The notes beneath the pieces were generated by a model. The model ran no database searches and was not told the origin of the DNA. It worked only from the letters and a program-made list of their open reading frames with translations. Position numbers and translations under genes: made by a program. This document shows, piece after piece, positions 1-61,234 of a stretch of 61,234 nucleotides of DNA (positions within the stretch are counted from its first letter, which is position 1; each line of letters opens with the position of its first letter). The stretch lies in the sequence record DRR378314_843. One strand, 5' to 3'.

Positions 1-24
1 GACGATCCAGAGAAAGAAGCTGCA

Positions 25-1014
25 ATGTTGCGTCGAATTGTGGAGACCAGCGGCCGACCGCTTTCCGTATCACTTGCTCAGGCAGATGTTGCTCCCAATG
101 GCTGGCGTCGCCTACTCAGCGCTATTGAACAAGCGGTCGAAGATGGCTTACCCATGCGCGCCCAGGTCGCGCCACGTCCGGTAGGCGTTCTGCTTGGATT
201 TGAACTGACGCTAAACCCCTTCAGCGCACACCCTACCTATCGAGAGATATCAAATCTGCCGTTCGAAGATCGGATTGCGCTATTGCGCGATCCCGCCTTC
301 CGAAAACGCCTTCTATCTGATGAGCCGGACACGGATAATCCGTTTTTGAAGGTAATGCTTCGAAGCTTCGGAAAGATTTTTCAACTGGACGCGCCGGTGA
401 ACTATGAACCAACAGCCGATCGAACGCTGGAAGCCATCGCCGCGCGCCGAGGCGTTTCCCCAGAAAAAGTGGCGCTGGATCTTATGCTGGAACGCGAAGG
501 CCGTGGTATGCTCTACCTTCCCTTCCTCAATTATGCGGGCGGGTCTCTTGACCCTTCCCACGACATGATGCTGAGCTCGGCAACGCTCCCCGGCCTTTCA
601 GATGGTGGCGCGCATGTCGGCATGATCTGCGATGGGTCCTTCACCACAACGATGTTAACCCATTGGGTTCGCGACCGGACGCGCGGCCCTCGCATTCCGA
701 TCGAGCACATTGTGCAGCGTCAGGCACGCGCCACTGCCGAGTGGATTGGACTGAACGACCGCGGTCTGATTGCACCGGGCTATCGCGCAGACCTCAATGT
801 CATCGACACCGCAAACCTGACATTACATCTGCCGGAAGTTACTTATGACTTGCCTGCTGGCGGACGTCGACTGATGCAGAGAGCCACGGGCTACACGGCT
901 ACAATCCTCAAAGGCCAGATCACTCACCGGAATGGAGACCCAACCGGCGCCCGGCCTGGAAGACTCGTTCGGGGTCCACAACAAGCGAACATTTCTGCGA
1001 TGGCAGCGGAATAG
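25..1014 (+). CDS. Amidohydrolase, N-acyl-D-amino-acid deacylase-like (C-terminal part; gene probably starts before the window)
   Basis: GLSDGGAHVGMICD and C-terminal RGLIAPGYRADLNVID...PAGGRRL...GARPGRLVRG motifs. The frame is open from the window edge. Confidence 0.8.
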   Translation: MLRRIVETSGRPLSVSLAQADVAPNGWRRLLSAIEQAVEDGLPMRAQVAPRPVGVLLGFELTLNPFSAHPTYREISNLPFEDRIALLRDPAFRKRLLSDEPDTDNPFLKVMLRSFGKIFQLDAPVNYEPTADRTLEAIAARRGVSPEKVALDLMLEREGRGMLYLPFLNYAGGSLDPSHDMMLSSATLPGLSDGGAHVGMICDGSFTTTMLTHWVRDRTRGPRIPIEHIVQRQARATAEWIGLNDRGLIAPGYRADLNVIDTANLTLHLPEVTYDLPAGGRRLMQRATGYTATILKGQITHRNGDPTGARPGRLVRGPQQANISAMAAE

Positions 1015-2403
1015 CTAGCTCTGCAGGCCAACCAAGGCTTTAGAGAAAGCCTCTGCACTGAATGGGCGAAGATCTTCCGCTTTTTCTCCAATCCCGATGA
1101 AATGGATCGGCAGATCGTATGCTTCCGCGATAGCAACGAGCACACCGCCCTTGGCGGTTCCGTCCAGCTTGGTCATCACCAGCCCGGTCACGCCCGCAGT
1201 GTTCTTGAAAGCCTCTACCTGCGACAAGGCATTCTGACCGACCGTGGCATCCAGAACGAGGATGACATCATGAGGCGCCGTTGGATCAAGCTTTCTGATG
1301 ACGCGGACGACTTTCTCTAGCTCCGACATCAGTTCTGTCTTGTTTTGCAGGCGTCCAGCCGTATCAACCAATACGAGATCGAGATCGTCGGCCTTCGCCT
1401 TTTCAATTGCCTCGTAGACAAGCCCTGCCGCGTCGGCTCCTGTCGGTTTAGACATTACGGGTATACCGGCGCGTTCACCCCATACGGTCAGTTGCTCAAT
1501 GGCCGCAGCACGGAATGTATCACCCGCCACAAGAAGCGCCTTGGCACCCTGTTCTGTCAGTTTTGATGCGATCTTGCCGATGGTCGTCGTTTTGCCAGAC
1601 CCGTTGACCCCAACAAACAGAACAATGCGAGGGCTCGGCCCTTCCGAGAAATCGACGATTTTCTCACGAGGCTTCAAAACGTCAGTAATTTCGCTGGCCA
1701 AAGCGCCCCGGATTTCATCCTCGGAGATTTCCTTGTCAAACCTCTCCTTAGACAGATTACTGGTCACGCGCATAGCGACCTTGGCGCCGAGGTCGGATGA
1801 GATCAAAAGATCTTCCAACTCCTCCAGCGTTTCATCATCAAGCTTTCGGCGTCCAAATACGGACAGTCCAGATGTCAGGCGCGACGATGACCTCGAGAGC
1901 CCTGAGCCCAACTTGGCCATGAAGCCAGGATCATTGGCCTCCGCCTCCATCGCGGCGCGCGCGGCCGCTTCGCGCTCCGCCCGGAGCCGCGCCGCCTCTC
2001 GGCGTTCTTCCAGCAGTTTTAGTTCTACTGCCGCCTTGGCTTGCGCCGCCTCTCGCTCTTCCTTCGCTTTGCGGGCTCGTTCAGCCTCTTCCGCCAATCT
2101 TTGAGCTTCAGCTTCGTCGGCCCGCGCCTGCGCGGCTGCACGCGCCTCTTCTGCCTTGCGTGCCTCCTCCTCCAGGCGCGCAGCCTCTTCTGCCGCAGCC
2201 GCAGCCTCCCGAGCCTGCCTTTCTTCCCACGCCCTGTTCGCCTCGGCGACCTTGCGCTCGATTTCTTCCTGTTCGGCAGCCTTTCGTGCAATTTCGGCTT
2301 CCTGCGCCGCCAGTTCCTCGGCAGACAGCTCTGGCGCCTCCATCGCGGCACCAGCGTCTTTCAGTTCCTGTTGCTTTTTTTTCTTACCGAACCAAAGGAT
2401 CAT
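1015..2403 (-). CDS. ftsY: Signal recognition particle receptor FtsY
   Basis: GVNGSGKTTTIGK, DTFRAAA, DTAGR and TKLDGTAKGG SRP-GTPase motifs, with a long E/A/R-rich N-terminal region. Confidence 0.97.
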   Translation of the reverse strand: MILWFGKKKKQQELKDAGAAMEAPELSAEELAAQEAEIARKAAEQEEIERKVAEANRAWEERQAREAAAAAEEAARLEEEARKAEEARAAAQARADEAEAQRLAEEAERARKAKEEREAAQAKAAVELKLLEERREAARLRAEREAAARAAMEAEANDPGFMAKLGSGLSRSSSRLTSGLSVFGRRKLDDETLEELEDLLISSDLGAKVAMRVTSNLSKERFDKEISEDEIRGALASEITDVLKPREKIVDFSEGPSPRIVLFVGVNGSGKTTTIGKIASKLTEQGAKALLVAGDTFRAAAIEQLTVWGERAGIPVMSKPTGADAAGLVYEAIEKAKADDLDLVLVDTAGRLQNKTELMSELEKVVRVIRKLDPTAPHDVILVLDATVGQNALSQVEAFKNTAGVTGLVMTKLDGTAKGGVLVAIAEAYDLPIHFIGIGEKAEDLRPFSAEAFSKALVGLQS

Positions 2404-3698
2404 GCGGTGAGAGCTCCGATCAGCTGTTTTCCATCATGCCGCACTATACGGGCGCGCACCGGGCGTCCAGCTTCGCCAGGTTCTTCCTCAAACCGCACGG
2501 GCGTGAAGTCTGGAAGGCGCGCTGACATTCCCCGCTCGACCAACGCATCTACGGTCTGGCCTTCATAGGTGCTCAGGTGACGAGCAAGTGCGGCCTCCCC
2601 CACTTCTCGCAAACGCGCGGCCCGCGCCTTGATAACCGACTTCTGAAGTTGAGGCATCCGAGCAGCCGGCGTGCCCGGACGTGGCGAATACGGAAAGGCA
2701 TGCACGAAGGACAAACCGCATTCTTCCACGAGCCTTATTGAGTTCTCGAAATGCGCTTCGGTTTCGGTTGGAAAGCCCGCAATGATGTCGGCGCCAAATG
2801 CCATATCCGGACGAATACTGCGCAATTGCTCCGTCAGTCTAACTGCATCGCTCCGGGAATGACGCCGCTTCATCCTTTTCAGGATCAAGTCATCGCCATG
2901 CTGCAAAGACAGATGCATAAAGGGCGCAAGGCGTTTGTCTGCCATTGTTTCCATCAGCGCGTCATCGATCTCTATGGCGTCGATCGAGGATATACGCAGC
3001 TGCTTCAGCTCCGGCACCAGCTTCAAAATGCGCTGCACCAGATTGCCGAGTTGCGGCGCGCCTGGCAGGTCCGCGCCCCAGCTGGTCAGGTCCACACCGG
3101 TTAGTACGACTTCATAGTGACCCGTCTCGACAAGGCGGCGGACTTGGCTGACCACCTCCCCTGCCGGCACCGAACGCGAATTCCCCCGGCCATAGGGAAT
3201 GATGCAAAACGTGCAGCGATGGTCGCAACCATTCTGCACCTGAACATAGGCACGGGCGCGGCCTTCCATGCCGTCAATCAGGTGCGCCGCCGTCTCCTGC
3301 ACTGACATGATGTCATTCACGCGGACCTTTTCGTGTCCGCCCAGCAATTCGGCTGGCCGCCAGGTTTCCGACTGCATCTTTTCATGATTGCCGATCACAC
3401 GCGTGACTTCCGGCATCTTAGCGAACATATCCGGGTCGATCTGCGCGGCGCATCCGGTCACCAAGATGGGCGCGCCTGGATTGTCCTTTGCAGCGCGCCG
3501 GATTGTTTGGCGCGCGCTTCGAACCGCTTCAGATGTTACCGCACATGTATTGATGATCACGGCATCATTCAGGCCAGCTTCCGACGCATGGCCGCGCATA
3601 ACCTCCGATTCGTAGGCGTTCAGGCGGCATCCGAGCGTAATCAGCTGCGGGCTGGAAGGAGCTTTGGCATCTGTCATGACTTTGATGTCAGCGGACAT
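2400..3698 (-). CDS. mtaB: tRNA t6A methylthiotransferase (MiaB-like radical SAM)
   Basis: TLGCRLNAYES, NTCAVT, TGCAAQ and CDHRCTFC (CxxxCxxC), plus YSPRPGTPAA. dapF-mtaB-ftsY order is typical of Alphaproteobacteria. Start uncertain (3722/3698/3677). Confidence 0.9.
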   Translation of the reverse strand: MSADIKVMTDAKAPSSPQLITLGCRLNAYESEVMRGHASEAGLNDAVIINTCAVTSEAVRSARQTIRRAAKDNPGAPILVTGCAAQIDPDMFAKMPEVTRVIGNHEKMQSETWRPAELLGGHEKVRVNDIMSVQETAAHLIDGMEGRARAYVQVQNGCDHRCTFCIIPYGRGNSRSVPAGEVVSQVRRLVETGHYEVVLTGVDLTSWGADLPGAPQLGNLVQRILKLVPELKQLRISSIDAIEIDDALMETMADKRLAPFMHLSLQHGDDLILKRMKRRHSRSDAVRLTEQLRSIRPDMAFGADIIAGFPTETEAHFENSIRLVEECGLSFVHAFPYSPRPGTPAARMPQLQKSVIKARAARLREVGEAALARHLSTYEGQTVDALVERGMSARLPDFTPVRFEEEPGEAGRPVRARIVRHDGKQLIGALTA

Positions 3699-3737
3699 CG
3701 CGCCGAATTGCCCACAGTTCAAGGTCTTTGGTGCGGG

Positions 3738-4187
3738 TCAGCCTGTGCAAGCGCCGGTCTTGTGTCCGCTGAACAACCCTATCATGCGGATCGAAACGCT
3801 TTCAGCTTCCCCCTCTATGATCATTGAGCCCTGAAGCGAATTGCGATCCGGCGCGACAACGATCAGTGCATCGCCCACCAGCTCAATATCATCCATCGTA
3901 CAGGAAAGATCGAAACTCAGATGGTTGTCACTGCCCCGAGAATCCAGGACATCGCAATTGTCGATCCCGATTGTATCGACATCCAGCCGCGTGTCTTCTT
4001 CACTCGCCCAACATTCCGTGGTGAATTCAAATTCGGGATCTATGTCCTGGCGCATGCCGAACATTGTGAGTTCGGGCACCATCGATAATGTTGTTTCCCA
4101 AGAGCCTTTGTTTACCGTAATGGCTTCTTGGCCAGAAGCGTGGCCGGTCAGAACAATACATAACGCGCCGATGACGAGTCGTCTCAT
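3738..4187 (-). CDS. Secreted hypothetical protein (DUF3617-like)
   Basis: Signal peptide, G-x-WE motif, spaced Cys residues and C-terminal TGAC. Confidence 0.6.
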   Translation of the reverse strand: MRRLVIGALCIVLTGHASGQEAITVNKGSWETTLSMVPELTMFGMRQDIDPEFEFTTECWASEEDTRLDVDTIGIDNCDVLDSRGSDNHLSFDLSCTMDDIELVGDALIVVAPDRNSLQGSMIIEGEAESVSIRMIGLFSGHKTGACTG

Positions 4188-4208
4188 GGCAGGATCCCGT
4201 CTTTTGTC

Positions 4209-5018
4209 TCAGATTTCCGTTTCGAATTCGAGTTCGACCGGTCCGGTCATATAAACACGGTCATCGGTTTCCCGCCATTCGATAGTCAATTCACCACCAT
4301 CAAGGATCAGTTTTGCCGTGCGATCTGTCAGTTTCGCACGGGCCGCGCACACCAAGGCTGCACACGCTCCAGTACCGCACGCTTTGGTCAATCCGGCGCC
4401 GCGTTCCCAGACGCGTAGGCGGATGGTCTGCCGGTCAATGACCTGCGCAAAGCCAACATTAACACCCTCAGGAAACGTCGGATGCCACTCAACAAGAGGG
4501 CCGAGCGCCCGGATATCATAATCGTCAACATTCTTGACGAAAAAGACCGCATGAGGATTCCCCATCGAGACAACCGCAGGCCGGGCCAGCCAGGGATTGT
4601 CGATCGGACCGATCTTCACATCCACGCCGCGCACATCCATTTTTTCAGAAAGCGGAATGTCTTCCCACCCCATCAGGGGCGAGCCCATATCGACCGTGAT
4701 CAGGCCGTTATCCGCAGAGAACGCCTTTAGCACGTCCGCCTCGGTCTGGATCGTCACCCGGTCCTTGCCAGTCTCGGCCAGAAGCAATTTTCCGACACAG
4801 CGCGTTGCGTTGCCACAGGCAGACACTTCAGTGCCATCTGCATTCCAGATACGCATGAAAACGTCGCGCGCAACGTCCCGCTCCAGTGCAACGACCTGGT
4901 CAGCCTTCATATCTTTGGCAATCTGGCGCACCTGATCTGTGCTCGGCACGAACGAAGTCGACCGCGCATCGAAAATGGCAAACGCGTTGCCCGCACCATT
5001 CATCTTCCAGACTTTCAT
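4209..5018 (-). CDS. dapF: Diaminopimelate epimerase
   Basis: KMNGAGN, ACGNATRC, SMGNPH and ERGAGLTKACGTGACA motifs. Confidence 0.97.
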   Translation of the reverse strand: MKVWKMNGAGNAFAIFDARSTSFVPSTDQVRQIAKDMKADQVVALERDVARDVFMRIWNADGTEVSACGNATRCVGKLLLAETGKDRVTIQTEADVLKAFSADNGLITVDMGSPLMGWEDIPLSEKMDVRGVDVKIGPIDNPWLARPAVVSMGNPHAVFFVKNVDDYDIRALGPLVEWHPTFPEGVNVGFAQVIDRQTIRLRVWERGAGLTKACGTGACAALVCAARAKLTDRTAKLILDGGELTIEWRETDDRVYMTGPVELEFETEI

Positions 5019-5078
5019 CCGTCAGCCCTTAAAGTGTTTATGTCGACCAGAAAAGTGGAACTTCGCGCGCGATAATCA

Positions 5079-5495
5079 TCACTTGGGAAGACCGAAGGAG
5101 ACAATCCAGCCCGAAACCTGGATCACAAGCGCCGTAATCAGCGCGCCGCCCACGAGCGGATGAGACACAAATATCGCAAGCGCGACCACTGACAGACAGG
5201 CATAATCAACCATATCACTCGACATCAGCCAGCCCTGCGGCTGTCGCGCGCGCCGCACATCGAACAGGGTCACACTACGCCAGACACGGCCCATATCCGG
5301 CGGACCGAACGCCTCCTGCAGTCTCTTTGGATCACGTATCCCCGTCATCTCCGCAAGGTCTGCAACCGTCGCCTCACCCAGCGCCACATTGCGCTTGCGG
5401 GCCGAGGTGCCGATCAGGCTGACAATCGCCGACAGCACCACCGCAAGCGCGATGGCGAACAGCGTGAAATCATCAAAAGGCCCGTATCCGCTCAT
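5079..5495 (-). CDS. Hypothetical membrane protein
   Basis: 138-aa ORF with three hydrophobic segments, co-oriented with its neighbours. Confidence 0.6.
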   Translation of the reverse strand: MSGYGPFDDFTLFAIALAVVLSAIVSLIGTSARKRNVALGEATVADLAEMTGIRDPKRLQEAFGPPDMGRVWRSVTLFDVRRARQPQGWLMSSDMVDYACLSVVALAIFVSHPLVGGALITALVIQVSGWIVSFGLPK

Positions 5496-5535
5496 GCGGT
5501 CTCATATAGGGAAGCGTTGGCGAAACGGAAGCGGC

Positions 5536-6588
5536 TTACCGTTTGCGCGGAATGGCGGCCCAATAGTCAAAGTCCAGCAACACGCCATCGGCGTATTTGC
5601 CATCATCTGTCTTGTAGGCGAACGCGCCCGGATCCTGATCTTTCACGGCGACGAGTCGAAGACGCAGTGCGCCGACGCTGTCAGATAGCTCAGCCTTTTC
5701 GAGCACTTCGCTCCAGGCATAAATCGTGTCTCCTGCGAACAGTGGGCTCGCATGGGTGCCGGCGTTGATCGCGAGCATGTGCCCGGCATTGGCCAAGCCA
5801 TTGAATGCCAGTGACCGCGCGATTGAAATGACAACACCGCCATAGATCAGACGCTTGCCGAACCGGCTCGACTTCTGACCATGCGCGTCAAAATGAACTT
5901 TTGCTGTGTTCTGATAGAGACGCGTCGCGATCTGATGCTCCGCCTCCTCCACAGTCATGCCGTCGACATGATTGATCTTCTCGCCGACCTCATAGTCTTC
6001 AAACATATGCTCGCTTCCGGAGAGGGATGTGTCCCAACTTTCCATTGCCGCGAAGCCAGATAGTTCAACGCCCGGCACGCTTTTGGGCAGGTCCGGGATC
6101 ACGGCTTCAGGCGCCGGAGAACTCGCATCACGCTTGTTGACCATCACCCAGCGCACAAAGGACATGACCTCTTCATCGCGCTGATTCGTGCCGCGAGTGC
6201 GAACCCAGACGACACCGGTCTTGCCGTTGGAGTTTTCCTTTACGCCAATGACTTCGGACACCGTATTCAAGGTATCACCCGGCATGACCGGCTGCGAAAA
6301 GCGACCGTCAGCGTATCCGAGATTCGCGACAGCATTCAGAGACACGTCTGGAACAGACTTACCGAAAACAACATGGAACGCGTGCAGCGGGTCTATCGAG
6401 AGGCCTGGATATCCGGCCGCCTTCGCGAACTCAGAAGAGGAATATTGCACGAAACGTCCGCCGGTGAGCGCGCGATAGAGCGCGATGTCGCCTTCTGTCA
6501 GCGTCTGTGGCGTTGCGTGCACAAGCGGCATGCCGACAGAAAAATCTTCGAAGAAATGGCCGGGATTGGATTTCGATTTGCTGGTCAT
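5536..6588 (-). CDS. Double hot-dog MaoC-family dehydratase, likely mesaconyl-CoA hydratase
   Basis: Two MaoC halves (GHFFEDF..., FEDYEVG...); FGKSVPDVSLNAVANLGY and QNTAKVHFD motifs. Lies next to a CitE/malyl-CoA lyase-like gene. Confidence 0.85.
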   Translation of the reverse strand: MTSKSKSNPGHFFEDFSVGMPLVHATPQTLTEGDIALYRALTGGRFVQYSSSEFAKAAGYPGLSIDPLHAFHVVFGKSVPDVSLNAVANLGYADGRFSQPVMPGDTLNTVSEVIGVKENSNGKTGVVWVRTRGTNQRDEEVMSFVRWVMVNKRDASSPAPEAVIPDLPKSVPGVELSGFAAMESWDTSLSGSEHMFEDYEVGEKINHVDGMTVEEAEHQIATRLYQNTAKVHFDAHGQKSSRFGKRLIYGGVVISIARSLAFNGLANAGHMLAINAGTHASPLFAGDTIYAWSEVLEKAELSDSVGALRLRLVAVKDQDPGAFAYKTDDGKYADGVLLDFDYWAAIPRKR

Positions 6589-6626
6589 ACGCCCCTCAGG
6601 TCAGTTGGGGGCAATATTTCCCGGCG

Positions 6627-6884
6627 TCAGGCCGCGACATGCCCCAGATACAGATCGGCGATCACCTGACCGTCACTGGCACTGGAAATCAAGGCCGGTG
6701 AGACGAAGGGCAGCAGGAGGATACCTATGGTAGCGGTCGCAAGCAGGCCGCACATCATCTGCTGCTCTCGATTCTCAGAAAATTCGTCCAGCATGCGCGG
6801 TCCGGCGAGCATGTATGGCACGCCCAGCGTGCAAAAAGCGGAGAAGGCAACCAGAAGGCCAGCAAGAATCATGAACACGATCAT
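6627..6884 (-). CDS. Small hypothetical membrane protein
   Basis: 85 aa with two hydrophobic segments; fills the gap between genes. Confidence 0.4.
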   Translation of the reverse strand: MIVFMILAGLLVAFSAFCTLGVPYMLAGPRMLDEFSENREQQMMCGLLATATIGILLLPFVSPALISSASDGQVIADLYLGHVAA

Positions 6885-6954
6885 GATCCTGCTGTGCCAG
6901 ACAGTGGTTGAGGCTTCGCGTGGAAGATCTGTGAAATTTCACAGACCTTCCCGG

Positions 6955-7302
6955 CTATTTCAGTTCGAGCATGGTCTCGATCGGGCGACCAAGCGCAGCT
7001 TTCTTGCCCTTTATCAGGATCGGTCTCTGGATGATCTTCGGGTTCGCAGCCATTGCCGCGTAAATTTCGTCGTCCGTTGATGTCGCATCAATGCCAACAT
7101 CCGTCGCGTTCTTGTCGCGCAAAAAAGCGCGGGGCGAGTCAGCCCCGAGTTTCTTGGCGATATCTCGCAACTCGCTTTCGCCAAGCTGCTCTGATGCGTT
7201 CATGTATTTTCGGATCTCTGGATCAATGCCGTTCTCCTGCAGAAGGGCGAGCCCCTTTCGGGATGTGCTGCAGCCGGAATGGTGAAGATATGTGTAGGTC
7301 AT
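6955..7302 (-). CDS. ArsC/Spx/MgsR family protein
   Basis: HHSGCSTSRKGL and NPKIIQRPIL...LGRP motifs. Confidence 0.88.
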   Translation of the reverse strand: MTYTYLHHSGCSTSRKGLALLQENGIDPEIRKYMNASEQLGESELRDIAKKLGADSPRAFLRDKNATDVGIDATSTDDEIYAAMAANPKIIQRPILIKGKKAALGRPIETMLELK

Positions 7303-7357
7303 GTCGATGCCTGAATGCGTAAGTGTTTACCCTGAAACTACCCGATATCGTGGCGCA

Positions 7358-8242
7358 TCACGCCTCGAAAGCGCGAATAGCCTTGTCCATCTCCACAGCG
7401 CGGCGGGCTTCTTCAAGATGCAGCAGTTCCGTCATTTTGCCATTCACCTTCAAAACGCCTTTGCCTGCGTTCTCGGGATCGGCAAAAGCTTCGATTACAG
7501 CTTGGGCATGCTCCACATCATGAGGGCTCGGGGCGAACACACGGTTTGCTGTATCGAGCTGCGAAGGGTGGATCAGCGTTTTGCCGTCGAAGCCCAGATC
7601 GCGACCTTGCTCGCACTCATCGATCAGGCCCTGCTCATTCTTGATGTCATTGTAGACCCCATCAATCGCGATGATGTTGTAGGCACGCGCGGCGGCCACG
7701 GACAGTTGAAGGGCCGTTTGAAACGCTAGGCGGTCCGGCGTCATCCGCGCGCGGTACTCTTTTGCAAGATCATTAGTGCCCATGACAAAAGTCGTCAGGC
7801 GCGTGCGGCCCACGGCTTCCGCGATGTCCTTGATGTTCAAAATGGCCTTCGGCATCTCAATCATAACCCAAAGCCCCATATCGGCAGGAGCCCCGGCCCG
7901 GCTCATCGCATCATCAAGACGGTCGATATCGCTGCCATCTATGACTTTCGGTGCCAGCAAGGCATGTGCGCCCGAATCCACCGCCATTTTAAGGTCTGCC
8001 TGCCCCCATTCGGTATCCAGACCGTTCATGCGGACGACGATTTCACGATGTCCGTAGCCGCCCCCCTGCATGGCAGCGCGGATCGTTTCCCTCGCCGCCT
8101 CTTTCGCGTCGGGGGCAACAGCATCCTCGAGGTCCATGATAACCGTATCGGCGGCGAGCGATTTGGCTTTCTCCAAGGCGCGCTCATTCGCACCGGGCAT
8201 GTAAAGGCAGGAACGGCGGGGACGGTGAAGCGCTTCAGGCAT
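7358..8242 (-). CDS. CitE-family CoA-ester lyase/thioesterase (malyl-CoA lyase/thioesterase-like)
   Basis: RRSCLYMPG, DLEDAVAP, MIE, GTNDL and GFDGKTLIHPSQ motifs. Start taken at MPEALHR. Confidence 0.9.
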   Translation of the reverse strand: MPEALHRPRRSCLYMPGANERALEKAKSLAADTVIMDLEDAVAPDAKEAARETIRAAMQGGGYGHREIVVRMNGLDTEWGQADLKMAVDSGAHALLAPKVIDGSDIDRLDDAMSRAGAPADMGLWVMIEMPKAILNIKDIAEAVGRTRLTTFVMGTNDLAKEYRARMTPDRLAFQTALQLSVAAARAYNIIAIDGVYNDIKNEQGLIDECEQGRDLGFDGKTLIHPSQLDTANRVFAPSPHDVEHAQAVIEAFADPENAGKGVLKVNGKMTELLHLEEARRAVEMDKAIRAFEA

Positions 8243-8333
8243 GGATGGGCATTTCCTCGATTGTTTGACTTGTTCGGCGAAAACAGGTGAACCGTCACTG
8301 TCCAAAGATCAATAGCTCCAAAGGTCGCCCTTC

Positions 8334-9437
8334 ATGACTGCATCCCCGATTGCTGGCATCGTCGAACCCGGATTTGAAACCGTCCGAGATGCGTTCGACA
8401 AGAACTTTTCGGATGGCGAAGAACTCGGCGCCGGCTTCGCGGTGATCAAGGATGGAGACGTTGTCGTAAATCTCATCGGCGGCTGGGCTGACCGCAAGAA
8501 GGAAGCACCCTGGACGAACGAGACGCTCGTGCCAGTGTACTCCACAACAAAGGGTATTGCTGCTCTCGTTCTGGCCCATCTGGTCGAGCGCTTGCCAGCG
8601 GGCTTCGAAACGGCTGTCGCAGATATCTGGCCAGAATTTTCAGCCAATGGAAAAGGCGATCTCACCATCGGACAGGTTGCCAGTCATCAGGCTGGCTTGC
8701 CGGGTTTCCCCGATGAGATCGATCCAGAACTCTGGCTGGATCCTCCCTCCTGCGCGGCCGCCCTCGCTGAACTCACTCCGATGTGGCCTCCCGGAAGCGC
8801 GCATGGCTACCATCCGTTGAGCTGGGGCTATCTGGTTGGAGAGATCGCCCGCCGCATAAGCGGAGAGACGCTGGGCACCACCTTGCGCAGCCTGTTCCCG
8901 AATATTGATTTCATGATTGGAACGCCCGCCAGCGAACACGATCGCTGCGCCGATATTCAGCGCCCGCGCGCCCTCGCCGACCTTGGCGAAATCACCCCGG
9001 CCCGGCGGGCCGCCTTTGTCAGCAAATGGTCTGCGCCCAATCGCGGCGGCGCCATCTGGCGAGAGATCGAAATTCCGTCAGCCAACGGCCACGGCACAGC
9101 CCTCTCTGTTGCCCAATTGTACGAAACCTACACAAAGGGCGGCGGCGCATTGATGAATGCGACGACATTCGATGCCCTCTCCTCGGCGCGGACTCATGGG
9201 CCAGATCTCGTCCTCCCCATGATCACGAGCTTCGGCGCGGGCATCATGCACAACACGCATGGCCTGTTTGGGCCAGAACCCACCACGCTCGGTCATTGCG
9301 GCTGGGGTGGCTCAATGGCCATTGCGGACCAGCGCAACGGATTAACCTGCGCCTATGTGATGAACCGTCAGTCCAACATCCTTGTCGGTGACCCACGCGC
9401 CGTGCGCCTTGTCGAAGCCGCCTATGAGTGTCTCTGA
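8334..9437 (+). CDS. Serine hydrolase/esterase, beta-lactamase-like family
   Basis: SxxK (YSTTKG), SHQAGL, WPPGSAHGYH and GHCGWGGS motifs. Confidence 0.9.
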   Translation: MTASPIAGIVEPGFETVRDAFDKNFSDGEELGAGFAVIKDGDVVVNLIGGWADRKKEAPWTNETLVPVYSTTKGIAALVLAHLVERLPAGFETAVADIWPEFSANGKGDLTIGQVASHQAGLPGFPDEIDPELWLDPPSCAAALAELTPMWPPGSAHGYHPLSWGYLVGEIARRISGETLGTTLRSLFPNIDFMIGTPASEHDRCADIQRPRALADLGEITPARRAAFVSKWSAPNRGGAIWREIEIPSANGHGTALSVAQLYETYTKGGGALMNATTFDALSSARTHGPDLVLPMITSFGAGIMHNTHGLFGPEPTTLGHCGWGGSMAIADQRNGLTCAYVMNRQSNILVGDPRAVRLVEAAYECL

Positions 9438-10064
9438 TTGATGTTGAACCACGTAGACTGGGTAGCTTTCCTGGTCGCCATGGCGGCCATTGAACTCACG
9501 CCCGGTCCGAACATGGGATGGTTGGCGGCATTATCCGCACAACGAGGGCGACGTGCCGGCATGTTGGCGGTCTGTGGGATCGCCCTTGGACTGACCGCCC
9601 AGTTAATGGCCGCAGCCACGGGCCTTTCTGCCCTGCTCGGGCAGATGCCTGTGCTGTACGAAATGCTCCGTTGGTCCGGGGTCGCCTTCATGGTTTTCCT
9701 CGCCTACGAAGCGTGGCAGGACACAGGCGAGACGTCGCCCCTCAATCGAAATAATGCGGATGGTTTCTGGCGCGGGTTGGTGGCAAACCTGCTGAACCCC
9801 AAGGCTTTGGTATTCTACGTCGTTGTCGTCGGACAATTCGCCAATGCCCAAGTCGGGCCGGTCTGGCTTCAGATCACCGCATTGGGGGTGATTCATGTCG
9901 CGATTGCCACCTTCATACACACCCTGATTGTTCTGCTGGGCGCACGCTTGGGCACTACACTTGAAACCTATCGAACCGCACCGGTCACCCGTGGCGTGTT
10001 CGCCATCATGATGCTGGCCATAGCCGCGTGGATTGCCGTCTCTACAGGGAACACGGGCAACTAG
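9438..10064 (+). CDS. LysE/RhtB family translocator
   Basis: TPGPNM and NLLNPKA motifs; about six TM segments. Confidence 0.9.
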   Translation: MMLNHVDWVAFLVAMAAIELTPGPNMGWLAALSAQRGRRAGMLAVCGIALGLTAQLMAAATGLSALLGQMPVLYEMLRWSGVAFMVFLAYEAWQDTGETSPLNRNNADGFWRGLVANLLNPKALVFYVVVVGQFANAQVGPVWLQITALGVIHVAIATFIHTLIVLLGARLGTTLETYRTAPVTRGVFAIMMLAIAAWIAVSTGNTGN

Positions 10065-10158
10065 TTGGCACGAAGATTGCGAGAATATGATCGGAGGCAA
10101 CTCCAATCATGCTAAATCCCCTTTGGCCTCGGCAAAATATTGCGCCGAGGCCCTTTTT

Positions 10159-11067
10159 TTAGCTGACACGCGCCGCCCGAGCCAGCCGCCGCGCCTTTGC
10201 TTCTCCCATCACACTGTCGGTGGTGAATACGACGAGTGCGGTCCAGATAAAGGCAAATGCGGCAGCGTGAGTCCAACCGAACGGTTCCCTGAACAAAAGC
10301 ACGGCGATCAGGAACTGAAGTGTGGGCCCGACATATTGCATCATCCCTATGGTCGAGAGTTTCAATCGCCGTGCAGACAGCGCAAACAAGATCAGCGGTA
10401 CCGATGTTATCGGTCCGGCCGCCACCAGCAACGCAACATCCCACCCCCCATCTCCGAACACACGCGCGTCAGGCTGCCCCGTAACCCAGGCCAGCCAGCT
10501 GACGGCAAAAGGCACCAGCAACAAGACTTCCATCAGGAAGCCCGCACGGCTGTCGATTGCGACTTGTTTTCGGATGAGGGAGTAACAGGCAAATGTCATG
10601 CACAGGAACAAAGCAACCCAGGGCACGCGTCCGAATGCGACAGTCAGTATACCAACGCCGACTGTTGCAATGGCCACCGCAATCCATTGCGCGATCCGCA
10701 AGCGCTCGGAGAAGAAAATCATGCCGAATACGACATTCACCAGCGGATTGATGTAGTAGCCGAGCGACGCCTCCATCGTCCTGCCAGCATTCACGGCCCA
10801 GATATAGCATCCCCAATTCGCCCCGATCAGCAGACCGGAGATGAGAAGCCATTTCAGCTTGTCCCATTTCACGGCGGCGCGGACGTCGCGCCAGTTCGCG
10901 GCAATGGCTATGAAAATCAGAGCGGTGGGGACGGACCAGACCACGCGATGTGCAAGCAGGTCTGCCGCACCGATGTGCTGCATCAGCCGGATGTAGAGCG
11001 GCAAGCTCCCCCAGATGAAATAGGCCCCCAGGCCGGCAACAAATCCAAGGCGTGTTTCAGCGTTCAT
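10159..11067 (-). CDS. rarD: RarD-family EamA transporter
   Basis: AYFIWGSLPLY, EASLGYYINPL and GMMQYVGPTLQF motifs. Confidence 0.9.
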   Translation of the reverse strand: MNAETRLGFVAGLGAYFIWGSLPLYIRLMQHIGAADLLAHRVVWSVPTALIFIAIAANWRDVRAAVKWDKLKWLLISGLLIGANWGCYIWAVNAGRTMEASLGYYINPLVNVVFGMIFFSERLRIAQWIAVAIATVGVGILTVAFGRVPWVALFLCMTFACYSLIRKQVAIDSRAGFLMEVLLLVPFAVSWLAWVTGQPDARVFGDGGWDVALLVAAGPITSVPLILFALSARRLKLSTIGMMQYVGPTLQFLIAVLLFREPFGWTHAAAFAFIWTALVVFTTDSVMGEAKARRLARAARVS

Positions 11068-11127
11068 GGCCCAGCGCCTAGCACTGAGCCATGAGAAAAA
11101 GCCACCCAATTATTGCTTCGAAGCGTG

Positions 11128-12171
11128 TCAGTTCGTGACGACAGGCTGTTTTTCCGGTTTCAGTATGCCGCGGTTCAGGAGTTCCTCGGCAATTTGAACC
11201 GCATTCAATGCGGCGCCTTTGCGCAGATTGTCAGAGACACACCAGAAAGCGAGGCCATTTTCAACGGTCGGGTCGACACGAACACGGGAGATGTAAGTCG
11301 CCCATTCGCCCACGCACTCTTTCGGCGTGATGTAGAGTTCTTCCTTCGGATCGTCGACCAGCATGATGCCTGGGCTTTCGCGCAGGATTTCCTTCGCCTG
11401 TTTTGCACTCATCGGCCCGGCAAGCTCAACATTCACGGCTTCCGAATGGCCAACAAAAACCGGCACACGCACACAGGTAGCGGTCAGCTCAATGGCAGGG
11501 TCGAGAATTTTCTTCGTCTCGACGCGCATTTTCCACTCTTCCTTGGTGAACCCATCGTCCATGAAGACATCGATCTGAGGGATCACGTTGAAGGCGATTT
11601 CCTTTTGGAAGACTTCCGGGGTCGGCTCGTCATTCACGAACACACCGCGTGTCTGATTCCAGAGCTCGTCCATCGCATCCTTGCCTGCGCCAGACACGGA
11701 TTGATAAGTCGAACAGACAACGCGCGTGATGCCCACGGCATCATGTAGCGGCTTCAGCGCCACAACCAGCTGCGCCGTGGAACAGTTCGGGTTCGCGATG
11801 ATCATTTTCTTCTTGTAGTCCAGCACCGCTTCGCCATTGCACTCGGGAACAACCAGCGGCACATCCGGGTCCATCCGCCATGCGGACGAATTGTCGATGG
11901 TAATCGCACCGGCCTTCGCAATTTTCGGCGCCCACTCCTTGGCGGTCGACCCGCCGGCAGACATGAGGACGAGATCGACCTGCGAAAAGTCGAATTGCTC
12001 AATATCGTGACACTTCAGGGTGCGGTCCCCATAGGAAACTTCCTTGCCAAGAGACCGGCGGGAGGCAACCGCGAACACTTCATCGGCGGGGAACATGCGT
12101 TCCTCCAGAATGTTCAACAGTTCGCGTCCGACATTACCTGTTGCGCCGACGACTGCGATCCGGGTGGCCAT
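11128..12171 (-). CDS. asd: Aspartate-semialdehyde dehydrogenase
   Basis: VVGATGNVG, IIANPNCST, TYQSVSGAG and DNLRKGAALNAVQIAE motifs. Confidence 0.97.
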   Translation of the reverse strand: MATRIAVVGATGNVGRELLNILEERMFPADEVFAVASRRSLGKEVSYGDRTLKCHDIEQFDFSQVDLVLMSAGGSTAKEWAPKIAKAGAITIDNSSAWRMDPDVPLVVPECNGEAVLDYKKKMIIANPNCSTAQLVVALKPLHDAVGITRVVCSTYQSVSGAGKDAMDELWNQTRGVFVNDEPTPEVFQKEIAFNVIPQIDVFMDDGFTKEEWKMRVETKKILDPAIELTATCVRVPVFVGHSEAVNVELAGPMSAKQAKEILRESPGIMLVDDPKEELYITPKECVGEWATYISRVRVDPTVENGLAFWCVSDNLRKGAALNAVQIAEELLNRGILKPEKQPVVTN

Positions 12172-12294
12172 GATATTACTGCTCCTACAAAATGAACCGG
12201 GCTTATGGCGCATCTTGGACGTTTGTTAAAGCCTGTTGCTAATGACTTGCTGCTAAGGCAGACCTGACAAGGCGCGACCATTGGAGCTGAAGCC

Positions 12295-12666
12295 ATGCTG
12301 AATGACGTGATCAACCGCTATCTCGCCTGTTACAATGCACGCGATATTGACGGCATGCTCGATTGCGTGACGCAGGATGTCGTTTTCGAGAATATCTCGA
12401 ATACGGGTCAATCCATGCGTCTTGATGGGAAGGACATGATGCGACAGGTTGCAGAACTGTCCGGCAACGCATTTTCCTACCGCCGTCAAAGACTCGTCAA
12501 TCTCGTAAGCGGCGGCGGAAAAGCCGCGGCGGAAATCGAGTTTGAAGGCAAGGCCGCGGTCGATTTGCCCAATGGGGTCAAGACCGGCGAGACCGTAAAA
12601 GTCCGAGGCGCTAGTTTCTTTGAATTTCGGGGCGATCTGCTGTGTCGTATCGCTGATTACAGCTAA
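12295..12666 (+). CDS. SnoaL/NTF2-like protein
   Basis: YLACYNARDIDGM...DVVFE and C-terminal G...RIADYS pattern. Confidence 0.8.
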   Translation: MLNDVINRYLACYNARDIDGMLDCVTQDVVFENISNTGQSMRLDGKDMMRQVAELSGNAFSYRRQRLVNLVSGGGKAAAEIEFEGKAAVDLPNGVKTGETVKVRGASFFEFRGDLLCRIADYS

Positions 12667-12672
12667 GCAGTC

Positions 12673-13473
12673 ATGCAACAGGCTACGGATTTTCTCGATG
12701 AAACGAAGACGCTGTCGGACCTGATCGCGCCACTTGACGACTCCGACTATCTTCAGGAAACGGCGTTCAAGGCCTGAACCATAGATATGGTATTGCGTCA
12801 CTTGCACTTCTGGAACAAGGGCGCCCTGCTTTCAGTTACAGATGAAACCGCTTTTGAAGCGCTTGTCATTGACCTGACAAACGCGCTTCGCGATGGGGCC
12901 CTCCCTGCCCATGAGGAGGCCCATTTCAATGGACTTTCCGGCCGCGCCCTTCGGAGCGAATGGCTCCAACTGGCGCACAAGACAGCAGACCTTTTCGCGT
13001 CGACAGATCCGGGGCTGCGCCTCAAATGGGTCGGCCCAAGCATGAGCGCGCGCTCGTCAATTACCGCCCGCTTGATGGAAACATGGGCACATGGACAGGA
13101 AGTATACGACCTGCTCGGAGCAACCCGGCAGAATGCCGACCGTATCCGGAACATCGTCGTGCTGGGTGTGAACACGTATGGCTGGACATTTGCGAACCGG
13201 AAGCAGCCGGTTCCTGAGCCAATGCCCTATCTGCTCTTGACCGCACCTTCCGGAGAGGAATGGACATTTGGCGATGAGCAAGCCGATGAGCGCATCACCG
13301 GACTCGCCGAAGAATTCTGTCAGGTCGTTACGCAGGTCCGGAACATCGCGGATACCAACTTATCCGTCACTGGCTCAAACGCTGCGGCCTGGATGGAACA
13401 GGCCCAGTGTTTTGCCGGACCACCCAATCCCCCGCCTGCGCCCGGCACGAGATTCATGCGTCCTCGGAACTAG
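12673..13473 (+). pseudogene. TIGR03084/MDMPI-like (DinB-fold) metal-binding protein with an internal TGA stop
   Basis: ATG at 12673 reads MQQATDFLDE...QETAFKA*TIDMVLRHLH, with TGA at 12775-12777 in frame with the 12787-13473 ORF (ARLMETWAHGQEV). A Trp is expected at that position (xWT...H motif). Confidence 0.7.
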
Positions 13474-14522
13474 AGAGCGGCGATGACCGCATCCGCCATC
13501 TGGCGCGTAGTCAGCTCACCACCGAGGTCACGCGTTCGCGCGCCTTTCTCAAGCGCTGAACCGACCGCTGCGAACAGGGCATCCGCAGCCTTCTCGCGGC
13601 CCAGAGACCAGCGAAGGGCCATTTCCAGAGACAGGATAGCCGCACACGGATTGGCCATCCCCTGCCCTGCTATGTCCGGGGCGGACCCATGTACAGGCTC
13701 ATAAAGCCCCGGCGTGCCTTCATCACCCAGAGACGCGGATGGCAACATGCCGATTGAACCGGTCAACATGGCGGCTTCATCCGACAGGATGTCTCCGAAC
13801 AGGTTGCCTGCAAGGATCACATCGAACTGTTTTGGGGCCCGGACCAATTCCATCGCGCAGGCGTCAGCGTACATATGACTTAGTTCAACACCCGCGCCGT
13901 GCTCAGCGTGCGTCAAGGTTACTTCCTGGCGCCAGAAGAGACCAGTCTCCATGACGTTTGATTTCTCTACTGAGCAGACACGGCCATCGCGACCGCGTGC
14001 AACCTCAAACGCCACACGCGTCACGCGCTCGACTTCCGGATGGGTATAGATAGATGTGTCGTACCCGCGGCGCAGGCCGCCCTTTTCATCGATGCCCCGC
14101 GGGGTTCCGAAATAAACGCCGCCCGTCAGCTCCCGGACGATCATGATATCGAGGCCTTGAACGATTTCCGGTTTCAGGCTCGACGCGCTCACGAGGGCCG
14201 GGAAACAGAAAGCAGGGCGAAGATTTGCGAAAACATCCAGCCCTTTGCGCAAGGCCAGCAACCCGGCCTCCGGGCGCTTGTCGCGAGAAACGCCATTCCA
14301 TTTCGGTCCGCCAACCGCCCCCAAGAGCACCGCATCCGACCTTCGTGCCAGGTTAAGTGTATCGTCCGTCAAGGGTGTGCCGTGCGCGTCATAGGATGCG
14401 CCGCCAACCAGACCTTCCTGAAGCTCCAGGTCCGGGGCCACCACACCTGCCAGACGGCGTACTTCGGCAACCACTTCCGGGCCAATTCCATCACCGGGCA
14501 AAAGAAGAAGGGTCTGTTTCAC
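13470..14522 (-). CDS. leuB: 3-isopropylmalate dehydrogenase
   Basis: [30 protein letters not shown] and [12 protein letters not shown] motifs. Confidence 0.97.
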
Positions 14523-14609
14523 TGTGAGGCTCCAATTACGAAATTAGTTAGGGAAGAGGCAGCGTCTGCGTCAGCTGCATGGCGCAGTGTGACATCGATC
14601 AAATCTGGA

Positions 14610-14765
14610 TCAGTCGCCCTTGTCGGACGCCTCATCGTTTTTGTCCTGAACCTTTTCAGGAAGCTTCACATTCACTTCCGGCTTCACGCCGAAAGGGTCG
14701 GTATGACACGCAGAAACCGAGAGTACAGCAAAACAACCCACAATAGCCAAAGCGAGTTTCATCAT
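14610..14765 (-). CDS. Small lipoprotein (51 aa, not in the ORF track)
   Basis: Hand translation: MMKLALAIVGCFAVLSVSAC-HTDPFGVKPEVNVKLPEKVQDKNDEASDKGD*. It has a GGAGG RBS and a VSAC lipobox. Confidence 0.7.
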   Translation of the reverse strand: MMKLALAIVGCFAVLSVSACHTDPFGVKPEVNVKLPEKVQDKNDEASDKGD

Positions 14766-14786
14766 CTCAGTCACCTCCAGAACGGG

Positions 14787-15416
14787 TTAGTTCGCTTTTT
14801 CCAACCAAGGCATAAACACGCGCCGTTTCGCTTCGAACGTGTCGATTTCAGAGGCCGCCATCATGGAGCTACCGATCTCATCGAGGCCAGCCATCAAATT
14901 CGCCTTGCGCCCTTCGTCCACCTCGAATGCAAAAGTTTCGCCGTCCGGCGCGGTGACGATCTGGGCTTCCAGGTCCACCGTAAAGACGTGGTTCGCACCA
15001 CCTGCCTGATCCGCCAATTTCTGGCAGACATCAACTGGCAACCGGACAGGCAAGATCCCGTTCTTGTAGCAATTGTTGTGGAAGATATCGGCAAAGCTCG
15101 GCGCGATAACGCAAGTAATCCCTTGGTCCAGCAAAGCCCAGGGCGCGTGCTCACGAGAGGATCCGCAACCGAAATTTTCACCCGCGATCAGGATGCTCGC
15201 TTTCGCATATTCAGGACGGTTCAAAACGAAATCAGCTTTTGGCGATCCATCGGACAGCGTTTTTAACTCGTGAAACAGGCCTTTCGACAAGCCCGTGCGT
15301 TCCGTCGTCTTCAGAAATTGCTTTGGAATAATCATGTCAGTGTCGACATTGGACATTGGCTTGCCCTTTTCGAGCAAAGGCGCAGCCGTTCCGGTAAGTT
15401 GGGTAAATGCTTTCAT
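14787..15416 (-). CDS. leuD: 3-isopropylmalate dehydratase small subunit
   Basis: [28 protein letters not shown] and [10 protein letters not shown] motifs. Confidence 0.97.
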
Positions 15417-15426
15417 GAGCGGCTTC

Positions 15427-16269
15427 CTAGCGTGAAGAATGAGCGATGAACAGAGTGGGCACGCCGAGCGTGCCGTCGCGGACAGTAAAGACAGTCGAGC
15501 CAGGCTTTCGGCCAGTTCGCTGTTCAGAGACATTGAACCCGGCTTCGGTCAATCGCGCATGAGCCGCGGAAAGATCGTCCACTTCCCAGGTCAGGCCCCA
15601 GATACTGTCAGGCGCAGATGGGTCATGCGTCTCGCCCAGACGGTGGATCACCTCAAACGTGAGACCGCCGGTACGGAAAAACAGAAACCGCGTCTTCCAT
15701 TCCTCCCGGGTCCGATCGAGCGCTAGGTCCAGTCCCAAGCGCGCGCCGTACAGGCCGAGTGCCCTGTCCGGATTCGGCGTGTTAATGACAATATGATCGA
15801 GAGACTTGGCGCTGCCCGCTAGCGCATCTGCCAAGGGCAATGATGCCTCCGGGCTGACAACAAACGTCTTCACACCAGCCGTTTGGGAGTCCGAACACCG
15901 AAAACGTGACCATTTTCGCGTTTTTCCGTCGCTTTCGTTCGTACTGGCACCTCCAGCAACTTCATCCGGCATCAGGCCGCGACGTGTCAGCTTGTGATGA
16001 GCCAGAGCAATATCGTCAGTTCCGAAGGCCAGGCTTTTCAGCCCGGGCCCCTCTTCCGAGATGATTTCACGCAAACGGTCAGCGACAGTCCCTTCCCCAT
16101 TCGGCGCCATCAGTTCGAGGTTTGTATTGCCCAGTCTGAAGAGCGCCGTCGCAGCTCCGCCGGATGACGCCCGCCAGTCTGCTGACCGCCCAAGCAGGCG
16201 CTCATAAATGGCAGTCCCCATCGCGATATCGGGGCAGACAAGTACGAAATGATCGAGACCGGTGATCAT
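15427..16269 (-). CDS. VOC/glyoxalase-family protein (two domains)
   Basis: Repeated LDH(F/I)V motifs, LELM and FEVI. Confidence 0.85.
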   Translation of the reverse strand: MITGLDHFVLVCPDIAMGTAIYERLLGRSADWRASSGGAATALFRLGNTNLELMAPNGEGTVADRLREIISEEGPGLKSLAFGTDDIALAHHKLTRRGLMPDEVAGGASTNESDGKTRKWSRFRCSDSQTAGVKTFVVSPEASLPLADALAGSAKSLDHIVINTPNPDRALGLYGARLGLDLALDRTREEWKTRFLFFRTGGLTFEVIHRLGETHDPSAPDSIWGLTWEVDDLSAAHARLTEAGFNVSEQRTGRKPGSTVFTVRDGTLGVPTLFIAHSSR

Positions 16270-16275
16270 GCGTTG

Positions 16276-17259
16276 TTAGAGGCCCTCAAAGAGCGCCGTC
16301 GAGACATAACGCTCAGCAAAACTCGGCAGGATCACGACCAACGTCTTCCCCGCCATGTCGTCGCGCGTTCCGACCTTCACCGCAGCGGCTGCCGCCGCGC
16401 CTGAAGAGATGCCGCCTGGAATGCCTTCCAGACGCGCCAGTTTGCGGGCCGTTTCAAACGACTCCTCATTCGACACTTTGACCACTTCGTCTATCAGGCT
16501 CGTATCGGCGTTGCCCGGAATAAAGCCGGCGCCAATACCCTGGATCATATGTGGTCCGGGCTCTCCACCAGACAGGACCGGGCTACCTTCCGGCTCGATT
16601 GCCATCATCTTCAGGCCCGGCTTGCGAGCCTTCAGCACGCGGCCGCAGCCGGTGAACGTGCCGCCGGTTCCGATGCCGGACAGAACGGCATCCACCGCCC
16701 CATCCGTGTCCGCCCAGATTTCCTCTGCCGTAGTCTTCTCGTGGATTTCCGGATTGGCCGGATTGTCGAACTGGCTCGGCATAACGGCGCCGGGTGTTTC
16801 AGACAGAATTTCCTGCGCCTTGGCGATGGCGCCGCCCATCCCCTTCTCTTTTGGGGTCAGAACCAGCTCGGCGCCGAGATAGGCCAGCATCTTGCGCCGC
16901 TCGATGGACATGGATTCCGGCATGGTCAGGATCAGGCGATAGCCCCGGCTGGCCGCCGCAAAGGCGAGGCCGATGCCGGTGTTTCCAGACGTCGGCTCAA
17001 CCAGCACGCCGCCCGGTGACAGCTTGCCGCTGGCCTCCAGCTGCACGATCATGTTGAGCGCGATCCGGTCTTTTACGCTGGCGAGTGGATTGAAGAACTC
17101 GCACTTGAAGAGAAGATTGGCCTTGATGCCTTCGGACTCCGCAAACTTCGGCGCAGCCACCAGTGGCGTCGAGCCGACGGTTTCCAGGATCGAGGCATAG
17201 GTCCGCCCGCGCGGGCCATCCAGCTTGATGTTTCCGGGCAGTGTGACGGTAGTGCTCAT
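16276..17259 (-). CDS. cysK: Cysteine synthase A
   Basis: [14 protein letters not shown] (PLP Lys), [16 protein letters not shown] and HMIQGIGAG motifs. Confidence 0.95.
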
Positions 17260-17336
17260 GGGTTTGCTCCCTCGGCTTTGATCTGATGTGGCGGACTATC
17301 TGCCCTAGCCGCGCCAGACGCAACTGAAGGATCGGT

Positions 17337-18731
17337 TTAGCCAATCACACCGTGCACAGCGGCGCGCGCTGCCAAGGCTGGACTCATCAAATGGGTCCGG
17401 CCATCGCGGCCCTGGCGGCCTTCGAAATTGCGGTTGGAGGTCGAGGCGCAGCGCTCGCCCGGGGCCAGCGTGTCCGGGTTCATGCCAAGGCACATGGAAC
17501 AGCCCGGCTCGCGCCATTCAAACCCGGCCTCGATGAAAATCTCGTCGAGCCCTTCGGATTCTGCCTGTGCGCGCACGAGGCCTGATCCCGGCACAACCAT
17601 TGCCCGCACGCCGTCAGCGACCTTGTTCCCCTTGGCGACTTCGGCGGCGGCGCGCAGATCCTCGATCCGGCTGTTCGTGCACGAGCCGATAAAAACGCGT
17701 TGCACGGGCGTGCCCTTGATCGGCGTGCCACCTTCCAGCCCCATATAGGCCAGCGCGCGTTCGCAGGCTGCGGCCTTGACCGGGTCTGCAAAATCTTCCG
17801 GTTTCGGAATGATGCCAGATAGCGGAATGGCCTGTTCCGGGCTGGTGCCCCAGGTCAGCGTCGGCTCTACGTCCTCACCCTTGATGCGAACGACTTCATC
17901 AAACACTGCGTCATCGTCGGAGAACAACGTTTCCCAATAGGATTTCGCAACATCCCAAGCGCCACCTTTCGGTGAGGCGGGGCGGCCTTTCATATAGTTA
18001 AAAGTTGTTTCGTCGGGCGCGACCAGACCCGCCCGCGCGCCGCCTTCAATGGACAGATTGCACAGAGTCATGCGCCCCTCCATGCTCAGCTTGCGGATGG
18101 CTTCGCCGCGATACTCCATCACATAACCGGTGCCTCCGGCGGTGCCGATGACGGAAATAATATGCAGCGCAAGGTCCTTGGCGGTCACGCCTTCGCGCAA
18201 ATCGCCCGTGACTTCGATGGCCATGTTCTTGGACTTTCGTGCCCGCAGGGTCTGCGTCGCCAGAACATGCTCAACTTCAGAGGTTCCGATCCCGTGCGCC
18301 AGAGCGCCGAATGCCCCATGTGTGGAGGTGTGGCTATCGCCGCAAACAATGGTCATGCCCGGCTGGGTGCGCCCCTGCTCCGGCCCGACCACATGCACAA
18401 TCCCGTTTCGAATATCGCCCATCGGGAAATACTCGATGTCGTATTCGGCCACATTACGGGTCAGTGTTTCCAGTTGGTTGCGAGCCTCCGGATCTTGCAC
18501 GCCTGCGAGACCTGCAGCCTGATTTTCAGTTGGCGTATTGTGATCTGCCACGGCAAGCGTCAGGTCGCGGCGGCGGACACCGCGGCCTGCGGCCTTCAAA
18601 CCGGCGAAGGCCTGGGGCGTGGTGACCTCGTGGATCAGGTGCAAATCGATGTAGAGAAGGCTTTCGCCGCTCTCATCAGTGTGCACCACATGCGCGTCCC
18701 AGATCTTGTCGTAAAGTGTCTTGCCAGCCAT
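17337..18731 (-). CDS. leuC: 3-isopropylmalate dehydratase large subunit
   Basis: [41 protein letters not shown] and [12 protein letters not shown] motifs. Confidence 0.97.
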
Positions 18732-18791
18732 TGGGCCCATTCCTGTTATGTCGCGGCGCACAATAGCGACGCGCGCCCGGCTGGAAAGGGG

Positions 18792-19229
18792 TTAATTGGC
18801 GCGGGGCGACTCTTGATCACAGGGCGGCGCCAGCCTCACGGCCAGCACATCCAGCTCATCGATCTCGAAATCACCTGACACGAGAATATTCCCGCCGGAA
18901 ATTCGTTCCATCACTCTGGGGGACATGAGAACTTCATCGTCAATACGCAAGGGCACCGCCTCCCCGATATGCGCTTCCGTGATGGCCGCGAGCTTTGCTG
19001 CACTTTCGTCATCGAACTTGATCGACAGTGCTGGCCGGCCCGTCGCATCTTCCGTTGCGGTGGCCTGGATACGATAGGGTTTGAACTGGGTATCCGCGAT
19101 CGACAGGATACCTTGCGGAACATCCGGCGGGCGGCAGGCCGGCACCGAGATGCGCAACGCATCTTCTTCCACGGGCTGACAGGCGGGCAAGGCAACGAGA
19201 ATGGTGAGCAAGGCGATCAGGCGTTTCAT
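18792..19229 (-). CDS. Lipoprotein with SecDF P1 head-like subdomain
   Basis: LPAC lipobox; PALSIKFD...LAAITEAHIG...IDDEVLMSPRVMERISGG...VSG resembles the SecD head. Confidence 0.7.
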   Translation of the reverse strand: MKRLIALLTILVALPACQPVEEDALRISVPACRPPDVPQGILSIADTQFKPYRIQATATEDATGRPALSIKFDDESAAKLAAITEAHIGEAVPLRIDDEVLMSPRVMERISGGNILVSGDFEIDELDVLAVRLAPPCDQESPRAN

Positions 19230-19266
19230 GCCCCCAAGGCTGACATAGATTCGAAACGCCCAAAAG

Positions 19267-19301
19267 CAAAAACGCCCCAACTTTTCGGCGGGGCGTTCTT
19301 G
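19267..19301 (-). terminator. Intrinsic terminator after rplS
   Basis: Minus strand AACGCCCC-loop-GGGGCGTT followed by TTTGCTTTT. Confidence 0.75.
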
Positions 19302-19325
19302 AATGACCGGCCTGTAGCCAGGTCT

Positions 19326-19892
19326 CTATTCTTCAGCAGCGCCTTCTTCGGAGGCTGCAGCAGCGGCTTCAGCTTCAGCAGCTGCGGCCGCGGCGGCCTC
19401 TTCAGCAGCTTTCGCTTTTGCAGCTTCTTCGCGAGCCTTCGCAGCAGCTTCCTTGCGGGCTGCTTTTTCAGCGTCTTTCTGGCGACGGCGCTCGGTCTTG
19501 GAAACGGCGATCTCGACCGTCTCAATACCGTGGCCTGTGGTACGCTCTGCGATACGGGCAGACTTACCGCGACGGTCGCGCAGATAGTAGAGTTTCGCAC
19601 GGCGCACGCGGCCCTTGCGCTTCACTTCAATGCTCTCGATCATCGGAGAGGCCAGCGGGAACACACGCTCGACGCCTTCACCGAAAGAGATCTTGCGAAC
19701 CGTGAAGCTCTCATTGATGCCACCGCCTGCGCGGGCAATGCAGACGCCTTCAAAGCGCTGGACGCGCTCACGGTCGCCTTCCTTGATGCGGACGTTCACG
19801 GACAGCGTGTCACCCGGGGAAAATTCCGGAATGTTCTTTTCGCCGACAACGCGGGAAAACTCTTCCGCTTCGAGCTGTTCAATCATGTTCAT
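19326..19892 (-). CDS. rplS: 50S ribosomal protein L19 with an Ala/Glu/Lys-rich C-terminal extension
   Basis: PGDT...[29 protein letters not shown] and RRAKLYYLR motifs. Confidence 0.97.
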
Positions 19893-20604
19893 CGCCTGTC
19901 TCCGGCGGTTGTAATTCGTTGGTCTTGGAGTAAGCGGCGTATAAATCGGGGCGGCGCTCAAATGTCAACGACTTTGCGCTGTTAAACCGCCATTCTTGTA
20001 TGCGTTTGTGGTCTCCAGACAGCAGAACCTCCGGAGTCGGGTGCCCTTCCCACTCTCGCGGCAGCGTATACTGGTCATGTTCGAGCAATCCGGTCTCAAA
20101 GGATTCCTCATCCAGAGAGGCTTCGTTTCCCGCGACACCAGGCAACAGGCGCACGACGGCTTCCGTCATCGCCATGGCCGCCACCTCTCCACCGGCCAGC
20201 ACGAAATCCCCGATCGAAACCTCTTTCAGGCCGCGGGCGCGGATCACCCGCTCGTCCAGCCCTTCAAACCGCCCACACATCATCACCATGCCGGGCCCGT
20301 TCGACAATTCCCGCGCCAGCTTCTGCGAGAATGGCTCTCCGCGCGGAGACAGATAGATCAGGGGCTTCCCGGCCGTGTCGATGCTGTCCAGCGCTGCGGC
20401 TGTCACATCCGGACGCAGCACCATGCCAGCCCCGCCCCCGGCCGGGGGCGCATCGACATTCTTGTGCTTTCCGAGGCCGAAATCGCGCAGCTGGACCGTT
20501 TCATAGTCCCAGATGCCCTCGCGGCGCGCGCGCTCCAGAATGGAAACGCCGAGCGGGCCCGGAAAGGCTTCGGGAAACAAGGTGATGAAACTCGCTTTGA
20601 ACAT
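19879..20604 (-). CDS. trmD: tRNA (guanine37-N1)-methyltransferase
   Basis: [33 protein letters not shown] and VLLSGDH motifs. Confidence 0.97.
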
Positions 20605-20632
20605 GAGCCGAGCCTTTACAGCAGGCACGCGC

Positions 20633-20962
20633 TCAGGTCGACCAATCCGGCCAGTCGCGGAACAGGCCAAATTTGATGTTTGTCACCATGGCGTTTGCGC
20701 TGAAGTGCAGCTCATCTGTCTCGCCCGTCCGCGCCGCAGCAGAACGGAAAGCCGTATCAAGTTGCGCGAGATCCCGTGTTTCGATCATGATGTGAAATTC
20801 GCGCACACCGTCCGGCCTGAGGCCCAGCTTGCATCGCATCATGCGCCAGGTTTCGATCCGGCCATCGTCTTTCATATGGTCGAGAAACGCTGGCAACGCC
20901 TTGGCGAAGGCCCGTTCATCGGTTCCCGGCTTGAGATCAAACCAGATGTGATAGATGTCCAT
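20633..20962 (-). CDS. Conserved hypothetical protein (DUF6614-like)
   Basis: YHIWFDLKPG, RCKLGL, EFHIMIE and FRDWPD pattern; co-oriented with trmD. Confidence 0.7.
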   Translation of the reverse strand: MDIYHIWFDLKPGTDERAFAKALPAFLDHMKDDGRIETWRMMRCKLGLRPDGVREFHIMIETRDLAQLDTAFRSAAARTGETDELHFSANAMVTNIKFGLFRDWPDWST

Positions 20963-21117
20963 GTGCGCGCTCCGCTGTTCACTCGGTTGATGCCCTGACC
21001 AGATCGGGCTGGCAATTGCCCTGCCCGTCTAAAGACGGACGGGCCAGGCAATCTGTGACACAGGCCGTGCAGCACTCGAGACTGGACCGGTTACGCGCCA
21101 CGCTCTACTGCAATACT

Positions 21118-21867
21118 ATGCCAGACACGCCTGCCCTCTCTGTCCTGATCCCGTTCTTCAATGAAGAAGGCAATGTGCACCCGGTCATCGACGAGGTGCA
21201 CGAGCAACTCGCGGGCATCAGTTTCGAGATTGTCTGCGTGAATGATTGCTCGTCCGACGCCACCGAACTGGAGTTGGCCGAAGCCAAGGCGAAACACCCG
21301 GATACCGTGGTCGTGTTCAATCACGTTGAACGCAGGGGCAAGTCAGCGGCCCTGTTCACTGGTTTGAAGTCCGTTCGGGGCCAGTGGGTACAGCTGCTGG
21401 ATGGCGACGGCCAGAACGATCCAGCGGACACAGCACGGCTCTGGAAGACCATCATTGTACCCGGCGCGTCGCCCCGGCTCGGCATCATTGCGGGCAAACG
21501 CAACAGCCGGAATGATTCCGGCTTCAAATGGCTGCAATCGCGGGTCGCAAATGGTGTGCGCCGTTTCGTGCTGCAGGACGATGCGACCGACACTGGCTGC
21601 GGCTGGAAGCTGATCCGGACTGAAGCCTTCCGGGACCTGCCCTTCTTCGCCTCCATGCACCGTTTCCTGCCTGCCCTGATCAAGCGGGCCGGATGGGATG
21701 TACGTGAAGAAATGGTGAATGACCGAAAGCGTCTGGCTGGCGAGTCCAAGTATGGCTTTCTGGGCCGTCTGGGCGCTGGCATTTTCGATCTGATCGGCAT
21801 GTTCTGGCTGATCCGCCGCGGCGGATACGGCATCGCCCGCGAGTGGCACGACCCGCGGGCGAATTAA
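21118..21867 (+). CDS. Glycosyltransferase family 2 (dolichol-phosphate mannosyltransferase-like)
   Basis: SVLIPFFNEE, VNDCSSD, LDGDGQNDP, DTGCGWK and MHRFLP motifs. Confidence 0.9.
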   Translation: MPDTPALSVLIPFFNEEGNVHPVIDEVHEQLAGISFEIVCVNDCSSDATELELAEAKAKHPDTVVVFNHVERRGKSAALFTGLKSVRGQWVQLLDGDGQNDPADTARLWKTIIVPGASPRLGIIAGKRNSRNDSGFKWLQSRVANGVRRFVLQDDATDTGCGWKLIRTEAFRDLPFFASMHRFLPALIKRAGWDVREEMVNDRKRLAGESKYGFLGRLGAGIFDLIGMFWLIRRGGYGIAREWHDPRAN

Positions 21868-21885
21868 CAGCCTGACCGCCTAACT

Positions 21886-23526
21886 CTAGTTCTTGTGAAC
21901 CTCACCGCCGCCGCGATTGCGGAGGGCTTTGGGCATATTGTTCGAGCGCTGCTGTTGCTGCGGGCGCGGCTGGGGCTGCGGCCGAGGCTGTGAACGCTGT
22001 TGCGGTGCGGCACGTTGCGGCTGGCGCTGGACCTGAGGTCGGGCCTGGCGCTGAGGTCGGGTCTGTTGCACTGCTGGCTGGCGAACCTGTTGCCGTTGTT
22101 GCGGGCGCGGGCGGCTTTGCTGCTGCACGCGAGGGCGTTCCTGACGGCGTGGCTGGGCATTCTGAGGCGCTTTTGGACGCTGGCCCATGTCTACGCGTTG
22201 TGGCTGCCGCGGCGTTGTCGTCGGGCGTCGCTCTGTCTCGACCCGTGTGCGCGGTGTCGCAATCTGTCGCCGAGGCGTCGCGTTTTGTCGCGCACGGTTC
22301 GTATCCTGTCGCTGGATATCGCGGCGGTCTGGCTGGACGGCGCGCACATTTGGTCGGGGGCGCTGCGGCGAGCCAATATTTGCCTTCTGAGGCGCACGCA
22401 CCGGCGCAGCATTGTGCGGACGGCGAACAGGCGTTTTCCCGGCACCATTCGGCCCGCCTGCCAGAGCATTGGGTTTTGACGGAGTGACAGCCTGAACATT
22501 TCCACCGCTACGGCCACCGCGATCCCCGCGGTCACCATCTCCACGATCGTTCCGGCCATCATGGCGGCCATCACCAGGACGGTCGCCCCGCCCTCCCCGA
22601 TCGCCGCGCGGAACGTCGCCCACCGGCCGGATGGAGGAGATATTGTCGTTCAGGCGCAGGCCATTCAGGCGAGAAGTCGATGCGTCGACGATCTGGCACC
22701 GGCCCCGGAAATTGGCGTGTTCGCACACTTCCCATTTGCCGGAATTGATACGCAGCGACGACACATTGTCGTTGAAGCGATAGCGGCTGAGATCGGAAAT
22801 GCCCTTGTTCAGACCAAGCGACGCGCCGCGTTCATAGGAATCCGTGTACAGCGTCACAGCGCCATTGCGCGCGCCATAATGACCTTTCAGCGGCTTGTGC
22901 CGGGTCTTGTAATGACGGTGGCGACCATAATTCGGATTGGCGCCATACCGCGTCCAGCCAAAGCCATAGGGACCGTGACCAAGCCCCGGATTATAGTAGC
23001 CATAGCTGCGATAATGCGGGGAATAGCCATAGTGATACACGCTGACCCGCGTGCTGCTGCCGTAGCCATAGCTGTAATCATCATAGCCATAGCGCGCATT
23101 GTCGGCATAGCGGATGTATCCGGACCGGTCGCGATTGAACATCAGGCCATGCTCGGCCTCAGTGTATTCATAGATCGGACGGACCGACGTCAGCTCGCCA
23201 TCAAGGCCATACCAGCCCAAATCCTGCACATCGCCGCGAATGAACACACAGCGCCCCGTGAAGTCGCTATGCTCGCAGAGCTCCCACGCGCCGGACAGCA
23301 CGGCCACAGATTGCGCCCGGTCATTGAAGTAATAGTCGTGAAGGGTCGATACCGGCTCGAACACTTCGCGGACCTCTCCGCGGAAATCCTCGCCCGTGAA
23401 CAGCATCAGCCCGGCTGGCTGGGGGTCCGTCTCGTATTGCGCAGCAGCCGTTCCCGCGACAGCGAGCGGGATGGCTAAGGTCGCGCCAAGGCGTATCAGA
23501 CTGGCAAGCATGGGCATGTCCCTCAT
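21886..23526 (-). CDS. Secreted beta/gamma-crystallin domain protein with a Tyr/Gly linker and a Q/R/P-rich tail
   Basis: Repeats FNDRAQSV..SGAWELCEHSDFTGRC and FNDNVSSL..GKWEVCEHANFRGRC; signal peptide. Start uncertain. Confidence 0.85.
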   Translation of the reverse strand: MRDMPMLASLIRLGATLAIPLAVAGTAAAQYETDPQPAGLMLFTGEDFRGEVREVFEPVSTLHDYYFNDRAQSVAVLSGAWELCEHSDFTGRCVFIRGDVQDLGWYGLDGELTSVRPIYEYTEAEHGLMFNRDRSGYIRYADNARYGYDDYSYGYGSSTRVSVYHYGYSPHYRSYGYYNPGLGHGPYGFGWTRYGANPNYGRHRHYKTRHKPLKGHYGARNGAVTLYTDSYERGASLGLNKGISDLSRYRFNDNVSSLRINSGKWEVCEHANFRGRCQIVDASTSRLNGLRLNDNISSIRPVGDVPRGDRGGRGDRPGDGRHDGRNDRGDGDRGDRGGRSGGNVQAVTPSKPNALAGGPNGAGKTPVRRPHNAAPVRAPQKANIGSPQRPRPNVRAVQPDRRDIQRQDTNRARQNATPRRQIATPRTRVETERRPTTTPRQPQRVDMGQRPKAPQNAQPRRQERPRVQQQSRPRPQQRQQVRQPAVQQTRPQRQARPQVQRQPQRAAPQQRSQPRPQPQPRPQQQQRSNNMPKALRNRGGGEVHKN

Positions 23527-23577
23527 TCGTCTCGCAGTCTTTATGACAGAGCCAGCCTGAACAAGCGGCAACATGGA

Positions 23578-24129
23578 TCAGTCGGCGCGGTCGCCCTCTT
23601 CTGCCGGGGCGGCCCAGTCTTCCAGAGTGGGGATAACAATACGGCCCGCCGCCAGGTCGACCGTCGGCACATCTGCCAGCGTGAACGGCACGAGCACAGT
23701 GTCGCCTCCGACGGAGAGGCGAACTTCAAGCAGATCGTCTGCGCCGAAATTCTGTACGGCCTTCACGCGGCCTGCAGGCTCGCTGCCCCCGGAATAGACC
23801 TTCAGGCCAACCAGGTCTTCGATGTAGAATTCGTCGTCTTCGGTGTCCGGCAATTGCGCGCGCGGCACGTGCAGCAGCGTACCGCGCAGGCCGTCCCAGT
23901 CTTCCTTCTGTTTCTGCTCTTTCGGGCGGACGATGAAATGGTCCTTGCCCGGCCGCGCCGAAACCGGCGTCAGCACGGGCTTTCCGCTCTCATCCACCAG
24001 CGCGCCATAGGTGAACACATCATCCGGGTCTGCGGTGAAACTCTTCACGCGCACATCGCCGCGCACGCCATGCGCGCCCTTGATGACGCCTACAACGATC
24101 AGTCGGTCAGGATTGGAAGTTTCGCTCAT
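23578..24129 (-). CDS. rimM: Ribosome maturation factor RimM
   Basis: GAHGVRGDV, DEFYIEDLVGL and NFGADDLLEV motifs. Confidence 0.95.
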   Translation of the reverse strand: MSETSNPDRLIVVGVIKGAHGVRGDVRVKSFTADPDDVFTYGALVDESGKPVLTPVSARPGKDHFIVRPKEQKQKEDWDGLRGTLLHVPRAQLPDTEDDEFYIEDLVGLKVYSGGSEPAGRVKAVQNFGADDLLEVRLSVGGDTVLVPFTLADVPTVDLAAGRIVIPTLEDWAAPAEEGDRAD

Positions 24130-24179
24130 CCCGCCTCTCTAGCGGGCGGGATGAGGAGTGCAAGCGGTCAAGCGCCGTT

Positions 24180-24845
24180 CTAGCGCCAGCCGCGATAGGC
24201 CCGGATGGACGAGATGTTGTCATTCATCCGGATCGGTTTCAGGTCGCCTGCCCCGGCCTGGAGGACTTCGCAACGACCCCGGAAGTTCGCATGTTCGCAG
24301 ACCTGCCACGTACCGCCCGTGATCAGGAACGAGCTGGCGCGGTCATTGAAGCGATACTGGCTGAGGTCTGCCACATCATGGCTTATCTCGATGGCCTGGC
24401 CGCGCTGGGCCGAATCCTGGAACAGGACGAGTTCGCCACCCCGTCTGCCCCGATGACCCTTGCCGCGATCCCCGCGATAGGAAACGGGACGCAGGGAAGA
24501 GATATTATCGTTCAACCGATAGGCATTCAGGCGCGCGGTGGATGAATCCACGATTTCGCACCGGCCCCGGAAATTTGCATCGGTACACAGCTCCCACGCG
24601 CCGGAGCGGAGCGTGATGGAAGAGGCCCGGTCATTGAAGCGCAGGCGCGACAGGTCTGGCTCTGCGCCATTGATACGCACGCCCGCGCCGGAAAAGCGCG
24701 CATCGGCATGCAGGATCACCCCGCCTCCGCCGCCACGATAAGAGGCATCTTGATACCTGCCCCAGTCCGCGCTGGCCGGAAGGGCAAACGCCGCCACGCC
24801 AAGCATGGCCAGGGGAAGGCTTTTGGAAAATGGTGTCTTCAGCAT
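24180..24845 (-). CDS. Secreted beta/gamma-crystallin domain protein
   Basis: Signal peptide; two units FNDRASS...G.W.(L/V)C..ANFRGRC...NDNISS. Confidence 0.88.
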   Translation of the reverse strand: MLKTPFSKSLPLAMLGVAAFALPASADWGRYQDASYRGGGGGVILHADARFSGAGVRINGAEPDLSRLRFNDRASSITLRSGAWELCTDANFRGRCEIVDSSTARLNAYRLNDNISSLRPVSYRGDRGKGHRGRRGGELVLFQDSAQRGQAIEISHDVADLSQYRFNDRASSFLITGGTWQVCEHANFRGRCEVLQAGAGDLKPIRMNDNISSIRAYRGWR

Positions 24846-24943
24846 GTCGGGTCTCCTTTCGAGTCAGGCTCGTTTTAGAAGACACGATCTGAACGCCGAT
24901 CTGGTTCCCTGTTGTCTTTCGTTCAGTCTTTGCTGCGCACACG

Positions 24944-24975
24944 AAAAAGGCCGGCACCCGCAAGGGGCACCGGCC
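24944..24975 (-). terminator. Intrinsic terminator after rpsP
   Basis: Minus strand GGCCGG-TGCCCCTTGCGGGTG-CCGGCC followed by TTTTT. Confidence 0.7.
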
Positions 24976-25000
24976 ATATCCCGAGACTGGAAAGCCAGTC

Positions 25001-25432
25001 TTATTCCGAAGCCGCTTCCTCTGCCGGCGCTTCTTCAGCAGCCGGGGCTTCTTCTGCGGCAGCAGCAGCTTCAGCAGCGTCAGCCGCTTTCTGAGCTTTC
25101 TCTTCTGCGCGCTCTTTCGCTTTTTTGCCTGGCTCACCCTTGTTCGGGTTGTTGCCATGCTTCCACTCTACGAGTGGCTTGCCGTCAACTTCGATCTGGG
25201 ACAGGAAGCGTGCAACACGCTCCGTCGGCTGAGCGCCTTTGCGCAGCCATTCAGAAGCCTTCTCGGCGTCGATCTGAACGCGGGCTTCGGAATCTTTCGG
25301 AAGGCGCGGATCATAGGAACCGATTTTCTCAACGAAGCGACCGTCGCGGGGGGCGCGGGCATCTGCGATGACAACGGAATAGAAAGGGCGTTTCTTGGAC
25401 CCGCCACGGGCGAGTCGGATCTTGAGGGCCAT
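25001..25432 (-). CDS. rpsP: 30S ribosomal protein S16
   Basis: [33 protein letters not shown] and GAQPTERV motifs. Confidence 0.97.
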
Positions 25433-25473
25433 GAGTGTATCTCCTGTAAGTCTGGCGTCTCGGGGTTCGTAGT

Positions 25474-25791
25474 CTAATCGTCGGTCTCGAGACCGCGAAT
25501 TTGCTCATGATGGCGGATCACTTCCGCCACGATGAAATTCAAAAGCTTTTCGGCGAATGCCGGATCAAGCCCGCTCTCCTGTGCCAGTCGGCGCAGGCGA
25601 TCAATCTGTTTTGCCTCGCGGTCTTTGTCCGCAGGCGGCATATTGTGGACGGCTTTCAGCTTGCCGACTTCCTGGGTCGCCTTAAAGCGCTCTGCCAGGG
25701 TGTGGATGATAATCGCATCCAGATTGTCGATGCTGGAGCGCAACTTGGTCAGCTGCAGCAGGGCAAGTGCGTCGGTCGTGTCAGTGTTCAT
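25474..25791 (-). CDS. Chorismate mutase (AroQ)
   Basis: LRSSIDNLD...LAERF...VGKLK...DKDRE; typical position between ffh and rpsP. Confidence 0.9.
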
Positions 25792-27260
25792 TTCTTCTTC
25801 CCTCCGCCGAGTCCCGGCAGTCCGCCCATGCCGGATGGCAATCCGCCGCCGCCAAGGCCCGGCAGGCTGCCACCAGCGCCGCCCATCTTGGCAAGGTCAG
25901 CTGGCGACACGCCTGCGGCCTGCGCCATGTTCATCATGTTCTTCATGCCACCCTTGGTGCGCATCTTCTTCATCATGCCGGCCATCTGCTGGTGCATCTT
26001 CAGCACCTTGTTGACCTCCTGCACGGTGACGCCAGCGCCCGCAGCAATCCGTTTACGGCGCGATGCATTCAGGATGGCAGGCTTGCGACGCTCGGCGCGC
26101 GTCATGGACAGGATGATCGCTTCCTGACGCTTCAGTACATTGTCGTCCAGATTGGCGGATTCCATTGCGGCCTTCGCCTTGCGGGCGCCGGGCAGCATGC
26201 CCATCAGGCCGCCAAGGCCGCCCATGCGCTGCATCTGGCGGAACTGCTCCGCCATGTCTTCAAGGTCGAATTCGCCCTTGCGGAGTTTCTCCGCCATGCG
26301 CTCGGCCTTTTCGGCGTCCATCTGCTCGGCGGCTTTTTCGACCAGAGAGACGATGTCCCCCTGCCCCAGAATGCGGCCAGCAACACGCTTGGCATCGAAG
26401 GCGTCCAGCCCGTCCAGCTTTTCGCCAACGCCCATGAACTTGATCGGCAGGCCGGTGACGGCGCGCATGGAAAGCGCCGCACCGCCGCGGCCATCACCAT
26501 CCATCCGCGTCAGGACAAGTCCTGTCAGCGGCAGGCGGGCATGGAAACGGCTGGCAGTTTCCACCGCATCCTGACCGGTCAGCGCATCGGCCACCAGAAG
26601 TGTTTCAGACGGGGTCGCGATATCCGCGATCTCCGCCACTTCATTCATCATCTGCTCGTCGATCGTCGTCCGACCGGCGGTGTCGAGGATGAGGACGTCA
26701 TAGCCGGAGATCTTCGCGGCGTTCAGCGCGCGGCGGGCAATGTCTGCAGGCAGCTGGCCTTCAATGATCGGCAGCGCGCTGACATTCTCGTTGCACTGGT
26801 CAGCCAGGATGGCCAGCTGTTCCATCGCTGCCGGGCGGCGCGTGTCGAGCGAGGCGAGCAGGACGCGCTTGCGGTCTTTCTCCGACAGGCGCTTGGCCAG
26901 CTTGCCGGTCGTCGTCGTCTTACCGGAACCCTGAAGACCCGCCATCATGATGATCGCCGGCGGGCTGTCGATGCGCAGGCTGGTGTCGGCTTCTTCGCCG
27001 CCGAGCATGTCGACCAGCGCGTCATAGACAATCTTGATGACCTGCTGGCCGGGCTTCACAGAGCGGATGACTTCCTCACCGACCGCGCGATTGCGCACGC
27101 CATCGATGAAGTCCTTCACGACAGGAAGCGCGACATCAGCCTCCAGAAGGGCAACACGGATTTCGCGCAGCGCCGCGTTCACGTCCTTTTCAGACAGTGC
27201 ACCGCGGCCGGTCAGGCCGTCGAAAATTCCACCAAGGCGTTCGCTCAGCGTGTCGAACAT
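25788..27260 (-). CDS. ffh: Signal recognition particle protein Ffh
   Basis: ALLEADV, GLQGSGKTTT, DTAGR, DGDGRGGAALS and Met-rich M domain (SRRKRIAAGAG). Confidence 0.98.
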   Translation of the reverse strand: MFDTLSERLGGIFDGLTGRGALSEKDVNAALREIRVALLEADVALPVVKDFIDGVRNRAVGEEVIRSVKPGQQVIKIVYDALVDMLGGEEADTSLRIDSPPAIIMMAGLQGSGKTTTTGKLAKRLSEKDRKRVLLASLDTRRPAAMEQLAILADQCNENVSALPIIEGQLPADIARRALNAAKISGYDVLILDTAGRTTIDEQMMNEVAEIADIATPSETLLVADALTGQDAVETASRFHARLPLTGLVLTRMDGDGRGGAALSMRAVTGLPIKFMGVGEKLDGLDAFDAKRVAGRILGQGDIVSLVEKAAEQMDAEKAERMAEKLRKGEFDLEDMAEQFRQMQRMGGLGGLMGMLPGARKAKAAMESANLDDNVLKRQEAIILSMTRAERRKPAILNASRRKRIAAGAGVTVQEVNKVLKMHQQMAGMMKKMRTKGGMKNMMNMAQAAGVSPADLAKMGGAGGSLPGLGGGGLPSGMGGLPGLGGGKKK

Positions 27261-27320
27261 CTTTGTCGCTCCTTTGCCGTCTGCCAGAGAGCCTGACATA
27301 GGCGATCAATTCCATTGCAC

Positions 27321-27390
27321 AAAGCAGAAGTGCCCCGCTGAGCGACACTTCGCCGGGCGGGGGGCCTCGCTGACCTCACGGGATCAGTCA
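27321..27390 (-). ncRNA. Putative ffh leader RNA
   Basis: The 5' UTR reads GATCCCGTGAGGTCAGCGA...GAAGTG-TCGCTCAGCGGGG-CACTTC. This resembles the alphaproteobacterial ffh leader as I recall it; not searched. Confidence 0.55.
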
Positions 27391-27452
27391 AAGCGCGCTT
27401 TTCAGAATTTGCGCAGATGTTCGCGCGCCTAAAGCATGCGGGGGGCCCGGCG

Positions 27453-28055
27453 TCAAGCGAGTTGCAGCGCCCGGACCCTGTCTCGCAAAACGCTGATCGC
27501 CGCTTTGATCTCTTCCCCCACCAGGCTGAGAACGACCATATTGGCCCAGCTGCCGCCAGCGGTGCGCATATAATTGCGGATCAGGCCTTCGCGCTGGGCG
27601 CCGATCTTGGTGAAGGAGCGAATGGCGCGCTCGTTCCGTTCCGGCACGAAATAGGAGATCCGGCGAAACCGCGCCTCCTGTGCGCGCTCCAGCAATGCCA
27701 GTTGAGTTGCGGGCACAACGGCCGTGCCGCGATATTTTTCCGGATGCCAGACAAAGCCGATCTCCAGCCGGCGATGCGTCCGCGAGACCCGCTCGAACGC
27801 GGCGAGGCCGGCAAACTCCCCGGTCGCCTTGTCCACCACGTAGAAGGGATAGAACGTGTCCGTGCCCTTAAGGTCCAGGCTGTAGTCCAAATAGGCTTCA
27901 AGACTGGTGCCGGTCGGCATGACGGGCATCCATTCCCACATGGATTCAGCCACTTCGGTCGCCAGCACAGTCGGCTTGTGCTCCGCCGTGAGAATCTCCA
28001 GGCGAACCACATCATTCTCCGGGGCCGGGTTGGAGAGGTTCATAATCTGGATCAT
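27453..28055 (-). CDS. GNAT family N-acetyltransferase (RimJ/RimL-like)
   Basis: RRLEIGFVW, NERAIRSFTKIGAQREGLIR motifs. Confidence 0.85.
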   Translation of the reverse strand: MIQIMNLSNPAPENDVVRLEILTAEHKPTVLATEVAESMWEWMPVMPTGTSLEAYLDYSLDLKGTDTFYPFYVVDKATGEFAGLAAFERVSRTHRRLEIGFVWHPEKYRGTAVVPATQLALLERAQEARFRRISYFVPERNERAIRSFTKIGAQREGLIRNYMRTAGGSWANMVVLSLVGEEIKAAISVLRDRVRALQLA

Positions 28056-28143
28056 TAGGGCGAAGGCCCGGCATGGCAAGAAAAACCATACCAGGCCCAT
28101 ACAGTTCTATTTCGGTACTACAAAGCGAGTTCCAATTTGGAAT

Positions 28144-30324
28144 TTATTGGGAATCTTCGCTGTCGAACAGTTGACGCGCCAGATAGGTGAACTCCAACGC
28201 AGACCGTTTTGCCCGTGCCTTCTGGTTCGCCGCAGCAGAATGCCCCCCATCGATGTTCTCGTAGTAGAAAAAGGGCAGCCCGGCCGCTTCGAATTTCGCC
28301 GCCATCTTGCGTGCATGCCCCGGATGCACACGATCGTCCTTGGTGGAGGTCACAAAGAACGGCACCGGGTAATCCTTGGACGCGTCAAAATTCTGGTAAG
28401 GTGAAATCGTCTCAAGGAAGGCGCGCTCTTCCGGAATGTCCGGCGACCCATACTCATCTACCCAGGAGGCGCCCGCCAGCAGCAGGTGATACCTCATCAT
28501 GTCCAGCAGTGGCACCTGAACGACAACGGCATTCCAGAGATCCGGGCGCTGGTTCAGCATAACGCCCATAAGCAAGCCGCCATTCGAGCCACCCATGATG
28601 CCGAGATGCTCAGGAGACGTAACGCCGCGCGCCACCAGGTCTTCCCCGACAGAGATGAAATCATCATAGATGCGCTGGCGGTTCTGCTTCAGGCCCGCCT
28701 GGTGCCAGGCCGGACCGAACTCGCCGCCGCCACGAATATTGGCCAGTACATATGCCCCACCTTTCTCCAGCCAGAGCCGTCCGGCCACCGGGCTATAGGA
28801 TGGGTTCATCGACACCTGAAAACCGCCATAGGCATAGAGCAGCGTCGGTGTGCTGCCGTCCAGCGGCATGTCTTTCTTGCTGACAAGGAAGTACGGGACC
28901 TTTGTGCCATCCTTCGACGTCGCAAAGTGCTGCGTCACCTTCAGGTCGCTGGCATCGAATTTCGGCGGCAGGCTTTTCAGCGTGACGACATCTCCCGTCG
29001 TCGCATTATAGGACAGCAGTGAGTCTGGCGTCAGGAAGTCTTCGTAATTGATGAAGACTGTTTCTTCCTCATCGCTGGCGAACGCGATGCTTGCCTGCCC
29101 CGCGCCCGGCAGTTCGACTGCAGACAATGTCCAGCCATCGGCGCCCGCCTCGGCGCGCATCACCTTGCCAACCGCCGTATCGCTGACCCCCAGCAGAAGC
29201 GCGCCCTTGGCGACAGATACGCCTTCAAGGGCCTGTGTTTCGCTCGGATGGAAGACAAGTGACACAGGCGGCAAAGCCCGCGACTCGAGAAATGCATCAA
29301 GATCGAACGCGACCAGATCGCCAGATTTGAACGTCGCCTCCTGCCTCTCAGGCGCCCAGTCTTCCTGCAACGTCACAAGCAACTGACCCTGATATACGCC
29401 GTACAGGGACGCCTTGGCTGGAACAGGGATTTGAACCGGGTCGCTCTCGTTTTCCGGGAACCACCAATAGCGCGTCGTGAAGAAGGTGTCGGCCTGTGAG
29501 GCGCCTTGCAGGACACGGCCATCTTCAAGCTCCAGCGTCATGGGCCACACGCCCACATCATCCGTCTCGCCACGGATCAGTTCTTCTGCTGTGTCCAGAT
29601 CTGTCCCGCGCTGCCAACGCTTGACGATGAAGGGATACCCGGAATCAGTCAGCGTGCCCTCGCCCCAATCGGTCGCGATCAACAGCGTATCAGGACCCGC
29701 CCAGGCTCCGCCCTGCTTGGCTTCGGGTGTGACAAAGCCATCTTCAATGAAGGTCTTCGTGGTCAGGTCAAACTCGCGGCGGATGATGGCATCCTTGCCG
29801 CCATTCGACAGCGACACCATACATTTGTAGCCTTCATCGCTGCCCTTCGGACGGAAACAGTCTGCGCCCTTGAAGACCCAGTTCTTGTCTTCCTCTTCGG
29901 CCAGCTTGTCGAAATCGAGAACGGTCTCCCAGTCCGGCGCATCGCTGGCGTAACTGTCCAGCGTCGTGCGCCGCCACAGGCCGCGTACATTTGTGTCATC
30001 CTGCCAGAAATTGTAGACCATCCCGTCACGGATCGATCCGTAGGGAATGCGCTCCGCCGAGGTCAGCGCCTCGATCGCGGCCGCCTCGTTTTCGGCATAG
30101 GCCGGATCGGCTTCCAGTGTGGCAAGTGACCGATCATTCTGTTGAGTGACCCAGGCCAGCGCCTCCTCCCCTTCAACCTCTTCCATCCAGAGATAAGGGT
30201 CTTGGGCCGCCGCCTCGGAGGCCTGCGAAGATGGTGTGGAATCTGCCAAGGAAGTCTCCGATGGGGTTTGGGTTTCACAGGCCGCAAAGGCCAGAATGCT
30301 GATTGCAGCCAGATAGGTACGCAT
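28144..30324 (-). CDS. Prolyl oligopeptidase (S9A), lipoprotein
   Basis: FAAC lipobox, DPYLWMEE, YGGF, GGSNGG (catalytic Ser), DDRVHP (Asp) and GGH (His). Confidence 0.95.
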   Translation of the reverse strand: MRTYLAAISILAFAACETQTPSETSLADSTPSSQASEAAAQDPYLWMEEVEGEEALAWVTQQNDRSLATLEADPAYAENEAAAIEALTSAERIPYGSIRDGMVYNFWQDDTNVRGLWRRTTLDSYASDAPDWETVLDFDKLAEEEDKNWVFKGADCFRPKGSDEGYKCMVSLSNGGKDAIIRREFDLTTKTFIEDGFVTPEAKQGGAWAGPDTLLIATDWGEGTLTDSGYPFIVKRWQRGTDLDTAEELIRGETDDVGVWPMTLELEDGRVLQGASQADTFFTTRYWWFPENESDPVQIPVPAKASLYGVYQGQLLVTLQEDWAPERQEATFKSGDLVAFDLDAFLESRALPPVSLVFHPSETQALEGVSVAKGALLLGVSDTAVGKVMRAEAGADGWTLSAVELPGAGQASIAFASDEEETVFINYEDFLTPDSLLSYNATTGDVVTLKSLPPKFDASDLKVTQHFATSKDGTKVPYFLVSKKDMPLDGSTPTLLYAYGGFQVSMNPSYSPVAGRLWLEKGGAYVLANIRGGGEFGPAWHQAGLKQNRQRIYDDFISVGEDLVARGVTSPEHLGIMGGSNGGLLMGVMLNQRPDLWNAVVVQVPLLDMMRYHLLLAGASWVDEYGSPDIPEERAFLETISPYQNFDASKDYPVPFFVTSTKDDRVHPGHARKMAAKFEAAGLPFFYYENIDGGHSAAANQKARAKRSALEFTYLARQLFDSEDSQ

Positions 30325-30447
30325 GATGTCTCCGAACAGGGGATGAGGTCTGCTGCAATAGATGTAACAGATGAACGAATTTTCCAGCGATCACCCTATC
30401 GAGACAGAAATTTCCTTCACCGCGACCAAACGGCGCGCAGATACGCC

Positions 30448-31029
30448 CTAATCAAGACGCTCGAAGACAATGCTTTCCACCAGCAAGGCGCGGGTTTTCT
30501 CCGGCACAACCGGACGGATGGCGAAGTAGTCAAACGCCTGGTCGCCGATGTGATCCGGCACAATGTACTCAAAGCTGAAATCCTCGAATTCCGGCTCCAG
30601 ATCGAATGTCTGCCAGCCGGAATCGCCATCCCGCCCGACGGAATAGATCAGCTTGGCCTGCATCGCGCCGCGCTGGTCTGCCGGACGCATACGCACCGTG
30701 CTGCGAATGCGGCGCCCGGAAAACTGCACTTCAAGATCACTGGCCAGCTGAAAATGCGGGCCCTCTTCCGGTTCTGGCCCGAGCATGCCAGCCTGAGCCT
30801 CTATAAAGAGCAGATAATCGCCATCTCCGTCTCGGACGAGTTCCGTCGTGGCGTCGCCACCAGCCACAACCTTGTTCAGGAAGGCGCCTTCGATCGTAAT
30901 CCGGTCGTAATTGACCCCGTCTCCTGTCACCGATCCATCCGGCAGGCGACCAAAGGCAGGCCAGATGGCGAGCAGCACCATTCCGACCAGAAGCAACAAG
31001 GCCAGTGGGAAAAAGATCCGATCTTTCAT
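30448..31029 (-). CDS. Hypothetical membrane-anchored periplasmic protein
   Basis: One N-terminal TM segment followed by a beta-rich domain. Confidence 0.65.
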   Translation of the reverse strand: MKDRIFFPLALLLLVGMVLLAIWPAFGRLPDGSVTGDGVNYDRITIEGAFLNKVVAGGDATTELVRDGDGDYLLFIEAQAGMLGPEPEEGPHFQLASDLEVQFSGRRIRSTVRMRPADQRGAMQAKLIYSVGRDGDSGWQTFDLEPEFEDFSFEYIVPDHIGDQAFDYFAIRPVVPEKTRALLVESIVFERLD

Positions 31030-31161
31030 CAGGCAAGGCACTCTTTCACAGTTGGGCCGCGTACACCGCTAGCCACGGACAAGCACTCCTGTTAGCAGGA
31101 AGCCGGGCGGTTTGGCGAGCCGTTGACGCTGCTTTGCATGAAATAAACGGGGGCGAGTTCC

Positions 31162-32304
31162 ATGTCGAAATCGGCATTGCGACGCCGGGCGAAAGAAGCC
31201 CGCCACTGGCTGTTCGACGCATGTTTCCCGCTCTGGAGCGAACGCGGCCTGAACGAGAGCGGCCTGTTTGTTGACGCCCTCTCGCTGGATCACACACCTC
31301 TGGCTGGCGACAAAGTTCTCGTCAGTACGCAGGCGCGCCAGACTTCCGTATTCGCACAAGCCGGGCGTCTTGGCTGGAAACCCGATACGGCGAGAGATCT
31401 GGTCGAAGACGGTGTGCGGACGCTCAGCGGTCTGGCGCGACGCGACGATGGCCTGATCGGGCGCACCCTGCTTGCAGACGCCAGCGCACTTTCCGACCAG
31501 ACGCCGTATCTTGGAGACCTCGCCGCCAGTCTGCATGCGCTCGCCCTGTCGAGTGAGATGCTCGAAGATGGCAGCGGCGTGATTGCGTCTGTCCGCGCGC
31601 TGCTGGATTCGCTGGACCGACGGATGAAAGATCGCACCAATGGCGGCTATGCCGAAATGCTGCCCATGATGGCCACGCGCCAACAGGCGCCACACATGCG
31701 GCTGCTGGAGGCATGCCTGGCCCTGCATCGCGCCGACCCGGAAGGCGATCATCTGGCCCGGGCATCCGGTCTGGTCACCCTGTTCCACGAGAAATTCACC
31801 GCAGGACCTGGCGGCCTGCTCGGCGAGGAATTCGGGCCGGACTGGAGTGCGCCAGAAGGCGACGCGGCCCGGTTGGTTGCGCCGTCTCACCAATTCCAAT
31901 GGGTCTGGTTGCTGGGCGCATTTGCGAGCGCGCAATCTGAACCGATGGCCCCCATTGCGGGCCGCCTCTACAGTTTTGCCACCGGCACGCTGGATGAAGA
32001 GGGCCGCACCCTGCAACAGGTCAGCCGTGACGGCGGGGCACAGAATTCCGGCCGGCGGACCAGCGCGCAGACCGATGCACTGAGAGCCCACCTCACCATG
32101 CTTGAGATAACGGATGACGACGCCGTTGCCGCAGCCGCCTGCACCAGCTTCGACATTCTGATGGACGAACACCTGACCCCCGATGGCGGCTGGATCGATG
32201 CCTATGACGGCGACGGCCATATCATCTCCAACTCGATGCCCGCCGCGACAGGGCACGACGTGGTCCGCGCATTTTCAGAGCTGATACGCGTGATGAACGC
32301 TTGA
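31162..32304 (+). CDS. AGE-family epimerase/isomerase homologue (divergent active site)
   Basis: QARQTSVF, PHM.LLEA, LGEEF and PSHQFQWVWLL match AGE/YihS-family blocks with substitutions. Confidence 0.75.
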   Translation: MSKSALRRRAKEARHWLFDACFPLWSERGLNESGLFVDALSLDHTPLAGDKVLVSTQARQTSVFAQAGRLGWKPDTARDLVEDGVRTLSGLARRDDGLIGRTLLADASALSDQTPYLGDLAASLHALALSSEMLEDGSGVIASVRALLDSLDRRMKDRTNGGYAEMLPMMATRQQAPHMRLLEACLALHRADPEGDHLARASGLVTLFHEKFTAGPGGLLGEEFGPDWSAPEGDAARLVAPSHQFQWVWLLGAFASAQSEPMAPIAGRLYSFATGTLDEEGRTLQQVSRDGGAQNSGRRTSAQTDALRAHLTMLEITDDDAVAAAACTSFDILMDEHLTPDGGWIDAYDGDGHIISNSMPAATGHDVVRAFSELIRVMNA

Positions 32305-32358
32305 AACTGACCGGTTTTGCCGTGAAAAGGGCCGGAAACCGATCAGAAGGAAGTTTTC

Positions 32359-33072
32359 ATGCCCAAACTCGCGCTCGTCCGTCATGGCCAGTCCGAATGG
32401 AATTTGCAGAACCGTTTCACGGGTTGGTGGGATGCCGACCTGACCGAGAAGGGCGAAGCGGAAGCAAAGAAATCCGGAGAATTGCTGAAAGCGTGCGACG
32501 CTGATTTCCGCGCTGCCTTCACCAGCGTCCAGACCCGCGCCATTCGCACATTGTGGCTGGCGCTGACGGAAATGGGCCGTGTGTGGCTGCCAGTGACCAA
32601 GCATTGGCGCCTGAATGAGCGCCACTATGGCGGCCTGACAGGGCTCGACAAGGCTGAGACCGCCGCCAAGCATGGCGATGACCAAGTCCATATCTGGCGC
32701 CGGTCCTACGACATTCCGCCTCCACCCCTGGAAGCCGGCAGCGAGTTCGATCTGGCCAGCGACCCGCGCTACAAAGGCATCGACATTCCGAACACCGAAA
32801 GCCTGAAGCTGACGCTGGAACGCGTCCTGCCCTATTGGGAAGAGGCGATCACGCCAGTCCTGAAGTCTGGCACGGATGTTGTCATCGCCGCGCATGGCAA
32901 CTCGCTCCGCGCTCTGGTGAAGCATTTGTTCGATGTCGCCGATGAGTCCATCACCGGGATTGAGATACCGACCGGTAACCCGCTCTACATTGAGCTGGAT
33001 GACAATCTGAAGCCGATCTCCGTTCGTTATCTGGATGCAGATCGCGGCAAACCGCTGCCTGAACTTCCATGA
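32359..33072 (+). CDS. gpmA: 2,3-BPG-dependent phosphoglycerate mutase
   Basis: [21 protein letters not shown] and AHGNSLR motifs. Confidence 0.97.
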
Positions 33073-33524
33073 GCCTGCGCCCGTCCCGTCGTCGCGACCG
33101 TCGCATGATGGGACGGGCCCACACCCTCGCCCGGCTCAATCAGGGCCTGACCGGGGTAAACCCGTCGGTCGGCTGTATCATCCTTGACCGTGAAGGCCAC
33201 ATTGTCGGCGCCGGCGTCACCGGTATTGGCGGACGGCCCCATGCCGAAGAAATCGCGCTGGATGAAGCCGGGGCGCGTGCACATGGCGGCACCGCCTATG
33301 TCACGCTGGAGCCCTGTCGGTCGCGCTCACAGGGCAACAAATCCTGCTCTGTAAAACTGATGGAAGCCGGCATTGCGCGCGTTGTGTGCGCCATTGAGGA
33401 TCCGCACCCGGTCGCCAATGGCGGGATTCGGGCCCTGCGCGACGCAGGCATCCAGGTGCAAATCGGGCTGGGCCAGCGCGAGAGCCAGCGACTCTACCGG
33501 AAATTCTTCGAAAGCATCCTCTGA
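33069..33524 (+). CDS. RibD-like deaminase domain only (no reductase domain)
   Basis: NPSVGC, PHAE and YVTLEPC...C zinc motif; 151 aa. Confidence 0.8.
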
Positions 33525-34574
33525 TCAGCTGCCGAAGGGTCCGGCGTGCGCGATGATCTTTTCATAGAACGCAACCGAATCCCGCTGGAACGCGGCCTTG
33601 TTGAACTGCTGCTCGTAGGACGCACGGCCCCCTTCGACCAGTTTTGCCGCAAGCGCCTTGTCAGAGATGACGCGGCTGAGCGCGTTGGCCAGCGCGTCGA
33701 CATCATTCTTCGGAATGAGCAGCCCGTTCACTTCATCCTTCACATAGGCCGCCGGACCAACAGCGTCCGCCGCCACCAGGGGACGAGACGCGGCCCAGGC
33801 ATCTACCGTCACCGTACCGAACGGTTCATAGCGTGAGGGGAAGGCCACCACATCGCACGCCGCGAGGAGCGCGCCGCGATCATTCCGCCATCCGAGGAAG
33901 CGGACCCGATCATCCAGGCCAAGCTTGGTACACTGCGCCTTCAGCTCTGCTTCGATCGGCCCGTCGCCCGCGATCCAGACATACAGGCCCGGCACCTTGG
34001 CCGTGGCGTCCAGCAGCGTGTCGAGCCCCTTCTTCTCGTGCAGGCGGGCCAGTGCGAGGGCGACAGGTGCGTCCTCTGGCGTATCCAGCGCCGCGCGGCT
34101 TGCCGGATCTGCGCCTTCGAAATCGGCATAGGTGTGAATAATGGCAGACCGGTCATCCGGCACGCCCTGCTCGCGGATATGGCGCAGCAGATCAATCGTC
34201 AGGCCGACATGCCATTCACAATTCACGAAACGGGCGAGCTTGTAATAGCCGCCATACCAGCCGATCGACCGGCTGCGATATTCCTTTGGCGCGAACTGCC
34301 CGGCACGGCCCATCCAGTATTCGATCACATCCGGCTTGAACGCCTTGATCGCATCGCCGATCACGCGGCGCGTCGGGAAAGGCCAGGTATTGTTGAAAGC
34401 GGCCACATCGACGCCAATTCCGGCTTCACGAAATTTCTGCACGCGGAACTGGTTGTCCGGCCGTGTCACGACATGCTGGGTCAGCCCGGCTTCCGCCAGT
34501 GCCAGCACGGATTCCAGCATGATGTTTTCCGCGCCGCCCTCTTTCGCGCCCGCCATCACGTGCATGATCCGCAT
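33525..34574 (-). CDS. Glycosyltransferase family 4
   Basis: GGAE, RLHEKKGLD and PSRYEPFGTVTVDA motifs. Confidence 0.9.
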   Translation of the reverse strand: MRIMHVMAGAKEGGAENIMLESVLALAEAGLTQHVVTRPDNQFRVQKFREAGIGVDVAAFNNTWPFPTRRVIGDAIKAFKPDVIEYWMGRAGQFAPKEYRSRSIGWYGGYYKLARFVNCEWHVGLTIDLLRHIREQGVPDDRSAIIHTYADFEGADPASRAALDTPEDAPVALALARLHEKKGLDTLLDATAKVPGLYVWIAGDGPIEAELKAQCTKLGLDDRVRFLGWRNDRGALLAACDVVAFPSRYEPFGTVTVDAWAASRPLVAADAVGPAAYVKDEVNGLLIPKNDVDALANALSRVISDKALAAKLVEGGRASYEQQFNKAAFQRDSVAFYEKIIAHAGPFGS

Positions 34575-34708
34575 CTGCCGTTCCTTTCAAACTGAACCAT
34601 TACCTGCCTGAGCGCATACCCATTATCACAAGCTGCGGCAAACGCTCCTTGGCAGTGGGGGATGAAATGCCTACAGACAGGGCCGAACACAATGAAAGCC
34701 GCATGATC

Positions 34709-35701
34709 ATGTCCGACTACCGCCTCTTTGGCGCCGATACCTCGCCCTACTCCCAGAAAGTCCGCGCCTTCCTGCGTTACAAGAATGTGGACTTCGACTG
34801 GGTGGCGCGCTCGCGCGAGAATGAGGAAGAGTTCCAGGCACTGGCACAGGTTGCGACCGTACCCTTGCTGATCTCTCCCACGCGCCCGGCCAATCAGGAC
34901 TCCACGGCGATCATTTCGGGCCTTGAGGCAGACCATCCAGAACCAAGCGCCGTGCCGGATGAGGTTGCGACTTCCATGCTGGCCCTGCTGCTGGAAGACT
35001 ATGCGGATGAGTGGCTGAACAAGACCATGTTCCTGGAACGCTGGGGTCAGAAGCCTGACCGCGAAGATGCCGCTCTGCGCGTGTTGGTACAGCTTTATGG
35101 CGGCAAGCGCCCCCGCGCTTACAAGAAAGCCCGCGACCAGATTGCCGAACGTATGGCAGACCGGCTGAAGCTGGTCGGCGCAAATGAAAGCAACGCGGAC
35201 ATTCTCAAAGCTTCGTTCGAGCGCTTCTCAACGCTGCTGAACGCTCATTTGAAAGAACATCTCTACATTTTCGGTGGTCGTCCGTCTGCGGCAGACTTTG
35301 CGCTCTACGCGCAATTCCAGCAGATGATGATGGACAAGACCCCTGCCAAATGGCTGACCGAACACGCCCCGTTTATCGTCGCCTGGATCGAGAATATGGA
35401 AGATCCAAAGCCGGGCGCGCCGTTTGCCTCGCTTGAAACGCTCGCACCGACGCTGGCGCCAATCTTCGCAGACGAGCTTTGCAAGACCTACCTGCCCTGG
35501 GCAAAAGCCAATTCAAAAGCGGCCGAGCGCGGCGACAAGGATGTGTCAGCCTCTGTGGAAGGTGGCACGTTCGAACAGTCGACACAAAACTACGCCGCCG
35601 CTGCATATGATTCCGTCCGCAAGGCGCTGGGCTCTGCCATGGAAGACGAAGCGTTGAAGACTTTCCTGAAAGACGCAGGCTGCGCGCGTTTCTTCGGTTA
35701 G
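34709..35701 (+). CDS. Glutathione S-transferase family protein
   Basis: SPYSQKVRAFLRYK, VPLL, DSTAII and GGRPSAADF motifs. Confidence 0.85.
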   Translation: MSDYRLFGADTSPYSQKVRAFLRYKNVDFDWVARSRENEEEFQALAQVATVPLLISPTRPANQDSTAIISGLEADHPEPSAVPDEVATSMLALLLEDYADEWLNKTMFLERWGQKPDREDAALRVLVQLYGGKRPRAYKKARDQIAERMADRLKLVGANESNADILKASFERFSTLLNAHLKEHLYIFGGRPSAADFALYAQFQQMMMDKTPAKWLTEHAPFIVAWIENMEDPKPGAPFASLETLAPTLAPIFADELCKTYLPWAKANSKAAERGDKDVSASVEGGTFEQSTQNYAAAAYDSVRKALGSAMEDEALKTFLKDAGCARFFG

Positions 35702-35720
35702 GCCGGAGCCCCATCCAAGG

Positions 35721-35758
35721 AAAAACGGCGCGCCCATATGGACGCGCCGTTTCTGTTT
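35721..35758. terminator. Bidirectional terminator between the GST and Hsp20 genes
   Basis: AAAAACGGCGCG-CCCATATGGA-CGCGCCGTTT hairpin between convergent genes. Confidence 0.75.
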
Positions 35759-35774
35759 CACGCAATGACCGCGC

Positions 35775-36254
35775 TTAGGCGGCGTTGCTGGAGGCTTTCT
35801 TGCCGATCAGTTTCGGTTCGCTCTTTGCAGGCGCGCCGATCTCGATCTTGCGGGGCTTCTTCTCTTCCGGCAGTTCGCGGATCAGGTCGATACGCAGAAC
35901 GCCGTGCTGGAGGTTTGCACCGGTCACGATGACATGGTCTGCCAGCTGGTACCGGCGAATGAAGCTGCGCTGGGCAATGCCGCGATGGAGATAATTACGG
36001 CCTTCGCCGTCTTCGCTCTCGCCGCGTTTGCCGGCAACGGTCAGCAGGCCTTCCTTGGTTTCGATTTCGAGGTCGTCTTCGGTGAAGCCGGCGACCGCGA
36101 TCTCAATGGCAAAGGCATTGTCGTCAACGCGCTCGATATTGTACGGCGGATAGCCCTGCGAGCCGTCGAGGCGGGATGCCTGATCGATCATGCTGGCAAG
36201 ACGGTCAAAGCCGACAACTGTGCGGTAAAGGGGGGTAAGGTCGATATTGCTCAT
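35775..36254 (-). CDS. ibpA: Small heat shock protein (IbpA-like Hsp20)
   Basis: DLTPLYRTVVGFDRL, YPPYNIE, AVAGF, YLHRGIA.RSF and PEEKKPRKIEI motifs. Confidence 0.93.
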   Translation of the reverse strand: MSNIDLTPLYRTVVGFDRLASMIDQASRLDGSQGYPPYNIERVDDNAFAIEIAVAGFTEDDLEIETKEGLLTVAGKRGESEDGEGRNYLHRGIAQRSFIRRYQLADHVIVTGANLQHGVLRIDLIRELPEEKKPRKIEIGAPAKSEPKLIGKKASSNAA

Positions 36255-36395
36255 AAGTTCAGTCCTCTGATTCAAGCAACTGCGGGCCACCCTTTCGGGG
36301 AGCGCCCGGATGGATATTCGGCGCCTGCAACAGTCCAACCCGAATTCGGCGTCGGCACAGAAACCGGTCACGACCCGATTGTCGGCATCGTGACA
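36252..36395 (-). ncRNA. ROSE-type RNA thermometer in the hsp20 5' UTR
   Basis: The last hairpin CAGTTGCTTGAATCAGAGGACTG pairs UUGCU with the AGGA Shine-Dalgarno. Upstream hairpins include GTCACGA...TCGTGAC. Confidence 0.8.
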
Positions 36396-36400
36396 CAGAC

Positions 36401-36429
36401 TATGTGGGTAGCCTAAGAAGAGGTTCAAG
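36401..36429 (-). promoter_or_regulatory. RpoH (sigma32) promoter for hsp20
   Basis: Minus strand CTTGAA-N15-CCCACATA immediately upstream of the ROSE leader. Confidence 0.7.
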
Positions 36430-36451
36430 AGGCCTGTTTAGGAGAGACCCT

Positions 36452-37351
36452 GTGAAGCCAATCACCCCGATTTTCGCCCTGTCCGCGCTGGTTCTGGCCG
36501 CCTGTGGCCAGCCTGACGCCCCTGCAACAGAAACTGCGCAGCCCGCCACACCGCCGGTCGAGACGACCGCGACAGAGACCACACCGCTTGAGGCCGCCAT
36601 CGCTGGCGCGCATCGCAGCAACGAGGAAAAGGCCCGCGATGCCTGGCGCAATCCGAAGGAAACGCTGGAATTCTTCGGCGTGGAGGCCGATGACAAAGTG
36701 GTTGAGCTGTGGCCGGGCGGTGGCTGGTACACCAACATCCTCGCGCCGTATCTGGCGAGCGGGAATGGCACGCTGGTCGCGGCTTATTTCGATCCGAATG
36801 TGGGCGATGAAGACCGCCGCGCCCGCATCGCGGAACGCCTCGCAGAATTCAAGGCAAATTATGAAGACCCGAAATTCGGTACGATTGAATACAGCGCCTT
36901 TTCCGCCGAAAGCGGCCCGCTGACCGAAGAAGGCACAGCCGATGTCGTGCTGACCTTCCGCAATCTGCACAATTGGATGGGCGGCGGCTACACCGACAAA
37001 TTCTTCACCGACGCCTATGCGGCCCTGAAGCCGGGCGGCGTGTTGGGTGTGGTCGAGCACCGCCTGCCCTCCACCGATACACAGGACCCGACCGGTGCGT
37101 CCGGCTATGTCCACGAAGACTATGTGAAATCACTCGCAGAAGCGGCCGGATTTGAATTTTCCGCGTCCAGCGAGATCAACGCCAATCCGGCCGATACGGC
37201 TGATCACCCGTTTGGCGTGTGGACCCTGCCCCCGGTCAGCGCGACATCTGACCGTGAAGGCAACACGCCGGAAGACTTTGATGCCGAGGCCTATGCCGCC
37301 GTCGGTGAAAGCGACCGCATGACCCTGAAATTCGTGAAACCCGCCGAATAG
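36452..37351 (+). CDS. Class I SAM-dependent methyltransferase-like lipoprotein
   Basis: LAAC lipobox, VVELWPGGGWYT, LTFRNLHNW, LKPGG and GESDRMTLKF motifs. Confidence 0.85.
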   Translation: MKPITPIFALSALVLAACGQPDAPATETAQPATPPVETTATETTPLEAAIAGAHRSNEEKARDAWRNPKETLEFFGVEADDKVVELWPGGGWYTNILAPYLASGNGTLVAAYFDPNVGDEDRRARIAERLAEFKANYEDPKFGTIEYSAFSAESGPLTEEGTADVVLTFRNLHNWMGGGYTDKFFTDAYAALKPGGVLGVVEHRLPSTDTQDPTGASGYVHEDYVKSLAEAAGFEFSASSEINANPADTADHPFGVWTLPPVSATSDREGNTPEDFDAEAYAAVGESDRMTLKFVKPAE

Positions 37352-37370
37352 GGCGACGAACACACACGAC

Positions 37371-37410
37371 AGAGCCCGCTGCCCTTTCCGGGGTGGCGGG
37401 CTCTTTCTTT
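37371..37410 (+). terminator. Intrinsic terminator
   Basis: AGAGCCCGC...GCGGGCTCT followed by TTCTTT. Confidence 0.75.
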
Positions 37411-37440
37411 TGGCCCCTGCGCCGCCTAAAGGTGCGCGTC

Positions 37441-38055
37441 ATGACGACACGATCCCTCTTCCCGACCCTGATCCGCACCGAGTCTCTCGGCGACGCAGAC
37501 CTTGCGACGCGCCTGGAACATGTTTGCTGGGTGCTGGCAGAGGATGATCAGGCCGGCAATGAGTGGTGCGAGAAACAGGGCTATGGCGGCTACACCTCCT
37601 ATGCTTCGCTGGATGATCTGCCAGAGCGGTTTCCGGAGTTTGCTGAGCTGAAAGCGCTGCTGGACCCGATGGCCGCATCATTCGCCGAGGAATTGCTCTG
37701 GGACATGGCCGGTCTGTCCCTGCAGCTCGATGCGATCTGGGTGAACATTCTTGAGCCCGATTTCGGTCATTCGAACCACATCCACCCCGGCAGCGTGATT
37801 TCGGGCACGTTCTATGTCGCGATTCCGGACGGGGCGGCGCGGTTAAAACTGGAAGATCCGCGCCTCTCGCGCATGATGGCGGCACCACAATTGCGCGATG
37901 ATGTCCCCGAAGACCGCCAGCGCTTCGTCTATCTGGCGCCCGAAGCCGGACAGGCAATCATGTGGGAAAGCTGGCTGCGCCACGAAGTCCCTCCCAATAT
38001 GGGGGAGGAACCGCGTGTTTCGATCAGCTTCAACTACGCCCTGAAGCGGGCCTGA
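37441..38055 (+). CDS. TIGR02466-family putative 2OG-Fe(II) oxygenase
   Basis: GYTSYASL, WVN, HIHP, ESWLRHEV and RVSISFNY motifs. Confidence 0.85.
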   Translation: MTTRSLFPTLIRTESLGDADLATRLEHVCWVLAEDDQAGNEWCEKQGYGGYTSYASLDDLPERFPEFAELKALLDPMAASFAEELLWDMAGLSLQLDAIWVNILEPDFGHSNHIHPGSVISGTFYVAIPDGAARLKLEDPRLSRMMAAPQLRDDVPEDRQRFVYLAPEAGQAIMWESWLRHEVPPNMGEEPRVSISFNYALKRA

Positions 38056-38062
38056 CCGGCGG

Positions 38063-38473
38063 TTACAGCGCTTTTCCGATCACCATGATCGCCAGCGCCA
38101 GCCCGCCAACATAGGTGACAAGCGCGCCCAACGCTTTCAACGGATGCGGCTTTTCCAGCGTTGCGCAGACCAGGAAACCGAGCGCGTGCAGAATGCGCGA
38201 CAGGGTGATGAGCACCACCAGGCCGGTGACGGTGAGCCCGAGATCGCGCCCCGCATAGGCAAAGCCGGTCACCACAAAAAGCCCGATCAGAAGCGCGGCA
38301 TATTCGGCGGCATTTCCATGCGCCCGCTCGGCTTTCATCATCGGCCCGGTCGGGTCTGTCGCTGCCCCATAGGCGATGGTTTTCGTGCGTCCCCGCGTGA
38401 TCGAAACCCAGAAGCCCAGCAACAGAGTCAGAATGACCAGCGCTGCGCTGCACAGGATAAGGATTGAATGCAT
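38063..38473 (-). CDS. MAPEG family membrane protein
   Basis: RAHGNAAEY and SRILHALG motifs; four TM segments. Confidence 0.85.
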   Translation of the reverse strand: MHSILILCSAALVILTLLLGFWVSITRGRTKTIAYGAATDPTGPMMKAERAHGNAAEYAALLIGLFVVTGFAYAGRDLGLTVTGLVVLITLSRILHALGFLVCATLEKPHPLKALGALVTYVGGLALAIMVIGKAL

Positions 38474-38644
38474 TTGGTGTACCTCCCAGGCGGGAGAGTA
38501 ACCCCATTTGGGCTAGTGGGAAGCATTCAGGCACAAAACCTGCTTAACCCTTTCGCGTCATTGCTGCTCTTGACGCAATCGGTTTGAGGCGTCATCGCCA
38601 CCCGACACCGTATTTCAACCTTCCAGCCAGATGCGAGCCGTCTT

Positions 38645-39181
38645 ATGGACCTTTCCAAAATCAAAACCGGTAACAACCCGCCGGACGACATCAACGTGCT
38701 CATCGAGGTCCCGCTCGGCGGCGACCCGATCAAATACGAGATCGACAAGGATTCCGGCGCGATGTTCGTGGATCGCTATCTCTATACCGAGATGCGCTAC
38801 CCCTGTAATTACGGGTTCGTCCCGCACACGCTGAGCCTGGATGGCGACCCGATCGACGTGATGGTTGTCGGCAACCGCCCGCTTGTGCCGGGTTCCGTCG
38901 TGCGCGCCCGCCCGGTTGGCGTCCTCATGATGACAGACGACAAGGGCCCGGATGAGAAGATCCTCGCCGTGCCGCACAACAAGCTGACGTCTTACTATGA
39001 CAAGATCGCGACCTATCACGACCTGCCACAGACGCTGATCGACAAGACCGCCCACTTCTTCGAGCACTACAAGGACCTCGAAAAGGGCAAGTGGACCCGG
39101 ATCGAAGGCTGGTATGGCATCGAGAAGGCTCGCGAGTTGATCGAAGCTGCCGTGAAGCGCGGCCAGGAAGAAGGCGCCTGA
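38645..39181 (+). CDS. ppa: Inorganic pyrophosphatase
   Basis: IKYEIDK, VDR, YPCNYG, DGDPIDV and FFEHYKDLE motifs. Confidence 0.97.
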   Translation: MDLSKIKTGNNPPDDINVLIEVPLGGDPIKYEIDKDSGAMFVDRYLYTEMRYPCNYGFVPHTLSLDGDPIDVMVVGNRPLVPGSVVRARPVGVLMMTDDKGPDEKILAVPHNKLTSYYDKIATYHDLPQTLIDKTAHFFEHYKDLEKGKWTRIEGWYGIEKARELIEAAVKRGQEEGA

Positions 39182-39194
39182 TCGCAGCGGCGGG

Positions 39195-40367
39195 ATGCAA
39201 ATGCTTGAACGCCTGTTCGCACTTTGCCTGATCCTGCCGCTTTTTGCCTGCACGCAATTACAAGACCGGCCGTCGGCGCTCCATGCACCGGCGGCCGATC
39301 TGTTTGACACCTCAGCGCCCGATCTCGGCCTGTCTCCCCTGCCCGGCGCAGAGACGATCACCGTTTTCCGGCCTGGCCCCGGAACTGACCAGTTCAGCAA
39401 TGGCGCCGTACCCATTGCCTTCAAGGAGCGTGTTTTCGTTCAATGGCAGAGCTCGGCCCGCGATGAAGACGCCCCGGACACGTGGGTTGCCTATTCAATC
39501 AGTGCCGATAATGGCGATCATTGGAGCGCGCCGCGCCCCCTGACCGCACCATCTGACGACGAGGAAATCCGCTCCAGCGGCGGATGGTGGACCGATGGCG
39601 AAACGCTCGTTGCCTTCCTCAATGTCTGGCCGGAAGGTTTCCACAAACGCACAGGCGGCTACACCGCCTATCGCCTCAGCCAGGACGGCGAAACCTGGAC
39701 CGAGCCACGCCCCTTGCTCGGCGCGGATGGTACACCGGTAAATGGCGTCATCGAGCAGGATCCGCACCTGTATGATGGCCGCCTGCACACGGCGTTTCAT
39801 GTCCGCCCCGGCATTCGCGCGCGGCCCTTCTATACAGACGATCCGCTTGGATTGACGGGATGGCAGGCAGGCGCGTTCGAGAACCTTCCCTCAGACCCGC
39901 CCATGAGCCGGGAACTGGAACCCAGCCTGTTCCAGCGCGGCGACTGTCTTGTCATGGTTTTCCGCGATCAGGCCTCAAGCTTTCGCCAACTGGCATCGGA
40001 AAGCTGTGACCGTGGAAAGAGTTGGAGTCGTCCGCAGCTGACAGCCATGCCGGATGCGCGCACGAAACAGAGTGCAGGCAATTTGCCGGACGGCACCGCG
40101 TTTCTTGTTCACGCGCCGAATGACGACAAATTACGCATTCCCCTCGTCCTGTCGCTGTCGGAAGATGGCCACATATTTGACCGCGCCTTTCTGCTGCGCG
40201 GCGCGGAGGATCTGCAGCCCCTGCGCACAGAGGGCCTCTACAAGCGGCCGGGCTACCACTACCCAAAAAGCTGGGTCACGAGCGATTACCTCTTCATTGC
40301 CTATACTGCCAACAAGGAAGACGTCGACCTGACCCGCGTTCCCCTATCCGCGCTGGAGGCGCGCTGA
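39195..40367 (+). CDS. Sialidase/BNR-repeat family lipoprotein
   Basis: LFAC lipobox; Asp-boxes SADNGDHW, SQDGETW, SCDRGKSW and SEDGHIF; C-terminal YHYP. Confidence 0.8.
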   Translation: MQMLERLFALCLILPLFACTQLQDRPSALHAPAADLFDTSAPDLGLSPLPGAETITVFRPGPGTDQFSNGAVPIAFKERVFVQWQSSARDEDAPDTWVAYSISADNGDHWSAPRPLTAPSDDEEIRSSGGWWTDGETLVAFLNVWPEGFHKRTGGYTAYRLSQDGETWTEPRPLLGADGTPVNGVIEQDPHLYDGRLHTAFHVRPGIRARPFYTDDPLGLTGWQAGAFENLPSDPPMSRELEPSLFQRGDCLVMVFRDQASSFRQLASESCDRGKSWSRPQLTAMPDARTKQSAGNLPDGTAFLVHAPNDDKLRIPLVLSLSEDGHIFDRAFLLRGAEDLQPLRTEGLYKRPGYHYPKSWVTSDYLFIAYTANKEDVDLTRVPLSALEAR

Positions 40368-40991
40368 ATGGATCTGTCAGTCTGGTTCGCGTTGATGGCG
40401 CTGTTCTTCGCGGGCGGCCTTACCCCCGGCCCGGCTGTCATGATGGTGATGAGCGCATCGCTGCGCTATGGCGCGCCAACCGCATTGATCCCTGCCGCGG
40501 GCGTGTCAGCCGCCAATCTTGTCTGGATCGCGCTGGCCGCGACGGGAATTGCCGCATTTGCTGCGCAAGCGCCGCTGGTTTTGTTGGTGCTGAAACTGGC
40601 GGGTATCTGCTTCATCGCCTGGCTCGCCTGGACGATGGCCACCGCAGACCCGCACCGACCCCGCGCCCGCGCAGATCAGGCGCCGGCAAAATCCAACCTG
40701 TTTGGTCGCGGCGTTGGCCTGCAATTGCTGAATCCGAACGCGCTCGTCTTCTTCGGGCTGTTGTTGCCCAGCTATTTCGATGCCGACCGGCCGGTTGTGC
40801 CACAGGCCTTGTTGATCATGGCCACCGTAACCGTCACTGAAATGTTCGGGCTCGCCTTCTATGCGTGGCTGGCGGACGCGATGAACCGCAAGTTCCAGTC
40901 ACCCGCTTTCACGCAATGGTTCAATCGGCTCGCCGCGCTGGCCATGCTCGTCTCAGCCCTGTTCGCCGCCATCATGACCACGAACACCTGA
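40368..40991 (+). CDS. LysE/RhtB family translocator
   Basis: TPGPAV and LLNPNAL motifs; hydrophobic. Confidence 0.88.
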   Translation: MDLSVWFALMALFFAGGLTPGPAVMMVMSASLRYGAPTALIPAAGVSAANLVWIALAATGIAAFAAQAPLVLLVLKLAGICFIAWLAWTMATADPHRPRARADQAPAKSNLFGRGVGLQLLNPNALVFFGLLLPSYFDADRPVVPQALLIMATVTVTEMFGLAFYAWLADAMNRKFQSPAFTQWFNRLAALAMLVSALFAAIMTTNT

Positions 40992-41003
40992 CGACACATC
41001 GAA

Positions 41004-41627
41004 TCAGGGCTGAATCACTTCGAATCGGCCTGTTTTCGCGTTTCGCCAGTGAAGTTCGCCATGCTTGATGGCGAACCAGGCGCCGTGCAGTTCCAGCTCT
41101 CCGGCCTCGACAGCACGCTTCACGAACGGGAATGACATCAAATTCTCGATTGAGGATTCAATGCCTTCCAGTTCCAGCGCGAATTGCGGGTTCACCGAAC
41201 CGCTGTCGACCACGCGGTCCCGGGCATCTTTCAACAGTCGGACCCAAGGCGTCACAAACTCACCAATTTCCGGAGTCCCCTCCCCGGCCAGCGAGGCTGC
41301 CACACCGCCACATCCGCCATGCCCCATGACCACCACATGCTCCACCTTCAGAACATTGACCGCATATTCCAGCGCAGCACTGACACCGTGCAAGCCGCCA
41401 TCCGGTTGATAGGGCGGCACGAGATTGGCAACGTTGCGCACAACGAACAATTGCCCCGGAGCGGCGTTGAAAATGTCAGAGGGGTCTGCGCGGCTATCGG
41501 CGCAGGCGATCATCATGAAACTTGGGCTTTGCCCTTCGCCAAGCTCCCGATAGAGCGCGGCCTGCTCGGAATATGTTCCACGACGAAAGCGACGATATCC
41601 TTCGAGTAGTTCTTCAACCGATTTCAT
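41004..41627 (-). CDS. Beta-class carbonic anhydrase
   Basis: CADSR, FVVRNVAN and GHGGCGG zinc-ligand motifs. Confidence 0.95.
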   Translation of the reverse strand: MKSVEELLEGYRRFRRGTYSEQAALYRELGEGQSPSFMMIACADSRADPSDIFNAAPGQLFVVRNVANLVPPYQPDGGLHGVSAALEYAVNVLKVEHVVVMGHGGCGGVAASLAGEGTPEIGEFVTPWVRLLKDARDRVVDSGSVNPQFALELEGIESSIENLMSFPFVKRAVEAGELELHGAWFAIKHGELHWRNAKTGRFEVIQP

Positions 41628-41773
41628 GAATCAACTCCTGTACAATCGATGCATTGACTAGTGCATATTGTCTGGGCGGCAAGAGAAAACGGGAGTTTGT
41701 TTACCACTTCGCCCTTATGTTAGCGGTCTGAAGGCTGTAGAAATCACAGCGTCCCACAAATCTGGAGTTGTTC

Positions 41774-42373
41774 ATGCCCACGCCTACGGAGACCAGAAAG
41801 TCTTCCCGGAAGGGGCCGACGCGCAGCGAAGCGTCCAAGGCCGCCATTCTGGACGCAACCCGCACAGAAATGGCCGAGAATGGCTGGCGGGGGTTCAGCG
41901 TCGACGCCGTGGCCAAACGGGCGAGTGCCTCCAAACAGACCATCTACAAATGGTGGCCCTCCATTGGGGCCATGTGTGTCGATGCCTGCCTTGCGTTGAT
42001 CCCGGACAGCCCGGACGGAGGACGCGACCCGCAGGAGCGGATCACGGCACTGATCGTGCCCTTGGAAGCCGCCGCCCGCACTGGCGCGGGCCATGCCGTC
42101 TTGCGCGTCGCGCTCTCTGCTGCTGCGGACGACAAGGATGCGGGTGAGCTGTGGCGCGCCTGGATGAACCGCGACATCCGTATGCCAATGCGCATGCTGT
42201 TGGCGGAATTGGCCGGAAAACGCGTGATTCGTCGCGAATTCGACCTTGATGAGGCGATTGAAGAGATGCTCGGGCCGCTCTGGCATCGCATCATGGTGAT
42301 GAAAGCGCCCGTCCGCGAAGGCTTTTGCAGCGCGCAAGCAGCTGGCTTCCTGAAAGTCTACGCCGCAAGCTGA
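41774..42373 (+). CDS. TetR/AcrR family regulator
   Basis: AILDAT...SVDAVAKRASASKQTIYKWW HTH. Confidence 0.9.
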   Translation: MPTPTETRKSSRKGPTRSEASKAAILDATRTEMAENGWRGFSVDAVAKRASASKQTIYKWWPSIGAMCVDACLALIPDSPDGGRDPQERITALIVPLEAAARTGAGHAVLRVALSAAADDKDAGELWRAWMNRDIRMPMRMLLAELAGKRVIRREFDLDEAIEEMLGPLWHRIMVMKAPVREGFCSAQAAGFLKVYAAS

Positions 42374-42429
42374 ATTCCCTGATGGCGCGAGAATTGCAGT
42401 GACGTTTCCAAACAGATTGGAAACATCAC

Positions 42430-43485
42430 ATGTCCAATACGCCCTCGAAATGGGTCGATTATTCGACCGGCCTCTGCATTGCCCTGTTTGTGGTAACGCA
42501 ATCCGTCCTGGCCATCGCTCCCCTCTCCGGCGGTGCAAGCTGGGCTCATCTCGTAGGGGCGTGGTCGATTCCGTTTGCCCTGCCAGTGCTATTCGCGATC
42601 GCTGGCATGCACCTGCCGCGCACGCTGTTCGGTTCGAAATCGACCTTTTTCGACCGGAAAGTGCTCAGATTCGCCTACTTCTATCTGGTCTGGATGGTTT
42701 TGCAGACCGTGGCGCTCCATATCATCGGCGCAGGCCCGCAAGGCTCTGGCCTTCTGGAAAGCCTCGCCCTTGGATTGGTGCAGCCCGTCGCCGGACTGTG
42801 GATACTGCCACTTCTGGCCATGTTCGGTCTCGTCACATGGCTGGTCAGACTGCTGAAGCCATCGAGAATCCTGTTGATCGCGGCATTGCTGCAAATCGCA
42901 CATGCTGCCGGACTGGTTCAGACCGGCGCGCTCCTGATCGACGGCTTCTCGCAATATTTCGTATTCTTCTTTGCTGGCTATCAGGGCGCGGGCCTGATGC
43001 GACAGTTCGCAATGCGCCTGCACAAGCGCACATCGGACGTCAGCTCGGCCATCACAATCTGGGCTGCCATCAACACCACGCTCGTCATTCAGGGCACGGC
43101 CACCCTGCCCGTGATCAGCCTGATCCTCGGACTGGCCGGCACAGTTTCCCTCATAGCGTTGGGCGTATTGCTGGCGCAGTCAGAACGCCTTCAGGTGCTG
43201 CATCATATGGGGCGCAACCATCTTGTGATCTATACGGGCTATTTCGTGCCACTCGCGCTCGCGCAGGGCTTCCTGAGCGCCAGCAGCTTTGCGCCAGAGC
43301 CCGGTCTGACCAGTCTTGCCGTTGCCATTGGCGGTATAACTGGCCCGCTTGCCCTGTATGGCCTGCTGCGCAGCACACCGCTCAAGGTACTTTACCGGCG
43401 GCCGAAGCGCTTCCGCCTCAAGGGCGCAGATGCGCCGCGCGGACAGTTGATCGGCCAGTCCTACGACACGGCCGAAGAAGTCTGA
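42430..43485 (+). CDS. Acyltransferase-3 (YcfT-like) membrane protein, divergent
   Basis: WVD..G.CI.L.V N-terminus, about ten TM segments and C-terminal LYRRP. Confidence 0.65.
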   Translation: MSNTPSKWVDYSTGLCIALFVVTQSVLAIAPLSGGASWAHLVGAWSIPFALPVLFAIAGMHLPRTLFGSKSTFFDRKVLRFAYFYLVWMVLQTVALHIIGAGPQGSGLLESLALGLVQPVAGLWILPLLAMFGLVTWLVRLLKPSRILLIAALLQIAHAAGLVQTGALLIDGFSQYFVFFFAGYQGAGLMRQFAMRLHKRTSDVSSAITIWAAINTTLVIQGTATLPVISLILGLAGTVSLIALGVLLAQSERLQVLHHMGRNHLVIYTGYFVPLALAQGFLSASSFAPEPGLTSLAVAIGGITGPLALYGLLRSTPLKVLYRRPKRFRLKGADAPRGQLIGQSYDTAEEV

Positions 43486-43546
43486 TCTGATTGGGAAGTA
43501 CTCGTAGCGCACAGGGTCATACCAAATCGGTAGGCCCTGCCAGGTC

Positions 43547-44095
43547 TTACTTGGCGCGATGCCAGACCATCAGGGGGTCAAACGCCCCGTTCTCTGCCGC
43601 GCGCTGAAGCTGGTTGATCTGGTCGATCACCGGATTTGGTATCTCAGCCGCCATCGACTGCCCATATAGCGCATCGTCCAGACGGCAGATCTGTTCGAAC
43701 AGCGCCTCTGAACGGGTGACCAGGTCCAGGAAGCGCTCCGGCATGCCCAGCCCCTGCTGGGCGGCCGCGTCCAGCGCAGGTTCTTCGCGGGAAATCCGGT
43801 ATTTGCGGGCCGCGGCCTCTTCGCGGCGCATTTCACCGTCGCGAACCGCTTTCTGCATGACCAGCCAGCTCGCCGCCTGCATCAGGCGCGTCGTCAGCTC
43901 CATGCTCCAGGCTGAATAGGTCAGGCCGGGCTCGCGTGGCAGCGTTTTGGCTGCTTCACGTCCAGGGCCATCCAGATAGGTCGCGGTTTCCTCGACAAGC
44001 GCCATGCCCCGCGCGAAAACCGTATCGAACAGCTTTCCGCCGGTGAACGCATCCTTGGAACCCGATTGGTCGTCTCGAGACGTATCTACCGCCAT
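43547..44095 (-). CDS. rcdA: Regulator of CtrA degradation RcdA (DUF1465)
   Basis: GMALVEETATYLDGPGR, LTTRLMQAASWL and NPV..QI..L motifs. Confidence 0.88.
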   Translation of the reverse strand: MAVDTSRDDQSGSKDAFTGGKLFDTVFARGMALVEETATYLDGPGREAAKTLPREPGLTYSAWSMELTTRLMQAASWLVMQKAVRDGEMRREEAAARKYRISREEPALDAAAQQGLGMPERFLDLVTRSEALFEQICRLDDALYGQSMAAEIPNPVIDQINQLQRAAENGAFDPLMVWHRAK

Positions 44096-44157
44096 GAATC
44101 CTACCCCTATTCGCTGGCCGGAAATTTGGACTTTATCAATCCAGTCTTTCCGCCCAC

Positions 44158-44343
44158 TTAATCGCCGCCCCCGAACAGGGCATCCGCTGCAGATTTCTGA
44201 GCCTTCTTCTTCTCGATCTCTGCTTCACAGGCCGCAATGCCTGCTTTCAGCGTCTCGATGCGGTCATGCAATTCCTGCACCGACATCTGCTCCAGCGTCT
44301 GGGGCGTGTTGACGAGGATCGGCTCTTCATCAAATGCGGCCAT
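44158..44343 (-). CDS. DUF1192 family protein
   Basis: LEQMSVQELHDRIETLKA.I...KSAADALF; normally lies next to rcdA. Confidence 0.85.
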   Translation of the reverse strand: MAAFDEEPILVNTPQTLEQMSVQELHDRIETLKAGIAACEAEIEKKKAQKSAADALFGGGD

Positions 44344-44434
44344 GGGGCGCGTCCTCCAATTCGTGCTACAGGCCATATCAAAGCAGAAACGCTGACCCGA
44401 TGCGACTCTCGATTCAGGAAGGAAACACACGACA

Positions 44435-45412
44435 ATGGCGACAGACATGATGAAGGCGGTGATTGCCGAAGACGGACAGCCCCTGACCCTTGGAGACTTT
44501 GAAAAGCCCGCGCTGAATCCTGGCGAGGTGCTGGTGAAAGTGGCGGCCTCCGGGCTGAACCGCGCCGATCTCGTCCAGCGCCGCGGCGCCTATCCACCCC
44601 CCAAGGGCGCCTCTCCGATCATGGGCCTCGAAATCTCCGGCACGATTGTCGAGATCGGCGAAGGCGTCAGCCGCTTCAAGACCGGCGACCGCGTCGCTGC
44701 CCTGCTTGCCGGCGGCGGCTATGCCGAATATGCCGCCGTGGACGAAGGCTCGCTTTTCCCAGTGCCAGACGGCATGGACATGGTTAACGCCGCCTGTTTC
44801 CCGGAAGCGCTGATGACGGTCTGGGCCAACGTGTTCGACCGCGTGCATCTCAAATCCGGCGAAGCATTCCTCTGTCATGGCGGCACCAGCGGCATCGGTG
44901 TCATGGCGCTGCAAATGGCCAGGCTGGCGGACGCCTCCCAGATCTACGCCACCGCAGGATCAGAGGAGAAATGCACGCTGGCGAAAGAACTCGGCGCAGA
45001 CCGCGCGATCAACTACAAGACCGAGGATTTCGAGACGGTCATCAAGGAAGATGGCGGCGTCGACGTCACGCTCGACATGGTCGGCGGTGACTATATCCAG
45101 AAGAATATCTCGGTCTCGAAACCCGACGGGCGCATCATCAACATCGCTTATATGAACGGCTTCACGGCAGAACTGAATTTCGCCCCGGTCCTGATGAAGC
45201 GCCTCACCCTCGCCGCCACCACGCTCCGCGCCCGGCCGGTAGACGAGAAGCGCCGCATCCGCGACGCGGTGGAGAAGGATTTCTGGCCACACGTCGTATC
45301 GGGCAAGATCCGGCCCGTTCTGGAACAGGCCTTTCCCGTCGCAGACGCCGAAGACGCGCAAGCCCTGATGGCCAAAGGCGGCCACTCCGGCAAGATTGTG
45401 CTGGTCTGGTGA
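44435..45412 (+). CDS. NAD(P)H-quinone oxidoreductase (PIG3-like MDR)
   Basis: GLNRAD..QRRG.YPPP, HGGTSGIG and HSGKIVL motifs. Confidence 0.93.
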   Translation: MATDMMKAVIAEDGQPLTLGDFEKPALNPGEVLVKVAASGLNRADLVQRRGAYPPPKGASPIMGLEISGTIVEIGEGVSRFKTGDRVAALLAGGGYAEYAAVDEGSLFPVPDGMDMVNAACFPEALMTVWANVFDRVHLKSGEAFLCHGGTSGIGVMALQMARLADASQIYATAGSEEKCTLAKELGADRAINYKTEDFETVIKEDGGVDVTLDMVGGDYIQKNISVSKPDGRIINIAYMNGFTAELNFAPVLMKRLTLAATTLRARPVDEKRRIRDAVEKDFWPHVVSGKIRPVLEQAFPVADAEDAQALMAKGGHSGKIVLVW

Positions 45413-45546
45413 GCCATGCGGCTTTCAATTTGTCGGACAAGACATTATAAGGTTCCCAAGGTTTAAGGCACGTCCGAACCCGACCGCCCGGCACGATGTG
45501 TCGGGCGGCTGCATTTCTGGCGGCCATTTCATTCAGGGAGATCCCC

Positions 45547-46221
45547 ATGTCCGATATTCTGATGCCAAAGGCGACGGCCGTCTGGCTGCTCGACAATACC
45601 AGCCTCACCTTCAACCAGATCGCGGCGTTCTGCGGCCTCCACTATCTGGAAGTCAAAGGCATCGCCGATGGTGATGTTGCCGAAAACATGCGCGGCGTGG
45701 ACCCGATTGCCGGCGGCATGCTGTCCCGCGAGGAAATCCGCCGCGGCGAGGAAGATGACGGCTACACGCTGAAAAAAGCGGCCTCCAAGATCGCCCATAT
45801 CCCTCAGCCAAAGCGCAAGGGCAGCCGCTACACGCCGGTTATCCGCCGTCAGGACAAGCCGGACGCCGTGGCCTGGTTCATTCGTAACCACCCGGAAGTC
45901 TCCGATGCGCAAATCTCCAAACTGATCGGCACCACCAAGTCGACCATCAACAATGTGCGCGACAAGAGCCACTGGAATTCGGCCAATATCCGTCCGGTTG
46001 ACCCGGTGACGCTGGGCCTGTGCACGCAAATCGAGCTGGACGAAGTGATCGCGAAGTCCGCTGACAAGCGTCGCAAGCTGGAAGCGGAAAAAGCCGAGAA
46101 ATTCGAAGGCCCCGGCCTCGCCCCGGCCCAGGATGACGCCGCGGCCTATGAATCAGACGACAGCGACAGCACGTCCAATGACGATGTGTCCGCCGACGAC
46201 ATCTTCAAGAATTTCAGCTAG
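45547..46221 (+). CDS. trcR: DUF1013 family cell-cycle regulator TrcR
   Basis: LMPKATAVWL, IADGDVA, RYTP, LIGTTK and DPVTLGLCTQ motifs. Confidence 0.88.
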   Translation: MSDILMPKATAVWLLDNTSLTFNQIAAFCGLHYLEVKGIADGDVAENMRGVDPIAGGMLSREEIRRGEEDDGYTLKKAASKIAHIPQPKRKGSRYTPVIRRQDKPDAVAWFIRNHPEVSDAQISKLIGTTKSTINNVRDKSHWNSANIRPVDPVTLGLCTQIELDEVIAKSADKRRKLEAEKAEKFEGPGLAPAQDDAAAYESDDSDSTSNDDVSADDIFKNFS

Positions 46222-46246
46222 GCTCCGCCTGGCAGACCCAAACCAT

Positions 46247-46275
46247 AAAGGCCGGCCACTGAGCTGGCCTTTTTT
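46247..46275 (+). terminator. Intrinsic terminator after trcR
   Basis: AAAGGCCGGC-CACTGA-GCTGGCCTTT followed by TTT. Confidence 0.8.
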
Positions 46276-46362
46276 GTTGGGGGCAACTTGTCCCTGTCCA
46301 TGTCTGCCTCGCCGGAAAGGCGACGTGTGTGGATTAGGGCTTGCCCTCTCCTCCCGCAGGCC

Positions 46363-46376
46363 CCTGCGCAGGCAGG
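46363..46376 (+). repeat. Left target-site duplication CCTGCGCAGGCAGG
   Basis: Identical direct copy at 61156-61169. The exact length (10-18 bp) is ambiguous because of the G/C runs; it is 14 bp if the TIR starts with GGGG. Confidence 0.85.
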
Positions 46377-46393
46377 GGGGTATAGTGATGTCT
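46377..46393 (+). repeat. Left terminal inverted repeat GGGGTATAGTGATGTCT
   Basis: Perfect reverse complement of 61139-61155. Extends imperfectly to 28 bp (24/28 match). Confidence 0.92.
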
Positions 46394-46432
46394 TGAAGAA
46401 AATACATTCACGTAGTCTGTTGAAGTTCAGTT

Positions 46433-47011
46433 TTGGGAGTTGAAGGAGAGTTGGCTGATATGGCGGAAATAACAGGTGTATTCCCGTACAACTGTGATGC
46501 GGACACCCTACGGGCTATTAACTTCATTTCATCTCGAGAAGCGGATGCAAATTCCCGCATTATTTGGCTGTATGAAGGGCCTGACTGTCGCATTTGCAGT
46601 TCACTCCCCAATCAACTTACACTCAGCGCCAAGCCTGTTGGTATCTCACAGTTTTGCTGTATGACGCCCAACACGCGTGCTGACGTTCAGCGCGAAATTG
46701 ACCGCTTGTCCACGACCTACGATCGGATTTTCCTATTGTTCGCGAACGCCCTTAACGAAGAAGATGTTGCGTCTGCCCCCATCATGGACGGCGCCTTGGT
46801 CATCGCGAATACCGAGCCAGGTGTGGTCTGGAGCGCTATTGGATTGATTGGAAAACTCCACGCATGGCAGGCGGCTTTGACGCAAGAACTTGTATTACTC
46901 ACATCAGACGATGTGTCCGTTGCGATGCAGACATATCAGTCGATGCAGAACCTTGAAATGAAGGCACTCCCACAGCCATTCCCAAGCCTCTATGGCATGC
47001 TTGCGATCTAA
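46433..47011 (+). CDS. Hypothetical casposon cargo protein
   Basis: 192-aa ORF just inside the left TIR (ATG at 46460 is an alternative start). No motif recognised. Confidence 0.5.
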   Translation: MGVEGELADMAEITGVFPYNCDADTLRAINFISSREADANSRIIWLYEGPDCRICSSLPNQLTLSAKPVGISQFCCMTPNTRADVQREIDRLSTTYDRIFLLFANALNEEDVASAPIMDGALVIANTEPGVVWSAIGLIGKLHAWQAALTQELVLLTSDDVSVAMQTYQSMQNLEMKALPQPFPSLYGMLAI

Positions 47012-47045
47012 ATCCGCCAGACACTCGATACTGTTCCGAAACCTC

Positions 47046-49562
47046 TTATTCCGTTCGTCTTAAAGCGTTTTCAATTGAGGTCACCTTATCTCGGTGCCCC
47101 TTTTTGGAGTAGTAACTGAGCGCGTTCTTCAAGAGGTTCTGTCCCTCAATGCGTAGATCTTTGTCTTCACTTGCAAGGTGCGCATTCAGCACAGCGATCC
47201 CGGCATTGTGTTGGGTCACCGCTATTTCCGATGGCAGGTCGGGCTTCTCAATCGAATTGAAATTCGCCAGCCCACTGAGTATGTTTCTGTACAAATCTAT
47301 TGCCCTTTCGAGATAGGAGAAATCCTGCGTTACATCCTCAAGCATTTGTAAAGCATAAGCGAGATTCCGGCTCCAAATAGCGCGGTCGTACGCATCTTCG
47401 TCAGCAACAAGAATATCAAGTGACTGTTCATACTCGAGGACAGCTTGATTAAGCATCTCCTCAGACCGCTTCAGAACGCCAACACTTCTGAGTGCGTTCC
47501 CCAAGTTGTTACGGGTCATGGCAATCGGTTTGAGAGAGGCTTTGTTCCACAAACTGATGGATTCTCGAAATGCCAAAATGGCCTGCTCCAAACTCTCGAT
47601 ATCTTTGCGCGTTTCACCAATGCGCAGACTTGTATTACCTATGTTATACAATACTCTGGCCGACTCTTCTGATTGCTGCATTGTTCTGTACAATCCCAGC
47701 GCCTGCTTTAGCAGAGCCAGTTCCGTGATCCAGTCGGCCGTTTGCTGTTTAAATTTTGCCCAAGATTCCAACGCGACCGCTAGGCACAAAGAATATCGTT
47801 TCCACACTCCAGGAGTGGATTTTTGATCCACTGGCTCAAGCGCAGCTCGATATGTTTCGCACGCCTGCATGAAATCTGCATCCTGCTGTGTTTGCAATGC
47901 ACGCGCCTGGAATGCAGTCCCTAAGTTAAACATGGTAAACGCCCAGTCTCTAGGCCCGCTACTCCTGCCTCGTTCAGCTAGCACCTCCCTGTACCCCGAA
48001 ATAGCTAAGTCAATTTTAGATAGATCATTTTCATACTCACCTAAGCGCGCAAGTGCGTTGGATAAGTTCATCTGTGCCGTTTGACGATCAAATCTAATTT
48101 CATCGGAGCACGGTGCTTTTAAGGTCTCTTCGTAAGCGCGACACGCCGCATTCAGGAAGTCGCAGTTCCGGGTCATCTCTCCAACTGCGGTAAATGCATT
48201 TCCCATATTGGTCATTATGTCGAACCAAATCTTCTTAGAACTGCTCATATCCGAAGTGGACAAAGCCGCCTGGAAGCAATCAATGGCTTCAATGATATAC
48301 TGCAAGTCATGGGTGCTTCGCCCTTTGAACAGCAGAGCTATGCCGAGTGCATTTTGTGTCGATGCCCACTCATCCGTTTGTTCATCGTCCATAAGGCTCA
48401 GGGCCTCACGATGTGCGTCAATCGCTTGATCCAATTTTTGTGGGTCGCCCAACGCAGTGCTCAAACTCGAGAGTACTAATCCGAGATTGTTCAGCGTTCC
48501 AATACGAGTCTTAATTGGAAGACCATTTGACTGTTGATAGAGTAGGTGTCGATAGCCCTCAACTGCGGCAAGATGAAACCTCACCGCTCCTAGTTTGGCG
48601 CCTAATTCAAGTAGTGCGTTTGCGGCTACTCCAATCAATTCAGGGTTCGCCTTATTTGAGATAGGTGCCTCTCTTAGGGAGATTCTCAGCAATTCGTTCT
48701 GAGCATTCAAAGCGCCTCGTTGTGCAATTTGGTGCAAAGTAGCTATTGCAGCTTCAACTTCGTCCGAATTCCCCTCTCGTAGAGTCGTTCGGATCCTCCT
48801 TAGATCACGCCCAGAAGTTCTGCGGCGGAAGACTGAAACAAGTCGAAAAAGGCTTGTGATCAACAATAAATCCAAAAAAGCACGGAATACGAAGTTCAAC
48901 GTCTTCCCCGCACCTCCACTCGCTTCAAGCCCACTGATGTTCCGGATTCCATACACTTCAGATGCATCCACCATTGGCACAGCTTTCAGGATCTCGCCCC
49001 AAATGTAGGTGGCGGTTGTCGCCACAGGAAAAACAGCTTGCCCCTGATAAATTTCGCTTTGTTCCGAGAGCCGTGAAAATCCGAGAGTGAAAAACACGAT
49101 CAAGAAGATAAGACCGACGATGATTTCATTTCCCAGATCATTCGCGGCTGGCACATCCTGACCATTGTCTTCTGCAATTTGTCGTTCCTGCTCATCGTGT
49201 TCCCAAGTGCGATAGATCGCCAACACACCTAGAATGCCAAAGAACACAGCCCCTATGGCAGCAAACACGGGTGCAAAAATAGCTATCGCCGTAAGAGCTA
49301 GGAAAATGCCGACAAAACTGGACCAGCGATAGATTGTCTTTTTGAAGCCAACTCCGGTCATTGGCGCAATAAACTGGACCAGTATGCGATCGATGCCCCG
49401 GAAGAAGGGGATCAGTGCATGGTTCAAAAGGGGCTGTCCCACAAGCCGGAACACAAAGAACACTACCAGCCCAACGAGAACGGCTATTCCACCAGCCACC
49501 ACGCCATTGGTGAGCGGGTCGATCGCGTGATCGATTGCAGCCTGCAGCCAGTCTGGTGACAT
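47046..49562 (-). CDS. Membrane protein with a large C-terminal TPR array
   Basis: N-terminal hydrophobic helices, then repeats TLNNLG, WASTQNALG, IMTNMGNAF, AQMNLSNAL, WAFTMFNLG, VLYNIGN, AMTRNNLGNAL and TQHNAG. Confidence 0.85.
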   Translation of the reverse strand: MSPDWLQAAIDHAIDPLTNGVVAGGIAVLVGLVVFFVFRLVGQPLLNHALIPFFRGIDRILVQFIAPMTGVGFKKTIYRWSSFVGIFLALTAIAIFAPVFAAIGAVFFGILGVLAIYRTWEHDEQERQIAEDNGQDVPAANDLGNEIIVGLIFLIVFFTLGFSRLSEQSEIYQGQAVFPVATTATYIWGEILKAVPMVDASEVYGIRNISGLEASGGAGKTLNFVFRAFLDLLLITSLFRLVSVFRRRTSGRDLRRIRTTLREGNSDEVEAAIATLHQIAQRGALNAQNELLRISLREAPISNKANPELIGVAANALLELGAKLGAVRFHLAAVEGYRHLLYQQSNGLPIKTRIGTLNNLGLVLSSLSTALGDPQKLDQAIDAHREALSLMDDEQTDEWASTQNALGIALLFKGRSTHDLQYIIEAIDCFQAALSTSDMSSSKKIWFDIMTNMGNAFTAVGEMTRNCDFLNAACRAYEETLKAPCSDEIRFDRQTAQMNLSNALARLGEYENDLSKIDLAISGYREVLAERGRSSGPRDWAFTMFNLGTAFQARALQTQQDADFMQACETYRAALEPVDQKSTPGVWKRYSLCLAVALESWAKFKQQTADWITELALLKQALGLYRTMQQSEESARVLYNIGNTSLRIGETRKDIESLEQAILAFRESISLWNKASLKPIAMTRNNLGNALRSVGVLKRSEEMLNQAVLEYEQSLDILVADEDAYDRAIWSRNLAYALQMLEDVTQDFSYLERAIDLYRNILSGLANFNSIEKPDLPSEIAVTQHNAGIAVLNAHLASEDKDLRIEGQNLLKNALSYYSKKGHRDKVTSIENALRRTE

Positions 49563-49669
49563 TTAGTGCTCCAAGAGATGTCCCCTTCGACCAGCATCTA
49601 CAGACAATCCAGAATTGCAACCCGATAGCTAAATTTACATCGCTGTTTGAGAGGCACGATCGCTGAGAC

Positions 49670-52384
49670 CTAGAAGAGTTGAGCCACTGCACTTCTGACA
49701 GGGTCACATTCCCCAAAGTCGCCAACCTTGTTAGCTTCCTTTCCAATCAGCTGAATTCCCAAAACCCGAATATGCCGGCGAGATGTCTCTCCAGCATCAA
49801 ATGGTCTCCCATTCTCGAATTTGTCTTCCGGGCTAAGATGATAGAGCGCCAACACCTCCGCGTATGTTTTGAGCGCTTCGATTGAAACCGGCTCACCCGT
49901 CTCACGGCAAAAGGCTGAAGCAGCCGCAACATCGGGATCACGCTCAAATGGCGCGATCGGCTTAAAGGTTTTCGCCTTGTTGGGCCGTCCGCGCTTTGCT
50001 GGATCGACGTCATCTATTTGGACATCAGCAAACACGCCTGTACGCGCGACCGGGGCAACCATAAAGCCGTACGGTTTTACTTGATCACAATACAGCTTTC
50101 CCTGGTTGAAGCGTTTCATCCAGGCGAGCAATGCAGGACTTGTGGCGACATAACGGATCATCGCAGGTTTTTTCAGAGATGGGTGGTAACTAAGCGGGGC
50201 TTGGTTCGGATACCGATCTAGTGCGGCTTTGATAATGTGATACCAAAGATCGTACTGCCAACGCTTCACACCGATCTCCGCAAGAGACGCGCTTGGCGCT
50301 GGAATTCCACGGGCGGGATCATCTTCATCGTAGGGCTCCATTAAATGTCCCAACCCATGCGCAGAAGCCTTACGGATAATCGGATGGCTTTCGGCATCAA
50401 GGTTGAACAAGGCGTAGCGCTTTGCTGAAATCGCCCAGCAATAAAGAGGTTCTGAGAAATCCGAATTGGGAAGGTAGTTCACATCTTCGACCTGAAGAAT
50501 CGAACCAGGCTTGTCGTAGGGATTAAGTGTCGCAAACCAACAAACTACGCGCTTGGCGCGGTTGTGAAATTCCTCGCGCGAAATACCGTCCGGACGCGCA
50601 AGCGCAATACTGTCGGTATCGCAGAACGCCCATCCTAATCCTTGATCAGCAGCAACACGCTCAGCGCACGCCAGCATCAGCCTTGCTGTTCCAGTTATGA
50701 GCGCAGCCAGCAATGGATTGAAGAACCTGCCAGGCTCTTCGATGGCGGTCGTAGAGCAGGTGAATGGTTCACCACCCGGTCCGTAGACTTCGAGTACTTT
50801 CGGCTTGGGGTGATCATCACGGATCACTTCGGCATACACGCCATAGCATGTGGAGTTCGCAAGGATCTTCAGACGCTTCTCTATCGGGTCCTTTCTAGCC
50901 TTGGCTTCATCCCGCATGTTAATGAGCGATACGAACATATCCTGCGTTTCTGGATCTATTTGATAGTCGGTCCTGCCCAGAAGGTTGATGGGCATCAAGC
51001 CTGTTTGCTTTGCTCCCGGCTTGAACCCAATTGCGCATTCGATCTTCGGCACTTTGCCGGTCAATATCTTTGACGCGATAAGGTCCGAAAGCGTGTACCA
51101 AAGCGACTTGTCAGAATGAACGTTGTTCAGTCCAATCGTCAGATTGTCCTTATCCGGTGAATAGTTTGCTCTTAGTGGAAGTGCATCGCCATTTGGCTTG
51201 AGCTGAACGATTGCGTGAAGTGAGAGCCAGGTTTCGGGTCGCTGGAGATCCCCAGCGTCGATATTCTCCAACAGTAAGCGTACATCCTCGGTTGCATCAT
51301 AGGTTTCAAACGTTTCCGCAATCAGGAACTTGTGTAACCCAAGCAGCGCGTTGACCGTTGGGTACATCGATTTGAAATCGCAATAGACCACTTCCTGGAC
51401 CTTGCGGCGTATCCGTATCTCAGCCCTCCCCCCATAGTATGAAGCCATGATGCAGCCGAACACCGCAGGATCGAGGTTCCCCCACCCATCATAGCGCAGG
51501 GGTTTGATGTTCATCTGTTTGAGCAAAGCCTTACCTATACTTGCCTCACTCAAGATTCGATGTAGCGGCGTATCAAGTTCAAATTCTGCGTACATCTTCG
51601 AGAGCGCTTCGAAACACTCCCATGTCGTTTGAACGTCGGCGCGTGCGTAATCCAGGTATGCGAATGTAATCGGCCCGCCATGTTCCTTCGTCTCGAGTTT
51701 TTGTGATTTGGTTTGCAATCGCTCCGCCAGCGCCTTCAGGGAACCGCGAAACGTCAGCAATGCAGCGGCCATCGTCTTCACGTCGAAGAAAGCACCGCGA
51801 TTGTGATTAGCCTGGAAACCACGCTTGCGCATGCCCCGCCCGACAAGCTGCTTACCTGGTTTGGAAAAGTCGATGAGCGAGGCGCTCGAGTTCAGGTGTT
51901 TGACACGGATGTTTGGTTCGCTCTTCCATTCGGATAAGGGGAACGTGAACCCTCCACGCATGCTGCCGCGCGCAATACCAGCGCCAAGCGCAATACGGGC
52001 AATATCGAAGGGTAAGTTGAACCCAATGATCGACCCGTTTCCGCGGTATCCGATCTTTAGAAGGATCTCTTCGCGGAACTGTTTAAGTGTTATCAACTCC
52101 AATCCATTCGCAGCACAGTACGCCCGGACAGTTTCCAGGTCTGCGGCGTTGAGATCGTCCGCAACGAAAATGTACTCGCGAACCAGTTTTCCGCTTTTAC
52201 GGAACTGGCACACACCAACCCGTAGCTTCTGCACCGCATCGATGGTCGTCTCAGTATCGAAGATGATCTGCCAATCCGAAACGACCTCCGGTTTACTGAA
52301 CTTGGCGATCTCGGAGAGTGGCCGCTTGTCTGGTCTCTGACTGAACGCACGGACCGCGGCATTCACGTTGAGGGTCGAAGTCAT
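49670..52384 (-). CDS. polB: Family B DNA polymerase with a 3'-5' exonuclease domain (casposon PolB)
   Basis: ExoI FDTET, ExoII FNLPFD and ExoIII YARAD; YYGGRAE; motif A DFKSMYP; motif B KILANSTCYG; motif C CDTDS; SAKRY. Confidence 0.93.
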   Translation of the reverse strand: MTSTLNVNAAVRAFSQRPDKRPLSEIAKFSKPEVVSDWQIIFDTETTIDAVQKLRVGVCQFRKSGKLVREYIFVADDLNAADLETVRAYCAANGLELITLKQFREEILLKIGYRGNGSIIGFNLPFDIARIALGAGIARGSMRGGFTFPLSEWKSEPNIRVKHLNSSASLIDFSKPGKQLVGRGMRKRGFQANHNRGAFFDVKTMAAALLTFRGSLKALAERLQTKSQKLETKEHGGPITFAYLDYARADVQTTWECFEALSKMYAEFELDTPLHRILSEASIGKALLKQMNIKPLRYDGWGNLDPAVFGCIMASYYGGRAEIRIRRKVQEVVYCDFKSMYPTVNALLGLHKFLIAETFETYDATEDVRLLLENIDAGDLQRPETWLSLHAIVQLKPNGDALPLRANYSPDKDNLTIGLNNVHSDKSLWYTLSDLIASKILTGKVPKIECAIGFKPGAKQTGLMPINLLGRTDYQIDPETQDMFVSLINMRDEAKARKDPIEKRLKILANSTCYGVYAEVIRDDHPKPKVLEVYGPGGEPFTCSTTAIEEPGRFFNPLLAALITGTARLMLACAERVAADQGLGWAFCDTDSIALARPDGISREEFHNRAKRVVCWFATLNPYDKPGSILQVEDVNYLPNSDFSEPLYCWAISAKRYALFNLDAESHPIIRKASAHGLGHLMEPYDEDDPARGIPAPSASLAEIGVKRWQYDLWYHIIKAALDRYPNQAPLSYHPSLKKPAMIRYVATSPALLAWMKRFNQGKLYCDQVKPYGFMVAPVARTGVFADVQIDDVDPAKRGRPNKAKTFKPIAPFERDPDVAAASAFCRETGEPVSIEALKTYAEVLALYHLSPEDKFENGRPFDAGETSRRHIRVLGIQLIGKEANKVGDFGECDPVRSAVAQLF

Positions 52385-52758
52385 TGGCCCGCCTCCCCAT
52401 CATAAGGGAGCACATGCTCTGATTGCTCTAGCAGCCACTCTCCGAACTGTGCGATCGTTTCCGTAATCCGCCGAAACCATTCCGCCAATGCCAGAAGGTA
52501 ACGTCCGATGGTTTCCATTTGTGGATTCTCAGACTGGGGCGCATATGCGAAGTCTTTCTCGATATCGCTCAATTCGCGGTGACAATTCGAGCACAGAACT
52601 CCGCCATCATCATGAAACTTGCGCGGAGCGATGTGCGCAAACTCCAGAGCAGCAGGGTGGTTCATATACCCGCAACACTGACAAATCGGATTGCGGGTTC
52701 GCAACCTTCTGTAGTCGCTTTCGCGGCGCAATTCTTCAGGGCTAATAATATCGTCCAT
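52381..52758 (-). CDS. HNH endonuclease-like zinc-binding protein
   Basis: CQCCG...EFAHI...LCSNCH. Its stop overlaps the polB start (ATGA). Confidence 0.8.
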   Translation of the reverse strand: MDDIISPEELRRESDYRRLRTRNPICQCCGYMNHPAALEFAHIAPRKFHDDGGVLCSNCHRELSDIEKDFAYAPQSENPQMETIGRYLLALAEWFRRITETIAQFGEWLLEQSEHVLPYDGEAGQ

Positions 52759-52770
52759 AGTAGGATCCTT

Positions 52771-53349
52771 TCATTGGACAACGACACGATAGATTTCATG
52801 GAAAAGCGGCTCATCCTTGAGCGCGAAGCGGATCAAGGCGTTGGGGTCGGTTTCGAACGGCCACGCCGTGCCATTGATGTCAGTCACGGTCGCGCCGTCG
52901 AACTCTTCGAGGTGAGTGAGGTCTTGCGTCAGGATGAATTGACGAACACGATTGTGGTAAACGCCAACGCGGCTCGCATCAGCAAACGTTGGAACAGTGA
53001 TCGCCTTGGAGTTCGCGCCAACAATGATCTGCACCCGGCGCGGACGGGCATCAGTGACAATCCAGCGACGCCCTTCCTTGACGCCGAGTTTCTTTGCGAC
53101 GAGGGCCCGTTTCAGTCGGTCCGGTGAGACATGAGCCGCTTTTGCCGCTGCCGTCAGCGACGTTCCGCCGTACATGGCCTGCAATGCCTGGGAGACGCTC
53201 TCGTCATTTATGGGCAGGCGAGCGCTCGCTTTGAGAGGGGCTTCACTAGGTTTCGGGTGGCCACGAGCCTGAGAGAGGGACAGACCACGCGCCTTGCCGC
53301 GCGCAATGCGGCGGGCGTACTCGGCTTTGTAGTCTCTCTTCTTGGCCAT
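52771..53349 (-). CDS. Putative DNA-binding protein (basic N-terminus plus HTH)
   Basis: MAKKRDYKAEYARRIARG...SQARGH, then an HTH-like GTSLTAAAKAAHVSPDRLKRAL. First gene of the polB operon. Confidence 0.7.
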   Translation of the reverse strand: MAKKRDYKAEYARRIARGKARGLSLSQARGHPKPSEAPLKASARLPINDESVSQALQAMYGGTSLTAAAKAAHVSPDRLKRALVAKKLGVKEGRRWIVTDARPRRVQIIVGANSKAITVPTFADASRVGVYHNRVRQFILTQDLTHLEEFDGATVTDINGTAWPFETDPNALIRFALKDEPLFHEIYRVVVQ

Positions 53350-53408
53350 TGTCCGGGCTCCAGTTCAAACGACTGAAAACCGGCATGACTCCGAAGGCAG
53401 GGACTCTT

Positions 53409-53485
53409 CATCCAATTCGGATAGGAAACAGAAATGTAATCTCTGCGACGCCTTGGTCTGCGACTTGCATCCAATTTGCGTAGGA
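53409..53485. promoter_or_regulatory. Pair of 18-bp repeats in the divergent promoter region (candidate operators)
   Basis: CATCCAATTCGGATAGGA (53409-53426) and CATCCAATTTGCGTAGGA (53468-53485) match at 15/18. Each is an imperfect dyad TCCAA-N6-TAGGA. Confidence 0.45.
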
Positions 53486-53505
53486 TTTGTAAACCGGGTG
53501 TCGCT

Positions 53506-54414
53506 GTGAATAAAGCCGAGCTTCTGGACGCACTGGCTGTGAAAGCTGCCGAGCATGGCGTTGAACAGCCAAGCGAGGCCAAGCTTGAAAGCTGGGTGAG
53601 CAAAAAGCTTGTGACCGGCGCTAAGCCCAAAGGTCAGAAGCGTGCGGTGGCACCTAAGTGGTCCTATTCAGATGACAGCATCGAACGCTGCCTCGCTTTA
53701 GTGGCCATGGAGGCGAGAGGATTTAAGCGCAAAAATCAAATGCGTTTGGGTCTGGCTGCTGAAGGCTTCGATATCGATCCTACGCAATTAAGAGAGAGTC
53801 TGGAACTAGAAGCAGTTCGATCCATCAAACGCATGCGTCGTGACGGTCTTCGCAACTTTGTGCCGAGCGATCACCCAGACGATTTCGCGAAATTAACGGT
53901 TGCGCAGAGACGACTGACTTCCGAAGTGGATCCGCGGCTGAATGAGACCGGGTTTGTACTACCGCCCGCTCTTATGATTGCTGCAATCAATTCTGCAATG
54001 AGTGGGACCAGCGAAAATCCGCTACAGACGACTGAACTTCAAACAGACGTCGAACGCCATTTGAATAAGGTCTTTCCAAGCGGATTGCCGTTTGATCTTA
54101 CGCAATTGCCTCTGCTCATTATCCCGACTTTGATGGCGGGCATTCTCGGCATCGAGGATGAAACAGATCTGGCGTTGGCCAATCGCGTTCGGAACGCGAC
54201 CGATGCGCAACTGCTTGCCGCCGTCGAAATGTTTCGTCAGCTGAGACAGGTGTGTGAAAGTTCGGGGGAGTTTGCTCAAGCTTTTCCAGAGCCAACTCCA
54301 ACTATTCTGAAGAGCGTATTTGCCGATCCGAATTGGCTACCGCTGATGCTGAGTTTGTCGATTTCAATTCCCAATCCCGCATCGAATTCCGATGCGATTT
54401 TTGCTATAATTTAG
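53506..54414 (+). CDS. Hypothetical protein with a MerR/excisionase-like N-terminal winged HTH
   Basis: SEAKLESWVSKKLV...KG...WSYS pattern. GTG start at 53506 is inferred. Directly upstream of cas1. Confidence 0.6.
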   Translation: MNKAELLDALAVKAAEHGVEQPSEAKLESWVSKKLVTGAKPKGQKRAVAPKWSYSDDSIERCLALVAMEARGFKRKNQMRLGLAAEGFDIDPTQLRESLELEAVRSIKRMRRDGLRNFVPSDHPDDFAKLTVAQRRLTSEVDPRLNETGFVLPPALMIAAINSAMSGTSENPLQTTELQTDVERHLNKVFPSGLPFDLTQLPLLIIPTLMAGILGIEDETDLALANRVRNATDAQLLAAVEMFRQLRQVCESSGEFAQAFPEPTPTILKSVFADPNWLPLMLSLSISIPNPASNSDAIFAII

Positions 54415-54434
54415 CAGTAGATATCGGGGGCAAA

Positions 54435-55538
54435 ATGACACTTCAAACGCAAAGCGTTTCGGATGAAAACGCATATGACGAGTGGGCTGTCAGAAGCCAG
54501 TATTGGCAATCCGAATACAATTCTAGCCTACCGAAACGCAAACGCCGCGAACGCCAATCAAACCCGCTAATTTTAACTGGCTATGGTCTGTCTATCCGCG
54601 TCGACAAAGGTCGACTGGTCATCAAGGATGGGACAACTCACTTCCCTCAAGATCGGCGAGAATACGTATTCTTTAAAGGCAGTCTCGATATTCCACCCCG
54701 AATTATCGCGCTCGATGGTTTTGGGACAATCACACTCGATGCACTGGACTGGCTGGCAGAACAGAACATCGCGCTTATTCGAGTTAAGTGGAATGGGCAG
54801 TTCTTCTCGCTCATCAGCAATGGGGGGCAAGCTGCCGATCCGGAAAAGTTTACCTGGCAGATTAAGGCCCGAGAGGATGAGAGCGAAAAGTTAGCATTCT
54901 ATCTGCCGCTAATGGAAGGCAAGTTCTCCAATACGCTTGGAACTTTAGCCGACTACCTCCCACCATCCGCCGCCAAAGAAAGAGCGATTGAGAAGGTTAG
55001 GCATTATTTGCACCGCCTACAGAATGACCCACCAGATAAGTTGAAGATGTTGCTGGGCATCGAAGCACAAGTCGCCAGCCTGTACTTTGCTACATGGCGT
55101 GAATTGAAGATCAATTGGAAATCCAGCAAGCGCTATCCAATCCCGGACGAGTGGAAGAGTTTCTATTCGCGTGGGTCGCTGAAGATGATGAATAAAGGTG
55201 GCGCGAACATCTTCGCAACGCATCCGGTCAACGCGATGTTGAATTATGTCTATACTGTATTGCTTGGGCAAACACAGTTGCAGGTGATTGCCGACGGTTA
55301 TGATCCGATGCTCGGGGTGATACACACGCGTTCACGATCACAACACGGCCCACCGCGCCCAAGCTTTGCGATTGACATGATGGAGCCGATGCGGCCCGTG
55401 GTGGATCGCGTAGTATTGAAGCTTATTGCGGAAGAGACGTTTTCAGGGGCGGATTTTGATTTGCAGAGGGATGGGGTGGTGCGGGTGAATCCGGAACTAG
55501 TGCGAAGCCTTAGTCGACAAATAATTGCTGACGGGTAG
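54435..55538 (+). CDS. cas1: Cas1 integrase (casposase), solo
   Basis: LTGYGLSIRVDKGRLVI N-terminus; LLGIEAQVASLYF (Glu), PVNAMLNYVY, GYDPMLGVIH (His) and IDMMEPMRPVVD (Asp/Glu). ATG at 54435 follows a GGGGG RBS. Confidence 0.95.
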   Translation: MTLQTQSVSDENAYDEWAVRSQYWQSEYNSSLPKRKRRERQSNPLILTGYGLSIRVDKGRLVIKDGTTHFPQDRREYVFFKGSLDIPPRIIALDGFGTITLDALDWLAEQNIALIRVKWNGQFFSLISNGGQAADPEKFTWQIKAREDESEKLAFYLPLMEGKFSNTLGTLADYLPPSAAKERAIEKVRHYLHRLQNDPPDKLKMLLGIEAQVASLYFATWRELKINWKSSKRYPIPDEWKSFYSRGSLKMMNKGGANIFATHPVNAMLNYVYTVLLGQTQLQVIADGYDPMLGVIHTRSRSQHGPPRPSFAIDMMEPMRPVVDRVVLKLIAEETFSGADFDLQRDGVVRVNPELVRSLSRQIIADG

Positions 55539-55560
55539 ATCGAAATCACTTCTTTGGCAC

Positions 55561-58500
55561 TTACGAAATTCCCGGCTTGTTTTCCTGGGAAATACGCTCT
55601 TCAGCTTCGCGATCAGCCCATCCTTGGTCGCTCTTCGCTATCGAACGCAACAAAGACTGCGTATGCGGAAAATCATCTAGTTCATCTGCCCATTGCCCAA
55701 ATTTTGCAGCGGACTTGGCGTAGTAGTCTTCCATCGGGCCCGAAATCACACCACGAGAATTGAATTGTCCCGTGCGCATGGCAGAGATCAGTCGTTCACG
55801 TGGATGTGCTTCTATCACTTTTCGAACGGCCGCATGAGGCCAAATGTGATCTGTAGGATCGACCGGCGACTTTGATAGCAGCTGACCGACAGCTATCGAG
55901 GCTCCTTTTTCGAACTGCTTTTCACGTGCAATCTCAAACACCTTCTCCACCCATACCGTCAGCTTCTCTTCGTCGACGCCCCCCTCGTTCGATCCAGGAA
56001 TCACGTTCATATTTTCCATGACGTGAAAGGCTGGCCGCCAGATACCCTCGTCGGGCTGATCTTCTTCAGAGGAGTAAGCGACACCACTTTCGTCCTTAGG
56101 GGCGTCATCTCGCTTATACAAAATTGGAATTAAATCGAAAAATTCTTCAGGCTCCTCCGCAAGGAACCTGTAAAGCGCAGGGGCTCGTTCCGGGCCGTTG
56201 AAACGAAGCGCCTCAGCCAACGGAAATTCGAGCTTTGCAAGCTCGCTCAAACTCAAAGCACCGCGGTCCTCAGCGACTCCTAGGAGTTCCCAGTAGTGAT
56301 ACAACTCAAGCTGCCCTCTAGGCCGTCCCTCACTATAAGCGTTCGAGACACTTTTTAGGTACTCGTTCGCGATTAACCGAACAGTTTCGATTGGCACCGA
56401 GGGATCGTTCGCCACGACATGCGCTAAATCGTGGATGCGGCCCACGCTTTTGAACCCGTCGACAACGGCTTGCGAAAGGTTTTCGCCAACGAATGAGTAT
56501 GCATTGGCTGATCTCCAAAATCCTGAAGATACTTGCGGTGGTAATCCCCCAGTTGTCGCGGCATCCAGAATTGGGGGCGCGTTGTAGAGCCCTTCCCCAA
56601 CTAACTCGCTGAGGTGTTTAGAGAAGGCGTCAGCCTTAGAGTTGATAATAGCAACCCATTCGGCTGGATTTTTTATGGCAGCTCCTCGGGACATTCCTCG
56701 GATGAGTTCTTGGCCCTGCTCATCGTCAGACGATATCGTTAAGATGTGATCCATAATTGCGGAAGAATTGGGGGTGGCTTGGGCTAACGCTATTCCAGCG
56801 GCAAAAGGCGATCCCACTTTTTGCAAGAAGTCTGAAAGCTCATCTGCGTACTTGTTGAGTATGCCTTCAAGAGCCAGCCTTCGGTGTTCAGCCAAATCGC
56901 TTTGCGGATCATCAGTTCGCTCGCGAAATGTCTCGACCCAGCTCGATTTAAACAGCCATAGATATCGATTGGAGTTATCTGGTTGAAGTCTTTCGAATTC
57001 GACCTCCAACTGACTTAATCGTTCATTCTCAATCGCCCACTCAGCATCGGAAAACTGACGATGGCGTCCGGTGAATGTTCTCAACGCTTCGAGCAATTCG
57101 TCCACGCCGGTGTCATCGCCATTTATGCTGGATATCTGCGCAACAAATCGGTCGAAGATTTCGTTCACCATGGAAGGCACGCATTCTACCAACTTTGCCA
57201 GGTCAGCGGCGTTTGTCGAAGCAACACGGATGGCTTGTTCAACCGCTTCATCACGGACTTCGTAAAAATCGCCCCAAGTTAGGCGTTGCTCCTGAACCCT
57301 TGAGAAAATTGGTTTGCTAGTGCTCAGCACAAAGCGCCCGCCTCTATTGTCCAGAAGAGGAACTAGCAGTTCTAAAACGTGCGGGCCGAATTCGTTTGCT
57401 AGATCGCGAATGATCTTCGCCCTTTGCTTTGTTCCCGCAACTGTTTGAGGCACGCCAAAGGAGAGAATTCCTTGAAGCGAGGCTAAGGGCTGATTTCCTT
57501 GTTTCTCGTCGATTGGGGAGACAGCCAAATGAAGCTTCATCAAGAGCCGACAAACAAGCTCTACATGCTCGGACAACCAGGCGAGGCGTTCGAGGGCCCA
57601 CAAAAGAGACGCCCCCAAATGAAAATCTATGAAACTAAACTTGGACTCTTGCACTTTAAAGACTGCGGCCATTCCTTCGGCGTTCCCCTCGATGGCCGCT
57701 TCGAGGGACTCCAGAAAAGGCTGAGGAACACCTTCAGCGAGTAGAGGCAACCATTCTTCGATGGCAGCACCAAATTTGGGGTTATCCAGAAGCTGAGGAA
57801 CGCTCGTTTGATAGACGCTGCGACACCAATCAGCACATTTCTGTCCGTGAGGACGAAGACTCAAGTCGGGGTCTTCGCCAAATACCCCGATCAAAACAAA
57901 GGTAAGTATCACCCCACCGACAAAGTCACTGCTGAAACCGGAATATTCTGAAGGGTCGAAAACTCGATCTCTATCTGCACCCTGCTGAACTTTATCGTTC
58001 AACACTACACAGAGTAGATTCTCGAAAGCGTCGTAGTCGTCGTCAGTGTAATAGCGCGCAAGCCTAAAAAATGCGTCGACTGGTCCATTCAGCGTTACGA
58101 TGCTAGTCGTTGCAACAAACATGGGGTCTGCCGAACCAGCTCGGGCCAGCGGATTCCGTCCGTATTTGCGAACTATCGACTCGATCTGTGAATACGTTTC
58201 AACACCTGCGTGTTGCTTTAGCGCTTCAACATCTTTGTACATAAAGTTGCTCTTAGCTCCGTGCTTGCCTCGCTCTTCACGTCGGACAGCTCGACTTATG
58301 TTCCAAGCAGCAACCATTCCAAGGCGTTTGAGAAGTGGGGCGTCCGTTAAATCTGGATCAGCCCATGGGCATTTCTCCCCTTCGACAGTACCTCTAAGCC
58401 GTTCCAGTGCAGACAAATTTCTCCCGGCCGCTTTTGCAATGGTTTCGGCGCTCTGCGAACCAACCGGTTTGATATGTTTTGCGAATGTCGACACATCAGG

Positions 58501-59451
58501 TCGTTGAAGCAAATAGCAACTCGCTAGACCGGGATCGGACGAAATAGCTTTTGCAACCAAAACCGAGTGTTGCTCCAAACGATTAGGATAAGCCGCCGCT
58601 TCTCCTTCGAGGATTACAATATGTCGAGTTCCAACCTTTTTGAGTAGATTCAATCCTGCTTCGTTTTGGATGCAGACGACCGGAAAATGCTCTAGTTCTG
58701 GAGAGCTCAAACATAGTTGGCAAGCTGCGACGGCTGCCTCTCTGTCTGAATTCCCAAGCAAGTAGCTAATCGGTTCTTCTCTCAGGAGAGCATCTCTTAG
58801 TTCGAGCAGTGACTTTTGTCCGTCCAGTAGAATATCCGGCGAGACTTCGTCACGGAAACGGCGCTTCCAGAGGCCGATACGCTCTTCGGCGGAACAGACC
58901 CCGTACGCAGCTGCGCTGGGAATCAACCCGAGTTCTTGAAGCAACCATAAACACGTTTCGACATCTCGATTTACCCAGTCGATTAATCGAGACTGGTCAA
59001 AAAGCACGACCTTCTTAAACTTGGTGTCATCGGTAGCTTTCTGCTGCCAGAATACTTTCTTCTTTTGATCTTTTGTTTCGACTTCGATTTCGCCCGACCA
59101 AGTAGCGCGCCCAACCATCACAAATGCAAAGTCGTCTGGCTTTTTCAGGGACTCTTCAACCCGCTTCAGCTCGTATTTCGCTTTGCCCACCAGGTCAGTT
59201 CGCGAAGATGTGGCGCCGTATTCGATGCAAACATTTCCCGCTGGAATACCTTCGCATTCTTCATCGAGCGTAACGACGCCATCGAAGCCCGTGACTCGGT
59301 AGTTTTCGCCGTCGACAGTGTAGGCGTTCGCGACCTTGATACCTCCCGTCGATATGTTGAGTAAGCGCTTGAAGAGCTCGGGAAGAAGTTTTTCCCAATC
59401 TGGATTTTTTTCGGTAGATTCGAAATGCGTCTTTTCAATTAGTCGAGCCAC
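55561..59451 (-). CDS. Large (~1300 aa) uncharacterised cargo protein with a possible N-terminal restriction-endonuclease-like domain
   Basis: N-terminal GFDG...P.G...E.G...KA motif, helical body and C-terminal WP...VR...FNSRGV block. GTG start at 59451 follows GGGAG. Confidence 0.75.
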   Translation of the reverse strand: MARLIEKTHFESTEKNPDWEKLLPELFKRLLNISTGGIKVANAYTVDGENYRVTGFDGVVTLDEECEGIPAGNVCIEYGATSSRTDLVGKAKYELKRVEESLKKPDDFAFVMVGRATWSGEIEVETKDQKKKVFWQQKATDDTKFKKVVLFDQSRLIDWVNRDVETCLWLLQELGLIPSAAAYGVCSAEERIGLWKRRFRDEVSPDILLDGQKSLLELRDALLREEPISYLLGNSDREAAVAACQLCLSSPELEHFPVVCIQNEAGLNLLKKVGTRHIVILEGEAAAYPNRLEQHSVLVAKAISSDPGLASCYLLQRPDVSTFAKHIKPVGSQSAETIAKAAGRNLSALERLRGTVEGEKCPWADPDLTDAPLLKRLGMVAAWNISRAVRREERGKHGAKSNFMYKDVEALKQHAGVETYSQIESIVRKYGRNPLARAGSADPMFVATTSIVTLNGPVDAFFRLARYYTDDDYDAFENLLCVVLNDKVQQGADRDRVFDPSEYSGFSSDFVGGVILTFVLIGVFGEDPDLSLRPHGQKCADWCRSVYQTSVPQLLDNPKFGAAIEEWLPLLAEGVPQPFLESLEAAIEGNAEGMAAVFKVQESKFSFIDFHLGASLLWALERLAWLSEHVELVCRLLMKLHLAVSPIDEKQGNQPLASLQGILSFGVPQTVAGTKQRAKIIRDLANEFGPHVLELLVPLLDNRGGRFVLSTSKPIFSRVQEQRLTWGDFYEVRDEAVEQAIRVASTNAADLAKLVECVPSMVNEIFDRFVAQISSINGDDTGVDELLEALRTFTGRHRQFSDAEWAIENERLSQLEVEFERLQPDNSNRYLWLFKSSWVETFRERTDDPQSDLAEHRRLALEGILNKYADELSDFLQKVGSPFAAGIALAQATPNSSAIMDHILTISSDDEQGQELIRGMSRGAAIKNPAEWVAIINSKADAFSKHLSELVGEGLYNAPPILDAATTGGLPPQVSSGFWRSANAYSFVGENLSQAVVDGFKSVGRIHDLAHVVANDPSVPIETVRLIANEYLKSVSNAYSEGRPRGQLELYHYWELLGVAEDRGALSLSELAKLEFPLAEALRFNGPERAPALYRFLAEEPEEFFDLIPILYKRDDAPKDESGVAYSSEEDQPDEGIWRPAFHVMENMNVIPGSNEGGVDEEKLTVWVEKVFEIAREKQFEKGASIAVGQLLSKSPVDPTDHIWPHAAVRKVIEAHPRERLISAMRTGQFNSRGVISGPMEDYYAKSAAKFGQWADELDDFPHTQSLLRSIAKSDQGWADREAEERISQENKPGIS

Positions 59452-59711
59452 GTCCGCTCCCTGATTTAGCCACACGTTGATTCGGTATCACTTGTGCTCA
59501 ATAGAGCAACATCATTTGTCCATCGCGGCAAATCAGCTCTTCCTGGCAGTTCGGCGTGCCGCACAGGTCCGTGTAACTGACTCAAGAAGCGCAGTGCACA
59601 TAGCATCGGCTTGGAACTCCTCGAAAAATCCACGCGACCCTATTTGCTTTAAAGTATGAATTGGGCTTTTTCTGTTTCTCACCGATGGTGTTGGGGAGTT
59701 TTTGAAGGGAA

Positions 59712-61130
59712 TTGAGACTGTTGGACAATGGATTCAGTGACGATGTGCCGGAAAGGTTCACGCCTAGCGAACGAAACGTTGCGACCGCACTTTTTTCGAG
59801 TGGAGTATATTCCTTCGCAGAATGGTCATCCGTGGTGGATCGCGAACTGAGTAGCGACTTCTTGCTATGGATGATTTCCGATCAAACCATTTCGCATCCG
59901 GTCTTGTGCATCGAACGCGCAATATTTCCCGAGGATGTAACATTGCGTGCCTACAGGAGCGAGAAACACTTTGAGTTTATTGATTGCAGGTTTCACGGCA
60001 AACTAGACTTCCGCCACATCCGACTACGGCAACTTGTTTTAAACAAGAGCGAATTCAAACAAGCCCTACGATTGAATGGTGCTCAATTGTCTCGCGGCAT
60101 CATCGCAAATAATGCGAAATTTGAAGAGTTGGTTCTTCAAGCAGCAGAGTTAGATGGCAACCTTGAACTAAGTGGCTCAAAGGTAAACCGGCCAATACGA
60201 GCATATCAGCTCCAGGTGAAAAAAAGTCTATTCATCCGAGACGGTGCCGAAATAAATGGCGCAAATCTAATTGGCGCTACCATCGGCACTCATTGCCAGT
60301 TCAGGGCAGCGACGATATCGGGCAATTTAGACTTAACAGGAGCTACGGTTCGCGGAGAGCTCCAGTTCGGGCACCCAGACTACGAAGCAATTCGATGGAT
60401 TGAGAATGCCGAACTATCACTTCGTAATGTAAAGGCCCGGTTCTTTGGCGCGCAACTCCGAGACTTTCAAATAGGCAGAGACTACATCCCGGCTGATCTT
60501 ACAGGATTGAGTTTTGAAGAGTTTGCTAGAGTTGGAGACTCGAACACGTCATCCATCGCCAACGAGCCTGCGCGCTCAATTCTAACTTGGTTAAAATACT
60601 CTGCGAAAAAGCGGACACGTTTCGATCCAAGGCCATATTTAACGGTGGCTAACGCTCTAGAACGAGCAGGCGAGTTGAGAACGGCTAAGAAGATCAAGAT
60701 TGGTCTAGGATGGAAAGATACGTTCCGGTCAAATTCTCCACCGCTTACGAGAATAGGTAAGATTCTGTCGGGCCTTTTCATTGGTTTCGGCCATGCTCCA
60801 TCAAGAGCTCTAAGCCTGTTCTTCTTACTCCTCGGCCTAGGTTTTCTCCACGGCTACCTTCTTATGTCCGAGGGTAAGTTCGATTGGATCGGCTCAGAAA
60901 AGTCGATCGCTGCTGTCCGCTTGTCACTTGAAAACTCAGCACCGCTGATTGCCTTCAACAACGGTGTGGAAACGAGCGGATGCTCAATTCATCAGGATCA
61001 AAATTGCATTCCTCTAAATGAGATTAGCGCTTTGCTCTTTGATGTACAAAAGGTGTTGTCGTTGGTGTTAGCCAGCTACTTCATCGCCGCAATTACCGGG
61101 TTCGCCTCGGTCAGTGCTCGCCGAGAATAA
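59712..61130 (+). CDS. Beta-helix/pentapeptide-like repeat protein with a C-terminal membrane (channel-like) domain
   Basis: Repeats LRLNGAQL, LELSGSKV, ANLIGATI and LDLTGATV; PYL.VA..L...G; GFGHAPSRAL followed by TM, SLENSAPLI and a second TM. Confidence 0.75.
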   Translation: MRLLDNGFSDDVPERFTPSERNVATALFSSGVYSFAEWSSVVDRELSSDFLLWMISDQTISHPVLCIERAIFPEDVTLRAYRSEKHFEFIDCRFHGKLDFRHIRLRQLVLNKSEFKQALRLNGAQLSRGIIANNAKFEELVLQAAELDGNLELSGSKVNRPIRAYQLQVKKSLFIRDGAEINGANLIGATIGTHCQFRAATISGNLDLTGATVRGELQFGHPDYEAIRWIENAELSLRNVKARFFGAQLRDFQIGRDYIPADLTGLSFEEFARVGDSNTSSIANEPARSILTWLKYSAKKRTRFDPRPYLTVANALERAGELRTAKKIKIGLGWKDTFRSNSPPLTRIGKILSGLFIGFGHAPSRALSLFFLLLGLGFLHGYLLMSEGKFDWIGSEKSIAAVRLSLENSAPLIAFNNGVETSGCSIHQDQNCIPLNEISALLFDVQKVLSLVLASYFIAAITGFASVSARRE

Positions 61131-61138
61131 TTTCTGTC

Positions 61139-61155
61139 AGACATCACTATACCCC
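61139..61155 (-). repeat. Right terminal inverted repeat AGACATCACTATACCCC
   Basis: Perfect reverse complement of 46377-46393. Confidence 0.92.
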
Positions 61156-61169
61156 CCTGCGCAGGCAGG
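61156..61169 (+). repeat. Right target-site duplication CCTGCGCAGGCAGG
   Basis: Identical to 46363-46376. Confidence 0.85.
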
Positions 61170-61201
61170 GGCCCATCTCTGAAAGTTCGTCTCTCGCCAG
61201 T

Positions 61202-61227
61202 TCGTCCTTCGACTTCGCTCAGGATGA
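61202..61227. repeat. REP-like palindrome TCGTCCTTCGACTTCGCTCAGGATGA
   Basis: Imperfect hairpin. The reverse strand TCATCCTGAGCGAAGTCGAAGGA resembles a common bacterial extragenic repeat as I recall it. Confidence 0.5.
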
Positions 61228-61234
61228 GTCTGGT

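Follow-up and report, generated by a model that had tools for sequence, protein, structure and literature searches.

A family-3-type casposon in a REP-like palindrome and hairpin-centred integration among related elements

The casposon and its genes

The DNA analysed here, referred to as the window, is a stretch of 61,234 nucleotides from sequence record DRR378314_843, and its positions 46359-46380 cover the left-hand junction of a family-3-type casposon of 14.8 kb (14,779 bp; table 1), a self-replicating transposon that inserted recently and works with a Cas1-type integrase. The original prediction that the element is a casposon is borne out by a Cas1 homologue (the casposase, E = 8e-35), a family B DNA polymerase (PolB), an HNH-like gene, terminal inverted repeats (TIRs) and a direct repeat; TIRs flanked by a target site duplication are a mark of casposons, and the element has both. 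It also has the features of family 3, namely a Cas1 of the family-3 clade with no link to CRISPR or to other cas genes, PolB, a bacterial host and a casposase that lacks a helix-turn-helix (HTH) at its C-terminus. Hyphomonas sp. CY54-11-8 (L014), a strain whose casposon belongs to family 3 according to the part of Krupovic 2016 consulted, has a Cas1 59% identical to that of the window, and the two proteins share a well-supported clade in a tree built without casposon families 1, 2 and 4. Family searches of the element's open reading frames found no cas family besides Cas1.

The casposase frame is listed from a TTG codon, and its start is likely the ATG at 54435. Among solved structures the Methanosarcina mazei casposase 6opm is closest (E = 2e-20), residues 78-393 of the window protein aligning to chain residues 20-306 of 431; the Cas1 domain extends to residue 391 of 401, and the C-terminal HTH of family-2 enzymes is missing. 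PolB is present in 19/19 related elements. The HNH-like gene, found in 15 of the 19, scores 16.3 bits against HNH_2, under the curated cut-off of 21 bits; an HNH endonuclease gene is given for casposon families 2 and 3 (Krupovic 2014, in the part consulted). The 192-amino-acid core protein at 52771-53349, conserved in 17 of the 19, matches no family in Pfam, NCBIfam or PADLOC. Its N-terminus is basic and the Atlas leads to HTH clusters with scores of 0.82-0.86, shuffled proteins often reaching scores of that order (below 0.9); as a lead, it is possible that this protein is an HTH-containing DNA binder. The cargo frames without a family gave nothing in NCBIfam or PADLOC. The 1304-residue cargo protein is 90% identical to a cargo protein of the casposon in genome G044, the two Cas1 proteins being 68% identical.

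Table 1. Features of the casposon, its ends and the adjoining host DNA (window positions)
Feature	Position	Strand	Evidence or remark
trcR-like gene, host flank upstream of the insertion site	45496-46221	+	Pfam TrcR, E = 1.1e-60
trcR terminator-like hairpin, unused by the casposon	46247-46272	+	Terminator scan: 10-pair stem, then T-run
Outer left arm GGCC of the 22-nt target palindrome	46359-46362		Unduplicated; pairs with GGCC 61170-61173 in the empty site
Left target site duplication copy CCTGCGCAGGCAGG	46363-46376		Loop GCAG between two 5-bp stem parts; single copy in the empty site, L001 1505-1518
Left TIR GGGGTATAGTGATGTC	46377-46392	+	Inverted repeat; identical terminus in related elements
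Whole casposon	46377-61155		Bounded by TIRs and duplication; missing from the empty site of G001
192-aa frame, cargo	46433-47011	+	No family matched; not conserved in relatives
TPR-repeat protein, 838 aa, cargo	47046-49562	-	Pfam TPR_12, E = 6.9e-9; partial relative in G001 only
Family B DNA polymerase, 904 aa, core gene	49670-52384	-	Pfam DNA_pol_B_2 (PF03175), E = 7.9e-8, above cut-off
HNH-like endonuclease, 125 aa, core gene	52381-52758	-	Pfam HNH_2, E = 0.0092; CxxC...CxxC in translation
Conserved 192-aa core protein	52771-53349	-	In related elements (see text)
312-aa frame in few relatives	53476-54414	+	No family; 85% identity in G110, weak matches in G202 and G025
Casposase (Cas1 homologue)	54333-55538	+	Pfam Cas_Cas1; no C-terminal HTH
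1304-aa frame, cargo	55561-59475	-	No family
Pentapeptide-repeat protein, 472 aa, cargo	59712-61130	+	Pfam Pentapeptide_3, E = 1.4e-8
Right TIR (GACATCACTATACCCC on the + strand)	61140-61155	-	Inverted repeat
Right target site duplication copy CCTGCGCAGGCAGG	61156-61169		Second direct-repeat copy
Outer right arm GGCC of the target palindrome, then CATCT	61170-61173		Sequence; pairing in the empty site

The left junction reads GGCC, CCTGCGCAGGCAGG and GGGGTATAG in succession, and the right junction CTATACCCC, CCTGCGCAGGCAGG and GGCCCATCT. No further exact copy of the 14-mer exists in the 61-kb window, and the two also account for both matches to CCTGC-N4-GCAGG, for which shuffled sequences average 0.17. 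The two copies carry the loop GCAG in one orientation, and therefore the duplication is direct and lies outside the inverted repeat. Where the duplication ends and the TIR starts is ambiguous, given a palindromic target and a TIR ending in a G-run; at most, the direct repeat is 18 nt long (46361-46378 and 61154-61171). The duplication is 14 nt if the TIR begins with GGGG, as the relatives indicate; the lengths of 13-17 nt given below, and the rule that the duplication starts with CC, rest on the same assumed terminus, because sequence leaves that boundary unfixed.

The target palindrome and its dispersed relatives

A near-identical genome carries the empty site (G001, contig C3; locus L001). 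It reads GGCCCCTGCGCAGGCAGGGGCC, followed by CATCT, and forms one intact 22-nt palindrome with a 9-bp stem and a 4-nt loop, on which the 14-nt repeat is centred. The left flank with the repeat aligns to L001 19-1518 (1484/1500 identical, 98.9%), the repeat with the right flank aligns to L001 1505-1583 (77/79, 97.5%), and exactly 14 nt are common to the two alignments. Taking out the element and one copy of the duplication on paper had given the same stem, loop and CATCT, with the duplication centred on the hairpin as if cut symmetrically, and the real empty site matches that reconstruction on both points. As single-stranded DNA the target folds at -13.1 kcal/mol (z = -2.6) into this stem and loop. 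The insertion site is intergenic, about 90 nt beyond the trcR terminator. It is not in a tRNA gene, none being found in 40000-61234, nor is the target itself an intrinsic terminator, its hairpin being followed by CATCT and not by a T-run; the terminator scan called the trcR terminator only. Both scans thus agree with the placement first proposed, past the trcR terminator and outside tRNA genes.

Copies of the palindrome were counted in the nearest genome, G001, and in its family (262 genomes). The 14-nt core occurs in 181/262 genomes, at 0-33 copies per genome and 8 in G001, against 0-2 per genome for the reversed-pattern control, so the motif is not single-copy. The full unit of about 75 nt has three copies in G001, and copies of the core often stand in inverted pairs 68-69 nt apart (G001, G029 and G039). 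Among 21 copies, outer stem pairs 1-4 are paired in 17-20, and two to three pair types are present at pairs 1-3, which are compensatory changes; pairs 5-7 beyond the outer stem are paired in 0-3 copies, that is, pairing ends there. Known RNA genes were considered as the identity of the flanking repeat and dropped: Rfam gave no family in the repeat loci and sub-threshold matches only for the target.

The family thus shares several properties with REP and BIME elements: a short palindrome (22 nt, intergenic at the window target), pairs of alternating orientation and compensatory changes in the stem. However, REPs usually exceed 100 copies per genome (PMC2817692, in the part consulted), whereas at most 33 core copies per genome are found here. 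The proposal of a dispersed REP palindrome therefore stands as far as dispersal, inverted pairs and covariation are concerned, and we call the family REP-like because its copy number is low for a REP.

Integration sites of related casposons

In a first survey, all 20 elements with both ends resolved had a hairpin target (7-14 pairs, at most one mismatch), the offset between the centres of repeat and hairpin being 0 in 14/20 and at most 1.5 in 17/20. A uniform search that used the direct repeat and the TIR and was blind to hairpins was then applied to 70 loci of at least 8 kb, metagenome contigs included. It resolved 24 related casposons, and in 23 of them the duplication sits centrally on a GC-rich hairpin, with an offset of exactly 0 in 16. 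In 443 kb, chance puts 0.225% of positions no more than 1.5 nt from the centre of a hairpin of seven or more perfect pairs. A perfect stem of at least 5 bp abuts the TIR in 39/52 distinct junction flanks, as against 5.2% of 20,000 random 44-mers. The rule spans three TIR types and another alphaproteobacterial family (G420), and the hairpin sequences differ among the targets. Related genomes are partly non-independent, yet every insertion is at a different locus.

Two aspects of these targets are relevant to their classification. First, one core, CCTGCGCA(G/A)GCAGG, was hit in four independent insertions (the window, G001, G039 and G111), and the window's clade has extended hairpins at all seven of its targets. 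Second, four targets are terminator-like, with A- and T-runs (L014, L053, L056 and L059). As the targets include both REP-like repeats and terminator-like hairpins, we speak of palindrome targeting rather than strictly of REP targeting. Homologous casposons thus also lie in palindromes, in 23 of 24 cases, the point on which the original proposal was to be checked; the preference is for GC-rich hairpins in general and not for one REP. Tandem arrays in which neighbouring elements have one repeat copy in common also exist (three tandem junctions were seen), which fits the repeat-insert-repeat arrangement suggested at the outset.

There are exceptions. L199 has a 15-nt duplication that is not palindromic, element A at contig C2 of G001 has the repeat CCGCGACGGCAGG with pairing only at the outer CCC/GGG, and L104 and L055 have no clear hairpin; the targets of L056, L106, L117 and G150 are imperfect. 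Five loci with Cas1 homologues whose ends were not found (L057, on a short contig, L079, L080, L081 and L083) enter none of the counts, L015 and L052 are one junction on opposite strands and were counted once, and a match to the TIR pattern at window position 14044, which is not a casposon end, was excluded from the junction count. Weak candidates with 10-nt repeats and 11-12 of 14 TIR matches were taken as chance, and stricter thresholds remove them.

We propose that the window casposon is one case of a palindrome-centred integration rule across this casposon group, to which we give a probability of about 0.8. The element integrated at the apex of the 22-bp REP-like palindrome, duplicating its central 14 bp. 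The strand transfers of the casposase would be placed symmetrically around the dyad of a GC-rich palindrome, about 13-17 bp apart and on opposite strands. Mechanistically, a casposase tetramer of two-fold symmetry acting on a symmetric target is likeliest, with recognition probably by the casposase itself: as in the solved M. mazei casposase, the tetramer would clamp the duplex palindrome, so that each dimer meets an identical half-site. The known casposase-DNA complex is a pseudo-two-fold tetramer clamping a duplex target, a symmetrised 14-bp duplication is as good as the natural one (both Hickman 2020, PMC6977970), and for the Aciduliprofundum boonei enzyme the CC directly after the upstream cut matters (Beguin 2019, PMC6614799; all from the portions consulted).

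In the window's clade the half-site may be CCNGC, with CC directly after the cut. The short motif CCNGC-N4-GCNGG as the sole explanation was rejected: it has 328 sites in G001, with stems of at least 7 bp at 8/40 background sites, and being so common and mostly not in hairpins it explains the targets too poorly. The 5' arms of the target palindromes appear C-rich and the 3' arms G-rich. A strong rule of a C-rich 5' arm was likewise dropped, as background GC-rich hairpins are already 67 C-rich to 30 G-rich and the enrichment is modest. REP-like repeats and terminators could serve as safe intergenic landing sites. Moreover, the GGGG/CCCC termini of the element would restore hairpins of 5-8 bp at both junctions, so that a site could be hit again, which would give the observed tandem arrays.

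Alternatively, the casposase may read an extruded cruciform or a single-stranded hairpin, for example at a replication fork, and cut at a set distance from the loop; this we consider possible, if well short of probable. It is shape rather than sequence that the targets have in common, stems and loops differing in nearly every element. The stems vary widely between casposases that are 55-74% identical, which is awkward for a pure reading of half-site sequence and is fitted as well by recognition of structure. Complementarity also reaches variable stem positions beyond the duplication, and the duplication length is 13-17 nt under a fixed GGGG terminus. However, L199 and element A of G001 lack an inner hairpin, and target stems of 7-10 bp with loops of 3-5 nt are short for cruciform extrusion. 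The published evidence, as far as the parts consulted go, points both ways: E. coli Cas1-Cas2 integrated off-target near an inverted repeat capable of forming a cruciform, whereas a palindrome alone was insufficient for the A. boonei enzyme (both Beguin 2016, PMC5137440), duplications of 14-16 bp are like those of casposases acting on duplex targets, and the solved casposase complex contains a duplex target (Hickman 2020, PMC6977970).

It is rather unlikely that an accessory protein, the 192-residue protein or the HNH-like one, picks the target while Cas1 merely catalyses, in the manner of TnsD of Tn7. The high conservation of both genes would suit such a role, as would the basic N-terminus of the 192-residue protein, its weak Atlas leads to HTH families and a casposase that lacks the C-terminal HTH of family-2 enzymes; cooperation of conserved casposon genes has indeed been proposed (Krupovic 2014, in the part consulted). 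Yet those Atlas scores are at a level that shuffled proteins often reach, G146 and G200 have no match to the 192-residue protein and are nevertheless inserted in hairpins, and the family-1 casposase, which is also HTH-less, is site-specific by itself (PMC8464041, in the part consulted).

Insertion without any targeting, with survival only in harmless intergenic hairpins, is very improbable. All observed insertions are intergenic, as is stated for family 3 (Krupovic 2016, in the part consulted), and hairpins are typical intergenic features; however, selection cannot centre an insertion to the nucleotide, the window element skipped the trcR terminator 90 nt away, and one 14-nt core was hit four times independently, the centring statistics effectively refuting this reading. 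Finally, that the palindrome is the element's own long TIR, with no target duplication, is scarcely conceivable: a repeat-finding tool does report a 46-nt inverted repeat that takes in the palindrome with its flanking sequence, and palindromes inside TIRs have been noted (Krupovic 2014, in the part consulted), but the empty site of G001 keeps one complete palindrome, which refutes it, the asymmetric loop GCAG is oriented alike at both ends, and the same TIR adjoins unrelated palindromes in other genomes.

Palindrome-centred integration, our preferred reading, bears on the origin of CRISPR. The CRISPR adaptation module is proposed to have descended from casposons, and to our knowledge the casposase targets characterised to date are all asymmetric and lie at the end of a tRNA or aEF-2 gene. 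The CRISPR repeat is proposed to derive from the preferred target of a casposase (Hickman 2020, PMC6977970, in the part consulted). A bacterial casposon branch with naturally symmetric, hairpin-forming and dispersed palindromes whose core is duplicated would be a concrete precedent in nature for inserts of a Cas1-type enzyme that are bordered by a palindromic repeat, and would thereby link transposon targets with palindromic CRISPR repeats. It would also explain an earlier remark that casposon TIRs often overlap the duplications (Krupovic 2014, in the part consulted). A broader and more doubtful proposal is that bacterial casposases natively prefer GC-rich hairpins, which their G/C termini rebuild, giving sites that are hit again and arrays of palindrome-insert-palindrome-insert. 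If this were true and ancestral for Cas1-type integrases, many CRISPR repeats would owe their palindromic form to a REP-like casposon target, and neither to casposon TIRs nor to later selection for crRNA processing. The system lends itself to experiment, with a small HTH-less casposase, a 16-nt end and a 22-bp target on which recognition of sequence and of structure can be set against each other. The group is also far commoner than the handful of published bacterial genomes: a Cas1 homologue is present in 25/262 genomes of the family, and at least 557 metagenomic stretches encode relatives.

Comparison with known systems

The family-2 casposons of A. boonei and M. mazei resemble the window element in their Cas1-type integrase, PolB, HNH, short TIRs, duplication of 14-15 bp and site preference; in a duplication that begins with a CC (A. 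boonei) or CGCA (M. mazei) motif; and in a pseudo-two-fold tetramer on duplex DNA, a working symmetrised target and tandem arrays. Their targets differ, being tRNA gene 3' ends where a leader-like motif lies upstream and the duplication is asymmetric (this and the likenesses being drawn from the parts of the literature consulted), whereas the window's group uses naturally symmetric palindromes of many sequences, with no tRNA gene at the window site. Family-2 casposases also carry a C-terminal HTH, unlike that of the window. The published family-3 casposons (HenMar-C1/C2, HypCY54-C1 and others) are of the same element type and host group, L014 being from the HypCY54-C1 strain. The consulted portions of Krupovic 2016 and Beguin 2019 (PMC6614799) describe them just as intergenic, and we found no description of symmetrically cut palindromic family-3 targets in the literature covered, to which the published duplication lists (supplements of Krupovic 2014 and 2016) do not belong.

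Dispersed extragenic palindromes are used as specific, safe insertion sites by the insertion sequences ISPpu9, ISPpu10, ISPsy8, ISPa11, ISRm19 and ISRm22 as well (Tobes and Pareja 2006, PMC1525189, in the part consulted). These elements have unrelated transposases and short duplications, and each is bound to one REP family, whereas the casposon has a Cas1-type integrase, a duplication of 13-17 bp over the hairpin apex and accepts many hairpins. IS1397 and ISKpn1 are further insertion sequences that target REPs, and the transposases of such elements are of the DDE type. With the casposon, REP-targeting mobile elements would gain another transposase class. Bacterial class C group II introns insert after terminator hairpins, and their homing signal is a stem-loop motif and not one sequence; in contrast to the casposon they are RNA-based retroelements and insert downstream of the hairpin, not in its apex.

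The likeness of the target to a CRISPR repeat core that had been pointed out is just that of any GC-rich hairpin. CRISPR-DR28 comes closest among CRISPR direct-repeat families, its 13.7 bits falling short of the gathering score of 35 bits (E = 5.4), and the spacing is not CRISPR-like, the window having two copies 14.8 kb apart and other loci single copies or inverted pairs. Whether the casposase reads its palindrome in the manner of Cas1-Cas2 at a repeat, as first suggested, is a matter of conjecture. The casposon has no Cas2, leader or short-spacer array, its insert is an element of 5-15 kb, and its duplicated unit is 13-17 bp, as against 24-47 bp in CRISPR. The resemblance to spacer integration by Cas1-Cas2 lies rather in the reaction: a homologous integrase makes two staggered attacks at the borders of an often palindromic unit, which is then duplicated, and the product is repeat-insert-repeat.

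The casposon of the window and its target site

The 14-mer CCTGCGCAGGCAGG is present in two exact copies in the window, which are also the only matches to CCTGC-N4-GCAGG (shuffle mean 0.17), and the inverted termini lie between them. Among solved structures, the Methanosarcina mazei casposase 6opm is nearest to the Cas1 of the window (E = 2e-20). Considering the CCTGCGCAGGCAGG copies, the inverted termini, the gene content and the match to 6opm, the element is identified as a 14,779-bp casposon, with GGCC CCTGCGCAGGCAGG GGGG at 46359-46380 as its left junction. In contrast to the M. mazei enzyme, which carries a helix-turn-helix at its C terminus, the alignment of the window Cas1 leaves no space for such a domain. 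The 1304-aa cargo frame shares 90% identity, across 1300 residues, with a gene of the casposon in genome G044, while the Cas1 proteins of the two elements are only 68% identical, which suggests exchange of cargo between casposons.

Features of the window element, and tandem junctions in other genomes
Feature	Location	Remarks
CCTGCGCAGGCAGG, left copy	46363-46376	
CCTGCGCAGGCAGG, right copy	61156-61169	
Left inverted terminus, GGGGTATAGTGATGTC	46377-46392	Directly inside left CCTGCGCAGGCAGG copy
Right inverted terminus, complement of GGGGTATAGTGATGTC	61140-61155	Directly inside right CCTGCGCAGGCAGG copy
Cas1 homologue	Between termini	Pfam E = 8e-35
Family B polymerase	Between termini	E = 7.9e-8
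Small HNH-like gene	Between termini	E = 0.0092, below cut-off
192-aa protein	52771-53349 (-)	
Cargo, TPR protein	Between termini	
Cargo, pentapeptide-repeat protein	Between termini	
Cargo, 1304-aa ORF	55561-59475 (-)	No family
Tandem junction, G001:C2 (L114, L115)	117102-117148 (region 113650-117148)	3.46-kb derivative (113663-117118) and second element, one common copy of CCGCGACGGCAGG
Tandem junction, G151:C4 (L116)	~385-425	
Tandem junction, G256:C14 (L117)	2073-7150	5.0-kb element, then degenerate terminus

The empty site is preserved in G001, the nearest genome, as GGCCCCTGCGCAGGCAGGGGCC followed by CATCT (locus L001). The left flank of the window plus the repeat is identical to L001 19-1518 in 1484 of 1500 positions, the repeat plus the right flank to L001 1505-1583 in 77 of 79, and the two alignments share exactly 14 nt. 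The target is predicted to fold (-13.1 kcal/mol, z = -2.6) into a 9-bp stem closed by a GCAG loop. This loop has the identical orientation in both CCTGCGCAGGCAGG copies; therefore the duplication is direct and is centred on the dyad. The original prediction of a duplicated segment centred on a hairpin, with one copy at the empty site, is thus borne out by the G001 site, the 14-nt overlap and the fold. It had also placed the insertion downstream of the trcR terminator, in an intergenic position and not in a tRNA gene, and this is the case: the site lies about 90 nt past the terminator, the hairpin of which is not used by the element, and no tRNA gene was found near the insertion. That the palindrome is part of the element's terminal inverted repeat (TIR) is ruled out by the empty site.

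The maximal direct repeat is 18 nt, because a palindromic target adjoins GGGG/CCCC element ends, and the true border is unreadable from one element. In loci L013, L049 and L051 the flanks do not extend the G-run, so that at least four G are the element's own and the duplication at the window is therefore 14 nt.

Insertion centred on hairpins in related casposons

Cas1 homologues are encoded in 25 of 262 Hyphomonadaceae genomes and in 2 further genomes in a sample of 401 from the class. In a first survey, about 10 kb was taken on either side of each homologue and the ends were located by the conserved terminus GGGGTATAG or two others, GGGGATAAGGG and GGGGAAATACTAAGGG. All 20 elements with both ends resolved have a hairpin as their reconstructed target (7-14 pairs, no more than one mismatch, loops of 3-5 nt). 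The maximal repeat and the hairpin share their centre in 14 of these; the two centres are up to 1.5 nt apart in 17 and up to 3 nt apart in all 20, and the larger offsets all occur at homopolymer runs.

A uniform re-test, meant to remove reader bias, used a hairpin-agnostic end finder, which accepts direct repeats of at least 12 nt with inner neighbours forming an inverted repeat at 13 or more of 14 positions. It was applied to 70 loci of at least 8 kb, including 35 of 80 fetched metagenome contigs with a Cas1 alignment. The question whether homologous casposons also have palindromic duplications is answered by the 24 elements recovered: the repeat is hairpin-centred in 23, with exact zero offset in 16. 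The sole exception, L199 (109-14347), carries a non-palindromic 15-nt duplication, CTATCCCGCCCAACC, despite terminus GGGGTATAG; its Cas1 is the most distant among elements with resolved ends (36% identity). By chance such centring would be rare: in 443 kb, only 0.225% of positions are 1.5 nt or less from the midpoint of a hairpin that has at least 7 perfect pairs. A perfect stem of at least 5 bp abuts the terminus in 39 of 52 distinct junction flanks, compared with 5.2% of 20,000 random 44-mers. The 13 failing flanks comprise three tandem-array junctions, seven flanks whose hairpins are imperfect (L056 twice, L117 twice, L118, L119 and L106), a long C-run (L054) and two flanks without an evident hairpin (L055, L104). 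Insertion centred on hairpins is a general rule across the related casposons.

Five loci in which ends were not found (L057, L079, L080, L081, L083) stand outside all counts. The L079 locus (G507:C4) has a Cas1 homologue that is more distant (~36% identity) and is enclosed by long direct repeats (173 nt and others; 7082-7560 and 13518-13996). These contain a tRNA-like T-arm motif, and the insertion mode is a different one, possibly at a tRNA gene.

Metagenome contigs hold at least 557 stretches encoding casposase relatives among the 597 pattern matches listed, and this group of bacterial casposons reaches far beyond the few genomes described in the published accounts consulted. Terminus GGGGTATAGTGATRTC is present in 25 genomes, 15 of which have no Cas1 match at E <= 1e-20 (G027, G111, G140, G142, G150, G151, G162, G171, G215, G223, G224, G226, G231, G245 and G256); non-autonomous or decayed derivatives may be common.

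Palindromes used as targets

The same REP-like core was hit by four independent insertions, in the window, G001 (C51 plus C24), G039 (L013) and G111 (L092, where one casposon end only is seen). A second dispersed family, CTCTCCC-loop-GGGAGAG, contains further insertions; its sites number 12 in G025, 15 in G143, 2 in G031 and none in G146 and G200 (control 0). Clustered CCCGGC-GAAG-GCCGGG hairpins are targets in G044, and terminator-like hairpins with A- and T-runs in L014 (Hyphomonas sp. CY54-11-8), L053, L056 and L059. Because the targets span all these kinds, the preference is for GC-rich palindromes as a class. The proposal of a dispersed REP palindrome as target therefore stands as to dispersal, the core being present in 181 of the 262 genomes, but must be widened from one REP to GC-rich hairpins.

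The genome-wide copy count agrees with dispersal: G001 has three exact copies of the 22-mer palindrome and one with two mismatches, the 14-nt core at seven places (two of them flanking its own casposon) and three copies of a ~75-nt unit containing the palindrome. Across Hyphomonadaceae, the core CCTGCGCA(G/A)GCAGG reaches 33 copies per genome (reversed-pattern control 0-2), often paired in opposite orientation 68-69 nt apart. In 21 palindrome copies, casposon junctions left out, pairing is present at the four stem positions outside the core in 17-20 copies (two or three pair types at pairs 1-3) and at stem pairs 5-7 in 0-3; short flanks, tCCGnnG on the left and CCA on the right, are conserved. 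The palindrome is a dispersed, structurally constrained, BIME-like family, although classical REPs have copy numbers well above it. From loci L007 (G001:C6:37248-38330) and L010/L012, the target of the G001 casposon has an unoccupied paralogue on contig C6, the flanks being similar for more than 200 nt; this paralogue adjoins three more palindromes of the family and a small gene that may resemble those of GIY-YIG nucleases.

The Cas1 clade of the window (7 rows, full support in the tree) has targets with 4-nt loops in 7/7 and, with a GGGG terminus assumed, 14-nt duplications in 7/7. CCNGC-N4-GCNGG fits 6/7 of them, G096 having CCAGT. With 328 sites in G001 this motif by itself occurs far too often to serve as the targeting signal, and stems of at least 7 bp are present at only 8 of 40 background sites; extended palindromy therefore matters.

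Recognition of the target and known systems

The two joints are placed symmetrically around the dyad, and the G4 termini are conserved, 39 of 40 displayed ends starting with GGGG. The casposase probably acts on the symmetric duplex as a tetramer with two-fold symmetry. A precedent is the M. mazei enzyme, which in its complex clamps the duplex target with pseudo-two-fold symmetry and for which a 14-bp duplication made symmetric is as good as the natural one (Hickman 2020, PMC6977970). For A. boonei, CC directly after the upstream cut is a recognition element (Beguin 2019, PMC6614799); here CC would follow both cuts, which fits. Rebuilt hairpins of 5-8 perfect bp are present at both junctions in most elements. 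At three loci a right terminus is followed by 13-15 nt and a left terminus; the G001:C2 derivative lacks cas1 and the common repeat copy there is not a hairpin. Such tandem junctions would be expected if a rebuilt site were used again.

The main rival to a symmetric tetramer on duplex DNA is that a cruciform or hairpin is recognised by its structure, which the diverse stem sequences among similar casposases favour. As a second rival, the target could be chosen by the conserved 192-aa protein, which 17 of 19 related casposons encode and for which there are weak helix-turn-helix leads. Its gene adjoins those for HNH and PolB. The product, of no known family, is basic at the N-terminus, may contain a helix-turn-helix and is a candidate for binding the ends or the target. 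The centring statistics exclude random insertion with subsequent selection.

Family-3 casposons are intergenic in the portions available of Krupovic 2014, Krupovic 2016 and Beguin 2019 (PMC6614799); the first describes TIRs that often overlap duplications, some holding palindromes, an appearance that palindromic targets would produce exactly. For A. boonei, the tRNA-palindrome model reappears in a 2023 review, the available part of which is silent on family-3 targets. No description of palindrome-centred casposon insertion was found in a search of texts on casposons and casposases, among them the casposase papers since 2022, and the raw duplication data may already be in print, in supplementary lists, without the palindrome reading. 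Insertion sequences that target REP elements are known (Tobes and Pareja 2006, PMC1525189). Their transposases are unrelated to the casposase. The original prediction is right in its core, namely a dispersed palindrome, cut symmetrically, with homologues alike; the resemblance it saw to a CRISPR repeat core reduces to a generic likeness. The finding is of direct relevance to the proposed origin of CRISPR repeats from casposase targets.

What the first reader, a model, noticed from the sequence alone, without database searches (positions are those of the whole stretch)
46363..61169. Complete bacterial casposon with intact TIRs and TSD
Seen: 17-bp perfect TIRs (46377-46393 and 61139-61155) and an identical flanking direct repeat. 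Also seen: a cas1 with E/H/D catalytic motifs and no cas2 or array, a PolB with all Exo and Pol motifs, and HNH and HTH genes, in DNA more AT-rich than the host. Established: solo Cas1 + PolB + TIR + TSD defines casposons, which are rare and mostly archaeal, with few bacterial examples. Inference: perfect ends and unbroken core genes suggest a recent, possibly still mobile element in a bacterial host.
Basis: partly seen in the sequence, partly recalled or inferred. Interest (0 to 1): 0.92.

Follow-up and report, generated by a model that had tools for sequence, protein, structure and literature searches.

The report
Intact bacterial casposon in a hairpin
This is a complete, intact-looking 14.8-kb casposon (a transposon that moves with a Cas1 enzyme and carries its own DNA polymerase) of the known bacterial family 3, inserted recently and exactly in the middle of a small DNA palindrome, which a closely related genome still carries uninterrupted.

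Summary
The element spans 46377-61155 (14,779 bp). It has perfect 17-bp terminal inverted repeats and a 14-bp target duplication, CCTGCGCAGGCAGG, at 46363-46376 and 61156-61169.

The core genes are intact: PolB, HNH, a conserved 192-aa protein and a 365-aa stand-alone Cas1. There is no cas2 in the element and no CRISPR-like array in the window.

It is not a new kind. The Cas1 is 57-59% identical to those of Henriciella marina and Hyphomonas sp. CY54-11-8, both published family 3 hosts. 184 relatives were confirmed in species genomes, and 65 of the 80 kept show the same PolB linkage.

What this window adds:
- A true filled/empty pair for a bacterial casposon.
- A target that is a 22-nt palindrome inside a repeated intergenic element. 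The 14-mer recurs, identical or one base different, at two related casposons.
- A mosaic cas1.
- A 3.45-kb non-autonomous derivative with AbiJ cargo in G001.

In 29 of 40 resolved relatives the insertion lies in a GC-rich hairpin (0.9% of control windows). This scan had already noted that rule on other genomes.

The parts
46363..46376 (.). Left copy of the 14-bp target-site duplication, CCTGCGCAGGCAGG. Identity with the right copy extends to 18 nt (46361-46378).
   Evidence: a single copy lies at the empty site of G001:C3
46377..46393 (+). Left terminal inverted repeat: 17 bp perfect (GGGGTATAGTGATGTCT), imperfect to about 46404.
   Evidence: the terminus GGGG(G)TATAG recurs at the ends of most resolved relatives
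46461..47011 (+). ORF1, 183 aa from the ATG (192 aa from the TTG at 46433). No family match; treated as cargo.
   Evidence: searches found no family. Contigs of two runs hold it at about 94% identity and then run into unlike DNA.
47046..49562 (-). 838-aa protein with C-terminal TPR repeats. Lineage-specific cargo beside PolB.
   Evidence: TPR_12 E 6.9e-9, TPR_10 E 1.5e-8. Only 1 of 80 relatives (L047) has a homologue, 50% identical and in the same position.
49670..52384 (-). Family B DNA polymerase, 904 aa, with Exo I-III and Pol A-C motifs intact.
   Evidence: homologue beside Cas1 in 65 of 80 relatives
52381..52758 (-). HNH endonuclease, 125 aa. Its last 4 bases (the stop codon among them) overlap the start of polB.
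   Evidence: phrog_2255 E 6.9e-9; Cys pairs and the H..N..H motif read; present in 61 of 80 relatives
52771..53349 (-). Conserved 192-aa core protein (orf5), probably a winged helix-turn-helix DNA binder with a C-terminal alpha/beta domain.
   Evidence: Present in 70 of 80 relatives. Model pLDDT 83. Top fold matches are mostly winged-helix regulators, but none is significant (best E 0.054). Weak support for binding to Cas1.
53476..54414 (+). orf6, 312 aa, with a MerR-like N-terminal DNA-binding domain. It is one of two alternative genes found between orf5 and cas1.
   Evidence: 85% identical in L051. 19 homologues found in the gaps of 70 loci. MerR in 3 of 20 members, MerR_1 in 2, HTH_17 in 2; the window's own copy matches none. 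The fold search was not significant.
54441..55538 (+). Stand-alone Cas1 (casposase), 365 aa, with no fused HTH or zinc domain and a conserved basic N-terminal patch (KRKRRER).
   Evidence: mosaic with a breakpoint near residue 60-70
55561..59475 (-). 1304-aa protein of unknown function; cargo.
   Evidence: phrog_18693 E 1.7e-81. No Pfam, NCBIfam or PADLOC match. 90% identical copy in the same position in L048. The Atlas gives only hypothetical clusters.
59712..61130 (+). 472-aa pentapeptide-repeat protein; cargo.
   Evidence: Pentapeptide_3 E 1.4e-8; found in 0 of 80 relatives
61139..61155 (-). Right terminal inverted repeat, 17 bp perfect, ending ...CTATACCCC-3'.
61156..61169 (.). Right copy of the 14-bp target-site duplication.
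46310..46362 (.). Host side of the landing pad: a repeated intergenic element whose 3' end supplies the left arm of the 22-nt target palindrome (GGCCCCTGC-GCAG-GCAGGGGCC at the empty site).
   Evidence: Copies at G001:C24 (87%) and C6 (81%); empty-site sequence; seven exact copies of the 14-mer in G001

Best explanation
This is an autonomous family 3 (bacterial) casposon that entered this strain's chromosome recently.

By analogy with the archaeal casposases that have been studied (inferred, not shown here), a multimer of the element's Cas1 joins the two 3'-OH ends (...CTATACCCC-3') to the two strands of the target, 14 bp apart. Gap repair then duplicates those 14 bp.

The two cuts lie symmetrically about the dyad of a 22-nt GC-rich palindrome. 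I therefore read the palindrome as the thing the integration machinery recognises. After insertion both junctions keep a 7-bp-stem hairpin.

The element's own PolB is presumed to copy it. The HNH nuclease and the two small DNA-binding proteins (orf5, orf6) are presumed helpers for end or target recognition and for excision. This Cas1 has no fused helix-turn-helix domain, and in the M. mazei enzyme that domain is needed for integration.

The remaining four genes (ORF1, the TPR protein, the 1304-aa protein and the pentapeptide protein) are interchangeable cargo of unknown function.
For: Shown here:
- Structure: perfect inverted repeats, an identical duplication and unbroken core ORFs.
- Empty site: present at the exact breakpoints in a genome whose flank is 99% identical.
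- Metagenome runs: X3 and X6 cover both flanks and have contigs that join 46374 to 61169. X6 has no cover inside the element; X3 has only sparse low-depth contigs there, up to 10% unlike, so from relatives.
- Composition: G+C falls by about 0.1 inside the element.
- Cas1 relatives: best solved match is 6opm (E 2e-20, against 1.2e-11 for the next; family profile 121.5 against 80.3 bits). All eight subtype-specific CRISPR Cas1 models score far below their cut-offs.
- Identity to Cas1 of published family 3 hosts: 57% to the Henriciella marina protein P0031 (55% over the full alignment) and 59% to the Hyphomonas sp. CY54-11-8 locus L051.
- Linkage in the 80 relatives: PolB in 65, HNH in 61, orf5 in 70. 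Of the 15 without PolB, 13 have under 2.1 kb of sequence upstream of cas1.
- Tree: the window's Cas1 is sister to L047 (SH-aLRT 99), inside 77 casposon-type Cas1 proteins (65 of the 80 loci show PolB beside them) and apart from an RT-Cas1 that has Cas2 and Cas6 beside it.
- Duplication length: exactly 14 bp wherever the flanks leave no ambiguity. This holds for L049, L052, L069, L124 and L125 and for G001's own casposon.
- Hairpin targets: the rebuilt empty site has a perfect stem of 7 bp or more at 29 of 40 resolved sites, against 0.9% of 54,199 control windows in the same loci. The dyad lies exactly at the centre of the duplication at 18 of 40, against 0.037%.
- Same target reused: the 14-mer serves G001's different casposon (Cas1 74% identical). 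With one changed base it serves L049, and with three it serves a mini-element in G001.

From papers (passages read): the M. mazei casposase is a tetramer that holds a 14-bp target, its casposon ends read 5'-TATATCCC, and removing its HTH domain abolishes integration (PMC6977970).

Weak: Cas1 dimer with orf5 scored 0.59 (runs 0.02, 0.61, 0.59) against a best control of 0.00. The tool rates this 'weak support'. The mark was reached by 51 of 78 solved complexes and 2 of 108 mismatched pairs. At 0.60 or under, only 5 of those 78 solved complexes reached it, as did all 4 mismatches that passed, so such a pass is more often wrong than right. The runs agree in at least 0% of their contacts and the partner's pLDDT is at least 66.
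Against: - No transposition, excision or integration was observed, so activity is inferred from intactness alone.
- Precise loss of the element in the G001 lineage, by recombination between the 18-nt repeats, would also leave a clean single-copy site.
- The joined form in run X1, which also holds the whole element, rests on one contig with 31 nt on its shorter side. It could come from a paralogous copy of the repeated landing pad.
- The tree had only one CRISPR-type Cas1 and no archaeal casposases, and it is the quick tree because the careful search did not finish.
- The only Pfam match of the polymerase is to DNA_pol_B_2, at 32 bits. I could not tell whether it is of the RNA-primed type that the papers report for family 3.
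- The HTH assignments for orf5 and orf6 rest on matches that are not significant.
- My script resolved no ends in 26 of the 66 PolB-bearing loci, and 11 of the 40 resolved sites have no stem of 7 bp or more.
- No near-identical copy was found: the best DNA identity in 151 family genomes is 77%, and the best Cas1 protein in the large collection is 83% identical. The donor is therefore unknown.
Confidence: 0.88

Rival explanations
1. The element is an old resident and the difference between the strains is a loss. G001's lineage deleted it precisely by recombination between the two 18-nt direct repeats, so the polymorphism says nothing about recent transposition.
For: Recombination between 18-nt perfect repeats would restore exactly the observed single-copy site. 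No transposition event was observed.
Against: - The inverted repeats and both copies of the duplication are perfect and all nine ORFs are open.
- G+C has not drifted toward that of the host.
- No close copy was found in the other 150 family genomes searched.
- Run X6 covers the flanks but not the element, and run X3 holds only sparse, unlike contigs inside it.
- Several independent losses are less likely than one gain.
Confidence: 0.07
2. It is a real casposon but no longer able to move: an intact-looking copy whose enzymes or ends are defective, or which the host has taken over for its cargo.
For: Activity was not tested. Relatives do decay: in L048 the PolB region reads as two ORFs of 603 and 333 aa and the Cas1 segment holds a stop.
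Against: The catalytic E, H and D residues and all polymerase motifs are present. The ends are perfect. The site is empty in a genome about 98-99% alike (the figure is my estimate from the shared 31-mers).
Confidence: 0.1
3. It is a genomic island moved by some other machinery (a tyrosine or serine recombinase, a phage or a plasmid) that merely carries cas1 and polB.
For: Four of the nine genes have no known function, so an unrecognised recombinase cannot be excluded.
Against: - No integrase or transposase family was matched in any of the four libraries.
- The end motif and the 14-bp duplication travel with the Cas1-PolB core through relatives whose cargo differs entirely.
- The 14-bp stagger equals that of the solved casposase complex.
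Confidence: 0.02
4. It is a remnant of a CRISPR adaptation module, with a Cas1 that once served an array.
For: The general Cas1 models match well.
Against: - No cas2 in the element and no array in the window.
- All subtype-specific Cas1 models score below their cut-offs.
- PolB-HNH linkage is constant across relatives.
- A genuine RT-Cas1-Cas2-Cas6 locus in a relative (L127) sits on a very long branch away from this clade.
Confidence: 0.01

Closest known systems
HypCY54-C1, the family 3 casposon reported from Hyphomonas sp. CY54-11-8 (Krupovic et al. 2016, PMC4779613, passages read). L051 is the Cas1 locus the scan found in that genome; I take it to be that element but did not check it against the paper's coordinates.
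   Same: The core order is the same: PolB, HNH and orf5 on one strand, orf6 and Cas1 on the other. orf5 is 82% and orf6 85% identical. Cas1 residues 1-60 are 92-95% identical. The end motif is similar (GGGGTATAG...), and L051 is also inserted in a GC-rich hairpin, followed there by a T run.
   Different: The rest of Cas1 is only 32-68% identical, and overall identity is 59%. PolB is 61% identical. The cargo is entirely different: the paper lists a ParB-like protein and a serine resolvase for HypCY54-C1, while this element has the TPR, 1304-aa and pentapeptide proteins. The target sequence also differs.
HenMar-C1 and HenMar-C2, family 3 casposons of Henriciella marina DSM 19595 (Krupovic et al. 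2014 and 2016; PMC4046053, PMC4779613, passages read)
   Same: Alphaproteobacterial host of the same family. The Cas1 has no fused domains. HNH and a conserved HTH protein are present, and the insertion is intergenic. The H. marina Cas1 protein P0031 is 57% identical.
   Different: Different cargo: the papers list a Cas4-helicase fusion, a C5 methyltransferase and a Ser/Thr kinase for HenMar-C1. I did not fetch the H. marina locus, so I did not compare its ends or target.
Family 2 casposon of Methanosarcina mazei and its casposase (PDB 6opm; Hickman et al. 2020, PMC6977970, passages read)
   Same: It is the best solved relative of this Cas1. It uses a 14-bp target, and its ends are alike (5'-TATATCCC there...CTATACCCC-3' here). 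Strain-to-strain presence/absence and tandem or solo ends are known there (PMC4779613), and I see the same in G001.
   Different: The host is archaeal. The casposase has a C-terminal HTH domain needed for activity, which this Cas1 lacks. The target is the 3' end of a tRNA-Leu gene rather than a free-standing GC-rich palindrome.
Cas1-Cas2 spacer integrase of CRISPR-Cas
   Same: Homologous catalytic protein. It makes staggered attacks on both sides of an often palindromic repeat, which is then duplicated. Here too the duplicated segment is the core of a palindrome.
   Different: There is no Cas2, no array and no leader here. What is inserted is a 14.8-kb self-replicating element, not a spacer of about 30 bp, and the duplicated unit is 14 bp, not 24-47 bp.

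Membership tests
Casposon (superfamily) | Stand-alone Cas1 homologue with the catalytic E/H/D residues | tested here: met
   PF01867 E 8e-35; E244, H331 and D348 invariant in 24 sequences
Casposon (superfamily) | Family B DNA polymerase inside the element | tested here: met
   Pfam and PHROG polymerase matches; all Exo and Pol motifs read
Casposon (superfamily) | Terminal inverted repeats flanked by a target-site duplication | tested here: met
   17-bp perfect inverted repeats and a 14-bp (up to 18-bp) duplication
Casposon (superfamily) | No cas2, no CRISPR array, no other recombinase | tested here: met
   None among the nine ORFs in four libraries; no array in the window. Host ORFs of the window were not all scanned.
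Casposon (superfamily) | Evidence that it is an insertion (empty site at the same breakpoints) | tested here: met
   G001:C3 has a single copy of the target
Family 3 (bacterial) casposons | Cas1 groups with Cas1 of published family 3 elements | tested here: met
   57% identity to the H. marina Cas1 and 59% to that of Hyphomonas sp. CY54-11-8; same clade as L051 in the tree. No family 1, 2 or 4 sequences were in the tree.
Family 3 (bacterial) casposons | [quoted passage not shown] | tested here: inconclusive
   HNH is met. The conserved 192-aa protein is present in 70 of 80 relatives, but its HTH nature rests on fold matches that are not significant.
Family 3 (bacterial) casposons | RNA-primed type of PolB, as stated in PMC4779613 | tested here: inconclusive
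   The only Pfam match is a weak one to DNA_pol_B_2 (32 bits). No PolB phylogeny was made.
Family 3 (bacterial) casposons | Bacterial host, intergenic insertion | tested here: met
   The flanking gene is a TrcR-family regulator (E 1.1e-60). The insertion lies 142 nt after its stop. The closest named casposon loci are from Hyphomonadaceae.
CRISPR-Cas adaptation module | Cas1 with adjacent Cas2 and an array; Cas1 reaches a subtype model's cut-off | tested here: not met
   No cas2 and no array. The eight subtype models score 25-85 bits against cut-offs of 120-560.

The most novel reading that the evidence does not exclude
Family 3 casposases recognise dyad symmetry. They cut 14 bp apart, centred on GC-rich palindromes such as terminators and repeated intergenic hairpins.

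In this Hyphomonas-like lineage the palindrome belongs to a dispersed repeat, so the chromosome offers several ready landing pads. These pads are shared by at least two distinct autonomous casposons. They are also shared by a non-autonomous 3.45-kb derivative carrying an abortive-infection gene, which the casposase would have to mobilise in trans.

That would make these elements a small transposon community that shuttles conflict genes. Its habit of duplicating a short palindromic target, sometimes in tandem, would be a living model for how a CRISPR repeat could arise.

The separate winged-helix protein orf5 may supply the DNA-binding function that family 2 casposases carry as a fused domain.
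Probability: 0.45. Interest if true: 0.8.

Novelty: new member of a known kind. Interest (0 to 1): 0.58.

Why it matters
No bacterial casposase features in the casposon papers I read: a 2023 review (PMC9939771, passages read) lists biochemical data only for three archaeal casposases. A 2016 study (PMC4779613, passages read) drew its evidence of casposon mobility from archaeal Methanosarcina mazei strains.

This locus offers a clean bacterial test case:
- an intact element;
- a matching empty site in a sister genome;
- an unambiguous 14-bp duplication;
- a short palindromic target;
- a related element and a mini-element that use the same target.

It makes two questions testable. The first is whether a Cas1-family integrase picks its site by hairpin or dyad symmetry, as CRISPR integrases do with palindromic repeats. 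The second is whether a separate HTH protein replaces the fused HTH domain of the archaeal enzymes.

The element itself is an ordinary member of family 3. The survey also shows the family is far commoner in Alphaproteobacteria than the 'handful' known in 2016.

Tried and rejected
- **Own genome.** The window's assembly is not held, so I could not look for further copies or empty sites in the same strain. G001 was used instead.
- **tRNA or structured RNA as target.** There is no tRNA in the window. No Rfam family was found in the window or in four G001 loci around the landing pads. tRNA-type targeting, as in family 2, is rejected here.
- **Terminator of the upstream gene as target.** The TrcR-family gene has its own hairpin and T run just after its stop. 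The insertion lies further on, in a repeated element without a T run. Here the target is a hairpin but probably not a terminator. Only 9 of 40 resolved sites have an adjacent T or A run.
- **Excision in the source population.** The joined form in run X1 rests on one contig with 31 nt on one side and may come from a paralogous repeat. All four runs are stored as contigs, which cannot show rare forms. No conclusion.
- **Known defence function for the cargo.** PADLOC gave only a weak TPR match (E 0.0047) and nothing for the 1304-aa, pentapeptide or ORF1 proteins. The Atlas returned only hypothetical clusters for the 1304-aa protein.
- **Fold searches.** Those for orf5 and orf6 gave no match at E 0.001 or better. 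A PDB profile search with orf5 gave nothing below E 0.48.
- **First end-finding script.** Without a motif anchor it returned chance palindromes for several loci (for example L050, L094, L096, L108, L126). Those were replaced by the motif-anchored search.
- **A close DNA relative of the whole element.** None was found in 151 family genomes. The cargo regions matched nothing except one weak hit at E 9.3e-5.
- **Careful maximum-likelihood tree.** It did not finish in the time allowed, so the quick tree is reported.
- **Supplementary tables of the casposon papers.** These hold the published TIR, TSD and target lists and were closed. A published note on hairpin targets could be hidden there.
Full report

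Yes. The left end reads ...GCAGGCC|CCTGCGCAGGCAGG|GGGGTATAGTGATGTCT... and the right end ...AGACATCACTATACCCC|CCTGCGCAGGCAGG|GGCCCATCT.... Because the target is itself a palindrome, the perfect inverted repeat runs on to 22 nt. The imperfect arms reach 46 nt at 83%, the longest of the 25 pairs shown of the 62 found in the region.

The direct repeat is identical over 18 nt, and the 14-mer CCTGCGCAGGCAGG occurs exactly twice in the window, at the two ends. In 2-kb bins that lie wholly inside the element G+C is 0.49-0.54, against 0.56-0.63 outside.

**2. Gene content**

Nine ORFs fill the element almost without gaps.

- **Cas1** matches PF01867 at E 8e-35 and the general NCBIfam model (102.9 bits, cut-off 71.7). 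It reaches none of the eight subtype-specific cut-offs.
  - An alignment with 23 homologues puts its start at the ATG at 54441 (365 aa).
  - The E, H and D residues are invariant.
- **The polymerase** has Exo I-III and Pol A-C motifs readable in its translation.
- **The HNH gene**'s last 4 bases (the stop codon among them) overlap the start of polB, and it matches PHROG HNH families (best E 6.9e-9; motif).
- **No cas2** is among the nine ORFs, and the window has no CRISPR-like array.
- **The 'HTH genes'** are the weakest part of the observation.
  - The conserved 192-aa protein (orf5) gives a confident model (pLDDT 83). Its best fold matches are mostly winged-helix regulators, but none is significant (best E 0.054).
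  - orf6 has a well-folded N-terminal domain that resembles MerR-type DNA-binding domains, again without significance.

**3. The empty site**

The window's own assembly is not held. The nearest held genome, G001, matches the left flank at 99% over 1,979 nt up to the end of the target. It matches the right flank starting from the target. The two matches overlap by exactly the 18 duplicated bases.

The alignment shows one uninterrupted copy...GCAGGCCCCTGCGCAGGCAGGGGCCCATCT....

In public runs, metagenomes X3 and X6 cover both flanks and have short contigs that join 46374 to 61169. X6 has no cover inside the element. X3 has only sparse low-depth contigs there, up to 10% unlike, which I read as relatives. 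Those contigs are short, and the landing pad is a repeated sequence, so I count this as consistent rather than independent proof.

**4. What family is it?**

- The closest Cas1 proteins that carry names come from Henriciella, Hyphomonas, Hirschia and Ponticaulis. They include Henriciella marina (57%).
- A scan of one genome per species confirmed 184 relatives among 229 pattern matches, and the best 80 were kept. These include Hyphomonas sp. CY54-11-8 (L051, 59%).
- H. marina and Hyphomonas sp. CY54-11-8 are hosts of published family 3 casposons (PMC4046053, PMC4779613; passages read).
- Of the 80 loci, PolB lies beside Cas1 in 65, HNH in 61 and orf5 in 70. Thirteen of the 15 without PolB have under 2.1 kb of sequence on that side. 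Two (L071, L121) have 10 kb and no PolB.
- The best solved relative is 6opm, both for the protein (E 2e-20, against 1.2e-11 for the next) and for the family profile (121.5 against 80.3 bits). I take 6opm to be the M. mazei casposase structure because the paper on that structure cites the code.
- A quick tree held 78 rows: the window, 76 loci and one RT-Cas1 that has Cas2 and Cas6 beside it. Four loci were dropped because their matched segment held a stop.
  - The window's Cas1 is sister to L047 (support 99).
  - Both lie inside a Hyphomonadaceae group of six (support 100).
  - The CRISPR-type protein sits on a very long branch.
  - With one outgroup this is only a weak test against CRISPR clades. 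The subtype models and the gene linkage carry more weight.

**5. How it inserts**

Where the flanks allow no ambiguity, the duplication is 14 bp. This holds for five relatives and for G001's own casposon. For that element the left end (C51), the right end (C24) and an unoccupied paralogous site (C6) can be compared. A 14-bp reading of the window gives symmetric ends, GGGG...CCCC.

At the empty site the 14 bp lie exactly in the middle of a 22-nt palindrome with a 9-bp stem and a GCAG loop.

I tested whether this is general.

- Of 66 PolB-bearing loci (65 relatives plus the window), a motif-anchored script resolved ends with a direct repeat of 11 nt or more in 40.
- The rebuilt empty site has a perfect stem of 7 bp or more in 29 of the 40. 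In 54,199 control windows from the host flanks of the same loci the figure is 0.9%.
- The dyad coincides exactly with the centre of the repeat in 18 of 40, against 0.037% of controls.
- An adjacent T or A run, marking a likely intrinsic terminator, is present in 9 of 40.
- Limits: the controls include coding DNA, where hairpins are rarer. Eleven resolved sites have no such stem, and 26 loci were not resolved.
- Survival of harmless insertions could explain a bias toward intergenic hairpins, but not the exact centring.

The M. mazei structure shows a casposase tetramer clamping a 14-bp target with ends 5'-TATATCCC (PMC6977970). That is the same stagger and a similar end as here, so I infer the same chemistry. 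After insertion each junction keeps a 7-bp-stem hairpin.

**6. What is particular to this lineage**

- **A repeated landing pad.**
  - The target is not the terminator of the upstream TrcR-family gene, which has its own hairpin and T run.
  - It is the end of a repeated intergenic element. Copies of the 70 nt to the left of the insertion lie on two other G001 contigs.
  - The exact 14-mer occurs seven times in G001.
- **Shared target.**
  - G001 carries a different casposon: Cas1 74% and PolB 58% identical, with SMEK and DUF2326 cargo. It is inserted at another copy of the same 14-mer.
  - L049, from another member of the family, uses the 14-mer with one changed base in similar flanks.
- **A mini-element.**
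  - G001 contig C2 holds a 3.45-kb element with a degenerate left end and a perfect right end.
  - It is flanked by a 14-bp duplication that shares 11 of 14 bases with this target.
  - It carries AbiJ and two other genes but no Cas1 or PolB.
  - It is followed at once by a lone left end.
  - Tandem and solo ends are known for archaeal casposons (PMC4779613). I did not find them reported for bacterial ones.

**7. Mosaic structure**

- Cas1 residues 1-60 are 92-95% identical to L051 and 45-65% to L047. Residues 61-140 are 85-95% identical to L047 and 35-68% to L051.
- orf5 (82%) and orf6 (85%) also follow L051, while HNH (77%) follows L047.
- The space between orf5 and cas1 holds one of two unrelated genes. 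About 20 of 70 loci have an orf6-like gene on the cas1 strand (19 found by iterated search). Most of the others have an ORF of about 210-250 aa on the other strand.
- The 1304-aa cargo gene is 90% identical in L048, at the same position.
- ORF1, with the left end attached in one case, occurs at about 94% identity in metagenome contigs that then run into unlike DNA.
- These elements clearly exchange modules.

**8. Cargo and helpers**

The TPR, 1304-aa, pentapeptide and ORF1 proteins match no defence model and no informative family. Their function is unknown.

This Cas1 lacks the fused HTH domain that the M. mazei enzyme needs, and orf5 is nearly always present. I therefore asked whether orf5 binds a Cas1 dimer.

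- The score was 0.59 (runs 0.02, 0.61, 0.59) against a best control of 0.00. The tool calls this weak support.
- The mark was reached by 51 of 78 solved complexes and 2 of 108 mismatches.
- At 0.60 or under, only 5 of those 78 solved complexes reached it, as did all 4 mismatches that passed.
- The runs agree in at least 0% of their contacts, and the partner's pLDDT is at least 66.
- It is a lead only.

**9. Novelty**

The element is a new member of family 3.

I searched the held papers for casposons together with terminators, palindromes, hairpins and the host genera (listings only). I read passages of five casposon papers. They say only that bacterial casposons lie in intergenic regions. I found no statement on hairpin targets, but the supplementary tables were closed.

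The hairpin rule is not new to this scan. Five earlier notes on other genomes report it. I reached it here independently, before reading them.

No close DNA relative of this element was found in 151 genomes of the family. Core matches occur in 21 of the 151, with a best identity of 77%. Cas1 of any kind was found in 7 of 41 relatives, including 4 of 25 in the same genus.

**10. Verdict**

This is a well-preserved, recently inserted family 3 casposon. It is useful as a bacterial model but ordinary in kind. Its main added value is the filled/empty pair, the shared palindromic landing pad and the mini-element next door.

Noticed in passing
L045:16465-19917 and L046:25-39 (G001 contig C2): A 3.45-kb element with casposon-type ends: a degenerate left end, a perfect right end and a 14-bp duplication on both sides. 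It carries AbiJ (AbiJ_NTD3 E 2e-35, Abi_C E 4.4e-18), a TauD-like protein and a 332-aa ORF, but no Cas1 or PolB. A lone left end follows straight after its right duplication. It looks like a non-autonomous casposon derivative plus a solo end in tandem.
   Followed up: partly
L004 (G001:C51) and L044 (G001:C24, whole contig): G001's own casposon has the same end motif and the same 14-mer target. It has a TPR gene at the left end, but different right-hand cargo: a SMEK-domain protein (E 8.4e-45) and a DUF2326 protein (E 2.5e-20). From memory, that pair belongs to the ABC-three-component conflict systems. An unoccupied paralogous site lies on C6 (L015, near 2370).
   Followed up: partly
window 54441-54650 against the rest of cas1: Recombination breakpoint inside cas1. 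The first 60 codons are 92-95% identical to the Hyphomonas sp. CY54-11-8 locus (L051). The next 80 are 85-95% identical to L047.
   Followed up: yes
window 46377-47038: Contigs of runs X2 and X3 hold the ORF1 region at about 94% identity and then run into unlike DNA on both sides. In X3 the match starts exactly at the left end of the element. The ORF1 cassette therefore travels in other elements or sits at other sites.
   Followed up: no
window 61195-61234: The host DNA just right of the insertion is a short repeat with about 20 matches across G001. It is a different family from the repeat that carries the target.
   Followed up: no
L048:5165-7970 and 9673-10755: In this Henriciella MAG casposon the PolB region reads as two ORFs (603 and 333 aa) and the Cas1 match contains a stop. 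Yet it carries a 90% identical copy of the 1304-aa cargo gene. This is either a decaying copy or assembly error.
   Followed up: no
gap between orf5 and cas1 in 70 related loci (window 53350-54440): Two mutually exclusive, unrelated genes occupy this slot. One is an orf6-like gene of about 300 aa on the cas1 strand (about 20 loci). The other is an ORF of about 210-250 aa on the opposite strand (most of the rest, including L047).
   Followed up: partly
window 46374, 47820, 50592, 51395, 51428, 55979, 56770, 58020, 59791: Contigs of run X1, the only run that holds the whole element, lack 1-2 letters at these places relative to the window (table 4). If real, several would be frameshifts. They may equally be contig errors.
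   Followed up: no
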